From positions 128,001 through 192,000 of IMG/VR virus record IMGVR_UViG_3300020045_008999: DNA of 64,000 nucleotides; one strand, written 5' to 3'. Shown piece by piece: positions 1 through 64,000 of this stretch. Positions within the stretch are counted from its first letter, which is position 1, and each line of letters starts with the position of its first letter. Both the position numbers and the translations under genes were made by a program. The notes beneath the pieces were generated by a model. That model made no database searches. It had not been told where the DNA came from and saw nothing but the letters and a program-made list of their open reading frames with translations. Origin of the DNA: a virus. Taxonomy: Duplodnaviria > Heunggongvirae > Uroviricota > Caudoviricetes.

Positions 1-501
1 AGAACAATCAAAATTACCACCCACCGAAGTAGGTGCGCCCTCTAAAGAAGGTAATTGATCATGTGTAATAAAATCACCACCAATATACTCAGGTGCACCC
101 ACTAAGCTAGTTAAATTATTCCCATTACAATTAAAATCACCACCCACCTTCGTCGGACCACCAATCAAATTAGTTAAATTGTTATATTTGCAATTAAAAT
201 TCCACCCAACTCTAATAGGTGCCCCAAATAATGAAGTAAGTAGATTATTGCCACAATAAAATTCACCACCAACTGTAGTAGGTGATCCCTTTAAACTAGT
301 TAATTCATTATTAACACAGTAAAAATCCCCGGCAACATTATTAAATATTAATGGTAATTTAGTTAAATTACGTCTGGTTAAATTCACACAACCAGCCACA
401 TCAATAGATCCATCTAGATTAATAGAATAGTTTTCAATAGTATATTGATGGCATATTGAATCAATTCGCTGTTTTTCGCTCTGGGTAATTACGTTTTTCA
501 A
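1..501 (-). CDS. LRR-like array paralog, partial (runs off window edge)
   Basis: Manual translation from TTG at 501: LKNVITQSEKQRIDSICHQYTIENYSINLDGSIDV...GDFYCVNNELTSLKGSP. Confidence 0.8.
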   Translation of the reverse strand, partial: MKNVITQSEKQRIDSICHQYTIENYSINLDGSIDVAGCVNLTRRNLTKLPLIFNNVAGDFYCVNNELTSLKGSPTTVGGEFYCGNNLLTSLFGAPIRVGWNFNCKYNNLTNLIGGPTKVGGDFNCNGNNLTSLVGAPEYIGGDFITHDQLPSLEGAPTSVGGNFDCS

Positions 502-661
502 GACACATGTATTAATATGGCGAATATATAAATTTTTATTCATACATTTACACTTTTCTTAATATAAATAATATAACATTTAACCCATCATATATCCATA
601 TTTATGATAAGCTGATTTTTTACCAATAGAATTAATTATATATAGTGGAAACTAAATTAAT

Positions 662-1213
662 ATGATGAACGAAAATAAAAAACCGAAGGACTTTATTAAA
701 ACTACAATAGTAAAATTTATGAATGAGCAAGCCGAACCATTGAGTAATCAAGATAATGTTGTTATGAAAGAATTGTTAGTACAAGCGTTGGACGATGCGT
801 TCGATACCTTGAAGAAATTGACCCCACAAACAAAAAAGAAAACAGAGAGTGTGGAAATCATGGATGTTAAACCAGTTGATTTCATTTCGTTTATGGAACA
901 AAACAACATACCGAGCGATGCGTATTTTGACGGTCGCGACAATGGCTATGATGGCTATGATGCTTTTCTGTTATCTTGGGATATAGATGTGCCAACAACC
1001 GCGAAAGATAAGTTAGATTTTAATATTAGGGTGTTTACAAGTGTTGCCTTCAAAAGGGTTTTTGCTTTGTTGTTAGCAAACGATTATAAAAGAGTTGGAT
1101 TCAGTAGCAGACTATTGAAACAATTTGATGATACATCGGTATATGATATGTACATCGCTAAGGATTATGATAGACTTGTAGAATACTACACATTGTCATT
1201 TATCAAAGAGTAA
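662..1213 (+). CDS. hypothetical protein, 183 aa
   Basis: Long ORF, TATATA motif upstream, N-terminal FIKTTIVKFMNE motif. Confidence 0.75.
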   Translation: MMNENKKPKDFIKTTIVKFMNEQAEPLSNQDNVVMKELLVQALDDAFDTLKKLTPQTKKKTESVEIMDVKPVDFISFMEQNNIPSDAYFDGRDNGYDGYDAFLLSWDIDVPTTAKDKLDFNIRVFTSVAFKRVFALLLANDYKRVGFSSRLLKQFDDTSVYDMYIAKDYDRLVEYYTLSFIKE

Positions 1214-1242
1214 AGTATATCAATATATCCATCACTGAGATC

Positions 1243-2034
1243 CTATTCCAACCCATCTTCAATTTCTGAAATTAAAAGATTTAAATTTTCTTCATTTAAC
1301 GTTAAATCTTCATTCCAAATTTCAAAATGTCGTTGATACTTTATTATAGTTTTGTAATGCTTATTATTTCTCGTAAAACTTTGAGGCAGTCTATTTAAAT
1401 CACAGTGAAATCCCCTACCTATTTCAATATCATCATCACCGGAATAAGTAGAAATTAACTCATTATCAGAACATGAATAAATACCCACCACTGTAATCGG
1501 GGTCCCCATCAATGTTTTTAATTTATTAATAGCACACCGAAACGACCCACCTATTGTTCTAGGCGAACCTACCAAAGTAGTTAATCCATTACACTGGCAG
1601 TTAAAATCACCACCAATTGTAGTAGGTGCTCCCACTAATGAGGTCAATTTATTATTGTTGCACACAAAATTACCACGCACTACAATCGCGGATCCACTCA
1701 ATGATGTTAATTGATTATGACCACACATGAGGTCACCACCTATAGTCACTGGAGATCCCTCTAATGAAGTCAATTTATTACTATTGAAATAACAATTTCC
1801 ACCCACGGTATGAGGTGAACCCTGTAATGAAATCAATTCATTTAATGAGCAATTAAAATCACCAGTCACATTTCCAAATTGTAATGGAAATTTTGATAAA
1901 TTATTATCATGTAAATTCACACTACCATCCACATCAATGGAACCATCTGGGTTAATGGTATAATTTTGGATTTTATATTTCACACAAATTAAATCGATAC
2001 GATCCTTTTCTTTTTTGGTAATTAAGTTCTTCAT
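1243..2034 (-). CDS. LRR-like array paralog, 263 aa, ~6 modules
   Basis: Family N-cap, 21-aa repeats and tail; start moved to MKNL at 2034. Confidence 0.85.
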   Translation of the reverse strand: MKNLITKKEKDRIDLICVKYKIQNYTINPDGSIDVDGSVNLHDNNLSKFPLQFGNVTGDFNCSLNELISLQGSPHTVGGNCYFNSNKLTSLEGSPVTIGGDLMCGHNQLTSLSGSAIVVRGNFVCNNNKLTSLVGAPTTIGGDFNCQCNGLTTLVGSPRTIGGSFRCAINKLKTLMGTPITVVGIYSCSDNELISTYSGDDDIEIGRGFHCDLNRLPQSFTRNNKHYKTIIKYQRHFEIWNEDLTLNEENLNLLISEIEDGLE

Positions 2035-2073
2035 GTATCTATATATAAATTCTGGTGGTGTTACAATAATCAT

Positions 2074-2081
2074 TATATTTG
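2074..2081 (+). promoter_or_regulatory. Bacteroidota-type -7 promoter box (TATATTTG)
   Basis: Matches TAnnTTTG, 40 bp upstream of the 2121 ORF. Confidence 0.55.
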
Positions 2082-2120
2082 TGCTAACATTTACAAATAT
2101 ATATTAAAATAGTTAGATTA

Positions 2121-2552
2121 ATGAAAATACAATCCACTATAATAGCACCGGAAATGTTATTAATACTTTCTATAATATTCGAAAGTGTCACCCAAAATCA
2201 AAATGGCGATACTACCCAGGTATATTTTAATGATAAGACCATTAGTGCCGAACTATTTAGTATTATATCAGTAAACAAATACCCTGATAGTACTTATGGT
2301 CTTTATTTTCATAATGGTAACACAGGGGACCATAGTCTTTATTTCATACTTAGTATTGGTATTGATCTTAGTATTGATGGAAATTCTACCTATGGTAATT
2401 TTTTAATGAGTCGTGATTGCAAATTATCATTTGACACATGTAAAATGTTCTATGATTTGAATATATCAATTTACTATTATATCGATAATTGTCGTATTTG
2501 TTATGATGAGGCAGCAATAAAACGTATTATTGCAATTAATACTATTCTATAG
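2121..2552 (+). CDS. hypothetical protein, 143 aa; paralog of the 37583-38036 pseudogene
   Basis: Shared motifs YFxDKTIS, TYGxFxM, LSxDxCKxxYDLN and tail KRIIAINTIL. Confidence 0.75.
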   Translation: MKIQSTIIAPEMLLILSIIFESVTQNQNGDTTQVYFNDKTISAELFSIISVNKYPDSTYGLYFHNGNTGDHSLYFILSIGIDLSIDGNSTYGNFLMSRDCKLSFDTCKMFYDLNISIYYYIDNCRICYDEAAIKRIIAINTIL

Positions 2553-2573
2553 TCCTAACAACATATGATTATC

Positions 2574-3362
2574 TTATTCCAGACCATCTTTAATTTCATC
2601 TAATAAAGTTTGGTAGTTTTCATCATTCAACGAAAGATTATCATCCCAAATTTCAAAATGTCTTTGGTACTTCAAAATTATTTTAATATTATCTATGTTG
2701 TCAATAAATAATTTGAATAATTGCCCATCACACCGTAATTTCCCACCCAATTCAATGTCAGTATTGCCGGAATAGGTAGTTATCATTTTATTTTTAAGAC
2801 AACTAAAATCACCACCAATCACCACCGGCGAACCCTCTAATGAGGACAATTTATTAGTATTACAATAAAAATCACCACCAATCTCACTAGGCGAACCCTC
2901 TAATGACGTCAATTTATTTAATGAGCAATTAAAATTACCACCAATCTCACTAGGGGAACCCTCTAATGAAGTTAATTCATTATAAGAACAACTAAAATCA
3001 CCACTAACTTTAATAGGTGAACCCTCTAATGAAGTTAATTCATTAATGTAACAATAATAATCTTTTGAAACAGTAACCGGTCCAGCCACTAGTGAAGTCA
3101 ATTTGTTATCGTTACAGTTAAATATACCACCAACCGTATGAGGGGATCCCTTTAATGTAATTAATTTATTTCCGTCACAATAAAAATCTCCACTCACTTT
3201 CACAAATTTTAAAGGCAATGCATTTAAAGATAGTCCTGTAAATACAACACTACCATCAACGTCGATGGAACCATCTGGGTTTATCGAATAGTTTTTGATT
3301 TTATATTCTTTACATATTAAATCGATCTGGTCCTTTTCCTCTTTACTAATTAAGTTCTTCAT
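2574..3362 (-). CDS. LRR-like array paralog, 262 aa, ~6 modules
   Basis: Family N-cap, 21-aa repeats, tail. Confidence 0.85.
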   Translation of the reverse strand: MKNLISKEEKDQIDLICKEYKIKNYSINPDGSIDVDGSVVFTGLSLNALPLKFVKVSGDFYCDGNKLITLKGSPHTVGGIFNCNDNKLTSLVAGPVTVSKDYYCYINELTSLEGSPIKVSGDFSCSYNELTSLEGSPSEIGGNFNCSLNKLTSLEGSPSEIGGDFYCNTNKLSSLEGSPVVIGGDFSCLKNKMITTYSGNTDIELGGKLRCDGQLFKLFIDNIDNIKIILKYQRHFEIWDDNLSLNDENYQTLLDEIKDGLE

Positions 3363-3372
3363 AAATTTATTT

Positions 3373-4035
3373 TTATTCTAGACCATCTTCTATTTCTAGT
3401 AACAAGTCATTAAAGTTTTCAACATTTAATGATAAGTCATCATTCCAGATACTAAAATAACGTTGGTACTTCAGAATCAGTTTAATATTAGCCAGGTTAT
3501 CAATAAACAATGGTGGTAGATTTCCAACCGATATTGAGCAGTGACCGCCGAGGTTAATGTCCTCATCACCACCATAGGTGCTTATTATATCATTAATAGA
3601 ACAGTTTAAATTGCCACCAATAATTTTAGGGGCACCCTCTAACGTAGATAGTTTATTACAACTACAGTAAAAAGTACCACTCACCGTTTCAGGACTACCG
3701 GTTAATGAGGTTAAAACATTATCGCTACAATCATATTGTCCAGCTTTTGATGGTCCACCTACCAGATTGTGTAATAGATTACCTCGACAGTCAAACGTTT
3801 TATAAACTTCGTTCGGTGATCCATACAGGGTGGTTAATTTATTATTGTGACAACTGAAATAACCACTAACTTTATCAAATCGCAATGGTAATTCAGTAAG
3901 ACCTTTATTGTAAAATGATACACTACCATCAACGTCGATGGAACCATTTGGATTAATTGAATAGTTCGCTATGCTATACTTTTCACATATTAAATCAATC
4001 CGGTCCTTTTCCTCTTTAGTAATTAAGTTTTTCAT
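3373..4035 (-). CDS. LRR-like array paralog, 220 aa, ~4 modules
   Basis: Family N-cap, 21-aa repeats, tail. Confidence 0.85.
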   Translation of the reverse strand: MKNLITKEEKDRIDLICEKYSIANYSINPNGSIDVDGSVSFYNKGLTELPLRFDKVSGYFSCHNNKLTTLYGSPNEVYKTFDCRGNLLHNLVGGPSKAGQYDCSDNVLTSLTGSPETVSGTFYCSCNKLSTLEGAPKIIGGNLNCSINDIISTYGGDEDINLGGHCSISVGNLPPLFIDNLANIKLILKYQRYFSIWNDDLSLNVENFNDLLLEIEDGLE

Positions 4036-4081
4036 GGTTTATATATTAAAATGTAGTCATGGATTGTCTATCGTAGTAGTA

Positions 4082-4834
4082 TTAAAAATGTGTTTTTTTC
4101 TTTATATTTAACGAAGTCGGATCAAATATCACATAATTACAATAGGTGTCGTAATATACCACACCATCAATACCAGATCGGGACAAAAGACCAGAAGTTT
4201 CTTTAGCAGATAACCCAATTGATAAATATAAATCTTCTCCTGAACGAATTGTCATGTCGTTTATCAGTAATTGTCCGTCGTCTTGTACAATTTTTCCAAA
4301 TCCTTCTAATTTAAATTGGGTCAATATTTTACCAATCTGTTCATTAGTGATTGGTGATTTCCATAAAATGAAATCACTTCCAAAAATTTCTACTTCATAT
4401 AGAACGCGGGCCCGGACCAATTTTAATAATGTCGCCGCCTTAATTAAATCATATTCATTATTAGTTATTTCATTTGAATCTAGTAACTGTTTCGAATAGG
4501 ATTTAATAATAATTAGCAAAATTTCTGGTTTGTTACCATGTGTTTTGACAGCATTTGTCATGAATTTATTAACACCATCCGATGCGCGAATGCCATCAAG
4601 TGTCACCGTTGATTTTCCCTCTAAGCTATCTGCCCATTGCTTTGCGCTTTTCTTAGATTCCGTTAGATAGATTCCGTATCCAAATCCATTATTCCCAATT
4701 CCACTACCGATGTAATCAGATGAGAAGCTATCAAAACTAATTCCGGTACCATGAAAGGCAATTGTGACATCCCCCGTTTCATGCGACACATTTAAATATT
4801 CAGTCAGTGTTGTAGTGATGAATTTCCCAGCCAT
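4082..4834 (-). CDS. ADP-ribosyltransferase-like protein (ART-PolyVal-like)
   Basis: FHGT..FDSF...GSGIGNNGFGYGIYLT near the N-terminus and GIDGVV..YVIFDP at the C-terminus. Confidence 0.65.
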   Translation of the reverse strand: MAGKFITTTLTEYLNVSHETGDVTIAFHGTGISFDSFSSDYIGSGIGNNGFGYGIYLTESKKSAKQWADSLEGKSTVTLDGIRASDGVNKFMTNAVKTHGNKPEILLIIIKSYSKQLLDSNEITNNEYDLIKAATLLKLVRARVLYEVEIFGSDFILWKSPITNEQIGKILTQFKLEGFGKIVQDDGQLLINDMTIRSGEDLYLSIGLSAKETSGLLSRSGIDGVVYYDTYCNYVIFDPTSLNIKKKTHF

Positions 4835-4860
4835 GATGATTACTATTTATATTTTGTGAT

Positions 4861-5598
4861 TTATTCCAGTCCATCTTTAATTTCATCTAATAAGATCTGG
4901 AAGTTTTCTTCATTAAATGTATGATCTTCATTCCAAACCATGAAATAACGTTGGTATTTCAATATTAATTCTTGATGCAGTTTTAGGTTGTTTGTATAAA
5001 GAAATGGCAAATTGGCTTTTTCGATATTAAAATCACCACCCAAATACATATCAGTTTCACCCATATAGCCGGATGTTAGCTTTGGACTTAGAAGACAAAT
5101 AAAATCCCTACCAACATAAGCGGGGACACCCATTAAGTCAACTAAATTAATACTACCAAACATAAAATCACCCCCAATAAATTCAGGAGCACCAATTAAT
5201 GAAGTTAACGAATTATTATCGTAACAATAATACCCAAAATCAACTTTTGTTGGACCATTCTCTAATGTAGTAATTGAGTTTCCAATGCATGAAAAAGCAC
5301 CCTTGATATATTTCGGTGCTCCAATCAGCGATGTTAGTTCATTATGTCCGCAGTTAAAATCCCCACCAACGCTATGTGGTGAACCGATCAACGATAATAA
5401 ATCATTGTATGAACAATCAAATGATCCACTCACCTTACCAAAATTAATCGGAAACTCAGACAGGCTATGGTCATATAATTTCACATTACCATTTACGTCA
5501 ATAGATCCATCAGAATTGATTGAATATTTTACGATGTCATGTTCTTTGCAAATTGAATCGATTATATCTTTTTCTTCTTTAGTAATTAAATTCTTCAT
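4861..5598 (-). CDS. LRR-like array paralog, 245 aa, ~5 modules
   Basis: Family N-cap, 21-aa repeats, tail. Confidence 0.85.
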   Translation of the reverse strand: MKNLITKEEKDIIDSICKEHDIVKYSINSDGSIDVNGNVKLYDHSLSEFPINFGKVSGSFDCSYNDLLSLIGSPHSVGGDFNCGHNELTSLIGAPKYIKGAFSCIGNSITTLENGPTKVDFGYYCYDNNSLTSLIGAPEFIGGDFMFGSINLVDLMGVPAYVGRDFICLLSPKLTSGYMGETDMYLGGDFNIEKANLPFLYTNNLKLHQELILKYQRYFMVWNEDHTFNEENFQILLDEIKDGLE

Positions 5599-5686
5599 GA
5601 GTATAATTTAGTTCCACCTATATATAAAAATCCCACCGCTCAAAGTGTGCGCACCCACGTTGTTAACGAAATGATTTATCGACAAT

Positions 5687-6415
5687 TTATCTCAAACCGT
5701 CTTCGATTTCACTAATCAGAACATTAAAATTTTCCTCATTAAATGAAAGATCTTCATTCCAAATTTCAAAGTGTCGTTGATATTTCAAAATCAGTTTAAT
5801 ATTATTCAACTTATCAATAAACAATGGTGGTAATTTATTTTTGCTTAAAAAACACCCATCCCCAATTTCAATATCGACATCAACAGAATATGTTGAAGAT
5901 ATAACATTGCCACTTGCGTTGTAAAACCTACCCACTGTTAGCGGACTTCCAACTAATGAAGTTATTTGATTAAAGTGGCAGTAGAAATCACCACCAACTG
6001 TAGTAGGTGCGCCCACTAATGAGGTCAATTTATTATTGTTGCACACAAAATTACCACGCACGACAATCGTGGATCCACTCAATGATGTTAATTGATTATG
6101 ACCACACATGAGGTCACCACCGATAGTCACTGGAGATCCCTCTAATGAAGTCAATTTATTACTATTGAAATAACAATTTCCACCCACGGTATGGGGTGAA
6201 CCCTGTAATGAAGTCAATTTATTTAATGAGCAATTGAAATTACCAGACACAATGTTGAATTTTACAGGAAATTTAGTTAATTTTTTATCAAATAAATTCA
6301 CACTACCATTCACATCGATAGATCCATCCGAATTAATTGAATAATTTTCAATACGATATTGTTTGCAAATGGAATCGATTCGATTCGATAATATATTACT
6401 GATTATATTTTTCAT
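5687..6415 (-). CDS. LRR-like array paralog, 242 aa, ~5 modules
   Basis: Family N-cap, 21-aa repeats, tail. Confidence 0.85.
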   Translation of the reverse strand: MKNIISNILSNRIDSICKQYRIENYSINSDGSIDVNGSVNLFDKKLTKFPVKFNIVSGNFNCSLNKLTSLQGSPHTVGGNCYFNSNKLTSLEGSPVTIGGDLMCGHNQLTSLSGSTIVVRGNFVCNNNKLTSLVGAPTTVGGDFYCHFNQITSLVGSPLTVGRFYNASGNVISSTYSVDVDIEIGDGCFLSKNKLPPLFIDKLNNIKLILKYQRHFEIWNEDLSFNEENFNVLISEIEDGLR

Positions 6416-6418
6416 ATA

Positions 6419-7093
6419 TTACCCTAACCCGTCTTTAATTTCGGTCATTAAGCCATTGTAGTTCTCAACATTCAAAGTTAAGTCATCATCCCAGATACCA
6501 AAATAACGTTGGTATTTCAGAATCAGATCACCAGCTTTGTGTTGATCCATATAATCCTGTAGAGATTGTGGTAATTTATTATGATTTAAATAGCAGCCTT
6601 CACCAACTTCAATATCGACATCCCCTGAATATGTAGACGTTATGGCATTTCTCGTTGCCCAAAAAGACCCACTCACGGTCTCGGGGATTCCAACTAATGA
6701 AGTTAATTTATTATAATCACATCCAAAATAGCCACCAACTGTACGTGGGGAACCCACTAAGGAAGTTAATACATTACACTGGCAGTTAAAATATTTACCG
6801 ATAGTAGTAGGTGCCCCTATCAAATTAGCCAATCGATTATACTGGCAGTTAAAAAACCCACCAATTAAAGTAGGCGATCCTTCCAATGAAGTTAATCCAT
6901 TGTGCTGGCAACTAAAATCACCGGAAACATTATTGAATATTAATGGTAAATTATTTATTTTTTTATTAGACAGGTCAATATTACCAACCACATCAATGGA
7001 ACCATCTGGGTTAATTGAATAATTTCTAATATTATATTGCCTACAGATGGAATCGATTCGTTCCTTTCCATTTTTAGTAATTATTTTTTCCAT
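6419..7093 (-). CDS. LRR-like array paralog, 224 aa, ~4 modules
   Basis: Family architecture; start moved to MEKII at 7093. Confidence 0.8.
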   Translation of the reverse strand: MEKIITKNGKERIDSICRQYNIRNYSINPDGSIDVVGNIDLSNKKINNLPLIFNNVSGDFSCQHNGLTSLEGSPTLIGGFFNCQYNRLANLIGAPTTIGKYFNCQCNVLTSLVGSPRTVGGYFGCDYNKLTSLVGIPETVSGSFWATRNAITSTYSGDVDIEVGEGCYLNHNKLPQSLQDYMDQHKAGDLILKYQRYFGIWDDDLTLNVENYNGLMTEIKDGLG

Positions 7094-7389
7094 GTAATAA
7101 TTATAATTATCTTCATAATTCACAAAAAACAATGAATGCAAATATAAGATATACTAGGTAGATATAATGCTTTTTATTTAAATATTTTTATTCATCTATT
7201 TTCATGTTCAGTAGATTGTCGGATTATGCAGTTGTTGATATAATATTACGGTAAATTGTTCCGATAATAAAAGTTTTAAAACTAACCAATTTTAAATCTA
7301 CAAACACCTGGTATCAAAATAATTAAATATGGACTTAGAATCAATGTGGGACTGTTATTTAATATGTCCTCGGTGTTGTTAACATCCAC

Positions 7390-8181
7390 TTATTCCAAAC
7401 CATCTTTAATTTCATCTAGAAGTATTTGGAAGTTTTCATCATTTAGTGTTAGATCATTATTCCAGATTTCGAAGTGTCGCTGGTATTTTAAAATCAAATT
7501 AATATGATCAATGTTACGCAAAAGTGATTCTGGTAAAATATTATGGGACATAGTAATTTCACCACCCACCTCGATGTCTATATTTCCAGAATATGTAGAA
7601 GATAATTGATTAAGTGAACAATACATATCGTGACCAATCGTAGTAGGCGAGCCCTCTAATGAAGTTAAATTATTTTCCTCACAATTAAAATCACCACCAA
7701 CTGTAACCGGTCCACCCACAAGTGAAGTCAAATTATTATCACTACATGAATAATAACCTCCAACCGTAGTAGGGGAACCCTTTAATGATGTTAAGTTATT
7801 ACGCGAACAATTCAAAACATGATTTAATATAACCGGCAAACCCACTAATGAAGTCAAATTATTACGCGAACAATAGAAATTACCACTAACTTTTTTTGGA
7901 CCATTTTCTAACGACGTTAATTTATTATTAGAACAATCAAAATTACCACCCACTGTACGCGGAAAACCCTCAAGTGAGGTTAATTCACATTCCTCGATTG
8001 CAAAGTCACCAGTGACAATATTAAATACGAGTGGTGATACAGTTATATTTTTATTATAAATTTCGACGTCACCATCCACATCAATAGAACCATCCGCGTT
8101 TATTAAATAGTTTTGAATGGTATATTTTTTACATATTAAATCGATTTGGTCCTTTTCTTCTTTACTAATTAAGTTCTTCAT
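7390..8181 (-). CDS. LRR-like array paralog, 263 aa, ~6 modules
   Basis: Family N-cap, 21-aa repeats, tail. Confidence 0.85.
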   Translation of the reverse strand: MKNLISKEEKDQIDLICKKYTIQNYLINADGSIDVDGDVEIYNKNITVSPLVFNIVTGDFAIEECELTSLEGFPRTVGGNFDCSNNKLTSLENGPKKVSGNFYCSRNNLTSLVGLPVILNHVLNCSRNNLTSLKGSPTTVGGYYSCSDNNLTSLVGGPVTVGGDFNCEENNLTSLEGSPTTIGHDMYCSLNQLSSTYSGNIDIEVGGEITMSHNILPESLLRNIDHINLILKYQRHFEIWNNDLTLNDENFQILLDEIKDGLE

Positions 8182-8193
8182 CTGGTTGTATTT

Positions 8194-8802
8194 TTATTTC
8201 AATCCATCTTCTATCTCTGAAATCAAGTCATTGAAGTTCTCAACATTTAAGGTTAAATCATCATTCCAGATGAAAAAATGCCGCTGATACTTCAATATCA
8301 TTTTAATGTGACTGATATTATTGATAAACAGCTCTGGTAAGTTGCTATAACTATCCATATTGACAATGCCGTCAATACCAATATCAGTTTCGCCCGAATA
8401 AGTTGACATTAGTAAAGCATTAAGACAAAATAACCCACCCGCAATATACTCAGGGGCACCCTCTAATGAAGTTATATTATTCGCATCACATATATAATGT
8501 CCCCCTACATACTTAGGCCCACCCACTAATGATACTAAATCATTTTCCTGACATGCAAAGTTACCACCCACTGTAATCGGGGACCCCTTTAAGGTAGTCA
8601 ATTTATTATTTTTACAATAAAAACTACCGGATACTTTGTTGAATACTAGTGGTAATTCATATAGATTGCTTTCCGATAAATTATTAACATTACCAATTAC
8701 ATCAATCGATCCATCTGGGTTAATAGAATATTCTTTGATAAGATATTTCATACAGATTGAATCGATACGGTCCTTTTCTTCTTTAGTAATTAAATTCTTC
8801 AT
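8194..8802 (-). CDS. LRR-like array paralog, 202 aa, ~3 modules
   Basis: Family N-cap, 21-aa repeats, tail. Confidence 0.85.
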   Translation of the reverse strand: MKNLITKEEKDRIDSICMKYLIKEYSINPDGSIDVIGNVNNLSESNLYELPLVFNKVSGSFYCKNNKLTTLKGSPITVGGNFACQENDLVSLVGGPKYVGGHYICDANNITSLEGAPEYIAGGLFCLNALLMSTYSGETDIGIDGIVNMDSYSNLPELFINNISHIKMILKYQRHFFIWNDDLTLNVENFNDLISEIEDGLK

Positions 8803-8891
8803 GTGTTATATATAAAAATCAGAGCACTTAAAACTATAACGGTTCAATATCACATATGGTATATTTATATATCCACAAACAACTATACGTA

Positions 8892-9495
8892 ATGAAGAAC
8901 CTAATTAGTAAAGAAGAAATGGACCAAATCGATTTAATATGTAAAGAATATGATATCGAATACTATTCTATAAATTTCGATGGATCTATTGATGTGGATG
9001 ATGATGTAGATTTACGGTACCGACACTTAGAGAAAATTCCACTAAAGTTTGGTACAGTGACCGGTTATTTTACATGTAGTGACAATAAAAATAACTTCAT
9101 TAGAGGGCGCGCCGTCTACTGTGGGTGGTAATTTCTATTGTGACGATAATCAATTAACTACGTTAGTGGGTGGACCAGTTACAGTGCGTGGGACCTTTAG
9201 TTGTAGTGATAATAAATTGACATCACTTGTAGGTGGGCCAGTTACAGTGGGTGAGAAATTTCATTGTTTTGCTAATAATCTTACCTCTACCTATTCAGGT
9301 GATACTGATATTGAGGTAAGCGGTGATGTTTATTTTACAGATGATAAATTTCCTGAAGCTTTTGCAAATAATTATGATCATATTAAAACAATTATGAAGT
9401 ATCAACGACATTTTGAAATCTGGAATGATGATTTATCATTAAATATTGCTAACTTTACAGAATTAATAGAAGAAATTAGTGATGGTCTTCAATAA
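8892..9495 (+). pseudogene. frameshifted LRR-like paralog (200 aa if repaired)
   Basis: Extra A in the A5 run at 9087-9091 splits it into ORFs 8856-9131 and 9079-9495. Confidence 0.75.
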
Positions 9496-9504
9496 ACATT
9501 ATGC

Positions 9505-10107
9505 ATGGCGAACTTAATAAATAAAGAAGAAAAAGATCGAATTGATTTCATATGCATGTATTATGGAATAGAAAACTATACAATCAAACCGGATGGATCT
9601 ATTGATGTGGATGGGGATGTGTATTTATCTGGTAGGCGGTTATTTTCATTACCACTTAAATTCAAAACTGTTTCAGGGTCTTTTAATTGTGCATCGAATG
9701 ATTTAACTTCATTAAAGGGATCACCTACTGAGGTGGGTGAGAATTTTAATTGTAGTAATAATGAATTGAGTTCATTAGAGGGTGGGCCAACTACAGTTGG
9801 TGGCTATTTTGCGACTTCTTACAATAAATTGACTTCATTGGTGGGATCCCCAATTACGGTTGGTGGTGACTTTGGGTGTTCTCAAAATCAATTAGTATCC
9901 ACTTATGCCGGTTCCGCTGATCTGGAAATTGGCGGGTGTGTTTACATCAGTGAGAATGTTCTACCTCTTCAATTTGCAAATTATCACGACCAAGTTAGAT
10001 TAATCTTAAAATACCAACGCCACTTTGAGATTTGGAATGATGATCTTTCAATGAATGTAGAAAACTTTCAAGTATTATTGTCCGAAATTACAGATGGGCT
10101 GTTATAA
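9505..10107 (+). CDS. LRR-like array paralog, 200 aa, ~3 modules
   Basis: Family N-cap, 21-aa repeats, tail. Confidence 0.85.
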   Translation: MANLINKEEKDRIDFICMYYGIENYTIKPDGSIDVDGDVYLSGRRLFSLPLKFKTVSGSFNCASNDLTSLKGSPTEVGENFNCSNNELSSLEGGPTTVGGYFATSYNKLTSLVGSPITVGGDFGCSQNQLVSTYAGSADLEIGGCVYISENVLPLQFANYHDQVRLILKYQRHFEIWNDDLSMNVENFQVLLSEITDGLL

Positions 10108-10124
10108 TTGTTAAATTTAATACT

Positions 10125-10132
10125 TATATTTG
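10125..10132 (+). promoter_or_regulatory. Bacteroidota-type -7 promoter box
   Basis: TATATTTG directly upstream of the 10150 ORF. Confidence 0.55.
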
Positions 10133-10149
10133 TATCCTAAAATTATACT

Positions 10150-10740
10150 ATGAATACACTGTTTATTAAAAGAATTGAAGATAACATTAAATGGCTGGAA
10201 AGTATAAAGATTGATATTGTCGGACATATTGCCCAACCTGGGTATGAAACAATCACGGAAACTATCAAGGTAAATCATATGACGTCATTGGATGCGATAA
10301 TAGGACACAATAAACTTCGTCTAATAAATGCCAATAGAAAAACGGTTGGTATTGCAGAAATAATGATGGATGAACTATTTAATGGCGGGATTCACATGAT
10401 GGGACATGATGGAAATGAATCTATTTTTAATATGTCAACCTCTCAAATCATGTCTTTCGAAAATCATATACGTGTAGCCATTAATATAATAGATAAATAT
10501 AATTTAATACAATGTATAAATCCATTTACACTTGATCACAAAACACAACTTCAAGACCATTTGATTTTAGCACATTGTCCTGCCGTAAATAATTTTAGTT
10601 TATATGATCATTATGAGTTATTTGAGCAGCCGCTCTCTAGTGTAATGACTACAATGCGTTATGTTTACAATATAGAACCACATTCACAAACGGAATATGA
10701 TGGGAAGATAAGACGTGGATTTCGAATAAAATGTGCTTAG
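10150..10740 (+). CDS. hypothetical protein, 196 aa
   Basis: Long ORF with upstream TAnnTTTG box. Confidence 0.7.
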   Translation: MNTLFIKRIEDNIKWLESIKIDIVGHIAQPGYETITETIKVNHMTSLDAIIGHNKLRLINANRKTVGIAEIMMDELFNGGIHMMGHDGNESIFNMSTSQIMSFENHIRVAINIIDKYNLIQCINPFTLDHKTQLQDHLILAHCPAVNNFSLYDHYELFEQPLSSVMTTMRYVYNIEPHSQTEYDGKIRRGFRIKCA

Positions 10741-10797
10741 GTTACTCGGACTTCAGAATATTTATATTATAACGAAACTAATTTGATACACTATATC

Positions 10798-11463
10798 ATG
10801 AATAATTTAATTGTTAAACAAGAAAATGACAGAATTGATTTAATATGCCAAAGATACAATATCAAAAATTATTCGATTAACCCAGATGGTTCTATTGATG
10901 TAGATGGCAATGTGGATTTTGGTGGTATGGATTTATTAAGTTTACCTCTGCGGTTTGGTAAAGTAAGTGGACATTTTGAATGTTATAAAAGTAAATTGAG
11001 TTCATTAGAGGGTGGACCAAAAACTGTTGGTGGCCATTTCGGATGTGATTTTAATCAATTAACTACATTAGTGGGTGCGCCTACTGTGGTGGGTGGAAGC
11101 TTTTATTGTACTAATAATGTATTGTCATCACTAGAGGGATTACCGGGCACAATCGGTGGTGATTTTAATTGTTCATATAATCAGTTAACTACACTGAATG
11201 GGGTGCCGAGTACTATTAATGGTGTTTTTAGTTGTTTTCATAATATGCTAACTTCTACACATTCAGGCGATACTGACATTGAAGTGAGTGGTGCATTACG
11301 ATGTGATGGTAAATTTCTACCTCAACTTTATAGAGATAATATCAGTCACATTAAATTGATTTTAAAATACCAGAGACACTTTATGGTTTGGAATGAAGAT
11401 CTAACCTTGAATGAGGAAAACTTTCAAGTATTACTCGATGAGATTAATGATGGTCTTCGTTAA
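10798..11463 (+). CDS. LRR-like array paralog, 221 aa, ~4 modules
   Basis: Family architecture; start at MNNLI. Confidence 0.85.
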   Translation: MNNLIVKQENDRIDLICQRYNIKNYSINPDGSIDVDGNVDFGGMDLLSLPLRFGKVSGHFECYKSKLSSLEGGPKTVGGHFGCDFNQLTTLVGAPTVVGGSFYCTNNVLSSLEGLPGTIGGDFNCSYNQLTTLNGVPSTINGVFSCFHNMLTSTHSGDTDIEVSGALRCDGKFLPQLYRDNISHIKLILKYQRHFMVWNEDLTLNEENFQVLLDEINDGLR

Positions 11464-11499
11464 TATATAGACAAACTAACATCGTTGATACGCTAACAC

Positions 11500-12417
11500 A
11501 TGAAGAACTTAATAACTAAAGAAGAAAAGGATCGAATTGATTTTATTTGTAAAGAATATGAGATTAAACAATATTCAATCAATCCGGATGGTTCAATTGA
11601 TGTATACGAAGATGTGAATTTTAATAATGTACATTTGGTAAAATCACCTTTAAAATTTGGTACGGTAAGTGGTGATTTTCATTGTTCTAATAATAATTTG
11701 ACTACATTGGAAGGTGCACCTCATACTGTTGTTGGCAGTTTTTATTGTGATAATAATAAATTGAATAATCTTGATGGGGCACCACAATCTGTCGGGGGTG
11801 AGTTTGTATGTTATAAAAACAGCATAACCTCTTTGTTGGGTGGCCCGGTTACCGTTGGTGGTAGTTTTCCTTGTGGGTATAACAAATTGACTACGTTAGT
11901 AGGTGCACCGGTTACGGTGGGTGGTGATTTTAATTGTCAATCTAATAAATTAACTTCATTAGAGGGCGGTCCAAATAGTGTGGGTGGTGATTTTTATTGT
12001 AAGGATAATAATTTAATCACATTAATAGGTTCACCAGTTGCTGTAGGTGGCTCATTTAATTGTTCATATAATAGACTAACTACATTAGAGGGTGGCCCCG
12101 TTACAGTTGGTGATGGTTTTAGCTGTAGGTTTAATAATTTAACTACATTAGAGGGTTCGCCGGTTACTATTAATGATAATTTTTATTGTAAGGACAATCC
12201 AATAACATCTACATATTCAGGTGATATAGATATTGAAATATTCGGAAATATTTATATAGCGAATTGGCATTTACCTCAAGTTATCAAAGATAATTTTGAA
12301 CACATTATACTGATTTTGAAATATCAGCGACACTTTGGGATATGGAATGGTGATTTAACATTGAATGTTGAAAACTTCAATGTCCTGATATTTGAAATTA
12401 ATGATGGATTATTATAA
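11500..12417 (+). CDS. LRR-like array paralog, 305 aa, ~8 modules
   Basis: Family N-cap, 21-aa repeats, tail. Confidence 0.85.
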   Translation: MKNLITKEEKDRIDFICKEYEIKQYSINPDGSIDVYEDVNFNNVHLVKSPLKFGTVSGDFHCSNNNLTTLEGAPHTVVGSFYCDNNKLNNLDGAPQSVGGEFVCYKNSITSLLGGPVTVGGSFPCGYNKLTTLVGAPVTVGGDFNCQSNKLTSLEGGPNSVGGDFYCKDNNLITLIGSPVAVGGSFNCSYNRLTTLEGGPVTVGDGFSCRFNNLTTLEGSPVTINDNFYCKDNPITSTYSGDIDIEIFGNIYIANWHLPQVIKDNFEHIILILKYQRHFGIWNGDLTLNVENFNVLIFEINDGLL

Positions 12418-12427
12418 TATATAACAC

Positions 12428-12979
12428 ATGGAAAACTTAATCACCAAGGAAAAAAAGGACCAAATTGATTTATTATGTAAAGATTATGGAATTAAAAACT
12501 ATTCCATCAATCCGGACGGAACGATTGATGTGGATGGTGATGTCAAGTTACAAAATATTGGTTTAGTGAAAATTCCAATAAAATTTAATAAGGTATCTGG
12601 GTTTTTTAGATGTGATGATAACAGTTTGTCCACATTGGAAGGCGCGCCTACTACAGTTGGTGGCAATTTTGATTGCGAGGGTAATTTGCTGAGATCATTG
12701 GAAGGCGCGCCTACTACAGTTGGTGGTTACTTCGCAGCTTCTTATAACAATTTAACATCCACATATGCTGGTGAGGTGGATATCGAAGATATTGGTGGTA
12801 ATGTATTTTTAACTGGTAATTCATTACTTGAACTTTTTGTGATTAGTACGTTTAACATGCGTAAAATTAAATTGATATTGAAGTATCAGAGACACTTTGA
12901 GATCTGGAATGAGGATCTAACCTTGAACGAGGAAAACTTTCAGGTGTTAATTGATGAAATTAATGATGGACTATTATAA
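12428..12979 (+). CDS. LRR-like array paralog, 183 aa, ~2 modules
   Basis: Family N-cap, 21-aa repeats, tail. Confidence 0.85.
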   Translation: MENLITKEKKDQIDLLCKDYGIKNYSINPDGTIDVDGDVKLQNIGLVKIPIKFNKVSGFFRCDDNSLSTLEGAPTTVGGNFDCEGNLLRSLEGAPTTVGGYFAASYNNLTSTYAGEVDIEDIGGNVFLTGNSLLELFVISTFNMRKIKLILKYQRHFEIWNEDLTLNEENFQVLIDEINDGLL

Positions 12980-12989
12980 TATATAACAC

Positions 12990-13739
12990 ATGAAAAACAT
13001 AATCACCAAGAAACAAAAGGACCAAATTGATTTAATCTGTTTGAGATATAACATCAAATACTACACAATTAACTCAGATGGTTCTATTGATGTGGATGGT
13101 AATGTGAATTTAACATCGAGAGACTTAACTAAAATGCCATTGCGCTTTGGTAATGTAACTGGCGATTTCATTTGTAGGCATAATACCTTAACTTCATTAG
13201 AGGGATCACCCAGAATAGTGGGTGGGAATTTTGTATGTAGCCAGAATTTAACATTGGGAAGTTTAAAGGGTGGCCCAGAAACCGTACACGGATCATTTTA
13301 CGCAGCCCTTACCACTATTGTTAATTTAGAGGGTGGTCCCACAACGGTTGGTGGTGGTGAGTATGCTTGTCATAATTCCAAATTAACATCTCTGGTGGGT
13401 GCACCACGTACAGTTACTGGGGACTTCACATGTTATGATAATATGCTAACTTCATTAGTTGGAATTCCGGTAATAATCGGTGGCTATTTGGATTGTGCAC
13501 AGAACAATTTGAGTTCTACCTATTCGGGTGATGTTGATTGTATTTTAGAGGGGAATTTTGAATTTGATTGGGGATCATGGCGAAATCACACTCTTTGTGA
13601 GGATATAATAGATAATAAATCGCATATTAAATTGATTTTAAAGTACCAACGATATTTCGAAATCTGGAATGATGATCTAACTTTGAATATTGATAATTTT
13701 ATAGAATTACTTCAAGAAATCGACGAGGGTTTACAATAG
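12990..13739 (+). CDS. LRR-like array paralog, 249 aa, ~5 modules
   Basis: Family N-cap, 21-aa repeats, tail. Confidence 0.85.
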   Translation: MKNIITKKQKDQIDLICLRYNIKYYTINSDGSIDVDGNVNLTSRDLTKMPLRFGNVTGDFICRHNTLTSLEGSPRIVGGNFVCSQNLTLGSLKGGPETVHGSFYAALTTIVNLEGGPTTVGGGEYACHNSKLTSLVGAPRTVTGDFTCYDNMLTSLVGIPVIIGGYLDCAQNNLSSTYSGDVDCILEGNFEFDWGSWRNHTLCEDIIDNKSHIKLILKYQRYFEIWNDDLTLNIDNFIELLQEIDEGLQ

Positions 13740-13800
13740 GGCATGATCAAGTTAATTTATAAAAACGCAATAAAATGATGTGTTAGTGGTTTTTTTTTGA

Positions 13801-13808
13801 TATATTTG
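13801..13808 (+). promoter_or_regulatory. Bacteroidota-type -7 promoter box
   Basis: TATATTTG upstream of the 13838 ORF. Confidence 0.5.
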
Positions 13809-13837
13809 TAGTTCAATAATCTAATACAATAGAAATT

Positions 13838-14095
13838 ATGATAGTTACTAAGCAATTACTCAATAAAGATGACTTCAAATCTCTGAAAAAAGGCGATATA
13901 ATTGCGTGTGAATGGGATTATGGTAAAGCTAATATGATTGATGAAATCAAATTAGGTACGTTTGGTGTTTATAAAATTAAAAATATCAATGGGTATGAGA
14001 TTACTATTAATAGAGATCAGTATTTCGATTACTCACTATTCTTAAAGGGTAAAAGTAAATTAATCAATGTGGTTTTAATAGCTGCCCATAAATAA
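13838..14095 (+). CDS. hypothetical protein, 85 aa
   Basis: ORF with upstream promoter box. Confidence 0.65.
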   Translation: MIVTKQLLNKDDFKSLKKGDIIACEWDYGKANMIDEIKLGTFGVYKIKNINGYEITINRDQYFDYSLFLKGKSKLINVVLIAAHK

Positions 14096-14131
14096 ATTGT
14101 AATAATATAACTACCCATAATAACCATTTTT

Positions 14132-14698
14132 ATGCAGAATATAATATTTCACAATACAGAGAATCAAATTGATTCAACAACAAAGTTGTTATGTAAAAAA
14201 TATAATATTCAAAAGTATTCGATTAACCCAGATGGTTCTATTGATGTGGATGGTGATGTTATTTTATCCTTTCACAAATTACATGAATTACCGCTAAAAT
14301 TCGCCAACGTCGGTGGTGATTTTTATTGTAGCCATAATAAATTAACTACCCTAGTGGGATCTCCGATTTCAGTTGGTGGTGATTTCGTTTGTGCTATTAA
14401 TGATTTGACTTCATTGGTTGGTGCTCCCAACATAATTGGTGGGAGTCTTATTTGCTCGTATAATAAGTTAACTTCAACCTATTCCGGGAATATTGACATT
14501 GAGTTGGGTGGTAGTGATGATTTCGGTTATAATAGATTAAGTCATTATTTTTATTATAATAATTACGCTAATAACAAAGATGTTATTAAATTGATTTTAA
14601 AATACCAACGACATTTTGAAATCTGGAATGATGATTTAACCTTGATAGAAGAAAACTTCCAGATATTATTAGATGAAATTAATGATGGCCTACTTTAA
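14132..14698 (+). CDS. LRR-like array paralog, 188 aa, ~2 modules
   Basis: Family N-cap, 21-aa repeats, tail. Confidence 0.85.
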   Translation: MQNIIFHNTENQIDSTTKLLCKKYNIQKYSINPDGSIDVDGDVILSFHKLHELPLKFANVGGDFYCSHNKLTTLVGSPISVGGDFVCAINDLTSLVGAPNIIGGSLICSYNKLTSTYSGNIDIELGGSDDFGYNRLSHYFYYNNYANNKDVIKLILKYQRHFEIWNDDLTLIEENFQILLDEINDGLL

Positions 14699-14706
14699 TA
14701 CAACAC

Positions 14707-15399
14707 ATGGGAAATTTAATCAATAAAAAGGAAAAAAAGCGAATTGATTCAATATGTAAGATGTATGGAATTGAAAATTATATCATTAATCCGGATGGAT
14801 CCATTGATGTGGATGAGGATGTGGATTTGATGAATATGCAACTCAGAAGATTACCATTGTTATTCAATAACATTAGTGGCAGTTTTCACTGTACTAATAA
14901 TAAATTGACTTCACTAGAGGGTTCGCCGACTACGGTGCGTGGGAATTTTTCATGCAGTAGTAATAAACTAGCCTCATTAAAGGGATCACCCAATACTATT
15001 AATGGTGATTTTTATTGTACTGGGAATGAATTAACATCATTGAATGGTGGTCCAATGACGATTGGTGGGGATTATATATGTTCTTATAATAATTTAACTA
15101 CGTTAGAGGGATCACCTACCACAGTTGGTGGTGGTTTTTATTGTTCAGCAAATGAATTAATATCCACATATTCCGGAGATATTGATCTTGAAATAGTTGG
15201 CACATTTTATTTAAATGATACAATTTATTTAAATGATAATTTTTTACCACAAATATTTCTTGATCGTAGCGACGACATAGAGATTCTTAAATTGATTTTA
15301 AAATACCAGCGACACTTTGAAATCTGGAATGATGATCTTTCATTAAATGACGAAAATTTCTTTGTCTTGATTTCCGAGATAGAAGATGGATTGAAATAA
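14707..15399 (+). CDS. LRR-like array paralog, 230 aa, ~4 modules
   Basis: Family N-cap, 21-aa repeats, tail. Confidence 0.85.
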   Translation: MGNLINKKEKKRIDSICKMYGIENYIINPDGSIDVDEDVDLMNMQLRRLPLLFNNISGSFHCTNNKLTSLEGSPTTVRGNFSCSSNKLASLKGSPNTINGDFYCTGNELTSLNGGPMTIGGDYICSYNNLTTLEGSPTTVGGGFYCSANELISTYSGDIDLEIVGTFYLNDTIYLNDNFLPQIFLDRSDDIEILKLILKYQRHFEIWNDDLSLNDENFFVLISEIEDGLK

Positions 15400-15412
15400 A
15401 AATTACAGACAG

Positions 15413-16081
15413 ATGAAGAAATTAATCAGTAAAAAGGAAAAGGACCAGATCGATTCAATATGCAAGTTATACAAAATTGAAAACTATTCAATAAACTCGG
15501 ATGGATCTATTGATGTGGTTGGTGATGTGAATTTTAATAATGCTGATTTGATAAAACTACCATTAGAATTCAATAATGTCAGTGGTGATTTTAATTGTAG
15601 TAGCAGTGAATTGACTTCGTTAGAGGGATCACCGGATTTTGTAGGTGGGGATTATACATGCTCATTCAACTGTATAACTTCACTCGTGGGTGGGCCACAA
15701 ACGGTGGGTGGTTCATTCTATTGCCATGGGAATAATATAACGTCACTCGTGGCTGGACCACAAACGGTTGGAATTAATTATGATTGCGAGGGTAATACAC
15801 TAAGTAATTTATTGGGGGTATCTACTATGATTGGGGGTTCACTAGATTGTTCTTATAACAATTTAATATCCACTTATTCCGGTGATGTTGATCTGGAACT
15901 TATTAGTAATAATGTGATTTTAAATGGCAATTTTTTACCGCGTAACCTTTTGGAAAATTTTGAACACATTAAACTAATTTTAAAATATCAGAGGCACTTT
16001 GAAATCTGGAAGGATGATCTTTCATTAAATGTCGAAAACTTCGCGGATTTAATATCCGAGATCATAGACGGATTGAAATAG
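15413..16081 (+). CDS. LRR-like array paralog, 222 aa, ~4 modules
   Basis: Family N-cap, 21-aa repeats, tail. Confidence 0.85.
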   Translation: MKKLISKKEKDQIDSICKLYKIENYSINSDGSIDVVGDVNFNNADLIKLPLEFNNVSGDFNCSSSELTSLEGSPDFVGGDYTCSFNCITSLVGGPQTVGGSFYCHGNNITSLVAGPQTVGINYDCEGNTLSNLLGVSTMIGGSLDCSYNNLISTYSGDVDLELISNNVILNGNFLPRNLLENFEHIKLILKYQRHFEIWKDDLSLNVENFADLISEIIDGLK

Positions 16082-16102
16082 AACCTGATTGATGATATTT
16101 AT

Positions 16103-16282
16103 ATGGTAAATAATAATTTACCACGACCACTTCTGAATAATTACACAAAAGATAACAGCGATATTATTAAACTGATATTGAAATACCAGAGACACTTTAT
16201 GATTTGGAATGATGATCTGACTTTCAATGAAGAAAATTTTGCGGATTTGATATTAGAAATTGAAGAGGGGTTAGTAGAATAA
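16103..16282 (+). pseudogene. tail-only remnant or mini-ORF of the LRR family, 59 aa
   Basis: Manual translation MVNNNLPRPLL...IKLILKYQRHFMIWNDDLTFNEENFADLILEIEEGLVE; no N-cap or repeats. Confidence 0.7.
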
Positions 16283-16305
16283 TATATAGACAAACTACTT
16301 TAACC

Positions 16306-16980
16306 ATGGAAAACTTAATTACTAAAGAGGAAAAGGACCATATCGATTCAATTTGCACCGAATATAAAATTAAAAATTATACCATTAACTCAGATGGTTC
16401 TATTGATGTTGATGGTGATGTGAAAATAACCAATATGCATTACACACATTTGCCATTGAGATTTAATATAGTAAGTGGTGATTTTTATTGCAGTGTTGGT
16501 CGAGCCGGTAGTTTAACGTCTTTAGTTGGTTCACCACATAGCGTTGGTGGTAATTTTATCTGTACACATAACCAATTAACTTCACTCGTGGGTGGACCGG
16601 TTACTGTTAATGGGTTTTATTATTGTTATAATAATAAACTAACTTCATTAGAAGGTGGGCCATTAGCAGTTGGTAGTGCCTTTGAATGTAGTGAAAATAG
16701 ATTAAGTACTTTACTGGGGATACCTGATGTGATAGGGGGACATCTAGATTGTGCCCATAACAATTTAATATCCACTTATTCCGGCGATATAGATATTGAA
16801 GTTGATGATGTTATTTATATAACAAATGATAATTTACCACGATTATTGGTAGATAATATGGGTTACATTAAATTGGTTCTAAAGTATCAGAGGCATTTCG
16901 AAATCTGGAATACTGATCTAACACTAAACGAAGAAAATTTCCAAATACTTCTGGATGAAATTAAAGATGGTTTGGAATAA
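16306..16980 (+). CDS. LRR-like array paralog, 224 aa, ~4 modules
   Basis: Family N-cap, 21-aa repeats, tail. Confidence 0.85.
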   Translation: MENLITKEEKDHIDSICTEYKIKNYTINSDGSIDVDGDVKITNMHYTHLPLRFNIVSGDFYCSVGRAGSLTSLVGSPHSVGGNFICTHNQLTSLVGGPVTVNGFYYCYNNKLTSLEGGPLAVGSAFECSENRLSTLLGIPDVIGGHLDCAHNNLISTYSGDIDIEVDDVIYITNDNLPRLLVDNMGYIKLVLKYQRHFEIWNTDLTLNEENFQILLDEIKDGLE

Positions 16981-16990
16981 TATATAACTC

Positions 16991-17593
16991 ATGGAAAATT
17001 TAATTAGCAAAGTCAAGAAAGACAGAATTGATTCAATTTGTACAAAATATCATATCAAAAACTATTCAATTAACCCGGATGGATCTATTGATGTGGATGG
17101 TAATGTGAAATTATATAATAAAAAATTAGTTAAACTGCCAGTCAAATTCAATAAAGTCTCTGGAGATTTTCATTGTAATGGAAATAGGTTGACTTCCTTA
17201 GTGGGTTCACCGAGTATAGTGGGTGGTAATTTTCTATGTAATAGTAATAATTTGACTAATTTGATAGGCGCACCTAATACTGTTGGTGACAATTTCACAA
17301 GTTCACACAATCGATTAACATCATTAAAGGGTTCGCCTACTGCGGTCGGTGGTAATTTCGCATGTCACCTTAATAGTATAGTCACTACCTATTCTAGTGA
17401 TACTGACATTGAGGTCGGTGGTGAAATTTATATATCGAATAATAATCTACTGCAATTATTACAAGACAATATTGCACACATTAAATTGATTTTAAAATAC
17501 CAGAGACATTTTGAAATCTGGGATACCGATTTATCATTAAATATTGCTAACTTTACTGAATTAATAGAAGAAATTAAGGATGGATTAGAATAA
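16991..17593 (+). CDS. LRR-like array paralog, 200 aa, ~3 modules
   Basis: Family N-cap, 21-aa repeats, tail. Confidence 0.85.
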   Translation: MENLISKVKKDRIDSICTKYHIKNYSINPDGSIDVDGNVKLYNKKLVKLPVKFNKVSGDFHCNGNRLTSLVGSPSIVGGNFLCNSNNLTNLIGAPNTVGDNFTSSHNRLTSLKGSPTAVGGNFACHLNSIVTTYSSDTDIEVGGEIYISNNNLLQLLQDNIAHIKLILKYQRHFEIWDTDLSLNIANFTELIEEIKDGLE

Positions 17594-17599
17594 AAAATT

Positions 17600-18202
17600 A
17601 TGAAGAACTTAATAAATAAAGAAGAAAAAGATCAAATTAATTCCATATGCATGTATTATGGAATTGAAGAATATACAATAAATTCAAATGGTTCGGTTGA
17701 TGTGATTGGTAATATTGACTTTTATAACCTAACTTTATCTAAAATCCCATTACAATTTGGTAATGTATCCGGTAATTTTGATTGTTATGGCAATGACTTG
17801 ACTTCATTAGAAGGATCACCAGTTAATATAGGAGGTAATTTTGATTGCTCACATAATAATTTGACTAATTTGATAGGGGCACCTACTGCGGTCGGTGGTG
17901 ATTTTAATGGTTCGTATAGTCAATTAATTTCATTAGAGGGTGCACCTACTACAGTTGGTGGAAATTTTTATTGTAACAGTAATGATTTAATATCCACTTA
18001 TTGCGGTGATAATGATATTGAATTGGGTGGAGACTTCCATTATAATGACAATTACTTACCACGATTATTGCAAGATAATATTGTACACATTAAACTAATC
18101 TTGAAGTATCAAAGACATTTTGAGATCTGGAATGATGACCTTACATTAAACGAGGAAAACTTCCAAATGTTACTCGATGAAATTAAGGATGGTTTACTAT
18201 AA
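17600..18202 (+). CDS. LRR-like array paralog, 200 aa, ~3 modules
   Basis: Family N-cap, 21-aa repeats, tail. Confidence 0.85.
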   Translation: MKNLINKEEKDQINSICMYYGIEEYTINSNGSVDVIGNIDFYNLTLSKIPLQFGNVSGNFDCYGNDLTSLEGSPVNIGGNFDCSHNNLTNLIGAPTAVGGDFNGSYSQLISLEGAPTTVGGNFYCNSNDLISTYCGDNDIELGGDFHYNDNYLPRLLQDNIVHIKLILKYQRHFEIWNDDLTLNEENFQMLLDEIKDGLL

Positions 18203-18327
18203 TAATTCATTATATAGTATTTATTTACTATATTTATTTACTATATTTGTACAAATTTAACTAACAATAAAAGTCACAGGTGATTTGAAATCAATGATGA
18301 TATATAATAGTGTTAATCCATAATGCC

Positions 18328-19107
18328 ATGATTTCTAAAGAAGAAAAGGATAAAATTGATTTTATATGTAACGAATATGGGATTAAAAAATATTCAATCA
18401 ATTCAAATGGGTCGATTGATGTCAATGGTGATGTATATTTATCATATAGAGAAATTTTTAAATTACCACTGAAATTTAATAATGTGATCGGCAATTTCAG
18501 ATGTAATAGTAATAAATTGACCTCATTGGATGGTGCGCCGGTTACCGTGGGTGGTTATTTTTATTGTAGTCACAATCAGTTGACTTCATTAGTGGGTGGG
18601 CCGGTTACTGTTGGTGGTGATTTCGATTGTGATAATAATCATTTGACTACATTGGTGGGATCTCCTATTTCGGTTGGTGGAGATTTCAACTGTGATTTTA
18701 ACATATTGACTACATTGGTGGATTCACCTATCACTATAAGTGGCCATTTTAATTGCAATAATAATTGTTTGACTTCATTAATGGGTGCCCCTACAATGGT
18801 TGGTGGTAGTTTTCAATGTATACGTAATAAACTGATCAATTTGATTGGAGCACCTTCGACGGTGGGTGTTTTTAGTTCGGGTGGAAATTATTTGACTTCA
18901 ACTTATTCCGGTGATACTGACATTGAAGTGAGTGGTGCATTACTAGGTGATGGTAAACTTCTACCTCAACTTTATAGGGATAATATCAGTCACATTAAAT
19001 TGATTTTAAAATACCAGAGACACTTTGAAATCTGGAATGCGGATCTAACCTTGAATGAGGAAAACTTTCAAGTATTACTCGATGAGATTAATGACGGTCT
19101 AAAATAA
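18328..19107 (+). CDS. LRR-like array paralog, 259 aa, ~6 modules
   Basis: Family architecture; start at MISKEEK. Confidence 0.8.
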   Translation: MISKEEKDKIDFICNEYGIKKYSINSNGSIDVNGDVYLSYREIFKLPLKFNNVIGNFRCNSNKLTSLDGAPVTVGGYFYCSHNQLTSLVGGPVTVGGDFDCDNNHLTTLVGSPISVGGDFNCDFNILTTLVDSPITISGHFNCNNNCLTSLMGAPTMVGGSFQCIRNKLINLIGAPSTVGVFSSGGNYLTSTYSGDTDIEVSGALLGDGKLLPQLYRDNISHIKLILKYQRHFEIWNADLTLNEENFQVLLDEINDGLK

Positions 19108-19115
19108 TATAGTTT

Positions 19116-19943
19116 ATGGAAAATTCAATCGGTATAGAAGAAAAAAATCAAATTGATCTAACAACGTTGTTATGTAACCAATACCATATTGATAACTATT
19201 CAATAAACTCGGATGGGTCTATTGATGTAGATGGTAATGTGGACTTTATTAATGAGAATTTTAAACAGCTACCTTTAAAGTTTGGTATTGTAAGTGGTAG
19301 TTTTTATTGTGGTAGTGGTAAATTAACTACATTAGAAGGTGCACCTACGACAGTGGGTGGAAATTTCTCATGCTCTTATAATGAATTGTCATCATTACTG
19401 GATGGTCCGGTTACTGTGGTTGGAAATTTTTCAGGTTCTTATAATCGATTAACATCATTAGAGGGTGGGCCACAAACTGTGGGTGGTGATTTTCATTGTA
19501 ATGGAAATATTCTGTCTACCTTAAAAGGAGCCCCTGTTACGGTTGGAGGATTTTTCGGATGTGATTATAATGAATTAACTACACTTGAGGGTGGCCCAAA
19601 AAAGATTGCTGATAATTTTACATGTTCCTATAATAGTCTGTCTACATTAAAAGGAGCACCGGATTTTGTAGGTGGGGATTTTTATTGTTGTGAAAATGTT
19701 TTAATGTCGACCTATTCTGGGGATACTGATATTGAAATAATCGGAAATTTTTACAGTGGGTTCAGTGATGATTCAAAACTTCATTTTTTTTGGGATAGTA
19801 CGAATAACATGTATCATATCAAAGGTGTTGTTAAAATGATTTTAAAATACCAACGACATTTTGAAATCTGGAATGATGATCTTTCATTGAATAATGAAAA
19901 CTTACAGATCTTATTGGATGAAATTAAAGATGGCTTACTATAA
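19116..19943 (+). CDS. LRR-like array paralog, 275 aa, ~6 modules
   Basis: Family N-cap, 21-aa repeats, tail. Confidence 0.85.
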   Translation: MENSIGIEEKNQIDLTTLLCNQYHIDNYSINSDGSIDVDGNVDFINENFKQLPLKFGIVSGSFYCGSGKLTTLEGAPTTVGGNFSCSYNELSSLLDGPVTVVGNFSGSYNRLTSLEGGPQTVGGDFHCNGNILSTLKGAPVTVGGFFGCDYNELTTLEGGPKKIADNFTCSYNSLSTLKGAPDFVGGDFYCCENVLMSTYSGDTDIEIIGNFYSGFSDDSKLHFFWDSTNNMYHIKGVVKMILKYQRHFEIWNDDLSLNNENLQILLDEIKDGLL

Positions 19944-19972
19944 TTATAGATAAACTAACATCGTCACACATT

Positions 19973-20698
19973 ATGAGCTTAATCACCAAAAAAGAAAAGA
20001 ATCGAATTGATTCAGTTTGTAAAGAATATCATATCGAAAACTATTCAATTAACCCAGATGGATCGATTGATGTGGATGGTGATGTAGATTTACAAGGTAT
20101 AAAATTAGTTAAGTTACCAGTTAAATTCAATAATGTTTCAGGGTCTTTTCATTGTGGTTTTAATTTTTTGACTTCCTTAGAGGGGTGTCCACATACTGTT
20201 GGTCGTGGTTTTTCTTGTATCTTTAATGCTTTGACTACATTAGAGGGATCCCCTGATACAGTCGGCGGTTATTTTATGTGTAGTACAAATAAAATAACCT
20301 CATTAATAGGCGCGCCGAATACGGTTGGTGGTGATTTTTTATGCTATGCTAATAAATTATCATCATTGGTTGGATCACCGGTTAGTGTGCATGGGTCTTT
20401 TAAATGTTTAGATAATAAAATAATCACATTAGAGGGTGCACCACATACAATTGGCCGTGGGTTATATTGTTCTAATGACTATCTTATCTCTATCTATTCT
20501 GGGGATACTGATATTGAAATAAACATGGAGTTTGAGTGTAGTCGTCATATACTGCCACAATTGATCGTAGATAATTTTAAGCATATTAAATTGATATTAA
20601 AATTCCAAAGGTATTTTGAAATCTGGGATGATAAGATCTCTTTAAATGTAAAAAATTTCAATGATTTGATATCCGAAATTGAAGACGGATTAGAATAA
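19973..20698 (+). CDS. LRR-like array paralog, 241 aa, ~5 modules
   Basis: Family N-cap, 21-aa repeats, tail. Confidence 0.85.
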   Translation: MSLITKKEKNRIDSVCKEYHIENYSINPDGSIDVDGDVDLQGIKLVKLPVKFNNVSGSFHCGFNFLTSLEGCPHTVGRGFSCIFNALTTLEGSPDTVGGYFMCSTNKITSLIGAPNTVGGDFLCYANKLSSLVGSPVSVHGSFKCLDNKIITLEGAPHTIGRGLYCSNDYLISIYSGDTDIEINMEFECSRHILPQLIVDNFKHIKLILKFQRYFEIWDDKISLNVKNFNDLISEIEDGLE

Positions 20699-20767
20699 AT
20701 CTAATTTAGATATAATCACAGTGAGTGATTATCCAATCGATATATTAATAAAAAATAAAACTAAAAC

Positions 20768-21229
20768 ATGAAAAATGTAACTTTTACAGAACATTTAAAT
20801 AACGATTATTCCTTTTATAACAAATCGCAACTTGATTCTATATCTAATGATGATATAAAAGAATATCGTTATAAAATTATCCAAGATAATGCCGGGTGCA
20901 GTGATAGTAAAAATATCACTGAAATTAGAAATGCCCAATCCGATTGGAAACATTATCTAGAAGAACTTGAAGTTTATAGATTAGTTAGATTTAAACAAGA
21001 TACCCTTGATATGTATGATAGATGGGTTAAATTAGCCGCAGATGGTGATAAAAGCTATGAGGGAATGGCTATACTTGTCCAAACTGTCCTGGGCAAAGAA
21101 GAAATGTATAATATGTCGTTATTCACACAAACCGAAGAAATTGGTGAGTTTAAATATATTATAGGGTTAGAGATTAACGATGTGCCAGATATGGTTAATT
21201 ATGTAACGATGTTTATGAAAAAAAAATAG
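20768..21229 (+). CDS. hypothetical protein, 153 aa
   Basis: Long ORF; N-terminus MKNVTFTEHLN. Confidence 0.7.
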   Translation: MKNVTFTEHLNNDYSFYNKSQLDSISNDDIKEYRYKIIQDNAGCSDSKNITEIRNAQSDWKHYLEELEVYRLVRFKQDTLDMYDRWVKLAADGDKSYEGMAILVQTVLGKEEMYNMSLFTQTEEIGEFKYIIGLEINDVPDMVNYVTMFMKKK

Positions 21230-21296
21230 TTCACAGAAACCTTAAACCACAACATATCAAACCAGTGAAACACCGTTTAATTCCATAGATAGTCAT

Positions 21297-21899
21297 ATGA
21301 TGAACTTAATTAGTAAAAAAGAAAAGGACTGGATCGAATCCATATGTTATAGGTATAGTATAAATAATTATTATATAAACTCGGATGGTTCGATTGATGT
21401 GTCTGGTAGTGTTGAACTCACCGGTAGAGGACTAACTAAATTACCATTAGTATTTAATATAGTGACAGGAGGATTCCATTGTACTAGTAATAAATTAACC
21501 TCATTAGAGGGCGCACCTCGCAAGATAGGTGGCAGTTTATACTGTGGTGACAATAAATTGACTTCACTTGTGGGTGGTCCTACTACAGTGGGTGGGTCCT
21601 TTAGATGTAGTAGTAATCAAATAACTTCATTAGAGGGAGCACCCACAGTAGTGGTTGGAGATTTCTCATGCCAAAGAAATAAATTATCATCCACTTATAC
21701 CGGTTATGCTGACCTAGAAATTGGTAGAGCTGTTTACTTACACGGGAATAATCTACCTCTGCAATTTGACGATAATCACGATCACATGGCCCTAGTTTTA
21801 AAATATCAGCGACACTTTGAAATCTGGAATGATGACTTGACATTGAATGTAAATAATTTCAATGACTTAATAACAGAAATAAAAGATGGTCTGAAGTAG
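21297..21899 (+). CDS. LRR-like array paralog, 200 aa, ~3 modules
   Basis: Family N-cap, 21-aa repeats, tail. Confidence 0.85.
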   Translation: MMNLISKKEKDWIESICYRYSINNYYINSDGSIDVSGSVELTGRGLTKLPLVFNIVTGGFHCTSNKLTSLEGAPRKIGGSLYCGDNKLTSLVGGPTTVGGSFRCSSNQITSLEGAPTVVVGDFSCQRNKLSSTYTGYADLEIGRAVYLHGNNLPLQFDDNHDHMALVLKYQRHFEIWNDDLTLNVNNFNDLITEIKDGLK

Positions 21900-21934
21900 A
21901 TTGTTTGAGCAGCACAAATTACTAGTATTAAATA

Positions 21935-22603
21935 TTATTCTAATCCGTCTTTGATTTCATCTAGCAGCACCTGGAAGTTTTCTTCGTTCAAAGTTAGATC
22001 ATCATTCCAGATTTCAAAGTGTCGCTGGTACTTCAAAATCAATTTAATGTGTACAATATTGTCCTTTAACGATTGTGTGAGTTTATTTTGACCTAAAAAA
22101 GTTTCACCGGTCACTTCAATATCAATATCACCGGAATAAGTAGAAGTCATTTTATTTTCACGGCATTTAAAACTACCACCAATATACTCAGGTGCACCCA
22201 CCAAGTTAGTTAATTTATTCTTACTGCAATAAAACCCACCACCAACTGTAATAGGACCACCTTCTAATGTAGTTATTCTATTATTAAAACAGCTAAATTT
22301 ACCACCCACCGATTGTGGTGCCTCATCAAGACTAGTTAATTTATTTCCGTCACAATAAAAGCCACCACCTACCGATTGGGGTGCTCCCTGTAATGTAGAT
22401 AATCGATTTGAATCACAGTTAAAACTACCACTTACATTTCCAAACTTTAGTGGTAGTTTTTCTAGTCCGGAATTTATTATACTAACATAATCATCATCCA
22501 CGTCAATAGACCCATCTGGGTTAATGGAATAGTTTTCAATATTATATTTTTTACAGATTTCATCAATTCGATCCTTTTCTTCTTTAGATATTAAGTTTAT
22601 CAT
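21935..22603 (-). CDS. LRR-like array paralog, 222 aa, ~4 modules
   Basis: Family N-cap, 21-aa repeats, tail. Confidence 0.85.
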   Translation of the reverse strand: MINLISKEEKDRIDEICKKYNIENYSINPDGSIDVDDDYVSIINSGLEKLPLKFGNVSGSFNCDSNRLSTLQGAPQSVGGGFYCDGNKLTSLDEAPQSVGGKFSCFNNRITTLEGGPITVGGGFYCSKNKLTNLVGAPEYIGGSFKCRENKMTSTYSGDIDIEVTGETFLGQNKLTQSLKDNIVHIKLILKYQRHFEIWNDDLTLNEENFQVLLDEIKDGLE

Positions 22604-22629
22604 GGCATAACGTAGTTTCTCTATATATA

Positions 22630-22930
22630 AAAAATCTAATAACTCAATGCCGGTCAGCGAACCGATAGGTGAGTTGCATATTATTAATCGCGATTAACGT
22701 AGTTTTTATAAATCAGATATTCGCAATAAAATTCCCTAAGTATCATATAATGACAATATGGTACTTTTAAGACATTATAATCTTAAAAATATCACTGAGT
22801 ATAAATTTAATTAAATATGCCCTTATAGATAGTATATGAGTCTTAATTTCGCGATTACCTCATCATTATTATATCTCTTATGTAGTAGGATTTGTTACCT
22901 GATATAAAAAGGTGCAACATCATGATATAT
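22630..22930. repeat. degenerate copy A of the intergenic hairpin/convergent-promoter module
   Basis: cagcgaaccgataggtgagttg at 22655-22676; decayed IR near 22891-22920. Confidence 0.55.
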
Positions 22931-22975
22931 AATAATATTATATTATTAATATACTGGTTGATTATTTAATATCAT

Positions 22976-23119
22976 TTGTTTACTGTGTAAGTTGTTTACT
23001 GTGTAAGTTGTTTACTGTGTAAGTTGTTTACTGTGTAAGTTGTTTACTGTGTAAGTTGTTTACTGTGTAAGTTGTTTACTGTGTAAGTTGTTTACTGTGT
23101 AAGTTGTTTACTGTGTAAG
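22976..23119. repeat. perfect tandem repeat, 9 x 16 bp (ttgtttactgtgtaag)
   Basis: Directly counted; no spacers. Confidence 0.95.
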
Positions 23120-23155
23120 TTACTTAATCATTTATCGGTTTTTTACCGATATTTT

Positions 23156-23947
23156 TTATTCTAAACCATCTTTAATTTCATCTAATAACACTTGGAATTT
23201 TTCATTGTTCAATGTTAGATCATCATTCCAGATTTCAAAGTGTCTTTGGTACTTCAATATCATTTTAATGTGTTCGAGATTATCTAACAATAATTGTGGT
23301 AATGTATGACCGGTGTGAAATTTCCCAGTGAATTCAATATCAATATCACCGGAATAAGTAGAAGTGAAATTTTCATTAGTACCATAAAACCCACCACAAA
23401 TGGTATGTGCGATCCCGACCATAGAAGATATTCCATTATTTGACCAACAACTATATGTCCCACTTACTGTATGTGGGCCCCCCAATAAGGAAGACAATAC
23501 GTTATCGTAACATTCAAAATTACCACCTACTGTATCCGGTGCACCTTCCAATGATGTTAGTTTATTAACACCACAACTAAACATGCCGTTGATATTGCGC
23601 GGTGAACCAATTAAGTTTTTCAAGTTATTAAACTTACAACTAAAATCATCACCAACCGATTCTGGAGAACCAGCCAATGATGATAAATCGTTAAAAGCAC
23701 ACACAAAATTCCCACCAACGGTGACCGGACCACCTTTTAACGATTTTATCATATTATCCTTGCAGGTAAAATTACCACTTACATTATTAAATACTATTGG
23801 AAATTTAGTTAAGTTTTGTTTTGATATATCAACATCACCATCAACATCGATGGAGCCATCCGAGTTTATTGAATAATTTTTAATTTGATATTTTTCACAT
23901 ATTGAATCTACGCGATCCTTTTGTTTTTTGGTGATTAAGTTTTTCAT
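23156..23947 (-). CDS. LRR-like array paralog, 263 aa, ~6 modules
   Basis: Family N-cap, 21-aa repeats, tail. Confidence 0.85.
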   Translation of the reverse strand: MKNLITKKQKDRVDSICEKYQIKNYSINSDGSIDVDGDVDISKQNLTKFPIVFNNVSGNFTCKDNMIKSLKGGPVTVGGNFVCAFNDLSSLAGSPESVGDDFSCKFNNLKNLIGSPRNINGMFSCGVNKLTSLEGAPDTVGGNFECYDNVLSSLLGGPHTVSGTYSCWSNNGISSMVGIAHTICGGFYGTNENFTSTYSGDIDIEFTGKFHTGHTLPQLLLDNLEHIKMILKYQRHFEIWNDDLTLNNEKFQVLLDEIKDGLE

Positions 23948-23957
23948 GATCTATATA

Positions 23958-24500
23958 TTATTGTAAACCATCCTTAATTTCTAATATTAAAATATTGAAG
24001 TTTTCTTCATTTAAAGTTAGATCATCATTCCAGATGAAAAAATGTCTCTGGTACTTCAATATCAATTTAATGTGTTCGAGATTATCTAACAATAATTGTG
24101 GTAAATAATTCTCATATAAAGTTACTGCATCACTAATGTAATCAATATCAGTATTACCGGAAAAAGTGGATATTAAATCATTGTGCGAGGCATCAAAATA
24201 TCCACCAACGCTATTCGGGCATCCCTCTAATGATGTCAGGAAATTACCCTCACAATCAAAATCACCACCTACTATCTTAGGACAGCCTTCCAATGATTTC
24301 AAATCATTTGAGTCACATCGGAACAGTCCAGATACTTTATTGAAATTCAATGGTATTTTAACTAATCCACTATAGGATAATTCTACATTACCATCAACAT
24401 CAATAGATCCATCCGGATTAATCGAATACTTCACGATGTTAAATTCTTCACATATTAAATAGATCTGGTCCTTTTCTTCCTTGGTGATTAAGTTTTTCAT
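23958..24500 (-). CDS. LRR-like array paralog, 180 aa, ~2 modules
   Basis: Family N-cap, 21-aa repeats, tail. Confidence 0.85.
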   Translation of the reverse strand: MKNLITKEEKDQIYLICEEFNIVKYSINPDGSIDVDGNVELSYSGLVKIPLNFNKVSGLFRCDSNDLKSLEGCPKIVGGDFDCEGNFLTSLEGCPNSVGGYFDASHNDLISTFSGNTDIDYISDAVTLYENYLPQLLLDNLEHIKLILKYQRHFFIWNDDLTLNEENFNILILEIKDGLQ

Positions 24501-24523
24501 AAATTTAACGTAGTTTCTTTATA

Positions 24524-25501
24524 TTATTCCAGACCGTCTTCAATTTCATCAATTAATATCTGAAAGTTTTCTTCATTCAGTGTAAGATCATCATTCCATA
24601 TAAAAAAGTGTCGTTGGTACTTTAAAATTAATTTAATATGTTTAAAATTATCCATAATTTGCTGAGACAATTTGGTTAAACCCATATAACAGTCGTTTTT
24701 GATTACAATATCAACATCACCTGAATAGGTTGTCATTAATGTAGTATTTCCGATATCTAGTCTACCTTGTACTGTTTCGACAACACCCACTAAAGTAGTT
24801 ATCGGATTGCCATGGCAACGATAATTGCCACCCACTACAACAGGCCCACCAACTAAAGAGGACAAACGATTATATTCACAAAGAAAATCACCACCAATAG
24901 TATTCGAGACTCCTATTAATGAAGTCAACTGATTTTGACCACATCTAAAATCACCACCAACAGTATCAGGTATTCCTAATAAAGTAGTTAATTCATTATA
25001 CGAGCAATCAAAATTACCCATTAAGGTAGTAGGTGCACCAATCAAATCAGTTAATTTGTTATGGTGGCAATAGAAGTTGTGAACGATATTCGGTCCACCC
25101 AACAAAGAGGTCAACTGATTTTCACCACAATAAAAATTACCCCCTGTACTCACCGGTGAACCCACCAGAGAAGTCAATAGATTACAGCTACAATTATAAG
25201 TGCCTCCAACTGTAACTGGTGATCCAACTAATGAAGTCAACTGATTGATGTAACAGTTAAAATCACCACTAACAGTAACCGGCCCACCTATTAATGACGT
25301 TAATTTATTACCACCACAGTCGAAAAAACCATACACGTTATTAAACCGTAATGGTAGCTTAGTTAAGTTCTTATTAAATAAATCCACATTACCGTTCACA
25401 TCAATAGATCCATCTGAATTGATCGTATAATTATCAATACAATATTGGATACATGTTAAAACAATTATAATTTTTTCATCGTTGGTAATTGCGTTTATCA
25501 T
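24524..25501 (-). CDS. LRR-like array paralog, 325 aa, ~9 modules
   Basis: Family N-cap, 21-aa repeats, tail. Confidence 0.85.
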   Translation of the reverse strand: MINAITNDEKIIIVLTCIQYCIDNYTINSDGSIDVNGNVDLFNKNLTKLPLRFNNVYGFFDCGGNKLTSLIGGPVTVSGDFNCYINQLTSLVGSPVTVGGTYNCSCNLLTSLVGSPVSTGGNFYCGENQLTSLLGGPNIVHNFYCHHNKLTDLIGAPTTLMGNFDCSYNELTTLLGIPDTVGGDFRCGQNQLTSLIGVSNTIGGDFLCEYNRLSSLVGGPVVVGGNYRCHGNPITTLVGVVETVQGRLDIGNTTLMTTYSGDVDIVIKNDCYMGLTKLSQQIMDNFKHIKLILKYQRHFFIWNDDLTLNEENFQILIDEIEDGLE

Positions 25502-25511
25502 ATGATATAAA

Positions 25512-26051
25512 TTATTCTAGCCCGTCTTTAATTTCTTCAATTAGTATCTGGAAGTTTTCTTCGTTTAATGTCAAATCATCATTCCATATAAAGAAATGCC
25601 TCTGATACTTTAAAATTAGTTTGATATGTTCTAAATTAAGTTCCATTAAATAAGGCAATTTATTGGAAAGAAGATAAGCAGTATCAACTATTTCGATATC
25701 TCTATCCCCGGAATACGTAGAAACTAGATCGGAATTATGGGAACATTCAAACATATCACCAATGTAATCCGGTGCTCCCTCTAATGTGAGTATTTTGTTA
25801 TGATTGCAATTATAGTTACCACCAACCCTAACCGGACCACCTATTAATGAAGTTAATTTATTTTTCCAACAATTGAAATTCCCAGATACATTATTGAACA
25901 CTAATGGAATTCTATCCAAGCTCGAATAGTTCATGTTTACATCCCCATCTACGTCGATCGATCCATCTGGATTGACTGAATAATTTCTGATGTGGTATTT
26001 CTCACATAATAAGTCAGTCTTAGTCTTTAGTTTTCTAGTAAAAATATTCAT
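25512..26051 (-). CDS. LRR-like array paralog, 179 aa, ~2 modules
   Basis: Family N-cap, 21-aa repeats, tail. Confidence 0.85.
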   Translation of the reverse strand: MNIFTRKLKTKTDLLCEKYHIRNYSVNPDGSIDVDGDVNMNYSSLDRIPLVFNNVSGNFNCWKNKLTSLIGGPVRVGGNYNCNHNKILTLEGAPDYIGDMFECSHNSDLVSTYSGDRDIEIVDTAYLLSNKLPYLMELNLEHIKLILKYQRHFFIWNDDLTLNEENFQILIEEIKDGLE

Positions 26052-26182
26052 TATATGTTATTGTTCCAATAGTGTTAGGTTTGATATCAGAATACCCAAA
26101 AGATTATAAATTTTGCTAATGTAATAAATTATATGCAGACTTCAAAATTCATTATCATATTTTAACAATTGCTAATTATAAA

Positions 26183-26989
26183 TTATTCTAGCCCGTCTTT
26201 AATTTCGTCAATTAGTATCTGGAACTTTTCTTCGTTTAATGTCAAATCATCATTCCATATAAAGAAATACCTCTGATACTTCAAGATTAGTTTGATATGT
26301 TCTAATTGTTCAACTAATGGAAGTGGTAGCTTATGGTTGGAGAATTTAGAATCGATATTATTAAATTCCCCTAACAAATTAATATCAGTATCCCCTGAAT
26401 ATGTAGAGACTAATGGATTATTCTCAGCGAAAAAATTTTCACCAACTACATGAGGCAATCCTTCCAAAGTAGATAATTGATTATGACTACAGTTATAACT
26501 ACCTAGAATTGTCTGCGGCGATCCCTCTAGTGATGTCAATTCATTATGACTACAACTAAAATCACCGATTATCTTAGTGAGTACTACTTGTAATGAAGTC
26601 AATTGATTACCATTGCAATTAAATGACCCACCCAAGGTGGTTGGTGATCCAACTAATGAAGTCAATTGATTAATGTAACAATAATAATCACCACCAACTG
26701 TAGTAGGTGCGCCCTCTAATGTAGATAGTTGATTATTATAGCAATGAAAATCACCACCAACGGTATGTGGGGCACCATTTAACGAAGTCATTTGATTATT
26801 ACTACAATAAAAATTCCCAGTAACTTTTCCGAAATGTAATGGCATAGCACTTAGCTGATTATATTTCAAATCCACATCGCCATTCACATCAATCGACCCA
26901 TCCGGATTAATTGAATAGTTTTCTATTTCATATTGCTTACATATTAAATCAATACGATCCTTTTCTTCTTTATTAATTAAGCTTTTCAT
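26183..26989 (-). CDS. LRR-like array paralog, 268 aa, ~6 modules
   Basis: Family N-cap, 21-aa repeats, tail. Confidence 0.85.
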   Translation of the reverse strand: MKSLINKEEKDRIDLICKQYEIENYSINPDGSIDVNGDVDLKYNQLSAMPLHFGKVTGNFYCSNNQMTSLNGAPHTVGGDFHCYNNQLSTLEGAPTTVGGDYYCYINQLTSLVGSPTTLGGSFNCNGNQLTSLQVVLTKIIGDFSCSHNELTSLEGSPQTILGSYNCSHNQLSTLEGLPHVVGENFFAENNPLVSTYSGDTDINLLGEFNNIDSKFSNHKLPLPLVEQLEHIKLILKYQRYFFIWNDDLTLNEEKFQILIDEIKDGLE

Positions 26990-27094
26990 ATGATTGACGT
27001 GTAAGTGATATTAGTCCCACTTATATAAAATGGCATACTATGAAATGCAAATATAATGTATAATAGGTAAACAATAAAGTTTATTTAGATATTA

Positions 27095-27760
27095 TTATAG
27101 TAAACCATCCTTAATTTCATCGAGTAACATTTGGAAGTTTTCCTCGTTTAATGTAAGATCATCATTCCAGATCACAAAATGTCTCTGGTACTTTAAAATT
27201 AATTTAATGTGTACAATATTATCATTGAGTAGTTGCGGTAAGTGATTGTCATTAGAATGGAAGTTGCCACCCACTTCTATATCATTATCACCGGAATAAG
27301 TAGATGATAATTGGTTACCATCACAAAAGAAATCTCCGCCCACTGAGGTAGGGCATCCCACCAAGTTAGTTAATTTATTTTTACTGCAATAAAAATTATC
27401 ACCAACTGTATTTGGTGCACCCTCTAATGAAGTCAATTTATTGTCACCACAGTATAAACTACCACCTATCTCACGAGGTGTCCCATCCAAGTTACTTAAT
27501 TTATTTTCCTCACAATAAAAACTACCACCTATCGATTGTGGTGATCCCTCTAATGTAGTTAATCTATTCGCATCGCAATTAAAACCACCACTTACATTTC
27601 TAAACTTTAATGGTAGTTTTGTTAGTCCCCAATTATTTATTACCACAAAATCATTCACATCAATAGATCCATCCGAGTTTATTGAATAGTTTTCAATTTG
27701 ATATTTTTTGCATCTTGAATCTACGCGATCCTTTTGTCTTTTGGTGATTAAGTTCTTCAT
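27095..27760 (-). CDS. LRR-like array paralog, 221 aa, ~4 modules
   Basis: Family N-cap, 21-aa repeats, tail. Confidence 0.85.
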   Translation of the reverse strand: MKNLITKRQKDRVDSRCKKYQIENYSINSDGSIDVNDFVVINNWGLTKLPLKFRNVSGGFNCDANRLTTLEGSPQSIGGSFYCEENKLSNLDGTPREIGGSLYCGDNKLTSLEGAPNTVGDNFYCSKNKLTNLVGCPTSVGGDFFCDGNQLSSTYSGDNDIEVGGNFHSNDNHLPQLLNDNIVHIKLILKYQRHFVIWNDDLTLNEENFQMLLDEIKDGLL

Positions 27761-27772
27761 AAATTTATTTTT

Positions 27773-28435
27773 TTATTCTAAGCCGTCTTCTATCTCGGAA
27801 ATCAAATCCTTGAAGTTTTCCTCGTTTAATGTAAGGTCATCATTCCAGATCTCAAAGTGTCGCTGATACTTTAAGATTAGTTTAATATGTTTTGTATTAT
27901 CTTGTAGTAATAGTGGCAATAGTATATAAGAAAAATATATATCACCACCCACTTCTACATCAATATCCCCGGAATAGGTAGATGTTAATTTATTATTACC
28001 TATAAATCCATCACCCACCGTCGAAGGTGCTCCAATCAAATTGACCAGTTTATTACGTCTACATAGAAAACTACCACCAACCATTGTAGGGGCACCCATT
28101 AATGACGTTAGTATATTAATATTGCATGTATAATTACCACCTACCGTAGTCGGTCCACCAATCAAATTAGTTAGATTGTTATTGGTGCAGTTAAATAAAA
28201 GACCCACAGTATGGGGCGAGCCATCTAATGAAATCAAATCATTATCCATACACGTAAACCCACCACCAACTTTACCAAACTGTAATGGTAATTTTCTTAA
28301 ATGGCAATCCCTTAAATCAACATCACCATTAACATCAATAGATCCATCCGAATTAATCGAATAATTTTTAATTTGATAATCTTTACATATTAAATCAATA
28401 CGATCCTTTTCCTCTTTACTAATTAAGTTTTTCAT
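27773..28435 (-). CDS. LRR-like array paralog, 220 aa, ~4 modules
   Basis: Family N-cap, 21-aa repeats, tail. Confidence 0.85.
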   Translation of the reverse strand: MKNLISKEEKDRIDLICKDYQIKNYSINSDGSIDVNGDVDLRDCHLRKLPLQFGKVGGGFTCMDNDLISLDGSPHTVGLLFNCTNNNLTNLIGGPTTVGGNYTCNINILTSLMGAPTMVGGSFLCRRNKLVNLIGAPSTVGDGFIGNNKLTSTYSGDIDVEVGGDIYFSYILLPLLLQDNTKHIKLILKYQRHFEIWNDDLTLNEENFKDLISEIEDGLE

Positions 28436-28448
28436 GAGCTATATATTA

Positions 28449-29051
28449 TTATAGTAAACCATCCTTAATTTCATCGAGTAACATTTGGAAGTTTTCCTCG
28501 TTTAATGTAAGATCATCATTCCAGATCTCAAAGTGTCGCTGATACTTTAAGATTAGTTTAATGTGATTAATGTTATCTTGTAGTAATTGTGGTAGGTAAT
28601 CATTTGTGAAGGATATATAACCACCCACCTCAATATCAATATCACCGGAATAAGTAGAAATCAGGTAGTTATACGTACAAATTAAATTACCACCAATTGT
28701 GTGAGGTGCACCTTCTAATGAAGCTAGTTTATTATTATAACAATGAAAATCACCACCCACCGTTTGTGGCCCACCCTCTAATGAGGTTAGCTTATTTTTA
28801 TAACAGATAAAAATACCACCTACAGTAGTAGGTGATCCCTCTAATGTAGTTAATTGGTTATTCCTACAATGGAATTCTCCTGACACTACATTAAAGTTCA
28901 AAGGTAGTTTATTAAATTCCCTAGCTGCTAAAAATATATCACCATCAACATCAATGGATCCATCCGAGTTTATTGAATAGTTTTTAATATTGTGTTTGGT
29001 ACATTCCAAATCGATCTGATCCTTTTCTTCTTTGGTAATTAAGTTCTTCAT
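28449..29051 (-). CDS. LRR-like array paralog, 200 aa, ~3 modules
   Basis: Family N-cap, 21-aa repeats, tail. Confidence 0.85.
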   Translation of the reverse strand: MKNLITKEEKDQIDLECTKHNIKNYSINSDGSIDVDGDIFLAAREFNKLPLNFNVVSGEFHCRNNQLTTLEGSPTTVGGIFICYKNKLTSLEGGPQTVGGDFHCYNNKLASLEGAPHTIGGNLICTYNYLISTYSGDIDIEVGGYISFTNDYLPQLLQDNINHIKLILKYQRHFEIWNDDLTLNEENFQMLLDEIKDGLL

Positions 29052-29062
29052 AAATTTGTTTT

Positions 29063-29728
29063 TTATTCTAATCCGTCTTTTATATCATTCATCAATTCTT
29101 GGAAATTTTCCTCATTCAAGGATAGATCGACATTCCAGATCTCAAAGTATCTCTGGTATTTTAAAATTAATTTAATGTGTTCCGCATTATCTTGTAACAA
29201 TAGTGGTAAGTGATTGTTATTAAAATGGAAGTCGCCACCCACTTCAATATCAATATCGCCGGAATAAGTAGAAGTCAGGTAGTTATATGTACAAATTAAA
29301 TTACCACTAAGGGTATGAGGTGCCCCCTCTAATGTAGATAATCGATTTGAATCACAATAGAAATCGCCATCAACTTTAGTAGGCGCACTTTCTAATGAAG
29401 TCAACTTATTTAGATAACAATAAAAATCGCCATCAACTTTAGTAGGCGCACTTTCTAATGAAGTCAATTCATTCATATAACAGCTAAAACTACCACCTAC
29501 GATTTTAGGTGATCCATTTAGCGAAGTTAATTTATTACAACCACATAGAAAATCACCACTAACTTTATTAAATTTTATTGGTAGTTCAGTCAAGTTAATA
29601 TTAGTCAAATCAACTTCTCCATCAACATCAATGGATCCATCTGAGTTTATATAATAATTCTTTATATAATACGCATTGCATATTAAATCGATTTGGTCCT
29701 TTTCTTCTTTACTAATTAAGTTCTTCAT
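29063..29728 (-). CDS. LRR-like array paralog, 221 aa, ~4 modules
   Basis: Family N-cap, 21-aa repeats, tail. Confidence 0.85.
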   Translation of the reverse strand: MKNLISKEEKDQIDLICNAYYIKNYYINSDGSIDVDGEVDLTNINLTELPIKFNKVSGDFLCGCNKLTSLNGSPKIVGGSFSCYMNELTSLESAPTKVDGDFYCYLNKLTSLESAPTKVDGDFYCDSNRLSTLEGAPHTLSGNLICTYNYLTSTYSGDIDIEVGGDFHFNNNHLPLLLQDNAEHIKLILKYQRYFEIWNVDLSLNEENFQELMNDIKDGLE

Positions 29729-29739
29729 ATAGTATATAT

Positions 29740-29922
29740 AAAATCTAATAACTCAAAGGGTGCCAGCGAACCGATAGGTGTGCTGCATATTTACATAGTC
29801 AAATTTTTAACATTATAAAATTGTCTATGTAAATATGCTTCTTAATTTCATGTCGACACACCATAATATTTGAATATAAAGTGTCAACATAAAGGTACAA
29901 AAAAAATGATATAAATCAAGTC
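29740..29922. repeat. copy B of the intergenic hairpin/convergent-promoter module
   Basis: GA-hairpin at 29764-29785; IR tgtcgaca..tgtcaaca at 29851-29889; minus-strand promoter boxes. Confidence 0.7.
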
Positions 29923-29958
29923 TTTTTAGTAAAAAGGTATCGCCAATACAATTAGATG

Positions 29959-30816
29959 CTATAGTAAACCATCTTCAATTTCTAATATCAAATCAGTAAA
30001 ATTTTCTTCATTGAAAGTCAAATCATCATTCCAAATCATAAAGGGTCTCTGGTATTTTAAAATCAATTTAATGTGTCTAATATTATCATTAAATAATTGC
30101 GGTAAATTATTAGAATGGCATTTTATTACGCCATTCACTTCAATATCATAATCGCCAGCATAGGTAGAATTTAAATTTTTATTATTATCATAATAAAAAC
30201 CTTTACCCACCTCACTAGGGGATCCTTCTAGGGTAGTCAATTGATTATGACTACAGTTATAACTACCTAGAATTGTCTGCGGCGATCCCTCTAGTGATGT
30301 TAATTCATTCCCAGTACAATAAAAATCACCACTCACCTCACTAGGTGATCCGTCTAACGAAGTCAGATTATTATTAGAACAATATAAACCATCCCCAATG
30401 GTAACCGGCAATCCCTCTAGTGAAGTTAAGTGATTATTGGAGCAATAAAGACTTCCACCCACCTCAGTAGGTGATCCATTTAGCGAAGTTAATTTATTAT
30501 ACCTACAATATAAATCACCGCCCACTGTATGTGGACCGCCCACTAATGAGGTTAGATTATTGTCTCTACAGTAAAAATTACCATAAACTATACGAGGCGA
30601 TCCACTCAATGAAGTTAATTTATTATCAGAACAATAGAAATCACCACTCACTTTATTAAATTTTATTGGAAATTCCACTAAATCAACATTGACTATTCTA
30701 ACATAACCATCTACATCAATAGACGCATCCGGATTAATGGAATAGTTTTCAATTTTATATTGCTTACATATTAAATCGATCTGGTCCTTTTCTTCTTTAC
30801 TAATTAAATTCTTCAT
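29959..30816 (-). CDS. LRR-like array paralog, 285 aa, ~7 modules
   Basis: Family N-cap, 21-aa repeats, tail. Confidence 0.85.
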   Translation of the reverse strand: MKNLISKEEKDQIDLICKQYKIENYSINPDASIDVDGYVRIVNVDLVEFPIKFNKVSGDFYCSDNKLTSLSGSPRIVYGNFYCRDNNLTSLVGGPHTVGGDLYCRYNKLTSLNGSPTEVGGSLYCSNNHLTSLEGLPVTIGDGLYCSNNNLTSLDGSPSEVSGDFYCTGNELTSLEGSPQTILGSYNCSHNQLTTLEGSPSEVGKGFYYDNNKNLNSTYAGDYDIEVNGVIKCHSNNLPQLFNDNIRHIKLILKYQRPFMIWNDDLTFNEENFTDLILEIEDGLL

Positions 30817-30826
30817 ATAGTATATA

Positions 30827-31558
30827 TTATTCTAGACCATCTTTTATTTCTGTTATTAAGTCATTGAAATTATCTACATTCAATGAAAGGTCATCATTCC
30901 AGATCTCAAAGTGTCGTTGATATTTTATGATGGTCTTAAGGCAATTCATATTATTCATAAGGGCCGGTGGTAATAGGGTTGTATTAGATAATATAGACAC
31001 ACCACTCGTTTCGATATCAATATCACCCGAATAGGTAGAACTTAAATTGTTATACGAGCAAATAAGATTCCATCCAATTGTGTGTGGAGCTCCAACCAAT
31101 GAAGTCAAATTATTGTATTGGCACCAATAATTTCCGCCTACACTATTTGGACTACCCTCTAATGAAGTTAACTTGTTATTAGAACAATTAAATTCTAAAC
31201 TTATAGTATGTGGTGAGCCGTGCAATGATCTTATTCCATTGTATTGACAATTAAAATCACCACCCACACTATTTGGACCGCCCTCTAATGAAGTTAATTT
31301 ATTAGATTGACAATTAAAATCACCACCCACCTCAGTAGGCGATCCCTTTAATGAAGTTAATCTGTTATTAGAACAATAAAAATCTCCACTCACTTTTCCA
31401 AATTTTAATGGTAATGAAGTTAATGATCCTCTGGGAAATACAACACTACCATCTACGTCAATAGTGCCGTCCGGATCAATCGAATACATAGTTATTTTAT
31501 ATTGATTACATATTAAATCGATTCGATCTTTTTCTTCTTTATTGATTAAGTTCTTCAT
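30827..31558 (-). CDS. LRR-like array paralog, 243 aa, ~5 modules
   Basis: Family N-cap, 21-aa repeats, tail. Confidence 0.85.
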   Translation of the reverse strand: MKNLINKEEKDRIDLICNQYKITMYSIDPDGTIDVDGSVVFPRGSLTSLPLKFGKVSGDFYCSNNRLTSLKGSPTEVGGDFNCQSNKLTSLEGGPNSVGGDFNCQYNGIRSLHGSPHTISLEFNCSNNKLTSLEGSPNSVGGNYWCQYNNLTSLVGAPHTIGWNLICSYNNLSSTYSGDIDIETSGVSILSNTTLLPPALMNNMNCLKTIIKYQRHFEIWNDDLSLNVDNFNDLITEIKDGLE

Positions 31559-31568
31559 AAAGTATATA

Positions 31569-32360
31569 TTATTCTAGACCATCTTTAATTTCATCTAATA
31601 ACACTTGTAAGTTTTCTTCATTTAAAGTTAAGTCATCATTCCAAATCTCAAAATGTCTCTGGTACTTTAAGATTAGTTTAAAGTTAACCGTATAATATTG
31701 AAGAAATTGTGGAAGTAGATTACTACCTAATAAGACCATCCCACCAACTTCAATATCAGTATCGTCGGAATAAGTAGATTTCAATGCATTGTCTCTACAA
31801 TAAAAATCACCACCCACTGTATGAGGTCCACCCACAAGTGAAGTCAATAGATTATTAGAACAATTAAAAAAATCACTCACCCTAGTAGGTGAGCCCTTTA
31901 ATGAAGTTAACCTGTTATCGGAACATCTGAAATTACCACCAATTGTAGTGGGTGATCCAACTAAAGTAGTTAATTTATTATAAGAGCATCGGAAACTACC
32001 ACCCACTGTAGTAGGCCCACCCACTAACGTAGTTAATCGATTTTCAATACAATAAAAACTACCACCAACCGTAACCGGTGAACCCTCTAATGAAGTTAAT
32101 TTATTAAATCTACAACTAAAACCCTCACCCACAGTATGTGGCGAACCCTCTAATGAAGTCAAATCATTATGATCACATTCAAAATCCCCACTCACTTTTC
32201 CAAATTTTAATGGTAATGAAGTTAATGATCCCCTGGGAAATACAACACTACCATCTACGTCAATAGAGCCATCCGAGTTTATCGAATAGTCTTCGATATG
32301 ATATTCTTTGCAGATTAAATCGATCCGGTCTTTTTCTTCTTTATTGATTAAGTTCTTCAT
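31569..32360 (-). CDS. LRR-like array paralog, 263 aa, ~6 modules
   Basis: Family N-cap, 21-aa repeats, tail. Confidence 0.85.
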   Translation of the reverse strand: MKNLINKEEKDRIDLICKEYHIEDYSINSDGSIDVDGSVVFPRGSLTSLPLKFGKVSGDFECDHNDLTSLEGSPHTVGEGFSCRFNKLTSLEGSPVTVGGSFYCIENRLTTLVGGPTTVGGSFRCSYNKLTTLVGSPTTIGGNFRCSDNRLTSLKGSPTRVSDFFNCSNNLLTSLVGGPHTVGGDFYCRDNALKSTYSDDTDIEVGGMVLLGSNLLPQFLQYYTVNFKLILKYQRHFEIWNDDLTLNEENLQVLLDEIKDGLE

Positions 32361-32370
32361 ATAGTATATA

Positions 32371-33414
32371 TTATTCTAGACCATCTTTAATTTCTGCTAT
32401 CAAATCCAGGAAGTTTTCTTCATTTAATGTTAAGTCATCGTTCCAGATCTCAAAGTGTCGTTGATACTTTAAGATTAGTTTAATATGGTATATATTGTCT
32501 ACAAATAGAACAGGCAAGCATTGACTATCGAAGTATCCCTCACCACTTATTTCTATATCTACATCACCGGCATAAGTAGAAGCTAAATTATTATCTGTGC
32601 AATAAAAACCACCACTAACTGTATTTGGGGAACCCTCTAGGGTAGTTAATTGATTATTCTCACAATAAAAACTACCACTAACTACAGTCGGTGACCCCTT
32701 TAGTAAAGTTAGTTTATTACTTGTACATGAAAAGTCACCACCCACCGATTGTGGTACCCCTTCAAAACTAGTTAATTGATTATCATCACAATAAAAACTA
32801 CCACCAACTGTATTTGGCGAACCCACTAACGTAGTTAATCCATTACACTGGCAGTTAAAACCACGACTAACTGTAATAGGCCCACCCACTAACGTAGTTA
32901 ATTGATTATCATTACAATGAAAATTACCGACCACTGAGGTAGGTCCACCAAGCAAACTAGTTAATTGATTATCATTACAATGAAAATTACCGACCACTGA
33001 GGTAGGGGATCCTTCTAAGGTAGTTAATTTATTATAACTACATTTGAAAATACCCCCAACTGTAGTAGGGGATCCCTCTAACGTAGTTAATTGATTATCA
33101 TCACAGTGGAAATTACCGCCAACTGTAGTAGGGGATCCCTCTAAGGTAGTTAAATGATTATCGTCACAATGGAAATTACCACCAACTGTAGTAGGGGATC
33201 CCTCTAAGGTAGTTAATTTATTATCATCACAATGGAAATTACCACTTACATTTCTAAACTTTAATGGTAGTTTTTCTAGTCCCCAATTAACTATTACCAC
33301 AAAATCATTCACATCAATAGATCCATCCGAGTTTATTGAATAGTTTTCAATTTGGTAAAATTTACATAATAAATCAATGCGGTCCTTTTCTTCTTTACTA
33401 ATTAAATTCTTCAT
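32371..33414 (-). CDS. LRR-like array paralog, 347 aa, 10 modules (longest)
   Basis: Family architecture; near-identical 63-bp internal repeats. Confidence 0.85.
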   Translation of the reverse strand: MKNLISKEEKDRIDLLCKFYQIENYSINSDGSIDVNDFVVIVNWGLEKLPLKFRNVSGNFHCDDNKLTTLEGSPTTVGGNFHCDDNHLTTLEGSPTTVGGNFHCDDNQLTTLEGSPTTVGGIFKCSYNKLTTLEGSPTSVVGNFHCNDNQLTSLLGGPTSVVGNFHCNDNQLTTLVGGPITVSRGFNCQCNGLTTLVGSPNTVGGSFYCDDNQLTSFEGVPQSVGGDFSCTSNKLTLLKGSPTVVSGSFYCENNQLTTLEGSPNTVSGGFYCTDNNLASTYAGDVDIEISGEGYFDSQCLPVLFVDNIYHIKLILKYQRHFEIWNDDLTLNEENFLDLIAEIKDGLE

Positions 33415-33424
33415 GGCTTATATA

Positions 33425-34153
33425 TTAAAGTAAACCATCTTCAATTTCTGTTATTAAATCCTTGAAATTTTCTTCGTTTAATGTAAGGTCATCATTCCAT
33501 ATAAAAAAATGTCTTTGGTATTTTAGAATCAACTTAATATGGATAAGGTTAGTAATAAGCACCGATGGCAATCTATTTGATTTAAAATTTATACTATTTT
33601 CTACTTCTATATCAGTATCGCCTGAGTATGTAGAAACTATTTGATTGCTACTACAATCAAAATTATATCCAATTGTAGTCGGTGCACCCACCAATGATTT
33701 AATAAAATTATTGGAGCATATATAATAACCACCAATCGTAGTAGGAGAACTCTCTAATGTGACCAACCTATTGTATGAGCATTCATAATTACCACCCACT
33801 GTAACCGGCCCACCCACTAATGAAGTTAATTGATTATCATTACAATGATAATCCTCACCCACTATATGTGGAGAACCCTCTAATGAAGTCAATTTATTGT
33901 ATGAACAAGTAAAATAAACCCCGACAGTATGGGGGGAACCAGACAAAGATGTTAAGTTATTCTGATTGCATTTAAAATATCCAGTTACATTACCAAAGCG
34001 CAATGGTAAATGTGATATAGTCATACCAGTTAATTTCACATTACCATCCACATCAACAGATCCATCCGAGTTTATTGAATAGTTTTCGATTTCATATTCT
34101 TTGCAGATTAAATCGATCTGGTCCTTTTCTTCTTTAGATATTAAGTTCTTCAT
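33425..34153 (-). CDS. LRR-like array paralog, 242 aa, ~5 modules
   Basis: Family architecture; start moved to MKNL. Confidence 0.85.
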   Translation of the reverse strand: MKNLISKEEKDQIDLICKEYEIENYSINSDGSVDVDGNVKLTGMTISHLPLRFGNVTGYFKCNQNNLTSLSGSPHTVGVYFTCSYNKLTSLEGSPHIVGEDYHCNDNQLTSLVGGPVTVGGNYECSYNRLVTLESSPTTIGGYYICSNNFIKSLVGAPTTIGYNFDCSSNQIVSTYSGDTDIEVENSINFKSNRLPSVLITNLIHIKLILKYQRHFFIWNDDLTLNEENFKDLITEIEDGLL

Positions 34154-34198
34154 GTGGTAACGTATCAACTATGTTAGTTTGACTATATATTAAAACTA

Positions 34199-34750
34199 TT
34201 ATTCCAACCCCTCTTGGATTTCCAATATTAAAGTGTTGAAATTTTCTTCATTCAAAGTAAGATCAGCATTCCATATAAAGAAATGTCTTTGGTATTTCAA
34301 AATTAATTTAATATGATTATTATTCTTTTCTAAAATATCAGGCATTTTATGTATCCCCAGATTAAGGTCACTATATAAATCCCCAACGGTCTCATTGTCA
34401 ACATTACCGGAATAGGTGGAAATTAAATAATTTACCGCAAAGCGAAAATGTTTCCCGACATATTCTGGACAACCTTCCAATGTAGTCAAATTATTATTCT
34501 CACATTCATAATGACCACCGACACATATTGGGCCGCCCACTAATGTAGTTAATTTATTTCTATTGATCTCAAAGCTACCACTTACCTTGCCAAAACGCAA
34601 CGGTAAACTCAGTAATCCTCTCTGATTTAAATTAACATTACCATCTACATCAATAGAGCCATCCGAGTTTATCGAATAATTTTTAATTTGATAGCGTAAG
34701 CATTCCAGGTCGATCTGGTCCTTTTCTTCTTTAGATATTAAGTTCTTCAT
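34199..34750 (-). CDS. LRR-like array paralog, 183 aa, ~2 modules
   Basis: Family N-cap, 21-aa repeats, tail. Confidence 0.85.
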   Translation of the reverse strand: MKNLISKEEKDQIDLECLRYQIKNYSINSDGSIDVDGNVNLNQRGLLSLPLRFGKVSGSFEINRNKLTTLVGGPICVGGHYECENNNLTTLEGCPEYVGKHFRFAVNYLISTYSGNVDNETVGDLYSDLNLGIHKMPDILEKNNNHIKLILKYQRHFFIWNADLTLNEENFNTLILEIQEGLE

Positions 34751-34774
34751 GAGATAACGGTGTTTGTCTATATA

Positions 34775-35383
34775 TTATTCTAGGCCGTCTTTAATTTCAT
34801 CCAGAAGTATCTGGAAGTTTTCTTCATTAAATGACAAATCATCATTCCAGATCATGAAATACCTCTGATACTTTATAATAGTACTAAGGTGTTCGTTATT
34901 ATCCATAAACACTTTAGGCAATAACTGAGTTTGTGGGTTTATTAGGTACACTCCACTCACATTTATATCGGTATCACCAGAATACGTAGATGTGATTTTA
35001 TTATTACCCACATTAAATTTGCCACCAACCGTTGTGGGTGCACCGACCAAGTCAGTCAGCTTATTGCTGCTACATGCAAAAATACTACCAACGGTGACCG
35101 GGCCACCAATCAAATTAGTCAATTTGTTATCGTTACAGTTAAATACACCACCAACCGTATGAGGGGATCCCTCTAAGGTAGTTAATGAATTCAGAGAACA
35201 ATAAAAACTACCAGACACATTACCAAATTTAATAGGAAGATTTTTCAGGTCTAAATTTCGTATACTCGCGTCACCATCAACGTCGATGGAACCATCTGGG
35301 TTTATCGAATAGTTTTTGATTCTATGTTTTTTACATATTAAATCAATCTGGTCCTTTTCTTCCTTGGTGATTAAGTTTTTCAT
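34775..35383 (-). CDS. LRR-like array paralog, 202 aa, ~3 modules
   Basis: Family N-cap, 21-aa repeats, tail. Confidence 0.85.
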   Translation of the reverse strand: MKNLITKEEKDQIDLICKKHRIKNYSINPDGSIDVDGDASIRNLDLKNLPIKFGNVSGSFYCSLNSLTTLEGSPHTVGGVFNCNDNKLTNLIGGPVTVGSIFACSSNKLTDLVGAPTTVGGKFNVGNNKITSTYSGDTDINVSGVYLINPQTQLLPKVFMDNNEHLSTIIKYQRYFMIWNDDLSFNEENFQILLDEIKDGLE

Positions 35384-35393
35384 AAATTTATTT

Positions 35394-36008
35394 TTATTCT
35401 AATCCCTCTTCTATTTCTAATAACAAATCCTTGAAATTTTCTTCGTTTAATGTAAGGTCATCATTCCAGATTTCAAAATGTCGTTGGTATTTCAAGATCA
35501 ATTTAATAACAACTTTGTTATGGCAATTACTAAGAAATTGCTGAGGTAATTTATTATTATTATTACAGTCAAAACTACCAATGATATCAATATCAATATC
35601 ACCAGAAAATATAGAAATTAGGTCATTGTGCATACAAAAAAACCCACCACCTATACTCTCAGGGGCACCCTCTAATGTGGTTAGTGCATTTAAATAACAA
35701 TGATAACTACCACCTACGGTAACTGGTCCACCCACCAATGAAATCAATTTATTAGTACAGCATGAATAACCCTTACCTACGGTAACCGGAGAACCTTTTA
35801 GAGTAGTTAACTTATTGTGATTGCATGAAAAATTACCAGATACTTTACCAAACTGTAATGGTAATTTTATTAAATGTCTATCCCTTAAATCCACATCACC
35901 ATCAACGTCAATAGATCCATCTGAGTTAATGGTATAGTTTTTTATTTTATATTCTTTGCATATAAAATCGATCTGGTCCTTTTCTTCCTTGGTGATTAAG
36001 TTCTTCAT
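35394..36008 (-). CDS. LRR-like array paralog, 204 aa, ~3 modules
   Basis: Family N-cap, 21-aa repeats, tail. Confidence 0.85.
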   Translation of the reverse strand: MKNLITKEEKDQIDFICKEYKIKNYTINSDGSIDVDGDVDLRDRHLIKLPLQFGKVSGNFSCNHNKLTTLKGSPVTVGKGYSCCTNKLISLVGGPVTVGGSYHCYLNALTTLEGAPESIGGGFFCMHNDLISIFSGDIDIDIIGSFDCNNNNKLPQQFLSNCHNKVVIKLILKYQRHFEIWNDDLTLNEENFKDLLLEIEEGLE

Positions 36009-36018
36009 ATAGTATATA

Positions 36019-36621
36019 TTATTCTAAACCATCTTCAATTTCTAATATAAGATCATTAAAATTTTCCTCGTTTAATGTAAGGTCATCATTCCAGATTTCA
36101 AAATGTCGTTGGTACTTTAAGATTATTTTAATATGGTCGATATTGTCATTAAATAATTGTGGTAATGAGGCCACATGCGAAAAAACATCTGATATTTCAA
36201 TATCAATATTTCCAGAATATGTAGAAATTAACTTATAGTTTTCGTAGCATATATATATGCCACCCACCATAGTAGGTGAACCCTCTAATGAAGTTAATTC
36301 ATTATAACTACAATTGAAAATACCCCCAACGGTAGTAGGCGATCCCTCTAAGGAAGTCAAAACATTATGATCACAATAAAAATTACCATTAACGGTAACT
36401 GGCGAACCTTCTAATGTAGTTAATTTATTACTAGCACAATCGAATTTACCAGATACTTTATTGAATTTAATCGGCATTTTAGTTAGTCCTATGTTGAATA
36501 AATCCACACTACCATCAACATTGATGGAACCATCCGAGTTTATGATATAGTTTGTGATTCTATATTGAATGCATATTAAATCAATCTGGTCCTTTTCTTC
36601 TTTAGTAATTAAGTTCTTCAT
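36019..36621 (-). CDS. LRR-like array paralog, 200 aa, ~3 modules
   Basis: Family N-cap, 21-aa repeats, tail. Confidence 0.85.
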   Translation of the reverse strand: MKNLITKEEKDQIDLICIQYRITNYIINSDGSINVDGSVDLFNIGLTKMPIKFNKVSGKFDCASNKLTTLEGSPVTVNGNFYCDHNVLTSLEGSPTTVGGIFNCSYNELTSLEGSPTMVGGIYICYENYKLISTYSGNIDIEISDVFSHVASLPQLFNDNIDHIKIILKYQRHFEIWNDDLTLNEENFNDLILEIEDGLE

Positions 36622-36635
36622 AAATTTATTCTTTT

Positions 36636-37487
36636 TTATTTTAAACCATCTTCAATTTCTAATAGCAAGTCATTGAAATTTTCATCATTTAATGATAAGT
36701 CATCATTCCAGATACTAAAATAGCGTTGGTACTTTAGAATCAATTTAATGTTTTCAGCATTATCTTGTAACAATTGTGGTAAGTAGGTATGATTAAAATA
36801 AAATTCTTCACCCACTTCAATGTCATTATCACCCGAATGGGTGGATATTAAATCATTATTACAATGGAAGTTGCCTTTAATCGTTTTGGGACAACCAATA
36901 AGAGTGCTTATTTGGTTAGAATTGCATACAAAATCACAATTAATTACTTCCGGGGATCCTACCAGGGATGTTATATTATTAAGCATGCAATAAATATTAC
37001 CCTTGATAGTATTTGGAATACCTTTAAATGAGGTTAAATTATTACTAGAACAATCAAAATCACCACCCACCGAAGTAGGTGCACCTTCCAATGTAGTCAA
37101 ATCGTTACCACCACATCTGAAGTGTAGACCAACCTCAACCGGACTACCATGCAGCGATCTTAGTTTATTTTCGACACAATCATACGCGTTCCCCACTATT
37201 GATGGACCACCAATCAAATTAACTAATTTGTTGTCAGCACAATCAAAGTAGTTTCCTACTTCATAAGGGCAACCATCTAATGTGGTTAGCATATTACTAG
37301 AACAGATGAAATCCTTACTGACTTTTCCAAAACGCAGGGGTAACTTAGTTAAACTTTCCATATATAAATTCACATCACCATCTACATCAATAGATCCATC
37401 CGAGTTTATGGTATAGTTTTTAATATTATATTTATCACAAATTGAATCAATACGATCCTTTTCTTCTTTACTGATTAAGTTCTTCAT
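36636..37487 (-). CDS. LRR-like array paralog, 283 aa, ~7 modules
   Basis: Family N-cap, 21-aa repeats, tail. Confidence 0.85.
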   Translation of the reverse strand: MKNLISKEEKDRIDSICDKYNIKNYTINSDGSIDVDGDVNLYMESLTKLPLRFGKVSKDFICSSNMLTTLDGCPYEVGNYFDCADNKLVNLIGGPSIVGNAYDCVENKLRSLHGSPVEVGLHFRCGGNDLTTLEGAPTSVGGDFDCSSNNLTSFKGIPNTIKGNIYCMLNNITSLVGSPEVINCDFVCNSNQISTLIGCPKTIKGNFHCNNDLISTHSGDNDIEVGEEFYFNHTYLPQLLQDNAENIKLILKYQRYFSIWNDDLSLNDENFNDLLLEIEDGLK

Positions 37488-37536
37488 AGTACTATATATT
37501 AGATATTAAAAACTCACATGGAATCATAATATTTAT

Positions 37537-37544
37537 TACATTTG
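37537..37544 (+). promoter_or_regulatory. Bacteroidota-type -7 promoter box
   Basis: TACATTTG upstream of the ATG at 37583. Confidence 0.5.
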
Positions 37545-37582
37545 TACCCATCATTAATAATATGCTGTAAATATACTCAATT

Positions 37583-38036
37583 ATGTCTATCAGTTTGAAA
37601 ACCATACCCCCAAATTATTCACCGGTTTTATTCGAAATGTTTTACATGGTGCCCGATGAAAAAACGGGGGAAGAATATTATTACTTCAAGGATAAAACGA
37701 TTAGCCGTGATCGCTATACTCCTATATTTCTGAAATGAATTAAAATCAACACATATGAATTTTCATTTTATAGTAGTATAAAAGGGGAATACGGTCGTTT
37801 TTTTTACAATTGAATTTGGATTGGGGTTCAGAACTATCAACGAAATTCAAGGACTTTTTACATACGGTAGATTTATAATGGATAATGATTATGAATTATC
37901 GTTGGACTCATGTAAAAAGATTTATGATTTAAATCTGACCATTGGCTATTATGATAACCAGGGTGTTGAGATAATTGAATATGATCAGATGGCAATACAA
38001 CGCCGCATTACCATCAATGATATTTTATATTCTTAA
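37583..38036 (+). pseudogene. disrupted paralog of the 2121-2552 gene
   Basis: In-frame TGA at 37736 and +1 T in the T8 run near 37798-37805; YFKDKTIS, TYGRFIM and LSLDSCKKIYDLN match 2121. Confidence 0.7.
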
Positions 38037-38038
38037 TA

Positions 38039-38641
38039 TTATTCTAGGCCATCTTTAATTTCATCAAGCAATTCTTGAAAGTTTTCATCATTCAATGATA
38101 GATCGGCATTCCAGATCTCAAAATGTCGCTGATATTTTAAAATTAGTTTAATGTGTACAATATTATCTTGTAATAGTTGTGGTAATTCATCACCTATGCA
38201 TCTAAATTTACCACCCAATTCAATATCTATATCACCGGAATAGGTAGAAATTATCTCACTATGTATGTAATTAATATCCCCACCAATTATGTGGGGAGTC
38301 CCCTCTAATGAAGTCAGCTCATTACCATAACAATGAAAATTACCACCTACCGATGATGGCCCACCTATTAATGAAGTTAATTGATTGCAAGAACAACTAA
38401 AATCACCACCAACCGTAATTGGGGATCCCTCTAATGTAGTCAGTTTATTAACACTACAATTAAAATTACCACTGACATTATTAAATGTTAATGGTAATTT
38501 ATTAAATTTCAGTAATGCTAAATTTACATCACCATTAACATCAATCGATCCATCTGAAGTGATATTATAATTTTCAATATTGAGATTGGTGCATATTGAA
38601 TCAATTCGATCCTTTTCTTCTTTACTAATTAAGTTCTTCAT
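38039..38641 (-). CDS. LRR-like array paralog, 200 aa, ~3 modules
   Basis: Family N-cap, 21-aa repeats, tail. Confidence 0.85.
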   Translation of the reverse strand: MKNLISKEEKDRIDSICTNLNIENYNITSDGSIDVNGDVNLALLKFNKLPLTFNNVSGNFNCSVNKLTTLEGSPITVGGDFSCSCNQLTSLIGGPSSVGGNFHCYGNELTSLEGTPHIIGGDINYIHSEIISTYSGDIDIELGGKFRCIGDELPQLLQDNIVHIKLILKYQRHFEIWNADLSLNDENFQELLDEIKDGLE

Positions 38642-38700
38642 GGTTTAATAGGGTTTCATTATATATAAAATCTAATAACTCAAAGTGGTCAGCTCAGATA

Positions 38701-39306
38701 CTATTCTAAACCATCTTCTATTTCAGTTATCAAAACCTGGAAGTTTTCTTCGTTTAATGTTAAGTCATCGTTCCAGATCTCAAAATGTCGCTGATATTTT
38801 AAAATTAGTTTAATGTGTACAATATTATCTTGTAATAGTTGTGGTAAGTTGTTACAAATACTCATATTGACAAAACCATTCACTTCAATATCTACATCAC
38901 CTGCATAGGTAGAAGTTAACTTGTTATATGCACAAATTAAATTACCACCAATTGTGTGAGGTGCACCTTCTAATGTAGATAGTTGATTATTATAGCACTG
39001 ATAATTACCACCTACTGATGATGGACCTCCTACTAATGAAGTTAAGTTGTTCCTATAACAATGAAAATTATAGCCCACCGATTGTGGAGCACCTTCTAAT
39101 GTAGATAGTTGATTAGTATCACAACAAAAATTGTCACTTACCGTACCAAACTGCAAGGGTAGTTTTTCTAGTTTCCACCTTACAAATAACATACTTCCAT
39201 CTACATCAATAGACGCATCCGGATTAATGGAATAGTTTTTTATGCGGTATTGCTTACATATTAAATCAATTTGATCCTTTTCTTCTTTACTAATTAAGTT
39301 CTTCAT
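38701..39306 (-). CDS. LRR-like array paralog, 201 aa, ~3 modules
   Basis: Family N-cap, 21-aa repeats, tail. Confidence 0.85.
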   Translation of the reverse strand: MKNLISKEEKDQIDLICKQYRIKNYSINPDASIDVDGSMLFVRWKLEKLPLQFGTVSDNFCCDTNQLSTLEGAPQSVGYNFHCYRNNLTSLVGGPSSVGGNYQCYNNQLSTLEGAPHTIGGNLICAYNKLTSTYAGDVDIEVNGFVNMSICNNLPQLLQDNIVHIKLILKYQRHFEIWNDDLTLNEENFQVLITEIEDGLE

Positions 39307-39318
39307 AAATTCATTCTT

Positions 39319-39858
39319 TTATTCTAATCCCTCTTCTATTTCTAATATCAAATCTTTAAAGTTATCAACATTAAGTGTCAGATCATCATTCCAAATCATA
39401 AAGTGTCTCTGGTACTTCAAGATCAGTTTAATGTGTATAATATTATCTTGTAATAATTGTGGTAATTCATTATTAGACAATTCCACGTCACCCACCAATT
39501 CAATATCTATATCCCCGGAATAGGTAGACGTTAACTTGTTACGTGAACAAATTAAATCACCTACAACCGTATGAGGTGCCCCCTCTAATGAAGTTATTTC
39601 ATTATAATAACAACTAAAATCACCACCAACGGTAATCGGCCCACCCTCTAAGGAAGTTAGGTTGTTCATATAACAATAGAAATCACCACTCACTTTATTA
39701 AATTTTATTGGAAATTCCACTAAATCAACATTGACTATTCTAACATAACCATCTACATCAATAGACCCATCCGGATTAATGCTATACTTCATGATGCTAT
39801 ATTGGGTACATATTGAATCAATTCGATCCTTTTCTTCTTTGGTAATTAAGTTCTTCAT
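39319..39858 (-). CDS. LRR-like array paralog, 179 aa, ~2 modules
   Basis: Family N-cap, 21-aa repeats, tail. Confidence 0.85.
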   Translation of the reverse strand: MKNLITKEEKDRIDSICTQYSIMKYSINPDGSIDVDGYVRIVNVDLVEFPIKFNKVSGDFYCYMNNLTSLEGGPITVGGDFSCYYNEITSLEGAPHTVVGDLICSRNKLTSTYSGDIDIELVGDVELSNNELPQLLQDNIIHIKLILKYQRHFMIWNDDLTLNVDNFKDLILEIEEGLE

Positions 39859-39869
39859 ATGTTATATAT

Positions 39870-40125
39870 AAAAATCTAATAACTCAAAGGGGACCAGCGA
39901 ACCGATAGGTGAGCTGCATATTAAACTAAACTTTAACGTTTTTTAACATTATAAATTTGCATATTAATTTAACTTTTATTAACTTTGTGTTGGCACTTTA
40001 CACTCAAGTACTACACTATAAAGTGCCAACATAAAGATACAATATTATTTTCATATACACAAGAATTTTAACAACGTTGTTAACATTTATATTTCAGCAC
40101 TATGTCCTCGCTTCGCTCGGACTAA
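39870..40125. repeat. copy C of the intergenic hairpin/convergent-promoter module
   Basis: Hairpin 39895-39916; TTTG-N20-TAACTTTG; 18-bp IR at 39983-40000 and 40019-40036; opposite promoter 40032-40063; minus-strand hairpin 40104-40122. Confidence 0.8.
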
Positions 40126-40225
40126 TCATTATATATATTTTGCCTCTTATAATCTAAACTTTATTTATTCTTTACGTATAGTGTAGTTGTTAACTACTGG
40201 TTTATAAGGTACCACCATGAGGATA

Positions 40226-40963
40226 CTATTCTAAACCATCTTCTATTTCGCTTATCAAAACCTGGAAGTTTTCTTCATTTAAGGTAAGATCATCATTCCA
40301 TATCTCAAAGTATCGCTGATATTTTAAAATTAGCTTAATAACAACGTTGTTATGATCCATATTAGACTTAAGGAGTGGCGGTAATGTACCACCTGGTGAA
40401 AAATGACCACTCACTTCGATATCAATATCACCAGAATAAGTGGATGTCAATTTGTTATCATAACATACAAAATCCCCGCCAATCTTAGCAGGGGAACCAT
40501 CTAAGGAGATTAACTGATTTTCATAACAGTGAAAATTATTACCGACACTAACCGGAGCACCCTTTAACGATGTTAATCTGTTAAAACCACAAACAAAACT
40601 ACCCCCAACTATATGGGGACAACCCTCTAATGAAGTCAAATTATTATGACTAATGATGAAATCACCATCGACACTAACCGGGGCACCCTCTAATGAGGTT
40701 AAAATATTATGACTAATGATGAAATCACCATCGACACTAACCGGGGCACCCTCTAATGAAGTCAAATTATTAAACGAACATGTAAATCTACCAGATATTG
40801 CACCAAATTTCAATGGCAACTTATCTAATTTTTCATTATATAAATTTATACTATCATCTACATCAATAGACCCATCCGGATTAATGGAATAGTTTTTTAT
40901 ACTGTATTGATCACATATTAAATCAATTTGATCCTTTTCTTCTTTAGATATTAAGTTCTTCAT
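40226..40963 (-). CDS. LRR-like array paralog, 245 aa, ~5 modules
   Basis: Family N-cap, 21-aa repeats, tail. Confidence 0.85.
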   Translation of the reverse strand: MKNLISKEEKDQIDLICDQYSIKNYSINPDGSIDVDDSINLYNEKLDKLPLKFGAISGRFTCSFNNLTSLEGAPVSVDGDFIISHNILTSLEGAPVSVDGDFIISHNNLTSLEGCPHIVGGSFVCGFNRLTSLKGAPVSVGNNFHCYENQLISLDGSPAKIGGDFVCYDNKLTSTYSGDIDIEVSGHFSPGGTLPPLLKSNMDHNNVVIKLILKYQRYFEIWNDDLTLNEENFQVLISEIEDGLE

Positions 40964-40974
40964 AAAGCTATATA

Positions 40975-41577
40975 TTATTCTAGGCCATCTTCAATTTCTA
41001 ATATCAAATCTTTAAAGTTATCTACGTTCAATGTTAAGTCATCATTCCAGATCTCAAAATGTCGCTGATATTTTAAAATTAGTTTAATGTGTCTAATATT
41101 ATCTTGTAATAATTGTGGTAATAGATTACCAGATAAATCCACATCAGCATCCACTTCGATATCAGTATCACCGGAATATGTAGAAGTCAGGTAGTTACGT
41201 AAACAAGTTAAATCACCACCAACCGTATGAGGTGCCCCCTCTAATGAAGTTATTTCATTATAATAACAATAAAAATTACCACCTACATAAGTAGGCGAAC
41301 CTACTAATGATGTCAATTTGTTTTCATAACATTCAAAATATCCACCAACCGTTGTAGGTGCACCATCTAATGAAGTCAGTAGATTTAAACCACAATTAAA
41401 AAACCCGGTAACTTTACCAAATCGCAATGGTATTTTAGTTAATTTTGTATTATGTAAATTAACATCATCATCTACATCAATAGTACCATCCGGGTTAATG
41501 CTATACTTCATGATGCTATATTGGGTGCATATTGAATCAATTCGATCTTTTTCTTCTTTACTAATTAAATTCTTCAT
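40975..41577 (-). CDS. LRR-like array paralog, 200 aa, ~3 modules
   Basis: Family N-cap, 21-aa repeats, tail. Confidence 0.85.
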   Translation of the reverse strand: MKNLISKEEKDRIDSICTQYSIMKYSINPDGTIDVDDDVNLHNTKLTKIPLRFGKVTGFFNCGLNLLTSLDGAPTTVGGYFECYENKLTSLVGSPTYVGGNFYCYYNEITSLEGAPHTVGGDLTCLRNYLTSTYSGDTDIEVDADVDLSGNLLPQLLQDNIRHIKLILKYQRHFEIWNDDLTLNVDNFKDLILEIEDGLE

Positions 41578-41588
41578 AAAACTATATA

Positions 41589-42317
41589 TTATTCTAGGCC
41601 GTCTTCGATTTCTACTATCAAATCCTGGAAGTTATCTTCATTGAGTGTAAGGTCTTCGTTCCAGATAAAGAAATGTCTCTGGTACTTTAAAATTAGTTTA
41701 ATATGGTATATATTGTCTACAAATAGAACAGGCAAGCATTGACTATCGAAGTATCCCTCACCACTTATTTCTATATCTACATCACCGGCATAAGTAGAAG
41801 CCAAATTATTATCTGTACAAATTAAATCACCGCCAATGGTAACCGGAGCACCCTCTAGGGTAGTTAATTGATTTTCGTCACAATAAAAACTACCAACAAC
41901 GTTAACTGGTCCACCCACTAACGTAGTTAATTGATTCCTTGTACATGAAAAGTCACCACCCACCAATTGTGGCACCCCTTCAAAACTAGTTAATTGATTA
42001 TCGTCACAATAAAAATCACCGCCAATGGTAACCGGCCCACCCACTAACGTAGCTAATTGATTATCATCACAATAAAAAAACCCACCCACCGTAGTAGGTG
42101 AGTCCTCTAGTGATGTCAGTTTGTTTGAAACACAATCGAAATTACCAAATACTTTATTAAAATTTAATGGAATTTTTTCCAAACCGGTCCTCCTTAAACT
42201 CACATCACCATCAACATCAATAGATCCATCTGAGTTAATCGTATAATTCTTAATTTTATATTTTATACATATTAAATCGATCTGGTCCTTTTCCTCTTTA
42301 CTAATTAAGTTCTTCAT
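41589..42317 (-). CDS. LRR-like array paralog, 242 aa, ~5 modules
   Basis: Family N-cap, 21-aa repeats, tail. Confidence 0.85.
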   Translation of the reverse strand: MKNLISKEEKDQIDLICIKYKIKNYTINSDGSIDVDGDVSLRRTGLEKIPLNFNKVFGNFDCVSNKLTSLEDSPTTVGGFFYCDDNQLATLVGGPVTIGGDFYCDDNQLTSFEGVPQLVGGDFSCTRNQLTTLVGGPVNVVGSFYCDENQLTTLEGAPVTIGGDLICTDNNLASTYAGDVDIEISGEGYFDSQCLPVLFVDNIYHIKLILKYQRHFFIWNEDLTLNEDNFQDLIVEIEDGLE

Positions 42318-42341
42318 ATGTTAGCGGTGTTTGTCTATATA

Positions 42342-43079
42342 TTATTCTAGCCCGTCGTCAATTTCTAATATTAAATCATTGAAGTTATCAATATTCAATG
42401 ATAAGTCATCATTCCAGATCTCAAAGTGTCTCTGGTATTTTAAAATCAATTTGATGTGGTGTATGTTAGCCATAAGCTGATGAGGTAACCTATTATCACC
42501 AAATTCAAGTTCACTATCCTCACTATCCACTTCTATGTCAATATCACCTGAGTATGTAGATGTCAATTTATTCGCACTACAATTAAAATTGCCACTTATA
42601 GTGATAGGCAAACCCACCATTGTAGTCAATATATTAAAATTACAGTTAAAATCACCACCAACAGAAATAGGCGATCCCTCTAATGACGTCAGCCGATTCT
42701 CAATACAATCAAACTGACCACCCACCGTATGAGGTCCACCCACTAAGGTAGATAAATCATTGTCACCGCAATCAAAATCACCGCCCACTGTATGTGGTGC
42801 GCCCTCTAATGAAGTTATTTGATTAAAGTGGCAGTAGAAATCACCACCAACTGTATGAGGAGATCCTTCCAATGAAGTTATTTGATTAAACGAGCATATG
42901 AAATGACCCGAAACTTTACCAAATTTCAATGGCAATTGTATTAATTTTTTACTCGAAATAAACACATCCCCATCAACATCAACAGATCCATTCGAATTAA
43001 TCGAATAATTTTCAATTTGATAATCTTTACATATTAAATCGATCTGGTCCTTTTCACCTTTGCTAATTAAATTTTTCAT
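42342..43079 (-). CDS. LRR-like array paralog, 245 aa, ~5 modules
   Basis: Family N-cap, 21-aa repeats, tail. Confidence 0.85.
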   Translation of the reverse strand: MKNLISKGEKDQIDLICKDYQIENYSINSNGSVDVDGDVFISSKKLIQLPLKFGKVSGHFICSFNQITSLEGSPHTVGGDFYCHFNQITSLEGAPHTVGGDFDCGDNDLSTLVGGPHTVGGQFDCIENRLTSLEGSPISVGGDFNCNFNILTTMVGLPITISGNFNCSANKLTSTYSGDIDIEVDSEDSELEFGDNRLPHQLMANIHHIKLILKYQRHFEIWNDDLSLNIDNFNDLILEIDDGLE

Positions 43080-43089
43080 AAGCTATATA

Positions 43090-43348
43090 TAAAAATTAGA
43101 TCCATCAAAGCGGCCAGCGAACCGATAGGTGAGCTGCATATTATATTAAACTTTAACAGTTTTAATTTGTAAATGTTAGATATATTCATTAACTTTGTGT
43201 TGGTACCTTACACTCAAGTACTACACTATAAAGTGCCAATATAAAGATACAAAATATAGTAATACAAAGCAAGTCTTTAATGTAAAAGTTATGAACGATG
43301 TTAACGAAGTGTCTTATCAACGATGTTATAAACAATCGCTCACTCAGA
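43090..43348. repeat. copy D of the intergenic hairpin/convergent-promoter module
   Basis: Hairpin 43115-43136; promoters 43166-43197 (+) and 43242-43273 (-); IR between them; truncated right hairpin. Confidence 0.8.
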
Positions 43349-43350
43349 CA

Positions 43351-43962
43351 CTACTGTAGCCCCTCTTCTATTTCAGAAATCAAATTCTGGAAGTTTTCTT
43401 CATTTAATGTAAGATCATCATTCCATATAAAGAAATACCTCTGGTACTTTAATATTAGTTTAGTAACAACGTTATTATGTTCCATATTAGACTTAAGGAG
43501 TGGCGGTAATGTATCACCTGGACAAAAAAATCCTAAAACTTCAATATCCACATCACCAGAATAAGTTGAGGTTAATTTGTTACCATTGCACTCAAAATCA
43601 CCACCAACAGTAACCGGGCCACCCACAAGTGAAGTCAATTTATTTCCATGACAGTGGTAATCACCACCAACAGTATGTGGACCACCATCTAATGAAGTCA
43701 ACTGATTTTGACCACATCTAAAATCACCACCAACAGTATGTGGACCGTCCTCTAATGTAGTCAAGAAGTTCGATGTACAAGAAAATCTACCAGAAATCTT
43801 ACCAAATTTCAATGGGAACTTAACTAAGTTCTCACTATATAAATTCACATTGCCATCCACATCAATCGATCCATCTGAGTTGATTGTATAATTCTCGATG
43901 CCGTATTGATCACATATTAAATCGATCTGGTCCTTTTCACCTTTGCTAATTAAATTTTTCAT
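43351..43962 (-). CDS. LRR-like array paralog, 203 aa, ~3 modules
   Basis: Family N-cap, 21-aa repeats, tail. Confidence 0.85.
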   Translation of the reverse strand: MKNLISKGEKDQIDLICDQYGIENYTINSDGSIDVDGNVNLYSENLVKFPLKFGKISGRFSCTSNFLTTLEDGPHTVGGDFRCGQNQLTSLDGGPHTVGGDYHCHGNKLTSLVGGPVTVGGDFECNGNKLTSTYSGDVDIEVLGFFCPGDTLPPLLKSNMEHNNVVTKLILKYQRYFFIWNDDLTLNEENFQNLISEIEEGLQ

Positions 43963-43972
43963 AAGCTATATA

Positions 43973-44515
43973 TTATTCTAATCCATCTTCAATTTCAGCT
44001 ATCAAATCAGCAAAGTTATCTGCATTCAAAGTTAAGTCATCGTTCCAGATTTCAAAATGCCTCTGGAACTTCAAGATTAGTTTAATATGATCCAGGTTAT
44101 CCAATAATTGCTGTGGTAGTAGACTGTTGTCGGCACATCTTACAATTCCGGATACGTCAATATCCGTATCACCTGTGTAAGTAGAAGTTAAATTATTATA
44201 ACTACAATAGAAATCACCACCAACCGTATGTGGGGATCCCTCTAATGAAGTTAAAACATTGTACCCACATCTAAAATCACCACCAACTGTAGCCGGGCAA
44301 CCGTCTAATGAAGTCAAGTAATTACCAAGGCAACTGAAATTACCAGTCACTTTTCCAAATTTCAAAGGTATAACAGATATTTCTTCTTCGTGTAATGCTA
44401 CATCACCATTCACATCAACTGAACCATCTGAGTTGATCGAATAGTTCTCGATGTCGTATTGTTTACATATTAAATCAATTTGATCCTTTTCTTCTTTAGA
44501 TATTAAATTCTTCAT
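43973..44515 (-). CDS. LRR-like array paralog, 180 aa, ~2 modules
   Basis: Family N-cap, 21-aa repeats, tail. Confidence 0.85.
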   Translation of the reverse strand: MKNLISKEEKDQIDLICKQYDIENYSINSDGSVDVNGDVALHEEEISVIPLKFGKVTGNFSCLGNYLTSLDGCPATVGGDFRCGYNVLTSLEGSPHTVGGDFYCSYNNLTSTYTGDTDIDVSGIVRCADNSLLPQQLLDNLDHIKLILKFQRHFEIWNDDLTLNADNFADLIAEIEDGLE

Positions 44516-44526
44516 AAAACTATATA

Positions 44527-45135
44527 TTATTTCAACCCCTCTTCAATTTCTGCTATCAAATTCAGGAAGTTTTCCTCATTCAAAGATAGATCATCGTTCC
44601 AGATTTCAAAATGTCTCTGGTACTTCAAAATTAGTTTAATATGATCCATATGATCAATAACTAGCTGAGGTAACTGTAAAAATGTGTCACCTGAGTATAA
44701 ATCGCCAGCGAATTCAATATCAATATCCCCAGAATAGGTAGACGTAATGTTATTATTAGTACATTTTAAATCACCACCAATAATACTTGGACTACATTCC
44801 AACGTAGTTAAATTGTTATAACTACAATAAAAATCACCAACTACCGTATGTGGTCCACCCTCCAATGAAGTTAATTCATTATAATAACAATTAAAATCAC
44901 CACCAATTATAGTAGGCGATCCCACCAATGTAGTCAAATGATTAAACGAACATGAGAAATGACCAGAAACTTTACCAAATTTTAATGGTAATTGTATTAA
45001 TTTTTTCCTCGAAATAAACACATCCCCATCAACATCAATAGATCCATCCGAGTTAATTTTATATTTCTTTATATTGTATAGATAGCATATCGAATCGATA
45101 CGATCCTTTTCTTCTTTGTTAATTAAGTTCTTCAT
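44527..45135 (-). CDS. LRR-like array paralog, 202 aa, ~3 modules
   Basis: Family N-cap, 21-aa repeats, tail. Confidence 0.85.
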   Translation of the reverse strand: MKNLINKEEKDRIDSICYLYNIKKYKINSDGSIDVDGDVFISRKKLIQLPLKFGKVSGHFSCSFNHLTTLVGSPTIIGGDFNCYYNELTSLEGGPHTVVGDFYCSYNNLTTLECSPSIIGGDLKCTNNNITSTYSGDIDIEFAGDLYSGDTFLQLPQLVIDHMDHIKLILKYQRHFEIWNDDLSLNEENFLNLIAEIEEGLK

Positions 45136-45146
45136 GTAGCTATATA

Positions 45147-45707
45147 TTATTCTAATCCCTCTTTAATTTCTGCTATCAAATCATTGAAGTTTTCTTCGTT
45201 CAATGTTAGATCCTCATTCCAGATCATAAATGGTCGCTGGTACTTCAGAATCAATTTAATATGACCCAGGTTATCCACCAATTGCTGAGGTAGGTGGTTA
45301 GAATTGACACTTGTGACATCGGAAATGCATCTTATAATACCGGATACCTCAATATCAGTATCACCAGCGTAAGTAGAAGTTAGAACATTATACGTGATAT
45401 CAAAATAACCCCCAACATATGCCGGGCATCCCACCAATGATGTCAGCATATTATCCTCACAATCAAAATCACCACCAACATTCTTAGGGGAACCTACCAG
45501 TGATTTCAAGCCATTCGAATCACATCGGAAAACACCAGATACATTATTGAATTTTACTGGAATTACGATTAAGCCGCTATCCGCTAAATTGACATCCCCC
45601 TTTACATCAATCGATCCATCCGAGTTAATCGAATAATTCTTGATGCCAAATTCTTCACATATCAAATCAATTTGATCCTTTTCTTCTTTACTAATTAAGT
45701 TCTTCAT
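45147..45707 (-). CDS. LRR-like array paralog, 186 aa, ~2 modules
   Basis: Family N-cap, 21-aa repeats, tail. Confidence 0.85.
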   Translation of the reverse strand: MKNLISKEEKDQIDLICEEFGIKNYSINSDGSIDVKGDVNLADSGLIVIPVKFNNVSGVFRCDSNGLKSLVGSPKNVGGDFDCEDNMLTSLVGCPAYVGGYFDITYNVLTSTYAGDTDIEVSGIIRCISDVTSVNSNHLPQQLVDNLGHIKLILKYQRPFMIWNEDLTLNEENFNDLIAEIKEGLE

Positions 45708-45717
45708 GGCCTATATA

Positions 45718-46569
45718 TTATTCTAACCCCTCGTTAATTTCTGCTATCAAATCATTGAAATTTTCTTCGTTCAGACTAAGATCTTCATTCCAGATCATAA
45801 AATGCCGCTGGTACTTTAAAATTAATACTATGTGTTCTATATTTTCATTAAACAGTTGAGGCAGTGTACTATTTGTAAAGCATACGTCAGCCCTCAACTC
45901 AATGTCTATATCACCAGAATATGTAGATGTCAACAGGTTTTTTTTACAATCGAAATAACCACAAGTAGCAGTTGGGGCACCCTCTAAAGATGTCAATTTA
46001 TTATGACCACATAGCAAATCACCGCCAACCCACTCAGGACCCCCCACTAATGAAGTCAACTGATTGTGACTACAATAAAAATTACCTTTCACTGTGGTAG
46101 GTGAGCCATGTAATGTAGTCAACATATTAAAGAAGCAGCTATAGCCTTTTCCGATCGTAGTAGGCCCATCCACTAATGAAGTCAAACGATTATCATCACA
46201 GTTAAAATGCCCACCAACCTCAACCGGACCCCCCACTAATGAAGTCAAATAATTATGACCACAGTCAAAATATCCACTCACCGTAGTAGGACAACCCACT
46301 AATGAAGTCAATTGATTTTTGACACAATCGAAACCACCCACCGTAGTAGGACAACCCACTAATGAAGTCAATTGATTATCATTACAAATAAAATTCCCAG
46401 ATACCGTATTAAATTTTATTGGCAACTCTTTTAATTTTTGCTCATGTAAGTTTACATCACCATCAACATCAATCGACCCATCCGAGTTGATAGTATAATT
46501 TTCGATTCGGTGGTCATTACATATCTCATCGATACGATCCTTTTCTTCTTTGGTAATTAAATTCTTCAT
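45718..46569 (-). CDS. LRR-like array paralog, 283 aa, ~7 modules
   Basis: Family N-cap, 21-aa repeats, tail. Confidence 0.85.
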   Translation of the reverse strand: MKNLITKEEKDRIDEICNDHRIENYTINSDGSIDVDGDVNLHEQKLKELPIKFNTVSGNFICNDNQLTSLVGCPTTVGGFDCVKNQLTSLVGCPTTVSGYFDCGHNYLTSLVGGPVEVGGHFNCDDNRLTSLVDGPTTIGKGYSCFFNMLTTLHGSPTTVKGNFYCSHNQLTSLVGGPEWVGGDLLCGHNKLTSLEGAPTATCGYFDCKKNLLTSTYSGDIDIELRADVCFTNSTLPQLFNENIEHIVLILKYQRHFMIWNEDLSLNEENFNDLIAEINEGLE

Positions 46570-46579
46570 GGTCTATATA

Positions 46580-47120
46580 TTATTCTAAGCCGTCTTTAAT
46601 ATCTGCAATCAGATTGTTAAAGTTTTCTTCATTCAATGTTAGATCATCATTCCAGATCATGAAATGCCGCTGGTACTTTAAAATTAATAAGATGTGCTCT
46701 ATATTATCATTAAACAGTTGAGGTAACGGATTACTTACAATATTAACATTCTCACCTATTTCAATATCAATATCCATTAAATAGGTGGTGGTTATATTAT
46801 TAAAGGAACAATCGAAACTACCCAAAATAGTAACCGGACATCCATTCAATGAAGTTAGACTATTATTGTTACAATAAAAATACCCACCCACCGTAGTAGG
46901 TGAGCCCTCCAGAGATGTCAATTTGTTTAAAACACAATTGAAATTACCAGACACAATGTTGAATCTTACCGGAAATTTAGTTATTTTTTTTATCAAATAA
47001 ATCTACATTGCCGTGCACGTCAATTGATCCATCTGAGTTAATTGAATAGTTTTTAATATTTTCATTAGAGCATATTCTATCGATACGATCCTTTTCTTCT
47101 TTGCTTATTAAGTTCTTCAT
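46580..47120 (-). pseudogene. frameshifted LRR-like paralog (179 aa if repaired)
   Basis: MKNL start at 47120; coding-strand A8 run (T8 at 46984-46991) has one extra base. Confidence 0.75.
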
Positions 47121-47131
47121 ATAAATATTTA

Positions 47132-47734
47132 CTATTCCAACCCTTCTTCAATTTCCGATATCAAATCCTTGAAGTTTTTTTTATTTAAGGTAAGATCATC
47201 ATTCCAAATATAAAAATGTCGCTGGTACTTTAAGATCAATTTGATGTGATTTATATTTGTGATAAGTGATTTATATATTTTTTTACCTGGGTAAAAATCG
47301 CCACCAAAATCAATATCGATATCACCAGAATACGTAGAACGGATAGGTGTATCCTCAAAAAATAAATCACCACCAATGGTATGAGGTGCTCCCTCTAATG
47401 AAGTTAATTCAATATTACCACTGCAAACAAAATCACCATTAACCACATTCGGGGCACCATTTAGTGATGTTAGTCTATTATCACTACACTTAAAATTACC
47501 ACCCACCGTAGTAGGACCACCCTCTAATGATGTCAATAGATTAAAATTACATCCAAAATCACCAGTTATCTTACCGAACTTCAATGGCAGCTTAACTATA
47601 TCTATATTAAATATACTGACATCACCATCCACATCAACTGAACCATCCGAGTTGATCGAATAATTCACGATTCCGTATTGATCACATATTAAATCAATAC
47701 GATCCTTTTCCTCTTTACTAATTAAGTTCTTCAT
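47132..47734 (-). CDS. LRR-like array paralog, 200 aa, ~3 modules
   Basis: Family architecture; start moved to MKNL. Confidence 0.85.
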   Translation of the reverse strand: MKNLISKEEKDRIDLICDQYGIVNYSINSDGSVDVDGDVSIFNIDIVKLPLKFGKITGDFGCNFNLLTSLEGGPTTVGGNFKCSDNRLTSLNGAPNVVNGDFVCSGNIELTSLEGAPHTIGGDLFFEDTPIRSTYSGDIDIDFGGDFYPGKKIYKSLITNINHIKLILKYQRHFYIWNDDLTLNKKNFKDLISEIEEGLE

Positions 47735-47851
47735 ATATCTATATATAAAATCCAAATCACTCAAAGGTGGCCGACTTACGTAGTTATAATCGCAGTGAGC
47801 GGCATAATTCTACCCATCTTGTTCCAATCTTTATGTTAGCGTAGGTATGAG

Positions 47852-48419
47852 TTATTCAAGTATTTGTGAAATTATCCACGTTCTATACAATTTTGCTAGA
47901 TCATACGATTCCGGATTTGCTAATTGGTCCATGCGTAATCCCAGCCTAAATAATTCGATAATCGTATCTATATCATTATTGATCCCGGAAAAACATCCAT
48001 CAATGTTGGTGGTAATTCCGTCAAATGAATGAATGAATGTGAAAATCAATATCACAAAAATAATTACCACCAACTTTACTTGGACCGAATTCCAATGATG
48101 TTAGTTTATTTTCACAGCAATAAAAACACTCACCGATAATACTTGGACCGAATTCCAATGATGTTAATTCATTTTCACAACACAAAAAATCACCAGTAAC
48201 TTCAATAGGACAACCGTATAATGTACTGAGCTTATTTTGTACACATATAAAGTCACCAATAACCTTATTAAACCGCAATGGTAGCTCAGTTAAATTTTGA
48301 CCACATAGATCAACCCCATCATAAGCATCAATTGTACCATCGTCATTAATGTCGTAGCCGGAAATTGAATACTTCTGACAGATATCCTCGATTTTATTAT
48401 TTCGTTCAGAATTATCCAT
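47852..48419 (-). pseudogene. divergent LRR-like gene split by a (CATT)4 repeat; different C-terminal tail
   Basis: ORFs 48021-48419 and 47852-48073 join in frame if one CATT unit (48024-48039) is removed. Confidence 0.7.
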
Positions 48420-48465
48420 AATTGTATTTTTCCTAAGTATTGAATATAAAAAGAAACTCGTAATG

Positions 48466-49206
48466 CTATTTATTTAATTGTTTAGTGTATTTTTTCTTTA
48501 TCATTTGTTTTGTTAGCTTTTCCTTATCACCATCTTCAACAATTCTAATTATTATACTATCGATACCAACGTCCTTGATCATCTTATCTAAGGTAACAGA
48601 ATGACCAGATTTTAAATTGTTTAGTAAGCCATCATTTTTACTAGTATATACTATAAATTTTTTATTTACCTGATTGGTTATGACAACAGAATAACGCTTG
48701 CTTTGTGTGAATAAATGAGATGGATATAGGTATAACTTTTCATGCAATTGTTTTAATGACTTATATCCCAAAACATCTTTCATAATATTGATCGACTTAT
48801 GTACTTCGGTATCCTCTGCTCCTTTGATAAATAGATTGTATCTTTCGTTGGGATTATTATTATCGTTAAATTCAATATTGGTTAGATCCTGGACCATAGA
48901 ATATTCTCTTATAAGCCTTTCTTCATCAGCGCGATCAGATGACAACATTTTGACAATTAGTCGACTACCAGAGTCCAGAATTCCCTTTATTAGTTTATTC
49001 TTTCTTACATTTATATTAGTTGCCTTTTGTAGATCTAATATGTGGAATGCAATCCTCCCCTTTATATTACTAGTTGATCCAATATAAAAATCATTTATCA
49101 TATACACCCCAGATGTATACGTATCTTCAATATCCGCAAACCATTTTATGTTATCAGAAACATAATTTATCAATAGTTTTTTCTTATCAACCTCAGTTTT
49201 TGTCAT
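48466..49206 (-). CDS. GIY-YIG nuclease / homing endonuclease-like protein
   Basis: SGVYMI-NDFYIGSTSNIKGRIAFH motif with downstream E and N. Confidence 0.7.
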   Translation of the reverse strand: MTKTEVDKKKLLINYVSDNIKWFADIEDTYTSGVYMINDFYIGSTSNIKGRIAFHILDLQKATNINVRKNKLIKGILDSGSRLIVKMLSSDRADEERLIREYSMVQDLTNIEFNDNNNPNERYNLFIKGAEDTEVHKSINIMKDVLGYKSLKQLHEKLYLYPSHLFTQSKRYSVVITNQVNKKFIVYTSKNDGLLNNLKSGHSVTLDKMIKDVGIDSIIIRIVEDGDKEKLTKQMIKKKYTKQLNK

Positions 49207-49304
49207 TTGTATATAAATTAATCAATTATATACAAATGATATGTGAAAGTTTAGTGATGTGTAAAATAAATAATCAAATAAATACTAGTGAATATTTAAC
49301 ATAT

Positions 49305-49485
49305 TAAATTTGTATAAGAACTTTAAATTTCTTAACTTTGTGTTGGCACCTTATACTCTACTACTAGACTATAGTGTGCCAACATAAAGATACTAATTAA
49401 TACAATACAAAACAAGACTCATAGACAAAAGTTATCAACAATCGTTCACTGCGTTTATAAATACGTTAGCGACACCACTCTGATA
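49305..49485. repeat. copy E of the intergenic module (left hairpin missing)
   Basis: Promoters 49309-49340 (+) and 49385-49416 (-); IR tgttggca..tgccaaca. Confidence 0.75.
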
Positions 49486-50088
49486 CTATTCTAATCCGTC
49501 TTCAATTTCTGCTATCAAATTCTGGAAGTTTTCCTCATTTAAAGTTAAGTCATCATTCCAGATGAAGAAATGTCTTTGGTACTTCAAGATCAATTTAATG
49601 TGATGTACATTATTCTTCAATTGCTGTGGTAGGATGTTTAAGCTACATGTTACAATTCCGGATACGTCAATATCCGTATCACCTGAGTAAGTAGAAGTTA
49701 ATTTATTATTACTACAATATAAATTACTACCAACCGATTGTGGTGCCCCCACTAATGAAGTTAAACCATTGTACCCACATCTGAAATTCCCACCAACAGA
49801 TGTAGGTGATCCTTCCAATGACGTCAACATATTAATACTACAATAAAAATCATCACCAACTGTATGAGGGGATCCCTCTAAGGTAGTTAATATGTTCATT
49901 GAACAAGAAAATTTACCGGTCACATTACCAAATCGCAATGGTAATTGTTTTAAGCGTTTATGTTCTAAATCAACATCTCCCTCAACGTCAATGGATCCAT
50001 CAGCATTAATAGTGTAATGCCTAATATGAGATCTTCTACAAATCGAATCAATACGGTTCTTTTCCTCTATACTAATTAAGTTTTTCAT
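49486..50088 (-). CDS. LRR-like array paralog, 200 aa, ~3 modules
   Basis: Family N-cap, 21-aa repeats, tail. Confidence 0.85.
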   Translation of the reverse strand: MKNLISIEEKNRIDSICRRSHIRHYTINADGSIDVEGDVDLEHKRLKQLPLRFGNVTGKFSCSMNILTTLEGSPHTVGDDFYCSINMLTSLEGSPTSVGGNFRCGYNGLTSLVGAPQSVGSNLYCSNNKLTSTYSGDTDIDVSGIVTCSLNILPQQLKNNVHHIKLILKYQRHFFIWNDDLTLNEENFQNLIAEIEDGLE

Positions 50089-50211
50089 AAGCTATATATA
50101 CTATTATTATTTTTTCAATTTTTACCAAAACAGCGAATGGAAATATAATATATACTATGTAGGAATGATGAAGTTTATTAAATATTCTAGATTAACAACT
50201 CTATCACGCTC

Positions 50212-50445
50212 AGTAGATTATCGGATACCAGCTTTTATCCCAGGGATAATGATCCAGCTGCCCATATAAAGATCGAAAAGTGATAGAACAATCGAAAATG
50301 TTAAATATACCAAACCCAAGACTACACATCGAATAGATACAACAGTGTTATACCTATCGAAGAATATATGTTAATTCATAGTAGATTATCGGAAACCAGC
50401 TTTTATCCCAGGGATAATGATCCAGCTGCCCATATAAAGATCGAA
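50212..50445. repeat. 66-bp direct repeat x2 (50212-50277 and 50380-50445) containing palindrome TTATCCC-A-GGGATAA
   Basis: One mismatch between copies; 102-bp spacer. Confidence 0.9.
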
Positions 50446-50741
50446 CCGCAATTAATTATTCAAGATAATATACCATTCAAATATCAACGGATGTCATAAT
50501 ACAAATTAAAACATATTTAAATACCCAACCTGGTGAAATGTCAAAAAAAATGACATACATACCGGGAATTACCAGTTAGAACAATCCTAATGATTTAAAT
50601 ATGAATATAATTGAGCTATTTAAATACAGTGGATTTAAGCCACTTAAATTTTAAAATGGTGTCCTAGTATTAAAAAAATATAATAAAGCCTTATATTAGG
50701 CAACATTGAAGGGATTTAATGAATTTACTTATATAAGACAG

Positions 50742-50842
50742 CAGCGAACGAAGTGAGCTGTATAATTATACAAAATTTTAACAACGTTGTTATCAACAAT
50801 CGCTCACTACGTTTATAACTACATTAGCGACCACCATCTAGA
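50742..50842. repeat. collapsed copy G of the intergenic module (outer hairpin motifs only)
   Basis: cagcgaacgaagtgagctg at 50742-50760, then aacaacgttgttatcaacaatcgctcac. Confidence 0.65.
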
Positions 50843-50844
50843 TA

Positions 50845-51585
50845 TTATTCTAATCCTTCTTCAATTTCGGATATCAAATCCTTGAAGTTTTCTTCATTCA
50901 ATGTCAGATCATCATTCCATATAAAGAAATATCTCTGGTACTTAAAGATCATTCTGAAATCAACCATGTGTTCACCATCACCGTCTTTACCAAATTGTAC
51001 CGGCATGTACTTTGTGTCATAATATAAAGTGCCCTTTAATTCAATATCATCAGCACAATACGTGGATGATATTGAATTACCTTCACAATGATAACCACCT
51101 CCAATCATAGTAGGTGATCCTATTAAGTTACTTAGTTGGTTATCGGCACAACAAAAATTTCCATTAACACTATTTGGACCACCTTCCAATGAAGTTAAAA
51201 TGTTCCTATGACAATAAAAATCCACATTAATGATATCCGGTGATCCCTTTAACGAAGTTAATTGGTTATAAGAACAAAAGAAACTATTTCGGACTAACTT
51301 AGGGCCCCAGTCTAAATTAACCAAGTTATTAGACTGTCCGTAAAATGTCCCACCAACCTCATGCGGACATCCTTTCAATGAAGTTAACTGATTTCCATTG
51401 CAATAAAAATCACCAGATACTTTATTAAAGCTCAATGGTAAATCAGTTAATTCCTTTTTGGTTAAATTAACATCACCATCAACGTCAATAGTCCCATCTG
51501 AGTTTATCGAGTAATTAAATATATTATATTTCTTACAAATTGAATCAATACGATCCTTTTCCTCTTTAGATATTAAATTCTTCAC
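50845..51585 (-). CDS. LRR-like array paralog, 246 aa, ~5 modules (GTG start)
   Basis: Family N-cap, 21-aa repeats, tail. Confidence 0.85.
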   Translation of the reverse strand: MKNLISKEEKDRIDSICKKYNIFNYSINSDGTIDVDGDVNLTKKELTDLPLSFNKVSGDFYCNGNQLTSLKGCPHEVGGTFYGQSNNLVNLDWGPKLVRNSFFCSYNQLTSLKGSPDIINVDFYCHRNILTSLEGGPNSVNGNFCCADNQLSNLIGSPTMIGGGYHCEGNSISSTYCADDIELKGTLYYDTKYMPVQFGKDGDGEHMVDFRMIFKYQRYFFIWNDDLTLNEENFKDLISEIEEGLE

Positions 51586-51611
51586 ATGTTTATCTTTATT
51601 TCAATTATATA

Positions 51612-51885
51612 TAAAATTCAGATCCCTCAAAGCGGCCAGCGAACGCAGTGAGCTGCATATTAACATAGGTAAATTTTAACGTAGATTTTAACAGTTTTAA
51701 TTTGTATATGTCCTCAACTTTTACTACCTTTATGTTGGCACACTATAGTGTAGTACCAGAGTATAAGGTGCCAATATAAAGATACAAAATATAGTAATAC
51801 AAGTCAAGTGTTTTCTGTAAAAGTTATCAACGATGTTATCAACGATGTTATAAACAATCGCTCACTGCGTTCGCGGCACCATCTA
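51612..51885. repeat. copy F of the intergenic module (complete; core inverted relative to C, D, E)
   Basis: Hairpins 51637-51655 (+) and 51859-51875 (-); promoters 51701-51732 and 51777-51808; core 51741-51768. Confidence 0.8.
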
Positions 51886-51909
51886 AATCCCCATTAGATC
51901 TATTCGAAT

Positions 51910-52596
51910 TTAATTTAATGGAATTTTCAACCAGGTCATGTTATTATACATTTCCAATTCACCGGATCCACCAGTGTACTCATTTACTAAATGATGAAGT
52001 GCCTTGGAATTGATCTGGATACGCATATAGACAGTATTGAACTCTGTGAAAGTTTCTTTGGTTGATGCCCACACAAATCCCTTAACGAATTCCTCCAGGT
52101 AAATAGTTGGAATTCTAGGTACTTCTAACTCATATTTATTCACCTGGAATCCATAATCCATCAAAGACCAAACCAAATGGAATGAAGTGATCAAACAAGT
52201 TCGGATATTCACATCCCGGACACCCTTCTTAATGACATATCCAGAATTGATAGCAGCACTTATATCACTCATAATAGGATCCGTAGTTTTCAAATGCAAA
52301 TTATATAACTTAGTAGTTATTTTAATATGACCACATGCCCATATCGATCCAAGGTAATAGGCCCGGGTAGAATCCATCTTATCAATTCGAAAGTATTCGG
52401 AATCCAAGCTTATAGTGCGGGAATCAGAAACAGTCTTACACTGAATCGAACAGTATTTTCTAGGCCTGGTCAATTCAAATCTATTGTCATATTTAAATGA
52501 CTTTTTACAATTGGAACAGATGCAATCCACCCATAATAATTCTTTATTTTTGACCGGGCGGCCTGGGCGTTTCTTATTACTCATAGTTGAATTCAT
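51910..52596 (-). CDS. degenerate LAGLIDADG-like protein with N-terminal AT-hook-like motif and Zn ribbon
   Basis: KKRPGRP; CSNCKK..RKYCSIQC; AYYLGSIWACG; second motif FVKGFVWAS lacks acidic residues. Confidence 0.55.
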   Translation of the reverse strand: MNSTMSNKKRPGRPVKNKELLWVDCICSNCKKSFKYDNRFELTRPRKYCSIQCKTVSDSRTISLDSEYFRIDKMDSTRAYYLGSIWACGHIKITTKLYNLHLKTTDPIMSDISAAINSGYVIKKGVRDVNIRTCLITSFHLVWSLMDYGFQVNKYELEVPRIPTIYLEEFVKGFVWASTKETFTEFNTVYMRIQINSKALHHLVNEYTGGSGELEMYNNMTWLKIPLN

Positions 52597-53003
52597 AGTT
52601 AATTTAATATGTTTAGTGATATTAAATTAATTTTTAGGGTTGTCTAAAAATTAATTTAGTTAAGTATAAATAATTTGTTTTTGAATCTAAACTTTTTAAT
52701 AGGTCAAATCCTACTTAGTTTAAGACTCTAATATTATTTCCATATTATCCCATATTATTATACATCACCTATCTATATATTCCGAAAACAAAACACATAA
52801 TTAATATACTCACTTTTCATGTACATTATCACACATATCTATACATTTCGACATATTTAAATGATTTGATTTATTTAATAAAACACATAATTAATTGCTC
52901 ACTGCGTTCGCAACCCCATAGAATTGTATTTAAATCATCTTTCAGGTTGTTTTCAGGTTGATTTCATGTATGTATTATCTTTCATCTTTTATATCATTAA
53001 ATA

Positions 53004-53034
53004 GTTGTTATATTAAAAAGATTATATACCTTTG
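53004..53034 (+). promoter_or_regulatory. Bacteroidota-type promoter (GTTG-N19-TACCTTTG)
   Basis: Heads the + strand gene run starting at 53088. Confidence 0.6.
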
Positions 53035-53087
53035 GGATCTAAAAACAAACCATAGAAGATTGTCAGCGTTGAATATAATATGAAAAT

Positions 53088-53630
53088 ATGAAAATACCAT
53101 TATTAATAAAAGCATTTACTAGTCCATTTGTTCGTCCTATGATAATTTTTTATTTTGGAAAAACTGCCATAGGGACTCCTTACTTCTTTCCCCGCAATTG
53201 GGTAAAATATACCAAGCAAGACTGTATCGACCAAGCTACTAAATCTATGGGAAATTCTAATACAAATAGAACTTTTGATCAGTGGATTGATCATTATAAA
53301 AATTATTCCAAGGCAGTTCCAAAGCGGATAGGTTTTGATTTTGTGGATCTTGGGTGGAAGACGAAGTGGAGTAATACGGATTTTAGGCATGAGTTCAATC
53401 CACGTTTGAGTTTTGTATTTTTCGGATATCAAATAGCTGTAACCTTTGTACCATTGGATGATTGTCACTATTGGGAATGTTTTTTATATTATAATTTCGC
53501 TACAGATAAGACAAAGAGTCGTCAAGAGAGAATTATCCAAAGTAGAAATGAGTTTCCATGTGTTTGGACTAGACATAGTGATAATGGTAAAGAGACTATA
53601 AATTATTGGGATAAAATATTAAAAAAATAA
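53088..53630 (+). CDS. hypothetical protein, 180 aa
   Basis: Long ORF after promoter. Confidence 0.75.
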   Translation: MKIPLLIKAFTSPFVRPMIIFYFGKTAIGTPYFFPRNWVKYTKQDCIDQATKSMGNSNTNRTFDQWIDHYKNYSKAVPKRIGFDFVDLGWKTKWSNTDFRHEFNPRLSFVFFGYQIAVTFVPLDDCHYWECFLYYNFATDKTKSRQERIIQSRNEFPCVWTRHSDNGKETINYWDKILKK

Positions 53631-53745
53631 AAATAAAAATACCATTTAATTTTATAATTATGAAACTAAAAGATTTAAAAGGCCCCGATAGTATATTCAC
53701 ATATAAGGGTGAGAGTACTAGTATTTACGATAAGACTTTTTAGTT

Positions 53746-54111
53746 ATGGAATTTATGGATGACTTATTTGATTTTACGGATGAACCGTTGGTACCTATTG
53801 TGATGTCTAAGGATGCATTTGTGACTAAGACTAGGAAGTTATTATCTCATATTGATACTCTTTATGGTCAGGGTTGGCAGACTCGGGCATTGATTGAATC
53901 GGAATATCCGGATCAAAGTGTTTGTGATTTGTGTAAGGGTTGTGGCACATTTACTTTGGATGGTGTGGATGGTGTTGCCGCGGATTGTGTTGTAGATTAC
54001 GAAGATGGTCAGTGTGTGACTAGGTATTTTGATTCGGAAGAATTTGTGTTGAGTATAGAGGAATGTTTGGATGATCTTTACGAACTGCTGTTGGTTGACA
54101 CTATTAATTAA
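53746..54111 (+). CDS. hypothetical acidic Cys-containing protein, 121 aa
   Basis: ORF with CDLCKGC motif. Confidence 0.65.
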   Translation: MEFMDDLFDFTDEPLVPIVMSKDAFVTKTRKLLSHIDTLYGQGWQTRALIESEYPDQSVCDLCKGCGTFTLDGVDGVAADCVVDYEDGQCVTRYFDSEEFVLSIEECLDDLYELLLVDTIN

Positions 54112-54121
54112 ATAAAAGTAT

Positions 54122-54325
54122 TTGAATATGGGACAACTGACAAGATTGATTGAATTATCATCGGATGACAACCAAGTGGTTGTGGGTAGATCTTATACGT
54201 GTATGGATTGTGATTGGTGTGGATTGGTATCGGAATGTGATTTTGATACTGAGTATGATGAATTCAAGGACATAGATAGAAGGTATCCAATATGTCCGGA
54301 GTGCGGTGGTGGATTAGAATGTTGA
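54122..54325 (+). CDS. small Zn-ribbon protein
   Basis: CMDC...CPEC pairs. Confidence 0.6.
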   Translation: MNMGQLTRLIELSSDDNQVVVGRSYTCMDCDWCGLVSECDFDTEYDEFKDIDRRYPICPECGGGLEC

Positions 54326-54352
54326 TCTTGATAATAAATAACTAAATATAAT

Positions 54353-54568
54353 ATGGAAAATACTAAGACTGCTGCTATACGTAGTTTAACTGATGATGAA
54401 TTATTGAGTAATGCTTTGCGGTTTGCTTTTGACAAATGTCCTGATGAAAGTGGGGCTTTGGTTGATTTTCAGAAATACAAGAGTACCTTTTACGGGTGTA
54501 TGAAATGGATGCGTGATAACTATGAGCCGACCTGTGATGGGTTTCTGGGCGAGGTTGAATCGAAATAA
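54353..54568 (+). CDS. hypothetical protein, 71 aa
   Basis: ORF in co-oriented run. Confidence 0.6.
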   Translation: MENTKTAAIRSLTDDELLSNALRFAFDKCPDESGALVDFQKYKSTFYGCMKWMRDNYEPTCDGFLGEVESK

Positions 54569-54921
54569 ATTATAAATTAGACTAGATTATGAAAAACACA
54601 AACCTACCATTGGATTCTTGTACTAAGGATTTCAAATACACTTTAAGGAGTAAAGAGGGTAAAATCATATTACAAGAAATCGTAACATTTGGTTCCATAG
54701 AAGCCGTTTCCGAAAAATTGGAAAGGTAACCCAATGATACTTATGGCGATTTCTGATTACAAGCACAATATGATATCAAATAATTTTGATATCTTGGTTG
54801 ATGAAAATTTAGAGTTTGACATATAATAGGTGCCTCCGACACATTTCGGATAATCCGCAAGCTTTTGCCTAGGGTAATTATACACTTATATAGGGTTGTG
54901 GGTGTTTAACTAAAGTATAAA

Positions 54922-55188
54922 ATGAAAAAAGAATTAGAGGAAATTGCTGAAAAAGTACAAAAATTAGTTGATTATGAAGTTTCTAAAATTGAAAGAAAGG
55001 AAACTAAATGGAAAAATCAATATGAAAGTGTGATGAGTGAATTAGAAAGTGAATTGAAATATACTAATGAACTTATTGTGGACTCAAACGAAAATGGGTT
55101 AACTATTAGTTCGGTTGAGGCAGAGGGTTACAAGAGATGTTTAATCACGATGATAAATCGATTTCGCGATTTTGAAAAATACGAGTAA
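54922..55188 (+). CDS. hypothetical coiled-coil-like protein, 88 aa
   Basis: E/K-rich helical ORF. Confidence 0.65.
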   Translation: MKKELEEIAEKVQKLVDYEVSKIERKETKWKNQYESVMSELESELKYTNELIVDSNENGLTISSVEAEGYKRCLITMINRFRDFEKYE

Positions 55189-55204
55189 CTAATAGCGAAT
55201 CATT

Positions 55205-55393
55205 ATGAGAAATAAAATAACCAGAAAGGATAAGAAGAAGTTACGTGCTATAATGTTGTGTCATACTGGTAATGTGACGTGTCGTAAATCAACCTATAGT
55301 AAGGAAGAATGGTTAAAGATAAAAATCATGTATAGGGTTTGGCTGTCTTGTTTCACTATGGATGACAGAAGAATGGCCAATACCGTACGATGA
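55205..55393 (+). CDS. hypothetical protein, 62 aa
   Basis: ORF in co-oriented run. Confidence 0.5.
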   Translation: MRNKITRKDKKKLRAIMLCHTGNVTCRKSTYSKEEWLKIKIMYRVWLSCFTMDDRRMANTVR

Positions 55394-55726
55394 ATTACTT
55401 AATGAATTACAAATTATGAATTAACCCAACTATTGTATAGATAAAAATAGCAGTAGTTACAATACAGATTTTATTATGAAAGCACTATGCTTAATTATTT
55501 GGATGCTTATTTCGATGTTATTCGTATGTAGTATAATAGGACTAGTAATGTTTATACCCAAGGATAGCTGGCAGAATTACTCAAATACCCCATCTACTTG
55601 GTATTCGTTTGGTGAAAGGTTATTGGCGAGTGTTGTTGAATAAATACGAAATAAATACATATTATGAGTCCATCAAAAAATAAGGATTTGATCCGGGTTT
55701 TCTATTGAGGACATACTGTTTTAGAT

Positions 55727-55906
55727 ATGAGAGAGACATTTGAAGATTACACGAAACGATTACAAGAACGAAGAACCGAGGATGGGTATAGGTATACTGA
55801 CGAAGATTTCGAAAGGCACAAAGAGTACATTAAGATTTGTTATGAAACGGATTTAAGTGTTTATAAGTGTTTGGAATTTATGTGGTTCCAAGAGTATTCT
55901 AAATAG
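55727..55906 (+). CDS. hypothetical protein, 59 aa (not in ORF track)
   Basis: Manual translation MRETFEDYTKRLQERR...LEFMWFQEYSK. Confidence 0.55.
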   Translation: MRETFEDYTKRLQERRTEDGYRYTDEDFERHKEYIKICYETDLSVYKCLEFMWFQEYSK

Positions 55907-55934
55907 GGCTTTTCACTATAAAAAACCAAATAAT

Positions 55935-56228
55935 ATGCAAATTAAAGAGGAATTGATTGCTCGTATTAAATTAGAATTGGCTGAGGTATGCCAGTCTTAT
56001 GACCAAGATAATGTCAGTAGTTTTATGCGATGGATGAGAGTGGAATATGTCAATTACATGTTACTTTCCAGAGATGCTGCGATGGAAACCTTAGGGCGAC
56101 TAAGAGTAGTGTATGCGGGTTACATCCCGTTGATAGAAGTATTGGAACGCAACATCAATGGGTATGCGTCGCTTCAATGTTTTTATAGGGTTTCGTTGGA
56201 CTATATATCGGAACAAGAACAAGTATAA
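55935..56228 (+). CDS. hypothetical protein, ~97 aa
   Basis: Start moved to MQIKEE to avoid overlap with the preceding ORF. Confidence 0.6.
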   Translation: MQIKEELIARIKLELAEVCQSYDQDNVSSFMRWMRVEYVNYMLLSRDAAMETLGRLRVVYAGYIPLIEVLERNINGYASLQCFYRVSLDYISEQEQV

Positions 56229-56244
56229 CAAGTAAAAAACAAAT

Positions 56245-56715
56245 ATGGCATATCAAATTACAAATGAAAATGAAATAGTTTTCACCAATTCAAGACAAGA
56301 CCCAATCCGCAATATATGGAACAATCTTACTACTGTAAAGGGGCATTTAATCTATCGATTGAAGCGTGACCTAGACAAAGGGACACATTCAGTAGATGAA
56401 CAAGAGCAAATTAAAAAGAGAATAGTCGAAGTTAATAAAATGACCAAAAAGAGCATAATGCAAGCCTATGACATAAAACGCAAGCCCATGACATTGCTCG
56501 AAAAATTTGAGAAAATTGAGGTTAATCATGAAAATTATCTGGACGGTTTAGTAGGCGTAGCAGATAAGTTTGCTATTGATTTTGCGGATTGGGTTGAGAA
56601 GCTATCACCATCGCAGCGAACGTCTGTTTGGTCTAAGAATGGTGAGTATAGTGGATTATTCACCATGGATAATGAGCAACTTTTAGAGAAATACAAAAGG
56701 GAAAAGGGATTATAG
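56245..56715 (+). CDS. hypothetical protein, 156 aa
   Basis: Long ORF in co-oriented run. Confidence 0.7.
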   Translation: MAYQITNENEIVFTNSRQDPIRNIWNNLTTVKGHLIYRLKRDLDKGTHSVDEQEQIKKRIVEVNKMTKKSIMQAYDIKRKPMTLLEKFEKIEVNHENYLDGLVGVADKFAIDFADWVEKLSPSQRTSVWSKNGEYSGLFTMDNEQLLEKYKREKGL

Positions 56716-56747
56716 CCCGGGTTAATTTAACAATAAACCGATTTAAT

Positions 56748-56996
56748 ATGAAAGTAATAGTAAAATACCAGGTTATAGATTCAAATAACTTAACCTACGG
56801 AATGTTTAAGTTGGGTGGGGAAATGATCGCAAACCCTCGAATAACGGACCAACAGGTACCTTTGGGTGGTGTTGCTTCGAATATTGGATGGTTAAGGCAA
56901 GATGTTCATAGGTGTACTGGTGATATAATGGAATTTCATCCAGAATATGATTCTATTGAATATGAATTAGTAGAAATGGATTACGACAGATGGTAA
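56748..56996 (+). CDS. hypothetical protein, 82 aa
   Basis: ORF in co-oriented run. Confidence 0.6.
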   Translation: MKVIVKYQVIDSNNLTYGMFKLGGEMIANPRITDQQVPLGGVASNIGWLRQDVHRCTGDIMEFHPEYDSIEYELVEMDYDRW

Positions 56997-56997
56997 T

Positions 56998-57219
56998 ATG
57001 GCTTTATTAGTAAAATATGAAGATTTATTAAATATTTCGGCTGAGTTTTATGATTTGTTTAATCCAGAAATAGATACAGCCGAACATTATAATCTTAGAA
57101 TAGAATTGGCCAAATACGTAGCACACGCTACATATTCACACGATGTGGCTCACAATGAATGTGGGTTAACTTTTGAAAACTGGGCTAAAAAATACAAAAT
57201 AGTTTCTGATAAAATTTAA
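56998..57219 (+). CDS. hypothetical protein, 73 aa
   Basis: Tightly coupled ORF. Confidence 0.6.
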   Translation: MALLVKYEDLLNISAEFYDLFNPEIDTAEHYNLRIELAKYVAHATYSHDVAHNECGLTFENWAKKYKIVSDKI

Positions 57220-57230
57220 AAGTAAAAACT

Positions 57231-57503
57231 ATGTTTAAAGTAAGTATTAAAAAAGCATTTATAATACACAATGTAAGCCGGTTTTGTAACAACGGATGGC
57301 GAAGATTTGATAGTATAAAAGAGGTAGAAAAGCAACATTCGTTTAATGCTTTGCCAAAAACTAATGAATACTACGATATTGTAGTAAGAGGTAAAATACA
57401 ATACCGTTATTATTATGGCGGATGTATTTCGTCAGATGGATGGGTTGAACAAAATGTAACTCATTTTAGATTATCATCCAGTTATAAGTTACCGAGGTGG
57501 TAA
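57231..57503 (+). CDS. hypothetical protein, 90 aa
   Basis: ORF whose stop codon overlaps the TAAC of the attC-like site. Confidence 0.6.
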   Translation: MFKVSIKKAFIIHNVSRFCNNGWRRFDSIKEVEKQHSFNALPKTNEYYDIVVRGKIQYRYYYGGCISSDGWVEQNVTHFRLSSSYKLPRW

Positions 57504-57633
57504 CGTCCGGTTACTATACGAGGTTGTTGCCGAATTAAAAACCGACCACACAAACACAAACTAATACTTAAAATTATGACTGGTATTTCAAAAAATTCCG
57601 AATTGCAACAATCTTGTATAACCGCTGTTATGC
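57498..57633 (+). mobile_element. attC-like recombination site
   Basis: TAAC..cggttactatacgaggttgttgc pairs with gcaacaatcttgtataaccg..GTTATGC, with bulged bases. Confidence 0.55.
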
Positions 57634-57854
57634 CTCGTTTTTTTGTCGATGAGCGAAATGGATGTATAGCAATTAGAGATAGAAATCATCCCGATTTTGA
57701 TATTGACCATCAAGGACTAGATGCAGATTTACCCGATGTGGTAGATTTTAAAATGGGTGAGCAAATTAAATTTTCAAATTTTGTAACTTGGGATTTAGCC
57801 CCTGAAATAATTTTAGATTTTAATTCTCGTTGTGCTTTGTTAAATGAGGCATAA
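57576..57854 (+). CDS. hypothetical protein in an integron-like cassette, 92 aa
   Basis: Bounded by GTTATGCctcgttt (57627) and aaatgagGCATAAC (57855). Confidence 0.6.
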   Translation: MTGISKNSELQQSCITAVMPRFFVDERNGCIAIRDRNHPDFDIDHQGLDADLPDVVDFKMGEQIKFSNFVTWDLAPEIILDFNSRCALLNEA

Positions 57855-57915
57855 CTTGCTCATAGCATTCCAGTGAACGATGCAAGTTCAAGTAATATCA
57901 AATAAAGACTGATCA

Positions 57916-58125
57916 ATGAACATAGAAACTATCTTTTGTGACAATTATTTCCCACCTACTTATATTTTCTGTTTGAAATGGAAAGATGGTAGTTATCAGA
58001 ATAGGACACAATATGTGTGTAATGAATCAAAGTCACCGTATGGTAAAGAATACGTTGGTGTATGGAATGTGACTTATAAGAAACTAAATCCTAATTATTA
58101 TTGTGATGGACAGCGTGATATATAA
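57916..58125 (+). CDS. hypothetical protein, 69 aa
   Basis: ORF in co-oriented run. Confidence 0.55.
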   Translation: MNIETIFCDNYFPPTYIFCLKWKDGSYQNRTQYVCNESKSPYGKEYVGVWNVTYKKLNPNYYCDGQRDI

Positions 58126-58325
58126 GAATCGTTTCAAATTTTGGTCTATACAAACCTTATTAAATAATTAATAATGAAACAAATGAGCAACTATTTCAGA
58201 CGACTATCTAACGTGTGGTTAGGGTCGACAATTTTAGGTAAAATATGCATTAGTATTATATTTCCAATTTGGTTACTTGCTGGATTTAATTCGGCATGGG
58301 ATGATTAACAGTTTTGTACTAATTA

Positions 58326-58357
58326 TTTGGTTATTGTACTGAAATGTATTACATTTG
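58326..58357 (+). promoter_or_regulatory. Bacteroidota-type promoter (TTTG-N20-TACATTTG)
   Basis: Full consensus match. Confidence 0.65.
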
Positions 58358-58488
58358 TCTGGTATACTGATTTTAAATACTATATTGAAATCATAAAGAC
58401 GCGATTAATTAACGTCCATCGCTACAATTTCGACTTGTGGTAAAAAGCAAGGTGTTTCGGATGAGAAACAGTAATTAAAAATGAATTT

Positions 58489-58719
58489 ATGGCAAATATC
58501 TATGATTTACACGACCATCCTTGCGTTAAAATTGAAAACATAATCCATATTACAATTTCGGCAACTAAAACAATGTGTGGTAAAGAGTGGATTTATTCGC
58601 CAACCATCGAAAGATTTAAAAGAACAAAAGTAAAAACATTAAAGTGGGTAAGTCCGGATAAAATTAATTGTCAAAAATGTATTGATGCTTATGGAAATGA
58701 AAAAGCAGTTGATTTTTAG
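58489..58719 (+). CDS. hypothetical protein, 76 aa (possible Zn-binding)
   Basis: H..CG..CQKC pattern. Confidence 0.6.
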   Translation: MANIYDLHDHPCVKIENIIHITISATKTMCGKEWIYSPTIERFKRTKVKTLKWVSPDKINCQKCIDAYGNEKAVDF

Positions 58720-58802
58720 AAAAAAAGCAGTTGATTTTTAAAACGATGGTTGTGACAATATCGCCTAACTATCTTATGTTAGTGGTATTAAAAAAATAAA
58801 TT

Positions 58803-59633
58803 ATGAAAATATATCCAGTTGAAATACAAATTGGTCAGAGAGTTATTAAAAGTAATAGCTTTCAATCTTTTAGAGTTATTGACAAAATAAAAGAAACACC
58901 AAAAACAATAACATTTCTCGTAAAATATTATAAAGGTGATATACGTTGTCATGGTGATTTTATTGAAAAAGAAGTAACATTTAGAAAATCTACAATAGTT
59001 GAAAGTAGAGAAGATTTTATCGGGACTAAATTTAACCAATTATATAAAATAAAACCCGAAAGACTAAAAGATGTTATTAACCGAGGATTTGAATTGTATA
59101 GAGTAAAGGCAAAACAAACATATAGTTGGGGTGATGATGGTTTGAGAATTGGTGATTATATGTTTGCAATGTTTAATGGTATCAACTATGAGACCGAAAG
59201 TATATTAGATGATGGTACCGTTAATGTAATACCACCATCAAAAAATTCAGACAAACCTAAATTATCTGGTTGGAGTAATAATAATGGCGGATTCGAGGAT
59301 TTTTATGAAAAGATAGATATGAATATTATTTTAAACACTAATGAACCGTGTCCCACAACGGTGGGAAGCGATAGTGACAAGGATGTTAAATTCACTCTTA
59401 ATACTAAAGAGGTTAGAAAATATTTAGAAAGTAAAGGATTTAAAGGCCTTACTTTTTTCCAAGGTGGTAAGTTTATTTATGCGTTTATATCTATAAGAGC
59501 AAACGTAAATCACCAATGGAAAGAGAAAGATTATTCCACCTTTAATGAGAATGATAAAAATAGACTGTCTTTCTTAAATCAAAGCGATTGTAGTTATGAT
59601 GAATTCAAATACTATATTGAAAACCTAAACTAG
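58803..59633 (+). CDS. hypothetical protein, 276 aa
   Basis: Long ORF. Confidence 0.75.
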   Translation: MKIYPVEIQIGQRVIKSNSFQSFRVIDKIKETPKTITFLVKYYKGDIRCHGDFIEKEVTFRKSTIVESREDFIGTKFNQLYKIKPERLKDVINRGFELYRVKAKQTYSWGDDGLRIGDYMFAMFNGINYETESILDDGTVNVIPPSKNSDKPKLSGWSNNNGGFEDFYEKIDMNIILNTNEPCPTTVGSDSDKDVKFTLNTKEVRKYLESKGFKGLTFFQGGKFIYAFISIRANVNHQWKEKDYSTFNENDKNRLSFLNQSDCSYDEFKYYIENLN

Positions 59634-59680
59634 GGATTCCTTAATTATACTATGTTAGTGGTATTTTAAAAAAATAAATT

Positions 59681-59956
59681 ATGCTGAATAAATTTAAAAT
59701 TGAAATAATCGATAATCAAGTTGGCAATTTTTTCCAAATCAATCTATATAAGTGGAAGAAAGTTAATAAGTGGTTTCAAATAGCGAAATTTGACTGGTGT
59801 ATTGAGTTTAGACACATTTTGGGTAAAAATTATAGGTGTCCAGAGATTTCACAAAAACGAATAACCATTGAACAGTATTTCGAAAGAGAGGTCCAAGACG
59901 AATTAAATCGCGATGGCATAGAAGAAGTACATAGAATTATAATTGCTGCATCATAA
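59681..59956 (+). CDS. hypothetical protein, 91 aa
   Basis: ORF sharing its upstream sequence with the 58803 gene. Confidence 0.6.
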   Translation: MLNKFKIEIIDNQVGNFFQINLYKWKKVNKWFQIAKFDWCIEFRHILGKNYRCPEISQKRITIEQYFEREVQDELNRDGIEEVHRIIIAAS

Positions 59957-60095
59957 TGAGGCAGGTTTTTTAAATATACACTTAAATACAACACTAAATA
60001 CAAAGAGAGATTGGGTAAACCGGTCTCTCTTTTTCCGTTACTGATCATTTTCGATTCAATTTTGGGATTTTCCCCTATATAAAAACGGTTATTTG

Positions 60096-60127
60096 TTTGG
60101 TAATTTGGTTCAAATACACTACATTTG
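60096..60127 (+). promoter_or_regulatory. Bacteroidota-type promoter (TTTG-N20-TACATTTG)
   Basis: Full consensus match. Confidence 0.65.
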
Positions 60128-60149
60128 TTTTATACTAAAAACCTCTATT

Positions 60150-60518
60150 ATGGAAACGTTAGCATTTTTTAAGAAGTATTGTAAGTTAAAGGGACTTGAA
60201 ACCAAGTATGCATTTGGACATATCCATGGTGAGACTAAGAGTTTGGTTTTTATGAATGGCGAAACTACGGAACATTTGGAATACTTGGGAACCAATGTAC
60301 GGGATGGTATTTTGTATCGGGTATCACCGGCTACTTGTGGCTATGGTGAGGACGGGAGTAACAAGTGTACTATAGGCAAACCTAACCCGGCCTGTATGGG
60401 TGGTATTTATTCCAAAAATAAATGTGCTATTTATTTTCATACTCCGATTGATTTGGAAACGTTTCGATATGATTTGAATATGGAGGAGTTTCAATTACTG
60501 AGTCTCAACCATGAGTAG
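60150..60518 (+). CDS. hypothetical protein, ~122 aa
   Basis: Start moved to METLAFF, downstream of the promoter. Confidence 0.65.
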   Translation: METLAFFKKYCKLKGLETKYAFGHIHGETKSLVFMNGETTEHLEYLGTNVRDGILYRVSPATCGYGEDGSNKCTIGKPNPACMGGIYSKNKCAIYFHTPIDLETFRYDLNMEEFQLLSLNHE

Positions 60519-60603
60519 GAAGTAGTCGAAGAATTGTAGAAAATGGGGTATATTATCAAAATCGGAAGCGCATTGAATCAATTTACCGAATATTTGTTTA
60601 ATC

Positions 60604-61002
60604 ATGGACGTAGGGGAAATATATAATTTTTGCATCAAACACCATATTAGTAATTACACCATTAATTCAGATGGGTTTATAGATGTGATCGGGTCAGTTA
60701 TTTTAGGTACAGAAGATGGAATAGAAGATGGGCACCTACCAGATGGAATTCGTTTTGGGTATGTTAGTGAGAGTTTCAACTGTACGTGGGCTTCCCTGAC
60801 CTCACTTAATGGATGTCCTTTGGTGTTGGGTGGTATTTTTTGTTGTTACTATGGATTTATGGATTGGACGGATGAGAACTTTGATGTTCTGTATCGTTAT
60901 AACTATTCCCAGCTGAGAATTAATAGTAATTTCAAGTTGGGATATGATAGGTATTGTAAAATAAGGAAGCGTAGGGATATTATTAATGAATTGCTCCGGT
61001 GA
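60604..61002 (+). CDS. divergent short LRR-like family member with basic C-terminal tail
   Basis: ISNYTINSDGFIDV..RFGYVSESFNC..LTSLNGCP. Confidence 0.75.
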   Translation: MDVGEIYNFCIKHHISNYTINSDGFIDVIGSVILGTEDGIEDGHLPDGIRFGYVSESFNCTWASLTSLNGCPLVLGGIFCCYYGFMDWTDENFDVLYRYNYSQLRINSNFKLGYDRYCKIRKRRDIINELLR

Positions 61003-61006
61003 TATA

Positions 61007-61038
61007 TTTGGAAAAATCGAATAAAATTATTACATTTG
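61007..61038 (+). promoter_or_regulatory. Bacteroidota-type promoter (TTTG-N20-TACATTTG)
   Basis: Full consensus match. Confidence 0.65.
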
Positions 61039-61063
61039 AATACTAATCGTAAATTAAATACAA

Positions 61064-61312
61064 ATGAAAACAGAAACTTCGAAAAATAATGATGCAAATC
61101 CGGATCGCTCAATGGATTCAGATCAAGCATTTATTGACATTAACTACACATTTAATGCAATTGCAAATCAAGACAAGAGTAATAGTTGGAAACTGGATGA
61201 ACTTAGACTAATACTAAATCAGTTACAGAAGACTCAATTTGAAAACGGCATAAAAGCTGGATTTAGAAAAGGGATTAAACTACTTACGGACCAGGACATA
61301 AACAACCTTTAA
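61064..61312 (+). CDS. hypothetical protein, 82 aa
   Basis: ORF after promoter. Confidence 0.6.
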   Translation: MKTETSKNNDANPDRSMDSDQAFIDINYTFNAIANQDKSNSWKLDELRLILNQLQKTQFENGIKAGFRKGIKLLTDQDINNL

Positions 61313-61481
61313 ATAAAAGTAATATGGATATGAAAAATTTCATCACTGAGAAAATGAATTCTGGTGGATTGACCGTAGCAATATCCGGACATAAACAACC
61401 TTTAAACAAAAGTAATATGGATATGAAAAATTTCATCACTGAGAAAATGAATTCTGGTGGATTGACCGTAGCAATATCCGG
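61294..61481. repeat. 93-bp tandem duplication
   Basis: Duplicates the gene junction and MDMKNFITEKMNSGGLTVAISG. Confidence 0.9.
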
Positions 61482-61950
61482 TCAGGTGGCTGCCTTATGC
61501 GATGAATATAGACTAATGAAATCATCGGATCACTGCAGTATTATCACTGGTGAATTTGGCCGTTTGGGAAGTTTAAACATTAAAGAACTTAGTGCTGATT
61601 GCCAAGAGCTTGTATTCAAATATGAGAGTGGATCATATGACTATGTATCGACCAGAACCAATTCATCTACAAATATACTCTGGACTGATTATCAAGACAT
61701 CGAACCTTACAACCGCCAGGGTGGGTTGTACGCAGACGGGGCCTCATTTAAAAGTTTGGGTGCGCCAGTTTTAGAAAAATCGGATTGCCGAGAATTTCAC
61801 GCTACGCATGTTTACCAGGGCAATATAAGTTTTGCGGTTTGGGGGTTTCGTTTTAATGATTTTTACAATTCCATAAATTTTGGCATTTGCATAAAAACGG
61901 ATCAGGTGGGTGTATTCATTACTCGTCTAAGACTTATTATAGGAAAGTAA
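61324..61950 (+). CDS. hypothetical protein with duplicated N-terminus (alternative start 61417)
   Basis: Long ORF. Confidence 0.7.
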   Translation: MDMKNFITEKMNSGGLTVAISGHKQPLNKSNMDMKNFITEKMNSGGLTVAISGQVAALCDEYRLMKSSDHCSIITGEFGRLGSLNIKELSADCQELVFKYESGSYDYVSTRTNSSTNILWTDYQDIEPYNRQGGLYADGASFKSLGAPVLEKSDCREFHATHVYQGNISFAVWGFRFNDFYNSINFGICIKTDQVGVFITRLRLIIGK

Positions 61951-61973
61951 ATAATTCTTTAAAACCGGTAAAT

Positions 61974-62216
61974 ATGAGTTTATTAATGTATGCGAACAAC
62001 ATGGCCTTTTGGATATTAAAGTATCGAAAAGAGTTGACCACATTTGAGGAATTCAAATCGAGGTCTAAATTTACACTTACCAGTCAATGGAATGCTGCTA
62101 TGTTCACTACTATGGTTAATGATGGAATCAATGATGATTTGACTTCTATTGCTCAATGGGTGCAAAATAGTTTGGATAAGGATGGTCATGATGAATCGTA
62201 TTACATAAACGACTAA
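61974..62216 (+). CDS. hypothetical protein, ~80 aa
   Basis: Start moved to MSLLMY to avoid overlap. Confidence 0.55.
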   Translation: MSLLMYANNMAFWILKYRKELTTFEEFKSRSKFTLTSQWNAAMFTTMVNDGINDDLTSIAQWVQNSLDKDGHDESYYIND

Positions 62217-62229
62217 AAAATAAATACCA

Positions 62230-62616
62230 ATGTATAATGATTTGGTTATTGATTTTCTTGATAATAATGAGATCTCAAATTACGTGATTAATTTGGATGG
62301 CACTATCGATGTACATGGTAGGGTTATGTTATATTCTTATAGTGGTATTGAATTACCCTCTTATATACAATTCGGCAAAGTATTAGGAAATTTTTCATGT
62401 TCGTGTCTTAATATAACATCTTTGGTTGGGTTCCCACTACACATTGGTGGTTATTTGATGTGTTATTTCGGCAAGATAGCACCGAGTTATGAGAATTTTG
62501 AAATTTTACACCGGTATTCGGGTTGTTTGTATATTGAACCAGAATTAGATGTGTTGTACCAAAAATACTGTAGGATGAAAAAACGTATGGGTAGTATAGA
62601 TGAAATCATCTATTAA
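62230..62616 (+). CDS. divergent short LRR-like family member with basic C-terminal tail
   Basis: ISNYVINLDGTIDV..FGKVLGNFSC..ITSLVGFP. Confidence 0.75.
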   Translation: MYNDLVIDFLDNNEISNYVINLDGTIDVHGRVMLYSYSGIELPSYIQFGKVLGNFSCSCLNITSLVGFPLHIGGYLMCYFGKIAPSYENFEILHRYSGCLYIEPELDVLYQKYCRMKKRMGSIDEIIY

Positions 62617-62619
62617 CTA

Positions 62620-62651
62620 GTTGTAAATATGGGTTGAATATATTACATTTG
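62620..62651 (+). promoter_or_regulatory. Bacteroidota-type promoter (GTTG-N20-TACATTTG)
   Basis: Consensus match upstream of 62672. Confidence 0.6.
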
Positions 62652-62671
62652 AACCCCAGCTAAACATAAAT

Positions 62672-62992
62672 ATGGATCCAAACAAGAAAATGATTTACGA
62701 TAAGGTTTATGCCCATCTGAATGCGGATGAATCAACTGCTAGTAAATTAATTGCGAGACACTTTCGCTATGCGTTATTAGATAAGGCGATAACTGATCAA
62801 GAGTATGATTATTACTTTAAGTCGGGTGATGATATTGCCTTGGTAATGAATAATAGGCATGTGTTATGTTTGGGTGACGGAATTGATTCATGTGCGTATA
62901 ACACTACTATTGAGTGTGATGTATGTAAATACAACAACACAGCTTTCCCTGGAGCATTGGATCCGGGTGCTACTAAAAATCGTTATAAATAA
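62672..62992 (+). CDS. hypothetical protein, 106 aa
   Basis: ORF after promoter; Cys cluster. Confidence 0.65.
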   Translation: MDPNKKMIYDKVYAHLNADESTASKLIARHFRYALLDKAITDQEYDYYFKSGDDIALVMNNRHVLCLGDGIDSCAYNTTIECDVCKYNNTAFPGALDPGATKNRYK

Positions 62993-63053
62993 AACCATAA
63001 GATATATTCAGTCGAACCTTCTTTATCTGGAAATAATTGTAATTAAACGGTGA

Positions 63054-63794
63054 ATGATTATGTATAATAATGACCTAACAACGTGGGATGATCATAAATT
63101 GTTGAAGTTATATAAGCACGCCATGGTATATAGGTATATGTGCTATAAGGATACTTTTGGCAGCTACCACCCTAAATATGAGCACAACTGTGTTCATCTA
63201 GAAGACATAAAGAGCAGCTTTTTTTTCAAACTATACTATCCGAATGAATTGGCTATGTTAGAGCAAATGTGGACTCGTTACATGGATAGTAATTTTCATA
63301 ATAGATGTTGGTGGGAGTCACAGAATATATTCAGTACTCGAATTACATTCCCGCAACCGGCCCTGGATGATGTTGTTAGTGATGTTGTTAGCGATGTTGT
63401 TAGCGATGTTGTTAGCGATGTTGTTAGTGATAGTATAATCATGGATTATATTCACTATAATGGTAACCAGTATATTCTACATGGCAGTGGCAGCAAGCGT
63501 AAGGTTTACTTATCACCGGACGGTACCCATGTAATTAAGGTTGCTATGGATCCTATTGGTTTAGGCATTGGTGAGAATTTATCAGAGTCCCAAATCTATG
63601 CGAGTAACCCGGATTCCATTTACGCCAAATGCGAAATGATAGAGAATGATTGGCTGTTGATGGAATACGTAGAACCGGGATTTTTCACTTCAAAAGACAA
63701 TTTACCCCAATGGACTTTGAGTATTGCCGAACATCAGGTGGGTTACACCCTTTCCGGGAAGTTAGTGGCATATGATTACGGTTCCGATATTTAA
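63054..63794 (+). CDS. protein with (DVVS)5 linker and C-terminal minimal protein-kinase-like domain
   Basis: GSGSKRKVY, VIKVA, E, LLMEYV and DYG motifs in kinase order. Confidence 0.55.
   Translation: MIMYNNDLTTWDDHKLLKLYKHAMVYRYMCYKDTFGSYHPKYEHNCVHLEDIKSSFFFKLYYPNELAMLEQMWTRYMDSNFHNRCWWESQNIFSTRITFPQPALDDVVSDVVSDVVSDVVSDVVSDSIIMDYIHYNGNQYILHGSGSKRKVYLSPDGTHVIKVAMDPIGLGIGENLSESQIYASNPDSIYAKCEMIENDWLLMEYVEPGFFTSKDNLPQWTLSIAEHQVGYTLSGKLVAYDYGSDI
63369..63428. repeat. 5 x 12-bp tandem repeat (gatgttgttagy)
   Basis: Directly visible; encodes DVVS x5. Confidence 0.9.
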
Positions 63795-63804
63795 TACAAT
63801 TGAA

Positions 63805-64000
63805 ATGGATGATACTACATTAGACATAATTGATTATTTTCTAACTAATAGGTGTATTTGGAACTATGCCTACCCATACGAGGTTACTTCGGATGGTTTG
63901 ATTAATATCCAAGGTGATATTTTGATTACTTCGGTCCCGGATGGTCGCCATCAGATGTCTCATATTAGGTTTGGTAATGTGAGTGGTAATTTACGATGTC
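63805..64000 (+). CDS. divergent LRR-like family member, partial
   Basis: Manual translation ..YEVTSDGLINIQGDI..IRFGNVSGNLRC. Confidence 0.6.
   Translation, partial: MDDTTLDIIDYFLTNRCIWNYAYPYEVTSDGLINIQGDILITSVPDGRHQMSHIRFGNVSGNLRC

Follow-up and report, generated by a model that had tools for sequence, protein, structure and literature searches.

The first 51,585 nucleotides of the window, by which we mean the whole 64,000-nucleotide stretch of DNA analyzed, are occupied mainly by one family of paralogous genes, whose products combine an N-terminal cap (N-cap), a run of 21-residue leucine-rich repeat (LRR) units and a C-terminal tail. With intact members defined by HMM hits to both the N-cap and the tail, this region contains 59 intact genes, one of them straddling the left edge, which together account for 78% of the 51.6 kb. 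Two split genes and one truncated gene of the family are also present, in good agreement with the count of about 61 paralogs in the first-pass annotation. The genes lie in three blocks, the middle one inverted, and the sign of the GC skew flips at ~8 kb and ~22 kb of the window:

1–8802, minus strand: left block (ORF list, translations and cap/tail HMM hits)
1–543 (partial), 1243–2073, 2574–3362, 3373–4035, 4861–5598, 5687–6415, 6419–7141, 7390–8181 and 8194–8802, minus strand: family genes of the left block (ORFs and HMM)
662–1213 (plus strand), 2121–2552 (plus strand) and 4082–4834 (minus strand): unrelated genes inside the left block
8856–21899, plus strand: inverted middle block, with family genes 9505–10107 through 21297–21899 (ORFs and HMM hits)
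8856–9131 with 9079–9495, plus strand: split gene of the middle block (family fragments)
10150–10740, 13838–14095 and 20768–21229: unrelated genes inside the middle block
21935–51585, minus strand: right block of ~37 family genes, with gaps mostly of 10–14 bp
32371–33414, minus strand: longest member in the window, 347 aa with 10–11 units
46580–46996 with 47132–47764, minus strand: broken gene of the right block
48021–48419, minus strand: truncated gene of the right block
48466–49206: GIY-YIG-like gene of the right block

The array further encloses a gene weakly similar to ART-PolyVal/DUF3990, as does the array of a related phage; the ART-like match falls under the Pfam threshold and has no support in the PDB.

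The window is part of a single 596,785-bp genome of a T4-like huge phage with Mahaphage relatives. The genome has genes for a terminase, a gp23-type capsid protein and a T4-type portal, and the closest terminases are those of uncultured phages of 635–735 kb; a Bacteroidota host is plausible, judged from the relatives (PMC7162821). The family extends leftward beyond the window, as the first-pass annotation had anticipated, and genome-wide comprises 97 intact genes plus fragments (~112 copies in all) spanning 33.7–233 kb of the contig, the intact genes adding up to 67 kb (11.3% of the genome). Most of the array is far from the main structural region at ~290–500 kb, and its neighborhood consists of small genes without assigned function and homing-endonuclease-like genes. 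The array cannot be put down to faulty assembly, because paralogs are at most 70% identical and pieces of it have orthologs in independent JGI and Logan assemblies.

The middle regions of the proteins range from 84 to 252 aa in 21-residue increments, with 2–11 solenoid units per member, such that the previously noted plan of N-cap, variable number of 21-aa modules and near-invariant tail is borne out. The unit reads L-T-S-L-x-G-x-P-x-x-V-G-G-x-F-x-C-x-x-N-x, with C17 present in 92%, N20 in 98% and L1/L4 in 89–97% of 342 units, and by this consensus it is an internalin-J-type cysteine-ladder LRR. Listeria internalin J has the same 21-residue repeat with cysteine in place of a core leucine ('cysteine ladder'), and is the sole PDB sequence match of the family profile (E 7.6e-15, PDB 3BZ5). 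A representative gene (36019–36621) is divided as follows:

36487–36621, minus strand: N-cap, residues 1–45, with one helix and short strands (alignment)
36172–36486, minus strand: LRR solenoid of five 21-residue turns
36019–36171, minus strand: pre-tail and tail, of which 36019–36129 encodes the last 36 residues and the stop codon

The predicted fold is an LRR solenoid, as had been supposed from the sequence alone. AlphaFold models have a pLDDT of 96–98 across the repeats, and the best 50 VIA-align matches are nearly all LRR proteins (Z 8–11, rmsd ~3–4 Å), including YopM, IpaH/SspH1, internalins, SDS22 and a VLR complex (Z 8.9); Foldseek matches are weak (E 0.05 or worse) yet also nearly all LRR. 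None of three members tested gave a Pfam LRR family at E up to 0.1, and PF12799 (LRR_4) is precomputed on a few homologs only and, within one Atlas cluster, on 17%. The N-cap, with its motif Y-x-I-N-x-D-G-S-I-D-V, is modeled with a pLDDT of 98 at residues 11–50 of the representative (AF2); the motif is also found in 13 tail-less proteins, and proteins of relatives carry it behind different N-terminal domains.

The family proteins are small (20–38 kDa), acidic (median pI 4.7) and predicted to be soluble, and the 97 members have no signal peptide, no hydrophobic N-terminus and no hydrophobic segment (maximum 19-residue hydropathy 1.6); no oligomerization or fiber domain is evident. Internalins are likewise paralogous LRR binders varying in repeat number, although the phage proteins lack the signal peptide, internalin N-cap, Ig-like inter-repeat domain and LPXTG anchor, are phage-encoded, and have their own N-cap and C-cap. 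Membership in the internalin family was rejected on the non-hydrophobic N-terminus, the distinct caps and the score against NF033187, the only notable NCBIfam hit (E 8e-17), which at 61 bits compares with a cut-off of 1700. Listeria internalins reportedly number ~25, and the phage family is about four times as large.

The tail residues K, Y, Q, R, F, W, G and L are conserved at 98–100%, with synonymous sites randomized. In an AF2 model of the C-terminal 110 residues (134 sequences; pLDDT 95.4) the tail folds into a helical C-terminal cap that continues the solenoid. Structural comparison of this model gave ends of LRR domains as the best matches (Z <5) and no F-box-like fold, and there is no Pfam hit; among 1.84 billion representatives the tail profile matches this family only. 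The first-pass annotation had described a common docking tail; its near-invariance stands, but it is a folded C-cap, for which docking is a possible role.

Variation within the LRR unit is sharply positional, clustering on the strand around F-x-C-x-x-N. The core of the solenoid (L, L, G, P, V, F, C, N) is fixed, and the residues of the strand x-F-x-C-x-x-N-x that point outward are different in every member. Over 342 units, entropy is at most 1.2 bits at L1, L4, G6, P8, V11, F15, C17 and N20 and reaches 2.9–3.7 bits at positions 9, 14, 16, 18, 19 and 21, in keeping with the earlier description of variable x positions on a conserved scaffold. The variable positions are rich in H (3.1x), Y, Q, N, D and S and poor in L, I, F and P. 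In canonical LRRs the x positions of the LxxLxLxxNxL strand form the concave ligand-binding face; here the concave face was assigned from the LRR consensus and DSSP strand positions rather than from model coordinates. Across five ortholog pairs (83–94% identical) the face positions change fastest, with 34 non-synonymous and 3 synonymous changes and a dN/dS of 2.3, although the excess of dN over dS at the face is by itself not significant (P = 0.13) and is confounded by gene conversion. In the same pairs dN/dS is 0.12 for the scaffold, 0.17 for the cap and 0.08 for the tail (Fisher P of 2e-6 for face versus scaffold and 3e-8 for face versus caps), and on these ratios both caps are under strong purifying selection.

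The paralogs are well diverged (maximum identity 70%, median 45%), and the closest paralog is typically not adjacent, the median rank distance being 24 versus 29 at random. Near-identical tracts are nonetheless shared between otherwise diverged paralogs (e.g. one of 110 nt with a single mismatch and one of 273 nt with 12), and such sharing touches 72 of the 97 genes; among related phages the orthologs have mosaic sequences and occur in shuffled order. Neutral or selfish expansion, in which unequal recombination multiplied genes that have no distinct ligands and of which many are decaying, would fit the evident recombination and the few split or truncated members. We regard it as very improbable, given that 97 of ~112 copies are intact, that the caps are strongly constrained despite saturated synonymous sites, that there are no recent duplicates, that certain orthologs are retained in related phages, and that variation is so position-specific.

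A diversity-generating retroelement (DGR) target was considered and rejected, since RVT_1 had no match in the genome, which is 98% complete, and there is no clear adenine-specific excess: A is involved in 65% of mismatches between similar units, against ~60% estimated from approximate base frequencies. The mismatches show ordinary transition bias, and face codons are biased to NAY. The lamprey variable lymphocyte receptors (VLRs) are alike in having constant caps, variable numbers of LRR modules, diversity at strand positions and module-sized exchange, and to this extent the analogy with VLRs or antibodies drawn at first reading holds for the architecture. VLRs are assembled somatically into one incomplete germline gene from flanking LRR cassettes, whereas the phage carries ~100 complete inherited genes, with exchange on an evolutionary scale only and homology limited to the LRR fold. 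Somatic diversification of the VLR type was rejected, since all 97 genes are complete (start, cap, repeats, tail and stop) and tracts are shared only between complete genes; with no sign of somatic assembly, reverse transcriptase or DGR, this part of the analogy falls away.

The spaces between family genes contain two kinds of recurrent sequence. Sub-blocks of the array are headed by a repeated element of ~200–270 bp with a ~14-bp inverted repeat, which ends in TTTTATATATA a few bases 5' of the next ATG, and typical spacers contain TATATA with 4 nt separating it from the following ATG:

29729–29958, minus strand: one copy of the repeated intergenic element (blastn among gaps; alignment)
22604–23155 (part), 39859–40225, 43080–43350, 49207–49485 and 51586–51909: other copies of the element (blastn)
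30817–30826, minus strand: example of a typical 10-bp spacer, the TAA stop plus TATATA reading TAATATATA

TATATA lies within 30 nt upstream of 55 of the 97 family genes. The longer motif T[AT]ATATATA has 299 sites in the genome, 188 of them with a same-strand gene start within 45 nt (10 expected), and 52 of these 188 starts belong to family genes. It is commonest in the structural region, and a copy lies 39 nt upstream of the major (gp23-type) capsid gene; the portal and terminase genes have none within 60 nt, and the region at 180–225 kb is poor in the motif. Late genes of T4-like phages have an AT-rich −10-type promoter and no −35 element, and by analogy with T4 and from this one hallmark gene T[AT]ATATATA may be taken as a 'late' promoter-like motif, although the usual 4-nt spacing means that it could be a translation signal instead.

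We tentatively propose, at somewhat under an even chance, that the family is a germline repertoire of LRR binders that is transcribed late and attached to the virion through the C-cap, the late and virion-attached role being the least certain step. The genome of this T4-like huge phage encodes in its germline ~100 small, soluble, acidic LRR proteins, predicted binders that are diversified by gain and loss of 21-residue modules, short-tract exchange, shuffling of gene order and fast change of face residues. The concave face of each member would bind a different ligand, and the caps would impose a common fold on all members and probably offer a common partner surface. The genes would be transcribed alongside the late genes, and the constant C-cap would fix the proteins on the virion as collar, neck or capsid decorations, on the same principle as T4 Hoc or the LRR-bearing fibers of phage Goslar, such that the particle bears a mixture of adhesins directed against variable host-surface structures.

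Three indirect clues favor late, virion-associated binders over early anti-defense proteins. The first is the promoter-like motif common to family genes and the major capsid gene. Secondly, in a related phage a divergent cap-LRR-tail gene abuts a homolog (66% identical) of a protein that matches annotated neck proteins, although this is a single distant member on an 11.8-kb contig, and in the present genome the neck gene is followed by a gene from outside the family. Thirdly, at 35–40.5 kb of the genome, outside the window, a module of three genes, with homology to the stretch of Synechococcus phage Syn5 from gene 53 ('structural protein') to gp55, lies among family genes, and in a related contig the Syn5-like module is likewise between family genes, with same-direction family genes then following. 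The targets first suggested for the family, host defense proteins and rival phages, are not where these clues lean.

Intracellular binders are a serious alternative that we nonetheless consider somewhat unlikely. Each protein would sequester or inhibit a target of its own, either a host protein (for instance a defense protein that varies between strains, or one that senses late phage proteins) or a protein of a rival phage, with the constant caps serving purely for folding or passing targets to a common effector. Small, soluble, acidic proteins with neither signal peptide nor fiber domain are consistent with this, as is rapid change of the binding face with an arms race, and a site among small genes and homing endonucleases resembles accessory or anti-defense islands. 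In a Vibrio phage, a gene for a protein with this LRR unit is found beside replication genes, adjoining a DnaB-like helicase gene rather than structural genes, and the closest solved LRR structures include the host-protein-binding bacterial effectors IpaH, SspH1 and YopM. The ART-PolyVal/DUF3990-like gene inside the arrays of this and a related phage could also be read this way, but the match is sub-threshold in Pfam and has no PDB counterpart. Further, the motif is common to the family and the capsid gene and not to the motif-poor 180–225-kb region, late synthesis sits poorly with a role against restriction or CRISPR, the proteins lack an effector domain and no other scaffold carries the tail, and the neck gene and Syn5-like module point the opposite way.

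Late synthesis could also precede packaging, with the proteins loaded in the capsid, ejected with the DNA and acting in the next host, as the T4 IPI and P1 Dar proteins are packaged and ejected with DNA. The late-type motif would fit, and a T4-CTS-like leader (M-K-x-I-K-x-F...N-E) recurs on dozens of other proteins of this phage, which makes a loading system plausible; in the 735-kb relative, LRR proteins also start with leader-like sequences. We judge such an injected arsenal improbable for this family, in that a loose leader pattern is present in 63 non-family proteins but in only one of the 97 members, and the N-terminus of the family belongs to the folded N-cap. Acidic 20–38-kDa solenoids would moreover have to unfold to pass the tail, and evidence of protease sites is absent.

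Late, virion-attached binders could in the strongest form make the particles 'polyclonal', each virion carrying through the C-cap a mixture drawn from ~100 inherited LRR adhesins, with the repertoire continually renewed by cassette-like exchange of 63-bp modules between paralogs. We think this version rather unlikely; if true, it would represent heritable host recognition resembling an antibody repertoire, tracking phase- or strain-variable host surfaces. T4 Hoc offers a precedent in combining a constant virion-attachment module with a variable binding part. In Goslar virions, a constant module precedes the LRR domains of fiber proteins (bioRxiv 10.64898/2026.04.21.720040), and the DUF7941 proteins of that phage (with LRR or beta-helix domains) follow the same logic of constant attachment and variable binding proposed here. 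No homology to either was found, those systems have one to ten genes rather than ~100, and virion attachment is only proposed for the present family.

The family is an unusually large inherited set of predicted binding proteins for one phage, and the literature search found no published description of this LRR array, in line with the initial impression that no phage locus of such size had been described. Large viral repertoires of solenoid binders are otherwise represented by the poxvirus ankyrin-PRANC proteins, which have a constant terminal adaptor, and by the CroV/megavirus FGxxFN/FNIP LRR families, which have been compared with VLRs (PMC9525666). Those viruses have eukaryotic hosts, their F-box and PRANC adaptors use the ubiquitin system, which is absent in bacteria, and their repeat type and caps differ from those of the phage family. 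Bacillus phage G, another phage with a very large genome, also has an expanded paralog family, a zinc ribbon whose ~35 copies were called 'unprecedented' (PMC7824862); the family described here has nearly three times the copies, a binder scaffold and position-specific hypervariability, and all of its members are strongly diverged.

Searches with HMMs of the N-cap and tail across the whole genome identify 97 open reading frames with both elements, 13 with the cap only and two with the tail only; some of the cap-only matches are fragments of broken family genes. The family totals 67 kb, or 11.3% of the genome. In the window, 59 intact members occupy 78% of bases 1-51585, together with two split genes and one truncated gene, in agreement with the array described in the first-pass annotation; its continuation past the left edge is also confirmed, and with members up to 94 kb beyond that edge the family is larger than is visible in the window. 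The length of the cap-to-tail region is quantised by 21 residues and ranges from 84 to 252. Pairwise identity among members has a median of 45%, and because it does not exceed 70% and the distance along the array to the closest paralog is no shorter than expected by chance, the array is old and well mixed rather than a recent burst, and recent tandem duplication of the 'accordion' type is ruled out. Orthologous pieces are present in independent assemblies, which excludes an assembly artefact. Relatives of the family were found on JGI, ENA and Logan metagenome contigs, and strict cap and tail pattern scans found none in other IMG/VR contigs or in 185,579 prokaryote genomes. Several other genes lie within or beside the array:

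Window 4082-4834, minus strand: inside the array, protein of 250 residues that weakly resembles ART-PolyVal/DUF3990 (E 2.5e-5, below threshold)
Window 48466-49206, minus strand: right end of the array, GIY-YIG-like gene (weak)
Window 51910-52596, minus strand: right end of the array, HNH/endonuclease-like gene
Window 60604-61002 and 62230-62616, plus strand: cap-only small proteins of ~130 residues each, with a different, basic C-terminus

The gene for the 250-residue protein has a 79%-identical counterpart on a related phage contig (L021, at 4485-5237), again within the array, and the ART-like identity of the protein is unconfirmed, given the Pfam score and the lack of a PDB match. The GIY-YIG-like and HNH/endonuclease-like genes are possibly homing endonucleases that could promote recombination at this end of the array.

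The window spans bases 128,001-192,000 of a single contig of 596,785 bp with 31.9% G+C, the standard bacterial code, 18 tRNAs and one tmRNA, and an estimated completeness in its record of 98%. The presence of a large terminase and of capsid and portal genes identifies it as a tailed phage:

Genome 396.0-397.7 kb: T4-type portal gene
Genome 444.6-446.3 kb: gp23-type major capsid gene

The terminase shares 63-64% identity with its counterparts in the uncultured phages LR745206 (635 kb) and LR756502 (642 kb) and 42% with that of a 735-kb phage, with more distant matches in Tenacibaculum, Flavobacterium and Lak phages. These giants have been assigned to the 'Mahaphage' clade, with predicted Bacteroidetes hosts (Al-Shayeb et al., PMC7162821). 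Cap-LRR genes number only one to five in the related giants, and none of these genes carries the conserved tail.

A family profile compared with all PDB sequences gives one significant match, internalin J (E 7.6e-15), which is described as having 21-residue repeats with a cysteine in place of the core leucine (Bublitz et al. 2008, as cited in PMC9525666). Numbering the unit from its L-T-S-L motif, C17 is present in 92% and N20 in 98% of 342 units. Cap and repeats are modelled with pLDDT 96-98 (AlphaFold2, 15-member alignment), and in an exhaustive structural comparison the best 50 matches are nearly all LRR proteins (Z 8-11), including YopM, IpaH, SspH1, internalins, SDS22 and a VLR complex; these predictions bear out the solenoid fold proposed from the sequence. 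The tail was poor in the first model; a prediction from 134 diverse sequences gives the last 110 residues pLDDT 95.4, as strands and three helices packed against the last turns, so that the tail is predicted to be a structured C-terminal cap. This model matches only the ends of other LRR domains, and weakly (Z below 5). A tail profile searched against 1.84 billion representative proteins matches 195, always at the C-terminus of proteins of 35-308 residues except for two spurious giant repeat proteins; every match of at least 140 residues that was checked is a cap-LRR protein, and the tail was found on no other scaffold among these representatives. The constant tail of the first-pass annotation stands as a conserved, structured end, not a free peptide. 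The N-cap, in contrast, is found in relatives downstream of different N-terminal domains as well, and in a protein of 1014 residues. In two cap plus LRR fusions of relatives (442 and 1014 residues) the remaining parts have no Pfam match. No Pfam, PHROGs or NCBIfam family scores above threshold, with weak DUF4893, T2SSN and unknown PHROG matches only. Homodimer prediction for one 200-residue member scores 0.11 against a mark of 0.42, which is no argument for or against a dimer.

Per-column entropy is 0.1-1.2 bits at scaffold positions, 2.9-3.7 bits at positions 9, 14, 16, 18, 19 and 21, and 1.4-2.9 bits at the remaining non-scaffold positions. Positions 14, 16, 18, 19 and 21 alternate with F15, C17 and N20, and DSSP assigns strand to F15-x16 in each turn of the model. 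In canonical LRRs, alternating strand positions of this kind supply the residues exposed on the concave sheet. The expected excess of variability at strand positions is thus seen in the entropy, with its assignment to the concave face following from the canonical pattern. The variable positions are rich in His, Tyr, Gln, Asn, Asp and Ser and poor in aliphatic residues and Pro, and their codons are biased to NAY. A diversity-generating retroelement (DGR) is excluded because the genome has no reverse transcriptase and the mismatch spectrum is ordinary, with no adenine bias. In 89 tails, the synonymous codons of conserved residues occur as often as codon usage by itself would predict, from which it follows that conservation acts on the protein and is old; with synonymous sites so randomised, gene conversion alone cannot have homogenised the tails in concert.

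Five members have clear orthologs (83-94% identical, next-best paralog 58-64%) on a JGI and a Logan contig. Across the five pairs the variable positions differ by 34 non-synonymous and three synonymous changes (dN/dS 2.3), compared with dN/dS of 0.12 for the scaffold, 0.17 for the cap and 0.08 for the tail. The face thus exceeds both scaffold (P = 2e-6) and caps (P = 3e-8) significantly, whereas its excess over neutrality alone is not significant (P = 0.13). Ortholog divergence is patchy, with 15-codon windows at 100% identity adjoining windows at 60-80%; some cap and tail segments are better matched by a different paralog, and ortholog order differs between the two phages. Near-identical tracts are also shared between otherwise diverged paralogs in the genome (examples are a 110-nt tract with a single mismatch, a 273-nt tract with 12 mismatches and individual 63-bp modules that differ at one position), and 72 of the 97 family genes take part in such sharing. 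On these comparisons the family evolves by module gain and loss, tract exchange and rearrangement, with fast change of the face on a fixed frame.

The family is very probably a diversified binder repertoire. The fold, the position-specific variability and the selection together argue strongly that members bind with different specificities, and it is highly improbable that the array is a neutral expansion.

Where these binders would act is indicated by three indirect observations, the first of which is a start-linked motif, T[AT]ATATATA (TAATATATA ahead of the ATG of family genes), that lies upstream of most members and is often built together with the preceding stop codon:

Window 30817-30826: motif example
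Genome ~446.3 kb: motif example

Genome-wide, 188 of its 299 sites have a same-strand gene start within the next 45 nt (10 expected), and the spacing to the ATG is sharply bimodal, at 17-24 nt or, in 52 cases, at exactly 4 nt. The motif is 39 nt upstream of the major capsid gene; its frequency peaks in the structural region, at 39% of genes, and is low at 180-225 kb (9%). Its likeness to the T4 late promoter TATAAATA suggests late transcription, and if it is such a promoter, mRNAs of the 4-nt class could be leaderless. A scan for sigma-70-type promoters shows no excess (113 found, 110 expected). Candidate 'terminators' inside genes proved to be hairpins from repeated S-P-T-T-V-G-G codons.

The second and third observations concern structural genes:

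Genome 414270-421808: 1773-residue protein with long G-x-W-x-x-G-x-W, MORN-like repeats, then a 737-residue protein
Genome 35108-40544 (L032 2108-7544), among family genes outside the window: three-gene module encoding 775, 547 and 468 residues

The 737-residue protein (genome 419595-421808) is matched over part of its length by proteins annotated as neck proteins in Tenacibaculum and Chryseobacterium phages. The gene pair is kept on a related contig (53% and 66% identity), where the stop codon of the second gene is immediately followed by the start of a divergent family member. In the three-gene module, matches of the 547-residue protein (genome 37477-39120) include Syn5 gene 53 and further proteins annotated as 'structural proteins', and the 468-residue protein, next in order, matches Syn5 gp55; in Syn5, gp53 and gp54 reportedly form the capsid 'horn'. 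All three module proteins are matched in a 39.6-kb Caudoviricetes record and in Virus Rctr197k, and the 547- and 468-residue proteins also in Maribacter phage Panino. On a related contig the module again lies between family genes, which follow it in the same direction, and it looks like a mobile virion-appendage module. Fibre proteins of Goslar virions combine a constant module with LRR domains (bioRxiv 10.64898/2026.04.21.720040), so such a combination on a virion has precedent.

Together, the motif common to family genes and the major capsid gene, the neck-linked member and the Syn5-like module point to late, virion-associated proteins that would be displayed on the particle, a reading that we favour only tentatively. 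Against it, most of the array maps well away from the main structural genes, the family is linked to a neck gene in just one, distant case, and a Vibrio phage protein with the family's LRR unit adjoins a helicase gene. As for the anti-defence function first proposed, an early form of it is disfavoured by the same three observations, and we regard intracellular binders as rather unlikely. A leader, M-K-x-I-K-x-F...(I/L)-N-E(S), resembling T4 capsid-targeting sequences begins dozens of unrelated proteins of this phage, most of them preceded by a TATATA motif (for example at genome 70820, 236296, 288736, 300708, 329916, 464619 and 507392). It was not found on the LRR family, which counts to some degree against display on the virion and weakens the variant in which the proteins are packaged and injected, making that improbable.

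One ninth of this 597-kb genome is thus a single, internally diversified binder family. Huge phages are known nearly exclusively through metagenomes and the bulk of their extra DNA is without explanation; through this family, what they use genome size for becomes a directly testable question. Giant eukaryotic viruses, vertebrates and plants have large germline recognition repertoires on repeat scaffolds, and to our knowledge recognition in phages was previously known to rely on a small number of tail fibres or, with DGRs, on a single hypervariable gene. If members bind different ligands, phages too can use such a repertoire. The family would also provide a natural collection of small LRR scaffolds of the cysteine-ladder type in which the variable positions are defined.

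No published description of the family or of a comparable phage array was found in the literature searched. In logic, the family comes nearest to the repertoires of repeat proteins in giant viruses (PMC9525666) and poxviruses and to virion decorations built on a constant module. The analogy to VLRs holds for architecture, but diversity here is inherited, not somatic; likewise, the repeat is of the InlJ type, yet the proteins are not internalins. In phage G, an expansion described as 'unprecedented' has about 35 copies (PMC7824862), roughly one-third of the number here.

The array is split into blocks by a repeated intergenic element:

Window 29729-29958, 39859-40225, 43080-43350, 49207-49485, 51586-51909 and part of 22604-23155: copies of the element, ~200-270 bp

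The copies are 69-81% identical over longer alignments, with a ~14-bp internal inverted repeat and a conserved G+C-rich stretch ahead of the final TTTTATATATA. The gap at window 50089-50844, which at 756 bp is the array's longest, has no family remnant and contains a 66-bp direct duplication, 98.5% identical and 168 bp apart. The 552-bp gap at 22604-23155 includes about nine head-to-tail copies of an ~18-bp unit, without similarity to the LRR family, that reads ...ACTTACACAGTAAACA... on the minus strand.

What the first reader, a model, noticed from the sequence alone, without database searches (positions are those of the whole stretch)
1243..45135. Patchwork mosaicism: distant paralogs swap modules and caps
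Seen: gene 32371 has the N-cap of 27095 (IDVNDFVVIxNWGLxKLPLKFRNVSG), a module matching 1243 (FNCQCNGLTTLVGSP) and the C-terminal region of 41589 (CTDNNLASTYAGDVDIEISGEGYFDSQCLPVLFVDNIYHIK, identical). Gene 39319 joins the start of 40975 (DRIDSICTQYSIMKYSINPDG) to a block of 29959 (IDVDGYVRIVNVDLVEFPIKFNKVSGDFYC). Genes 1243 and 5687 share about 250 bp (ca. 1605-1855 vs 5986-6236) but differ on both sides. Gene 18328 shares separate blocks with 27773, 42342 and 10798, including across opposite strands. Inference: ongoing gene conversion or module shuffling produces combinatorial diversity, beyond simple tandem duplication.
Basis: partly seen in the sequence, partly recalled or inferred. Interest (0 to 1): 0.82.

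Follow-up and report, generated by a model that had tools for sequence, protein, structure and literature searches.

The report
Recombining LRR gene array in megaphage
A 597-kb bacteriophage carries about 116 copies of a small leucine-rich-repeat protein gene, and the copies have repeatedly overwritten short stretches of one another, so many are true patchworks: ordinary gene conversion acting on an unusually large viral gene family.

Summary
The window is part of a 596,785-bp tailed megaphage related to the published 634-735 kb "huge phages". It carries 116 ORFs (12.7% of the genome) of one family: a 57-aa N-cap, 2-10 LRR units of 21 aa (63 nt), and a 69-aa C-cap.

Paralogs are about 70% identical overall but share in-frame, in-register tracts of 40-251 nt at 94-100% identity.
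- Synonymous sites are identical inside the tracts (98% same codon, against 59% outside).
- 45 gene pairs share an exact 40-mer or longer, against 0.4 in a codon-shuffled null.
- N-cap and C-cap trees share no well-supported clade.
- Triplet tests reach p=2e-16.
- A GENECONV-like test gives 7 pairs with global P below 0.05.

Best reading: ectopic homologous recombination, as short gene-conversion tracts plus unequal exchange of repeats and genes. The phage encodes a UvsX-like recombinase. No reverse transcriptase or serine recombinase was found, and nothing resembles a silent-cassette layout.

Caveats:
- "Ongoing" cannot be tested, because every chimeric gene checked is a singleton in the public protein collection.
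- Tracts are not discrete modules.
- Two of the quoted blocks are weak or not pair-specific.

This scan found the same phenomenon earlier in another megaphage. The mechanism is ordinary; the scale in a phage is not.

The parts
1..51585 (.). Window part of the cap-LRR-cap gene array: about 60 intact genes in three blocks (- 1..8802, + 9079..21899, - 21935..51585). The array continues upstream of the window to about G000 44.5 kb.
   Evidence: ORF lists. The family HMM finds 116 ORFs genome-wide and 67 stop-to-stop frames in the window. The 63-nt period is confirmed by TRF.
32371..33414 (-). 10-repeat chimeric gene (347 aa). Its N-cap is 27095-like and its C-terminal part is 41589-like. It also holds an internal 63-nt-offset duplicate (gene nt 199-296 vs 262-359, 94.9%).
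   Evidence: N-cap sister is 27095 (99/94), C-cap sister is 41589 (100/100). AU test rejects (32371,27095) on C-cap data, p=0.0037. Triplet Fisher p=1.2e-10.
33292..33354 (-). 63-nt tract, 100% identical to 27638-27700 in gene 27095. The extended 88-100% zone covers gene nt 63-170.
32465..32598 (-). 134-nt tract, 98.5% identical to 41683-41816 in gene 41589. It holds the longest exact stretch shared between family genes (about 110-119 nt).
   Evidence: No third gene reaches 90% over it.
32720..32797 (-). 78-nt tract, 96.2% identical to 41938-42015 in gene 41589, on the same 315-nt (5-repeat) offset.
1604..1854 (-). 251-nt tract in gene 1243, 96.8% identical (8 mismatches) to 5985-6235 in gene 5687. 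It spans about four repeats and both flanks are diverged.
   Evidence: The best third gene is only 67% identical.
39319..39858 (-). 2-repeat gene with a 40975-like backbone (one repeat fewer), carrying a 29959-derived tract.
   Evidence: Diagonal identity profile. C-cap sister is 40975 (97/88), N-cap sister is 29959 (100/99).
39672..39781 (-). 110-nt tract, 99.1% identical to 30630-30739 in gene 29959.
   Evidence: pair-exclusive.
39767..39840 (-). 74-nt tract, 95.9% identical to 41486-41559 in gene 40975.
18775..18868 (+). 94-nt tract in gene 18328, 96.8% identical to 28012-28105 in gene 27773 on the opposite strand.
   Evidence: pair-exclusive.
18947..19026 (+). 80-nt tract (97.5%) in the C-cap of gene 18328, matching 11303-11382 in gene 10798. 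A further 53 nt at 100% follows.
   Evidence: C-cap clade 100/95.
18113..18206 (+). C-terminal tract of gene 17600 shared with 27091-27184 (gene 27095, opposite strand, 97.9%) and with gene 28449. The three genes form a trio.
   Evidence: Triplet tests p=2e-16 and 9e-12.
11916..11994 (+). 79-nt tract in the repeat region of gene 11500, 100% identical to 31253-31331 in gene 30827 on the opposite strand, at a different repeat position.
38109..38185 (-). 77-nt tract, 100% identical between genes 38039 and 38701 (38771-38847). It is the top fragment in the GENECONV-like test.
   Evidence: run of 59 polymorphic sites, global P<0.0005.
8832..9492 (+). Family copy split over two reading frames: N-cap frame 8832-9128, C-part frame 9061-9492. 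Probably a frameshifted pseudogene, sitting at the strand-switch point.
   Evidence: Six-frame HMM scan.
46583..47147 (-). Second family copy split over two frames: N-cap 46980-47147, remainder 46583-47002.
16082..16279 (+). Isolated C-cap fragment (HMM positions 186-242) lying between two intact genes.

Best explanation
**What it is.** The array is a very large paralogous family of leaderless cap-LRR-cap proteins in a tailed megaphage. The host is probably a Flavobacterium-like member of the Bacteroidota.

**How the mosaic arises.** The genes evolve by birth and death plus ectopic homologous recombination. During replication, misaligned paralogs pair through the conserved cap and scaffold codons. 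Short tracts (40-251 nt) are then copied from one gene into another, in frame and in repeat register but often at a different repeat position. Genes on either strand and up to tens of kb apart take part. In-register unequal exchange also adds or removes 63-nt repeats and whole gene-plus-spacer units.

**Consequence.** Blocks of hypervariable concave-face residues are placed into new contexts, giving chimeric binders.

**Shown:** the tracts, their synonymous identity, their register, tree incongruence, the proximity effect, recent intragenic repeat duplicates, and broken copies.

**Inferred:**
- that the phage's own UvsX-type recombination machinery does this
- that no dedicated shuffling device is involved
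- that selection favours the resulting diversity of a binder repertoire.
For: **Phage identity**
- The genome is a 596,785-bp virus record estimated 98% complete.
- It has a large terminase and no NCLDV capsid hit.
- The terminase is 63-64% identical to those of the 634- and 642-kb uncultured huge phages.

**Family**
- 116 ORFs cover 75.6 kb, or 12.7% of the genome.
- Gene sizes are quantised in 21-aa steps, 179 to 347 aa.

**Tracts**
- Strict megablast finds tracts of 94-100% identity against a background near 70%.
- Flanks on the same diagonal are 45-75% identical.
- Repeat-region offsets are multiples of 63 nt.
- Tracts stay inside genes and their lengths are not multiples of 63.
- Same-codon use at identical residues is 98.1% inside tracts and 59.5% outside. 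24 of 48 tracts are exclusive to two genes, including all 11 in the repeat region.
- Codon-shuffle null: 45 pairs vs 0.4 for exact 40-mers or longer.

**Incongruence and formal tests**
- Nearest neighbours in N-cap and C-cap coincide for 2 of 66 genes. Mantel r is 0.32.
- 0 of 10 well-supported N-cap clades and 0 of 12 C-cap clades recur in the other tree. 6 of the 10 conflict directly.
- AU p=0.0037 against (32371,27095) on C-cap data.
- Triplet Fisher tests give p=2e-16, 9e-12 and 1.2e-10, which survive correction for 137,280 triplets.
- Sawyer-type permutation: 7 of 231 pairs have global P below 0.05, three of them below 0.0005.

**Pattern expected of homologous recombination**
- Partners lie closer than random family pairs (median 9.2 vs 32.4 kb, p=7e-11). 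10 of 48 tracts join genes on opposite strands.
- Adjacent repeats inside genes reach 92-93% identity.

**Machinery**
- A UvsX-like recombinase is present.
- No reverse transcriptase and no serine recombinase were found.

**Assembly**
- No exact repeat of 150 nt or more exists anywhere in the genome, and the longest exact stretch shared between family genes is about 110-119 nt.

**Binder surface**
- Repeat positions 2, 4, 6, 7 and 9 have 2.8-3.8 bits of entropy, against 0.8 or less at the invariant scaffold positions.
- The AF2 model has pLDDT 94, and all 50 top structural matches are LRR proteins.
Against: - The PHI test on the 22 three-repeat genes is not significant (observed 1.604 vs permuted 1.586). 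This is probably because about 35% divergence saturates site compatibility.
- AU tests on N-cap data, and one on C-cap data, are not significant (p=0.12-0.66).
- Short tracts at gene nt 1-52 and in part of the C-cap are family-wide. They may reflect constraint rather than exchange.
- Every chimeric gene checked that is held in the 15-billion-protein collection is a singleton there. Neither single-molecule linkage nor present-day activity is therefore shown.
- A minimal 183-aa tyrosine recombinase lies inside the array zone, 20 kb upstream of the window. Its role is unknown.
- UvsX involvement is inferred from its presence only.
- Paralogs of a related phage contig are interspersed with this genome's copies in the C-cap tree. 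Conversion therefore does not homogenise the family, and many lineages are old.
Confidence: 0.8

Rival explanations
1. Assembly artefact: a short-read assembler joined paralogs wrongly at shared k-mers, so the chimeras do not exist on real molecules.
For: The record is a single metagenomic contig with no second assembly. All chimeric genes checked that are in the collection are singletons there. The array is highly repetitive.
Against: - Shared tracts must exist in the reads for both contexts to be assembled. A mis-join could only swap flanks.
- No exact repeat of 150 nt or more exists in the genome, and the family maximum is about 110-119 nt. That is below the k=127 and 150-nt read lengths commonly used (my knowledge of usual practice, not checked for this record).
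- Many tracts carry 1-8 mismatches, so they are distinct loci.
- All chimeras keep frame, repeat register and both caps.
- Most tracts have diverged flanks on both sides. That needs two mis-joins per tract without disrupting the order of a 98%-complete genome.
Confidence: 0.05
2. A programmed diversification device shuffles cassettes: a shufflon-type site-specific recombinase, a DGR, or VLR-like copy-choice from silent cassettes.
For: - A 183-aa catalytic-domain-only tyrosine recombinase with R...HxxR...Y motifs lies within the array zone (G000 108146-108697).
- Paralogs sit on both strands.
- The cap-LRR-cap architecture and the Y/N/D/S/H/G-rich variable positions recall VLRs and DGR targets.
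Against: - No reverse transcriptase and no serine recombinase were found in a genome estimated 98% complete.
- About 60 of the 67 family frames in the window are complete genes with a start codon, both caps and a conserved 10-13-nt spacer. They are not silent partial cassettes around one expression site.
- Tract lengths and borders vary continuously.
- Partner choice decays with distance, as expected for homology search.
- The recombinase is 20 kb from the window and is a single copy.
Confidence: 0.06
3. There is no exchange at all. The shared stretches are retained ancestral sequence, held by purifying selection, codon bias or nucleotide-level constraint.
For: - Patches at gene nt 1-52 and in part of the C-cap are shared by up to 18 genes.
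- The PHI test is not significant.
Against: - The codon-shuffle null, which keeps protein sequences and codon usage, gives 0.4 pairs against 45 observed.
- Half of the tracts are exclusive to two genes, and all repeat-region tracts are.
- Tracts sit at different repeat positions in the two genes.
- Well-supported clades conflict between the caps.
- Triplet tests reach p=2e-16.
Confidence: 0.03
4. Exchange is real, but mainly with co-infecting related phages (inter-genome recombination importing foreign cassettes) rather than between paralogs of one genome.
For: - Related phages carry the same family: L001 and L003-L005.
- Their copies are interspersed with this genome's copies in the C-cap tree.
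- Phage co-infection recombination is common (general knowledge).
Against: For every tract listed, both copies are present in this one genome at 94-100% identity, so an internal donor suffices. The distance dependence of partners within the genome is not expected for imported DNA.
Confidence: 0.06

Closest known systems
Tandem LRR surface-protein locus of Flavobacterium psychrophilum (Altae-Tran et al. 2020, PMC10392669; Duchaud et al. 2007, as cited there)
   Same: Both are head-to-tail arrays of small LRR genes with a variable number of ~22-residue repeats and hypervariable positions on one face. Both show nucleotide-level signs of extensive recombination and strain-to-strain turnover. The likely host clade of this phage is the same genus.
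   Different: - The bacterial locus has at most 19 genes, and its proteins carry a signal peptide and a T9SS C-terminal signal.
- Its recombination signature is gene fragments joined at microhomologies, read as illegitimate recombination.
- Here the element is a phage, with 116 copies, no signal peptide and its own N- and C-caps. The tracts are in-frame, in-register homologous tracts.
Sequence exchange (gene conversion and unequal crossing-over) in plant NLR/LRR resistance-gene clusters (established knowledge; e.g. context in PMC4945094)
   Same: Tandem LRR paralogs form patchworks of short converted tracts. Variable solvent-exposed LRR residues are maintained, and family dynamics follow birth and death.
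   Different: Those are eukaryotic, meiotic, host-immunity receptors fused to signalling domains. Here the genes lie in a lytic-type phage genome and encode stand-alone 180-350-aa proteins.
Recombination-driven gene arrays in poxviruses (PMC6115191) and multigene repeat-protein families of giant viruses (general knowledge)
   Same: A virus amplifies and recombines a host-interaction gene family. Recombination spreads variants among copies.
   Different: Poxvirus arrays are near-identical copies that become homogenised. Here the copies are about 30-35% diverged and stay diverse. The element is a tailed phage, not an NCLDV.
Lamprey/hagfish variable lymphocyte receptors (e.g. PDB 2o6q; general knowledge)
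   Same: Both are capped LRR solenoids with a variable number of modules and a hypervariable concave face. Patchwork copying uses short homologies. The structural match is Z 8.3.
   Different: VLRs are assembled somatically from one incomplete gene plus silent partial cassettes. Here all copies are complete germline-type genes, with no sign of an expression site.
Listeria internalin J cysteine-ladder LRR (PDB 3bz5) and IpaH/YopM-type bacterial LRRs
   Same: Repeats are about 21 residues, with a conserved Cys in the LxCxxNxL strand and a conserved Pro. Structural matches: IpaH9.8 LRR Z 9.8, InlJ Z 8.5, YopM Z 8.6.
   Different: Sequence identity is only 14-20%. The caps differ. There is no E3-ligase or cell-wall anchor domain, and no secretion signal.
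LRR arrays noted earlier by this scan in another megaphage (e1-5408138, e1-5408115)
   Same: Tandem small LRR genes in a giant phage with patch swapping, read as ordinary duplication, gene conversion and selection.
   Different: Those arrays hold about 24-27 copies. This genome has 116. Whether the two belong to the same protein family was not tested here.

Membership tests
Leucine-rich repeat (LRR) superfamily | Tandem 20-29-residue repeats with an LxxLxLxxN/CxL-type core | tested here: met
   199 full units give the consensus G[DNS]FxCxxNxLTSLxG[SAG]PxxVG, period 21 aa. TRF gives a 63-nt period.
Leucine-rich repeat (LRR) superfamily | Curved solenoid fold matching solved LRR structures | tested here: met
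   AF2 model pLDDT 94.3. All 50 best VIA-align matches are LRR proteins, Z 7.6-9.8. Foldseek alone gave no match with E at or below 0.001.
Leucine-rich repeat (LRR) superfamily | Hit to a curated Pfam LRR model above its gathering score | tested here: inconclusive
   The two members scanned had no LRR family above cut-off. A few members carry a precomputed PF12799 (LRR_4) label.
Interlocus (ectopic) gene conversion among paralogs | Short tracts of near-identity bounded on both sides by background divergence | tested here: met
   Tracts of 40-251 nt at 94-100%, with flanks at 45-75%.
Interlocus (ectopic) gene conversion among paralogs | Identity extends to synonymous sites beyond what protein conservation explains | tested here: met
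   98.1% vs 59.5% same codon. Codon-shuffle null: 45 vs 0.4 pairs.
Interlocus (ectopic) gene conversion among paralogs | Different gene segments give conflicting phylogenies; formal recombination tests are significant | tested here: met
   0/10 and 0/12 supported clades are shared. AU p=0.0037. Triplet p down to 2e-16. Sawyer-type global P<0.05 for 7 pairs. PHI is not significant.
Interlocus (ectopic) gene conversion among paralogs | Non-reciprocal transfer, observed as polymorphism within a population | not testable with these tools
   No reads are available, and there are no near-identical relatives. The nine chimeric genes found in the collection are singleton clusters.
Diversity-generating retroelement (DGR) | Reverse transcriptase with a template/variable repeat pair | tested here: not met
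   No RVT_1 match in the genome, which is estimated 98% complete.
Shufflon / invertible cassette system | Dedicated site-specific recombinase acting on fixed short sites, with one expressed gene and silent partial cassettes | tested here: not met
   No serine recombinase. One minimal tyrosine recombinase lies 20 kb away. Genes are complete with starts and both caps. Tract borders are variable. A direct search for conserved recombination sites was not done.
VLR-type somatic assembly | Incomplete germline gene flanked by partial LRR cassettes | tested here: not met
   About 60 complete cap-LRR-cap ORFs, and only four broken or fragmentary copies in the window.

The most novel reading that the evidence does not exclude
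The megaphage maintains a germline library of more than 100 intracellular or virion-borne LRR binders. It uses its own recombination-dependent replication to keep reshuffling their binding faces, so each lineage, perhaps each burst, carries a different repertoire. This would be an anticipatory counter-defence or host-range system in a virus of bacteria, analogous in logic to plant NLR clusters or VLRs. It may be aimed at the equally recombining LRR surface loci or the defence proteins of Flavobacterium hosts.
Probability: 0.25. Interest if true: 0.85.

Novelty: new variant of a known kind. Interest (0 to 1): 0.55.

Why it matters
Multigene families diversified by gene conversion are textbook for plants, parasites and some bacteria. 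They are known in poxviruses and giant viruses. My literature searches found no description of a tailed phage that spends an eighth of a 597-kb genome on about 116 mosaic LRR genes.

It suggests that part of the "extra" DNA of megaphages is a recombining binder repertoire, and it gives a concrete, testable locus: long reads for junction polymorphism, virion proteomics, and binding partners. The sporadic single copies in Flavobacterium genomes also give a host lead for an uncultured phage clade.

The mechanism itself looks ordinary, which tempers the interest.

Tried and rejected
- **PHI test** on 22 equal-length genes: not significant. I judge it underpowered at about 35% divergence.
- **AU tests** on the 171-nt N-cap, and for (39319,29959) on the C-cap: not significant. 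In two cases the constrained tree scored higher than the free search.
- **Mismatches inside tracts**, classed by codon type (hypervariable 8 nonsynonymous / 6 synonymous; scaffold 6/7; caps 21/39): too few to show selection after conversion.
- **Genome-wide homogenisation (concerted evolution):** rejected. Six C-caps from relative L001 need 5 label changes on the tree, no better than shuffles.
- **Independent copies of the chimeras:** megablast of 6 kb of the array against 50,697 phage records found nothing. The nine chimeric genes found in the collection are all singleton clusters, and the exact 32371 protein is not held.
- **Foldseek against PDB:** no match with E at or below 0.001. The exhaustive aligner then returned only LRR folds.
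- **Other mechanisms:** DGR, serine invertase and NCLDV identity were checked and not found.
- **Published huge phages** LR756502, LR756501 and LR745206 hold only 1-8 distant matches at 37-40% identity, so they were no use for dating events.
- **Phase of tract borders within the repeat:** not analysed, because borders are defined by mismatches, which cluster at hypervariable codons by construction.
- **Literature:** searches for phage LRR multigene families found no relevant paper.

Full report
**Where the window lies.** The window is G000:C1:128001-192000 of a single 596,785-bp IMG/VR virus record. CheckV estimates it 98% complete. The genome has a large terminase and no NCLDV capsid match. 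Its terminase is 63-64% identical to those of the 634-kb and 642-kb uncultured huge phages LR745206 and LR756502, and 42% identical to that of the 735-kb phage. The nearest cultured relatives are Tenacibaculum and Flavobacterium phages. This is therefore a tailed megaphage of the clade with the largest known phage genomes.

**The gene family.** From window base 1 to about 51.6 kb, nearly every ORF belongs to one family.
- Each protein has a 57-aa N-cap, then n units of a 21-aa repeat, then a C-cap of about 69 aa.
- Sizes are quantised at 179/200/221/242/263/284/305/326/347 aa. TRF confirms the 63-nt period.
- An HMM built from genome ORFs finds 116 ORFs, covering 75.6 kb or 12.7% of the genome. 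93 of them are full-length.
- Genes are packed with spacers of mostly 10-13 nt, many starting TATATA.
- The repeat consensus is G[DNS]FxCxxNxLTSLxG[SAG]PxxVG. Scaffold positions are nearly invariant. Positions 2, 4, 6, 7 and 9, the x positions of the LRR strand, have 2.8-3.8 bits of entropy and are rich in Y/N/S/D/H/G.
- An AlphaFold2 model of a three-repeat member has pLDDT 94.3. Foldseek gave nothing significant. An exhaustive structural search returned only LRR proteins among the top 50: IpaH9.8 LRR Z 9.8, internalins, cysteine-ladder InlJ Z 8.5, YopM and VLRs.
- There is no signal peptide-like N-terminus and no Pfam family above cut-off.

**Checking the observation.** All five quoted peptides are present in the stated gene pairs.
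- An ordinary blastn all-vs-all gives a mean HSP identity of 72.7%. That hides the patches, because HSPs run on into the flanks.
- A strict megablast with a heavy mismatch penalty shows them. Tracts of 40-251 nt at 94-100% identity are flanked on the same diagonal by 45-75% identity.
- Diagonal identity profiles make the mosaics explicit. Gene 32371 is 27095-like at gene nt 63-170 and 41589-like at nt 609-690 and 819-940, at a five-repeat offset. Gene 39319 is a 40975-like gene with one repeat fewer, interrupted at nt 78-187 by a tract 99% identical to 29959. Genes 1243 and 5687 share 251 nt and nothing else.
- Gene 18328 has separate tracts from 27773 (opposite strand), from 10798, and from a paralog 34 kb upstream of the window.
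- Two quoted items are weak. The FNCQC block of 32371/1243 is 41/45 nt identical. The 18328/42342 block lies in a C-cap stretch where 18328 matches eight other genes as closely.

**Is it more than chance or constraint?**
- I kept every protein sequence and shuffled synonymous codons within each gene. Pairs sharing an exact 40-mer or longer fell from 45 to a mean of 0.4 (maximum 2). For 50-mers the fall was from 24 to 0, and for 60-mers from 13 to 0.
- At identical residues, the same codon is used in 98.1% of cases inside tracts and 59.5% outside.
- 24 of 48 tracts are exclusive to two genes. These include all 11 in the repeat region and all tracts of 94 nt or more. The short tracts at gene nt 1-52 are shared by 10-18 genes and are not evidence of pairwise exchange.
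- One of the 48 tracts is most likely an artefact of two overlapping ORF calls upstream of the window.
- A self-comparison of 200 kb around the array shows that tracts stay inside genes and only rarely run across a spacer. Their lengths are not multiples of 63 nt.
- Offsets between partners in the repeat region are multiples of 63 nt. Exchange is therefore in register but between different repeat positions.

**Phylogenetic and formal tests.**
- N-cap and C-cap nearest neighbours coincide for only 2 of 66 genes, and cap distances correlate weakly (Mantel r=0.32).
- In ML trees, none of the 10 well-supported N-cap clades occurs in the C-cap tree, and none of the 12 C-cap clades occurs in the N-cap tree. 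Six of the ten conflict directly.
- The C-cap data reject a (32371,27095) clade (AU p=0.0037). The other AU tests lacked power (p=0.12-0.66).
- Informative-site triplet tests on the cap boundaries fixed beforehand give p=2e-16 (27095), 9e-12 (17600) and 1.2e-10 (32371). These survive correction for all 137,280 triplets.
- A Sawyer/GENECONV-style permutation on the 22 equal-length genes gives 7 of 231 pairs with global P below 0.05, three of them below 0.0005.
- The PHI test on the same alignment was not significant. I attribute this to saturation at about 35% divergence, and I report it as evidence against.

**Artefact check.** No exact repeat of 150 nt or more exists in the genome. The longest exact stretch shared by two family genes is about 110-119 nt. 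Many tracts carry a few mismatches, and all chimeras keep frame, register and caps. A mis-assembly could swap flanks but could not create the shared tracts. Independent confirmation is not possible. The chimeric genes I looked up are singletons among 15 billion proteins, and no phage record matches the DNA.

**Mechanism.**
- Tract-sharing partners lie closer together than random family pairs (median 9.2 vs 32.4 kb, p=7e-11). 10 of 48 tracts join genes on opposite strands.
- Adjacent repeats inside some genes are 92-95% identical, which points to recent unit duplication.
- The window also holds two copies split across frames, one truncated copy and one isolated C-cap fragment.
- The genome encodes a UvsX-like recombinase, and no reverse transcriptase or serine recombinase was found.
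- One catalytic-domain-only tyrosine recombinase lies in the array zone, 20 kb upstream of the window. Genes are complete rather than silent cassettes, and tract borders vary, so I see no sign of a programmed shuffling device.
- The simplest account is ectopic homologous recombination in the replicating phage DNA pool. It would act as short gene-conversion tracts plus in-register unequal exchange.
- Recent tracts cover 8.7% of family sequence, and 12.5% in the window.
- Conversion does not homogenise the family. Copies from the related contig L001 (74-79% nucleotide identity in non-family genes) are interspersed with this genome's copies.

**Context and host.**
- The published relatives of this phage have only 1-8 distant copies. 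Several uncultured contigs carry arrays of the family.
- A pattern scan of one genome for each of 185,579 species found a single bacterial hit, in Flavobacterium caseinilyticum. It is a lone 223-aa copy with both caps, beside a serine recombinase and two large genes that I read, from sequence alone and without a family search, as BREX PglZ/BrxL-like.
- A profile search of 301 Flavobacterium genomes found full-length single copies in four.
- This points to Flavobacterium-like hosts. That genus has its own recombining tandem LRR surface locus (PMC10392669).

**Comparison and verdict.**
- The process matches sequence exchange in plant NLR clusters and the F. psychrophilum LRR locus. It recalls recombining gene arrays in poxviruses.
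- It fails the defining features of DGRs, shufflons and VLR assembly.
- This scan has already reported recombining LRR arrays of about 24-27 genes in another megaphage (e1-5408138, e1-5408115). Here the family is about four times larger.
The tracts are conversion tracts, not discrete modules. Present-day activity is unproven. Adaptive value is inferred only from the hypervariable concave face.

Noticed in passing
window 22976-23121: Perfect tandem array of a 16-nt unit (9.1 copies, 100% matches) in the 550-nt gap beside the convergent strand switch of the array. It holds the longest exact repeat in the whole genome.
   Followed up: no
window 4082-4834 (-): A 250-aa non-family gene embedded in the array has sub-threshold matches to ART-PolyVal (ADP-ribosyltransferase of polyvalent proteins) and DUF3990. 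It is conserved at 79% nucleotide identity, again next to family genes, in the related contig L001 (4485-5237).
   Followed up: partly
G000:C1:108146-108697 (L006:1147-1698), about 20 kb upstream of the window: A 183-aa ORF consisting of a tyrosine-recombinase catalytic domain only (Pfam Phage_integrase, 38 bits; R...HxxR...Y motifs visible against XerA). It sits among the LRR genes. Its role is unknown.
   Followed up: partly
L007 (Flavobacterium caseinilyticum AT-3-2, 4998-5669); also G065, G109 and G235: Single full-length family members with both caps occur in 4 of 301 Flavobacterium genomes searched. In L007 the copy sits beside a serine recombinase, an HTH/ImmA-like pair, and two large genes that look like BREX PglZ and BrxL (my reading of the sequences, not checked against a family library).
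   Followed up: partly
window 8832-9492 (+), 46583-47147 (-), 48024-48473 (-), 16082-16279 (+): Broken family copies: two are split across reading frames, one lacks the C-cap, and one is an isolated C-cap fragment. This fits birth-and-death turnover.
   Followed up: partly
window 60604-61002 (+) and 62230-62616 (+); further copies just beyond the window end: Small 128-132-aa proteins outside the array match only the second half of the N-cap plus the first repeat region of the family HMM (about 59 bits). They may be a related mini-family sharing the N-terminal module.
   Followed up: no
window 61294-61481: A 93-nt unit duplicated in tandem at 98% identity, lying almost wholly inside ORF 61324-61950 (non-family).
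   Followed up: no
spacers between family genes, e.g. window 30817-30826, 31559-31568, 32361-32370, 36009-36018: 15 of 41 same-strand intergenic spacers are exactly 10 nt, and many read TATATA plus 4 nt before the ATG. There is no Shine-Dalgarno-like motif, which fits a Bacteroidota-type host. The duplication unit is gene plus spacer.
   Followed up: no

Follow-up and report, generated by a model that had tools for sequence, protein, structure and literature searches.

An intergenic cassette recurs within an LRR gene array of a megaphage, and in it two host-type promoters on opposite strands face each other across a 44-bp palindrome, with a small hairpin towards each end. We document here the anatomy of this cassette, its conservation and covariation, the inversion of one copy and the boundaries of its indels. 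With modest confidence, we read it as a two-fold symmetric, double early promoter/hairpin cassette that resembles the promoter-early stem-loops (PeSLs) of T4-type phages and may also serve as a recombination patch.

The window that we analyzed is a stretch of 64,000 nucleotides, bases 128001-192000 of a 596,785-bp virus record of 32% G+C that was judged 98% complete. A gp23-type major capsid gene was found in this 597-kb genome, which identifies the phage as a T4-like megaphage, and the promoter class of the phage indicates a Bacteroidota host. Counted by their conserved C-terminal tail, ~98 LRR paralogues lie between 33 and 233 kb of the genome in runs of alternating orientation, each encoding a protein of 180-350 aa with 21-aa leucine-rich-type repeats and conserved caps.

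Copies of the cassette in the LRR array

Positions 1-52 kb of the window belong to the LRR array, and cassettes are confined to the run at 22-52 kb. No cassette lies near two-thirds of the LRR genes, and the LRR arrays at 1-22 kb have neither a cassette nor a host-type promoter, which shows that the cassette is not required for LRR expression as such. Between 22 and 53 kb we counted four intact copies (C, D, E and F), one decayed copy (B) and five fragments. All ten full or partial copies lie inside 30 kb of the LRR array, beside HEG-like genes, and sensitive whole-genome BLAST found the cassette in no other part of the 597-kb genome. Cassettes measure 230-370 bp (typically ~250). Every copy sits between minus-strand genes and its left neighbor is the first gene of a run, in agreement with an initial annotation of this DNA that had placed most copies of a recurrent module just upstream of minus-strand LRR runs.

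Copy C (39859-40225; core 39988-40031) is intact, as is copy D (43080-43350; core 43198-43241), in which the right hairpin is truncated and one arm carries a change. Copy E (49207-49485; core 49341-49384) has no left hairpin, and copy F (51586-51909; core 51733-51776) has a core that is inverted relative to the other copies. The decayed copy B (29729-29958) keeps its minus promoter and has a degenerate plus box, a core that is 5 nt shorter and the same G-to-A change in both arms. Among the fragments, partial copy A (22604-22760) consists of the late promoter, left hairpin and first repeat only, and a remnant at 38642-38700 has the late promoter and the first stem of the hairpin fused directly to the right border. 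A long-form left-type hairpin on the plus strand (47765-47810) lacks the remainder of the cassette, a core-deleted copy (50730-50844) retains the left hairpin, one repeat and a long right hairpin, and a solo end hairpin on the minus strand (52895-52913) has a covaried outer stem. The recurrence claimed in the initial annotation was thereby confirmed, with the copy at 29.8 kb decayed, and the partial copies that it listed at 22.6, 38.7, 47.8 and 50.7 kb were all present when checked.

To describe conservation we used a gap-free stack of seven copies, comprising C, D, E and F of this phage together with r250, r252 and r259, the full cassettes of contigs L250, L252 and L259 of a related phage in JGI sample 3300057098. 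No indels occur within 75 nt on either side of the cassette center in these seven copies. The window contains eight composite half-sites, TTG-N20-TAnCTTTR-TRTTGGYAC, which form four face-to-face pairs (39957/40062, 43167/43272, 49310/49415 and 51702/51807), where 0 half-sites were expected from 100 shuffles. Bar one isolated 7-mer match far outside the array, the palindrome arm motif is intergenic solely in cassettes. The whole unit is quasi-palindromic and matches its own reverse complement at 62-67% over 200-246 nt. The two halves are symmetric in architecture, with arms that are merely 48-56% alike, which argues that the two-fold symmetry is architectural and does not stem from a recent duplication.

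Cassettes E and F are adjoined by two likely free-standing homing-endonuclease genes, both on the minus strand: a GIY-YIG-like gene at the left edge of E (48466-49206; Pfam E 1.7e-4, just under the cut-off) and, to the right of F, an endonuclease-like gene (51910-52596) for a 228-aa zinc-finger protein that matches the phage endonuclease phrog_4645 (E 3e-6).

Several other repeats lie in the gaps of the same region. Within a 552-nt gap to the right of partial copy A, a 16-nt unit forms ~9.5 near-perfect tandem repeats (22976-23125), followed by a short T-loop hairpin just before the stop of gene 23156-23947. A ~70-nt direct repeat (~50213-50283 and 50379-50449) lies inside a 756-nt non-coding gap, and each of its copies holds a 7+7 inverted repeat and a sequence like the minus -7 box of the cassette. 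Beside LRR blocks at 22908-22931 we noted a ~24-nt motif that consists of AAAGGTGCAACATCATG and, after it, an AT-rich TATA run. The AAAGGTGCAACATCATG motif is common to this phage and the relative (intergenic regions of L250 and L251, in LRR-block gaps) and may be another regulatory signal.

Facing host-type promoters and putative late promoters

In copy C, the plus promoter (39956-39987, TTTG-N20-TAACTTTG) points rightward into the palindrome and the minus promoter (40032-40063, CTTG-N20-TATCTTTA) points leftward, facing the LRR gene 39319-39858 from a distance of 174 nt. Both are of Bacteroidota type (-33 TTG, N20, -7 box) and are opposed across the 44-bp palindrome. TTG-N20-TAnCTTTR is present on both strands in C-F, r250, r252 and r259, with one -33 element lost in r250. 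Spacer length was invariant at 20 nt in the seven copies and spacer sequence identity was 42-85%, which bears out the earlier observation of fixed spacers that differ in sequence; the right spacer of copy C is unrelated to all others, and both of its boxes are nevertheless intact. When homologous loci were checked for conservation of spacing, boxes and spacing were found to be kept in the relative. Upstream of the plus promoter of copy C lie TTAAC-type short repeats (39932-39948) that are conserved 5' of the -33 element in the seven-copy stack, and the right arm holds a palindromic TTAAC/GTTAA repeat (40066-40085) with 12-nt equivalents in D, F and the relatives.

The promoter class is used elsewhere in the genome. 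TTG-N19-21-TAnnTTT[GA] has 87 intergenic matches genome-wide, 63 of which are directed at a gene on their own strand, with the ATG usually 17-40 nt away, and the -33 context of the cassette promoters (TTGTA...) also matches this host-type class. Such gene-directed promoters fit the sigma-ABfr consensus and short Bacteroides leaders that have been described (PMC7366714), and the initial assignment of the boxes to Bacteroidota promoters is upheld. The minus box of the cassette ends in A, a minor variant seen in 17 of the 87 matches, and the minus promoter lies 162-179 nt from the ATG compared with the usual 17-40 nt; the plus box, which ends in G, is closer to consensus and is conserved even where it faces antisense only. 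A position weight matrix trained on TAnnTTTG boxes penalizes the A-ending box by construction and was excluded. The decayed copy B retains the sense (minus) promoter. Together, the promoter class and its conservation in the relative make convergent, overlapping transcription from the two cassette promoters a fair prediction.

A scan for sigma-70 promoters gave no enrichment (90 found compared with 83 expected), as expected of a Bacteroidota host. A sigma-54 reading of TGGCAC was rejected, as inspection by eye found no TTGC at -12 spacing, and no conserved upstream ORF was seen by eye in the cassette leaders. At 547790-547863 of the genome, 13 nt separate the -7 boxes of two host-type promoters that point at each other; this pair serves two divergent genes with overlapping leaders and is a single-copy analogue of the layout of the cassette core.

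A second class of signal accompanies the LRR genes. Upstream of genes, the motif T(T/A)ATATATA(G) is strongly over-represented, lying 4-5 nt before the ATG in 72 genes of the whole genome, which implies near-leaderless mRNAs, and 17-24 nt before it in ~100 others. Because it precedes the gp23-type capsid gene, we read it as a late promoter. It stands in front of nearly every LRR gene (for example, at 40964-40974 and 43963-43972), overlapping the stop codon of the preceding gene before most, and it occurs at the left edge of A, B, C, D, F and the relatives' copies. At the left border of copy C it lies on the minus strand (39861-39874), as a T-rich run followed by TATATATA, and ends 4 nt before the ATG of 39319-39858. 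With promoters of this kind of their own, the LRR genes appear to be late genes, to part of which the cassette adds a host-type layer. The cassette promoters presumably act early.

The core palindrome and the end hairpins

The inverted repeat previously noted between the promoters proved to be a 44-bp palindrome in C-F (39988-40031 in copy C), made up of 9-bp arms and a 26-bp, partly symmetric center that bears direction. The predicted starts of both promoters fall within its arms, such that both RNAs would begin with the palindrome hairpin. The folding energy of the palindrome RNA in copy C is -10.9 (+) and -16.7 (-) kcal/mol, and values for C and E range from about -11 to -18. Once copy F is flipped, mean column identity of the core is 93% over the seven copies, far above that of the spacers, and this identity includes conserved mismatches and comes without covariation. 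That the core is kept by sequence and not by covariation points to sequence-specific recognition, which a double-PeSL model does not explain.

Core orientation is X-left in six copies and Y-left in F. The inner 26 nt of copy F match each of the other copies at 77-96% when the latter are reverse-complemented and at 54-65% in the direct sense, and both flanks of copy F are collinear with D and r259 (83-89%). Polymorphisms in the arms place the inversion breaks inside the arms, and by these alignments the core of copy F is cleanly inverted. We had considered r259 as the orthologue of F and rejected this, as synteny places r259 opposite the 50.7-kb copy; the inversion is unaffected. The flip spans 26-40 bp, less than recombinase-mediated looping would require. 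Spontaneous small inversions at hairpin loops are known from plastid spacers (PMC12371153), and hairpin-associated flips of 4-50 bp between short inverted repeats have been described in chloroplast non-coding DNA (Kelchner and Wendel 1996, reviewed in PMC12371153). The flip of the F core matches these events, in that a segment is turned while its flanks stay collinear; unlike the chloroplast inversions, which are neutral by-products in organelle spacers, it affects a core that is 93% conserved. A Bacteroidales-type inverton was rejected. Neither promoter is enclosed by the arms, the flip covers 26-40 bp, and the genome encodes no serine recombinase and a single, distant tyrosine recombinase-like ORF.

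A flip of the core would swap the first ~20 nt, and with it the leaders, between the two transcripts. It is conceivable, if rather improbable, that the 44-bp core is a functional flip-flop, turned by way of an extruded hairpin or cruciform and a phage factor. Its orientation would then assign the leaders, and the set of cassettes would provide bistable or variegating control together with a recombination hotspot, varying from one infection to another which blocks of the ~100-gene LRR repertoire are expressed or rearranged.

Each end hairpin lies upstream of a promoter on the same strand and shares an architecture of a 4-bp stem, tandem G.A, a 2-3-bp stem and a GNA or 4-nt loop. The left hairpin of copy C (39895-39916, plus strand; 3-bp inner stem and 4-nt loop) is more stable on the plus strand (-10.5 compared with -8.2 kcal/mol), and the right hairpin (40104-40122, minus strand), with the same architecture and different stem letters, is more stable on the minus strand (-8.1 compared with -5.7 kcal/mol). 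This pattern is general, with the stable strand being plus at left ends and minus at right ends. The structural motif occurs seven times in 597 kb, always in the cassette region, and 0-3 times in shuffles. In an alignment of 11 hairpin copies, 96.7% of cells were paired and no shuffle equaled the covariation; four of the six pairs show changes on both sides, the tandem G.A is almost invariant and two G.U wobbles work on the stated strand only. In long-form hairpins, the inner mini-hairpin is repeated in tandem as 2-6 units of 12 nt.

The end hairpins are weak, with folding energies of -5 to -10.5 kcal/mol, some no better than those of shuffles. A T-run follows none of them and no cassette holds a terminator-like site, which suggests that they are structured elements and not canonical terminators. 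The flanks of the palindrome are T-rich on the 5' side and A-rich on the 3' side, the reverse of a terminator. We therefore rejected an intrinsic (bidirectional) terminator, for which no GC-rich stem with a T-run was found in any cassette. A search of the window with Rfam 15 gave no match at gathering thresholds, and 49150-52000 only a sub-threshold chance match. The flanking hairpins on opposite strands that had been proposed are real, strand-specific and covarying, but small and without a T-run. The stable strand of the left hairpin would be transcribed only through a putative kilobase-long antisense RNA. Copy C also contains a remnant hairpin on the plus strand (40183-40197); its homologue in L252 flanks an opposite-strand methyltransferase gene on the 3' side.

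The related phage, known counterparts and alternative readings

In the window, the right-hand neighbors of cassettes are all minus-strand genes, and the plus transcript would consequently be antisense in this phage. The relative differs. In L259, a 513-aa HATPase_c_3 gene lies behind the plus promoter, with its start ~150 nt past the core, inside the cassette arm; it has no clear host-type box of its own and is followed by its own hairpin and then by the right hairpin of the cassette. Another copy in the relative has a 60-aa membrane ORF in the same arm, and positions 310-359 of copy C match L252 4311-4261 at 76%, a remnant of the 3' flank of the methyltransferase gene. These cargo genes suggest that the cassette works as a bidirectional promoter region with crossing transcripts and a slot for cargo. 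The relative's cassettes also adjoin ORFan cargo.

Copy E and r250, its positional orthologue in L250, are 85.7% identical over gene and module up to 49302, the left boundary of their orthology, past which this phage has the GIY-YIG-like gene and the relative an opposite-strand 78-aa ORF. The positional orthologue of the core-deleted 50.7-kb copy is r259, which is full where this phage has that copy and 650 nt of other DNA. The two phages are also unlike in block order, and the relative's contigs end inside cassettes. By this comparison with one relative, in fragments, it is at the edges of cassettes that the two phages differ in gene content.

In IMG/VR, loose patterns of the palindrome arms and of the hairpin gave chance matches only. 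The specific core pattern found nothing in IMG/VR and, in JGI metagenomes, one chance match inside a murG-like gene (L254). A protein-based locus search of IMG/VR returned one distant LRR locus (L247) without cassettes, and the Logan, ENA and JGI contigs with LRR paralogues (L248, L249, L251, L253, L255-L258 and L260-L262) contained no cassette.

Other genes of the region also bear on its plasticity. At 108068-108697 of the genome (L263 1569-2198, plus strand), a tyrosine-recombinase-like ORF of ~180-209 aa (PF00589, 37.6 bits) lies amid LRR genes, and the related Logan contig L255 has a 183-aa Phage_integrase gene (10251-10802) ~1.3 kb from LRR genes; such small ORFs could be a shufflon-like link to the array. 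The plus strand at 37857-38027 encodes a 57-aa remnant (49% identity) of an opposite-strand gene family of 143-145 aa, which is intact at 2121-2552, at 120.7-122.8 kb of the genome and in the relative's L260.

The closest known counterpart of the cassette appears to be the PeSL (PMC2839356). PeSLs are sites where T4-type phages start early transcription and swap genes, and they have been described in RB49/phi1, T4/PST and KVP40/nt-1 (Arbiol et al. 2010, PMC2839356; Comeau et al. 2014, PMC4122927). Each is a one-directional unit of ~100 bp between a stop codon and the next Shine-Dalgarno sequence and ATG, consisting of a sigma-70 -35/-10 promoter and a GC-rich stem-loop that was shown to terminate (PMC2839356, PMC4122927). 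Like a PeSL, the cassette is a repeated, conserved intergenic element with a promoter of the host primary-sigma type, predicted to be early, and a stem-loop. It is concentrated in a hyperplastic region full of non-core genes, beside variable and orphan genes, in a phage that is itself T4-like with a gp23-type capsid gene, and indels and gene replacements relative to the one fragmentary relative map to cassettes. Unlike the compact one-directional PeSL, it has two opposed units whose promoters lie ~170 nt from the ATG and whose transcripts must cross a shared 44-bp palindrome. It also differs in its length of 230-370 bp, its Bacteroidota -33/-7 promoters, its ~170-nt leader and its small G.A/GNA hairpins without T-runs.

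On the double-PeSL reading, the cassette would consist of two promoter-plus-hairpin units, one per strand, placed head to head, each half comprising from the outside in a small hairpin, TTAAC-type repeats, a sigma-ABfr-type promoter and a palindrome arm. We infer promoter activity, its timing and the roles of the hairpins from the sequence. Host polymerase would fire from both promoters early in infection; the minus transcript would cross a ~170-nt leader into the next LRR run, and the plus transcript would enter a real gene in some copies of the relative or, in this genome, the antisense of the previous LRR run. The palindrome hairpin at both RNA 5' ends would probably be a protective stem-loop, and it may double as a shared operator. 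The end hairpins would fold stably in a transcript arriving from outside on that strand, and we read them as possible 3'-end or insulating elements. The cassette would add an early and antisense layer and would not be the sole LRR promoter. Since it is repeated and conserved, it could also act as a patch of homology where phages acquire, lose or exchange blocks and accessory genes. This model leaves unaccounted for the sequence-conserved core, the flip in one copy and the G.A/GNA hairpin motif.

Coliphage 186 pR/pL is a single-copy convergent-promoter developmental switch with known repressors. The cassette resembles it in having opposed promoters and overlapping transcripts, for which transcriptional interference is expected, and differs in being multi-copy inside a paralogue array, with a palindrome at both starts and no known regulator. 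A convergent-promoter switch or antisense control of this kind would rest on interference between the two promoters, whether by collision, by occlusion or by a duplex over the ~40-75 nt that they share, with the plus promoter making an "anti-late" RNA and blocks being held off early or variegated. This is compatible with all sequence facts and differs from the double-PeSL reading solely in the purpose of the plus transcript; we consider it unlikely. T4 makes early RNA complementary to its late genes, and the LRR genes appear to be late genes. The plus box is the better match to consensus, conserved even where it faces antisense only, and the left hairpin is stable on the plus strand, where such antisense RNA would end. 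However, the opposed promoters on which the initial proposal of a convergent-transcription switch was based, although conserved in the relative, have a real gene behind the plus promoter there, which is a simpler reason for that promoter. The switch would also leave out the two-thirds of LRR genes without a nearby cassette, no factor that would set it was identified, and 3-10 kb of unterminated antisense transcription would have to be assumed.

A lower probability attaches to a DNA-level element whose palindrome and hairpins extrude, be it a recombination or replication-initiation site or MITE/REPIN-like mobile ends. A GNA loop that is closed by C-G and combined with pyrimidine-GA-purine tandem mismatches makes a classic stable DNA mini-hairpin, the ends are mutually inverted repeats within a unit that is quasi-palindromic throughout, and the inverted F core needs a hairpin or a template-switch event. 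Deletion derivatives break in hairpins, and expansion has brought the 12-nt hairpin units to 2-6 copies. MITEs and REPINs likewise are intergenic and have quasi-palindromic bodies with inverted ends that form hairpins. Unlike those, however, all copies lie within 30 kb of one array, no target-site duplication marks the borders and the genome has no cognate Y1/HUH transposase (PF01797 absent); a MITE, REPIN or IS200-IS605-derived repeat was rejected on these grounds. There is also no serine recombinase, the sole tyrosine recombinase-like ORF is >40 kb from the nearest copy, and no cassette was seen in the ~30 kb examined of a related phage that has both this recombinase and LRR genes. A segment of 26-40 bp is too short for recombinase looping, and spontaneous hairpin inversions are known (PMC12371153). 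No skew or composition feature occurs at cassettes, and for a transcription-primed origin of the T4 oriF/oriG type the lack of a skew inflection is joined by the multiple close copies, which argue against it. The suggestion that the module is a replication or recombination initiation site driving array amplification was thus not supported, given the absence of a skew feature, of HUH/Y1 or serine recombinases and of any copy outside the array. Least probable, in our judgment, is an RNA processing site, in which the whole cassette in a read-through RNA forms a long imperfect hairpin that is cut by a double-strand-specific RNase, separating blocks much as RNase III sites lie between the early genes of T7. 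Whole-module minus-strand RNA does fold at -74.6 kcal/mol (z -5.4) for F and -59.3 (z -4.0) for C, and the fold has the palindrome and -7 boxes at its apex and, in F, a ~20-bp base duplex of the two ends. Yet the left and right ends of the same copy are mostly of different forms (short and long, or one missing), which means that end-to-end pairing is not conserved. Covariation backs the local hairpins, a solo hairpin exists, and the conserved -33 elements and N20 spacing would be left unexplained.

If the promoters fire as predicted, the double-PeSL reading would extend the PeSL idea from sigma-70 hosts to Bacteroidota megaphages. It would also add a new architecture, in which one cassette serves both strands and a block or insert could be expressed and insulated in either orientation. 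The conserved core and the hairpin are candidate binding sites for phage factors. Together with the predicted starts, the 93%-conserved core and the tandem G.A hairpin provide handles on the timing of a ~100-gene LRR repertoire, and the same handles may serve the study of gene gain and loss in such arrays.

Follow-up and report, generated by a model that had tools for sequence, protein, structure and literature searches.

How did the centre of a repeated DNA palindrome come to lie in opposite orientations in different copies of one phage element, and does the inversion represent a genetic switch or an accident of copying? The question arises in a window of 64,000 nucleotides (the whole stretch of DNA analysed), which covers bases 128,001-192,000 of a single virus contig (596,785 bp, 32% G+C). 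This 597-kb huge phage genome encodes a major capsid protein of the T4 gp23 type. The original prediction was that the palindrome core inverts between its arms, either by a site-specific invertase acting in trans or by cruciform or template-switch events. Our results suggest the second. The inversion looks like one more example, now in a huge phage, of a mutational footprint that is already known, an ordinary copying accident at DNA hairpins rather than a genetic switch.

From about 22,000 to 52,600 the window contains a minus-strand array of paralogous LRR genes with 63-nt repeats. The gaps between most adjacent genes are only 10-12 nt, and the cassette occupies a few of the gaps (non-coding, 230-285 bp). 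The LRR gene to the left of copy F has a GTG start because its start region (51583-51588) reads ATGTGAAG; its paralogues translate as MKN, consistent with ATGAAG, and one contig of a riverine relative of the phage is missing one base at 51585. Searching the whole 597-kb genome with three copies of the cassette (blastn) recovered five full copies (B-F) and three partial ones, all inside the window, and no match outside it. None of the copies is terminal: they span 150.6-180.9 kb of the 596.8-kb contig, and copy F lies at 179.7 kb. The features are as follows, with flip denoting the core orientation of copies C, D and E and flop that of F.

22625-22700, plus strand: partial copy A, left end hairpin only.
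29735-29960, plus strand: copy B, with a degenerate palindrome (29843-29897) and a 21-nt core (29860-29880), probably flop like F.
39866-40125, plus strand: copy C; palindrome 39980-40039, core 39997-40022 (flip).
43085-43350, plus strand: copy D, whose flanks make it the sister of F; palindrome 43190-43249, core 43207-43232 (flip).
49255-49485, plus strand: copy E, without the left end hairpin; palindrome 49333-49392, core 49350-49375 (flip).
50725-50845, plus strand: internally deleted copy with left and right ends only, without promoters and without palindrome.
51605-51890, plus strand: copy F, full, with left end hairpin, putative facing promoters, central palindrome and right end hairpin.
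51725-51741, plus strand: left arm of F with its -7 box, TACCTTTATGTTGGCAC, with the bases of a right arm at each of the two positions by which left and right arms differ.
51742-51767, no strand assigned: core of F, 26 nt, inverted relative to C, D and E.
51768-51784, minus strand: right arm of F with its -7 box, reverse complement TATCTTTATATTGGCAC.
52887-52919, minus strand: remnant of a right end hairpin, GCGAACGCAGTGAGC on the minus strand.

The copy at 50725-50845 appears to be a recent internal deletion of promoters and palindrome, because a contig of the riverine relative runs from 50764 into an E-like palindrome (joint 50764>49324, with 39 other letters, including a TTTG box, before the palindrome). 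The right end hairpin (GCTCACTGCGTT followed by CGC in F) is split at that point in both E and the deleted copy by a common 13-nt insertion, TATAAATACGTTA / TATAACTACATTA (49452-49470 and 50807-50825).

The cassette is mirror-symmetric. A G+C-rich end hairpin is followed by TTG-N20-TAnnTTT(G/A), the arm TGTTGGCAC and the 26-nt core, after which the same elements recur in mirror order on the other strand. The TTG and TAnnTTT(G/A) motifs correspond to -33 and -7 boxes of the Bacteroidota type and face inward on both sides, with the -7 boxes lying in the arms. They probably act as promoters. The 20-nt spacing between the boxes is kept though the spacer sequence has diverged, and three of the six full-consensus matches to TTTG-N19-21-TAnnTTTG in the window are the rightward boxes of C, D and E. 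Three full-consensus Bacteroidota promoters (predicted; TTTG-N20-TACATTTG) occur on the plus strand at 58326-58357, 60096-60127 and 61007-61038, in a block of small plus-strand genes, and share the same -7 box, TACATTTG.

The palindrome (54-60 bp, imperfect) is the symmetry point of the cassette. It has arms of 14-17 bp with 2-4 mismatches and a centre of 26 nt (21 in B). In copy F, 51733-51776 consists of TGTTGGCAC, the core ACTATAGTGTAGTACCAGAGTATAAG (51742-51767) and GTGCCAATA. The inner arm TGTTGGCAC is perfect in C, E and F, and the inverted arms are far better conserved than their surroundings; such conservation of the inner arms shows that the palindrome is under some selection. Allowing one mismatch, the arm motif TTT[GA]TGTTGGCAC occurs in 597 kb only in these five hairpins and always as a facing pair, with no solitary copy and none outside a cassette. 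No palindrome similar to that of the cassette was found among the hairpins of window positions 52500-64000.

Every 26-nt core is self-complementary at 16-18 of its 26 positions, and is thus itself a quasi-palindrome, of which a flip alters only 8-10 bases. We identified no promoter, ORF or other clearly directional element in the core, the -33 and -7 boxes being placed in the arms or otherwise outside it. Arms and core fold as a single long imperfect hairpin whose poorly paired distal half is the core. For single-stranded DNA, the fold z-scores are -5 to -8 in C and E and -2.7 to -3.5 in F. The DNA stem is largely lost in D and B, in D down to three G.T pairs on the top strand; as RNA, D folds only as the plus strand and B only as the minus strand. 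Hairpin potential is retained in both orientations (DNA folds of C, E and F, with which the RNA folds agree). A flip puts a G-rich form of almost the same sequence where a C-rich one was, and symmetry, arms and boxes are left as they were.

Several other readings of the hairpin were considered and set aside. A strand-specific RNA hairpin maintained by G.U pairs is not indicated, as the strand pattern of D and B shows no consistent link to orientation. An intrinsic terminator lacks its U-run after the hairpin on either strand, and a sigma-54 (-24/-12) reading of TTGGCAC finds no TTGC at the right spacing (by eye). An Rfam microRNA match to the hairpin of copy C is sub-threshold (24.8 bits against a cut-off of 90).

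The orientation of the F core could be confirmed. Compared directly, it matches the C, D and E cores at 16, 16 and 17 of 26 positions; compared as the reverse complement, it matches at 20, 21 and 23. At informative sites, where the base of the reference core differs from that of its own reverse complement (only 8-10 positions per core), the inverted state is found in F at 6 of 8 sites against C, 7 of 10 against D and 7 of 8 against E. In simulations, random substitutions reached the margin seen in F with P = 8.5e-5 (C), P = 1e-5 (D) and in none of 200,000 trials (E). The flanks are colinear in all copies by alignment (blastn of F against D is plus/plus over 247 nt at 75%), and asymmetric repeats of the GTTATCAAC type lie on the right side of every copy. 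Thus, the F core is inverted relative to C, D and E within flanks of the same orientation, as had been proposed (P<1e-4 throughout).

The proposal went further and had three copies lying one way and two the other, of which the contrast between C, D, E and F stands and the placement of B is probable. With a 5-nt deletion and more divergence, the 21-nt core of B has an orientation that is not assignable by eye. In simulation it leans toward F (P of 0.0007-0.03 if oriented like E, 0.39-0.83 if oriented like F), and B probably shares the F orientation. All of these comparisons concern fixed differences among five paralogous copies in one genome.

Palindromes readily give rise to chimeric reads, and the genome was assembled from a metagenome, which raises the question of an assembly or sequencing artefact. 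We looked for related phages and found six runs that share 5-9% of sampled words and were kept as contigs. In the four runs compared as contigs, a relative is approximately 88-90% identical on the longest aligned piece and has several cassette copies. It is also about 88-90% identical over window positions 49000-53000 and comes from riverine and freshwater metagenomes of three studies. One of its contigs, of 65.9 kb, begins at the right end of cassette F, and its assemblies break at cassettes. Four contigs of the relative, from independent Logan assemblies of two riverine runs, cross the F core with F-type flanks, and the sole difference shown at full share is 51757 C>T. In addition, reverse-complementing any other copy gives a core that departs from F at 3-6 of 26 positions, so that the F core is no mis-join. 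An artefact is therefore scarcely credible; judging by the contigs, the F orientation exists in the riverine relative and the F core is not an assembly chimera.

Three contigs of the relative run from a left arm like that of E, C and D into CTGTAGTGTAG, the F-type orientation (loose ends at 49350). This suggests that core orientation may also differ between close relatives. The strand changed at none of the 15 listed joints, which were taken from contigs and say nothing about mixed populations. Beyond this relative, exact-pattern scans of IMG/VR with the palindrome, the left end hairpin and the relative-derived sequence gave no match, and three matches in a scan of JGI metagenome contigs were all unrelated chance hits. 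There was no match among GenBank phages (blastn), and no orthologous locus in IMG/VR was found via P0001, P0008 or the LRR alignment. Near-identical proteins occur on Logan, ENA and JGI contigs according to a protein cluster look-up; P0003 and P0001 had self-matches only in the protein collection.

The history of the cores does not follow that of their flanks. By flank identity, D and F are the closest pair (80% on the left, 88% on the right) and have opposite cores, and the left flank of B is closest to that of C (79%), to which its core is probably opposite. The C and D cores (39997-40022 and 43207-43232) are identical at 25 of 26 positions within flanks that are only 51-68% identical, which suggests that the palindrome has been gene-converted, or strongly homogenised, from copy to copy. 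Because core orientation is incongruent with flank kinship, there were probably at least two flips, or one flip plus hairpin conversion between copies; the orientation of B is only probable, and hairpin conversion could mimic recurrence. Thus, the palindrome seems to have a history separate from that of its flanks. An equally short history begins with an ancestral flop with symmetric arms, followed by one inversion and two arm substitutions in the lineage of the C, D and E hairpins.

Taken to its limit, the likeness of the C and D cores could mean that hairpins are exchanged or homogenised as separate units, by conversion or as a small inserted palindromic element, and that they land in either orientation with no inversion in situ. 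Palindromic arms would let a conversion tract pair either way. However, no copy in the genome yields the F core on reverse complementation (the 3-6 differences noted above), there is no precise empty site (the sole copy lacking the palindrome has a large internal deletion), and the arm motif has no solitary or extra-cassette copies. We consider this explanation distinctly unlikely.

The arms bear on the mechanism. Two positions separate left arms (TAACTTTG in C, D and E) from right arms (as the reverse complement, TATCTTTA; TACCTTTA in B). The left arm of F is TACCTTTA (TACCTTTATG versus TAACTTTGTG in C, D and E) and is of the right type at both informative sites, while its right arm is unchanged. 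The F-like contigs of the relative have T at 51727, and with it the left arm mirrors a right arm exactly. One-sided rewriting of an arm is predicted by a template switch and not by a reciprocal crossover. Over 68 nt, F differs from C, D and E at 15 positions. In a search of all single events, one asymmetric mirror-copy event reduces these differences to 9, 9 and 7, and the best symmetric inversion leaves 11, 10 and 9. With an arm signature of two positions and more free parameters in the asymmetric model, this fit may be said to slightly favour non-reciprocal copying.

The same numbers have to be set against a reciprocal, still unprogrammed, intramolecular recombination between the 14-17-bp arms, carried out by recombination-dependent replication machinery or by cruciform processing. 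The arms are near-perfect inverted repeats, and a symmetric inversion with breakpoints anywhere in them already cuts the 15 differences to 9-11. The phage has a T4-type capsid gene, and T4-type phages recombine heavily. Nevertheless, this route leaves the right-type bases at both outer informative positions of the left arm without a reciprocal change on the right, and the asymmetric model does better by 1-2 differences with each of the three ancestor proxies. Moreover, strand exchange is poorly served by perfect homology of 9-14 bp on either side of a 26-bp spacer, and no endonuclease VII homologue was found in the genome. Reciprocal recombination between the arms is, on balance, unlikely.

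We conclude that the F core was probably inverted spontaneously through its inverted repeats and then fixed, most likely by template switching during replication, rather than by a programmed switch. The nascent strand would cross between the two arms and copy the centre from the opposite strand, and the complement of core plus right arm, once copied, would take the place of left arm plus core. The flip would be tolerated because the core is itself quasi-palindromic, with 8-10 of 26 bases changed and hairpin potential, symmetry and both boxes kept; we assume that it was neutral. The cruciform and template-switch alternative of the original prediction fits the inverted core, colinear flanks and inverted arms, and template switching is favoured over reciprocal arm recombination, though not proven, by the arm sequences.

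The other alternative, a programmed inverton, would have a site-specific recombinase act in trans to flip the core, which would change how strongly the facing promoters fire and hence how far the neighbouring LRR gene is expressed. Several observations are in its favour: the conservation of the inverted arms above their surroundings, the location of the element, flanked by promoter-like boxes and next to genes of a large variable family, and the F-type cores that follow E/C/D-like left arms in three contigs of the relative, which suggest that orientation changes on a short evolutionary timescale. As predicted, profile searches (PF00239, PF00589) found no recombinase in the window. Elsewhere in the 597 kb, where a search for one had been proposed, there is no match to serine recombinases (PF00239), and tyrosine recombinases (PF00589) have a single match, a protein of 209 aa at genome positions 108,068-108,697 (L007:1569-2198, plus strand), 71 kb from F. 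This protein has the catalytic domain only, and an LPD29-like ORF lies upstream.

The presence of one tyrosine recombinase counts for an inverton, while its distance and the absence of a serine invertase count against. The core has no promoter or ORF to be switched, the boxes lie outside it or in the arms, and flipping a quasi-palindrome changes little. The arms are only 26 bp apart, and two recombinase sites in systems such as Hin/Gin, Fim and Cre/Flp need a far longer loop between them for synapsis. The arm motif is confined to these five hairpins, two of the five (D and B) have decayed stems, and the 597-kb contig was assembled straight through all five copies. A trans-acting site-specific invertase is accordingly disfavoured, and we regard an invertase switch as very unlikely.

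A related idea is a micro-switch that flips often, with no enzyme or by means of a phage or host recombinase, and swaps the initially transcribed sequences of the two facing promoters. To this we give a very slim chance. If true, each flip would alter how much the adjacent LRR gene is transcribed in sense relative to antisense transcription into the upstream neighbour, and individual members of the LRR repertoire would be expressed in a phase-variable manner within the phage population. If both orientations did occur at one locus, no smaller invertible regulatory element would be known.

Taken as a mutational footprint, the flip indicates that inversion of hairpin centres may operate in the regulatory cassettes of huge phages, and marks the cassette palindrome as a structure probably formed, or mis-copied, in vivo. 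Such sites will mislead alignments and inverton finders, which will take them for clustered substitutions or phase switches.

Comparison with known systems is consistent with this reading. Like the terminal flip/flop hairpins of parvoviruses and poxviruses, the palindrome is imperfect and occurs in two inverted-complement forms. Those hairpins lie at genome ends and arise in each round of replication by hairpin transfer or resolution, whereas all copies here are internal, with one orientation per locus, and this identity was rejected. Integron attC sites (R''/L''...L'/R', RYYYAAC...GTTRRRY) were also rejected, as the arms read GTTGGCA...TGCCAAC, the opposite polarity (by eye).

Invertons are recombinase-driven invertible promoters or segments that have been surveyed (PMC11892184, PMC11602134). 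Examples include the invertible promoters of Bacteroides, fimS and Hin/Gin/Cin. As in these, inverted repeats flank a segment with two orientations beside genes of a variable surface-type family. Unlike them, the segment is 26 bp without promoter or coding sequence, has no invertase nearby and has arms unique to the cassette, and each locus is known in one orientation, from assembly.

The surrounding cassette is most like the promoter-early stem-loop (PeSL) cassettes of T4-type phages, in which crossovers have been mapped inside the loop portion of the stem-loop (PMC2839356, PMC4122927). Both are repeated intergenic units with host-type promoter boxes and a stem-loop, found among non-essential variable genes and beside inserted genes of other families, and the mosaic similarity of the cassette copies suggests exchange between them. 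The two differ in that there is no sequence relationship, in that the cassette here is mirror-symmetric with two putative promoters facing across a palindrome, and in that its boxes are of the Bacteroidota type (TTG / TAnnTTTG) rather than the sigma-70 type. Two non-LRR genes, 48466-49206 and 51910-52596 (both minus strand), directly adjoin copies E and F. One is GIY-YIG-like (Pfam 22.2 bits, just below the cut-off of 22.6), and the other, an ORF of 228 aa, has CxxC pairs at its N-terminal end and no match in Pfam. Their positions are consistent with cassettes that mark junctions of insertion or exchange, as PeSLs do.

For the flip itself, the closest counterparts are hairpin-associated inversions. 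Minute inversions in hairpins of plastid non-coding DNA were reportedly described by Kelchner and Wendel in 1996, and template switching at quasi-palindromes is said to have been described first by Ripley, in phage T4 rII. All these cases, the present one included, share a short segment, enclosed by inverted repeats, that has turned into its own reverse complement between colinear flanks, without the need for an enzyme-specific site. In the known systems such flips recur, as they probably do among the copies here, and a flip may be accompanied by one-sided conversion of an arm. Template switching inverts hairpin loops, for example in rRNA and microRNA hairpins (PMC8794818), and has made short inversions flanked by inverted repeats in human and chimpanzee genomes (PMC5453318). 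The phage case differs in that the flipped segment is not a free loop but the distal half of a long hairpin, quasi-palindromic and imperfectly paired. It also lies at the symmetry centre of a repeated double-promoter cassette (the promoters being putative) in a huge phage, and was recognised among paralogous copies of one genome rather than among orthologues. With these differences, its sequence features place the flip among hairpin-associated minute inversions and template-switch loop inversions, to which it appears to belong as a further case, here in a huge phage.
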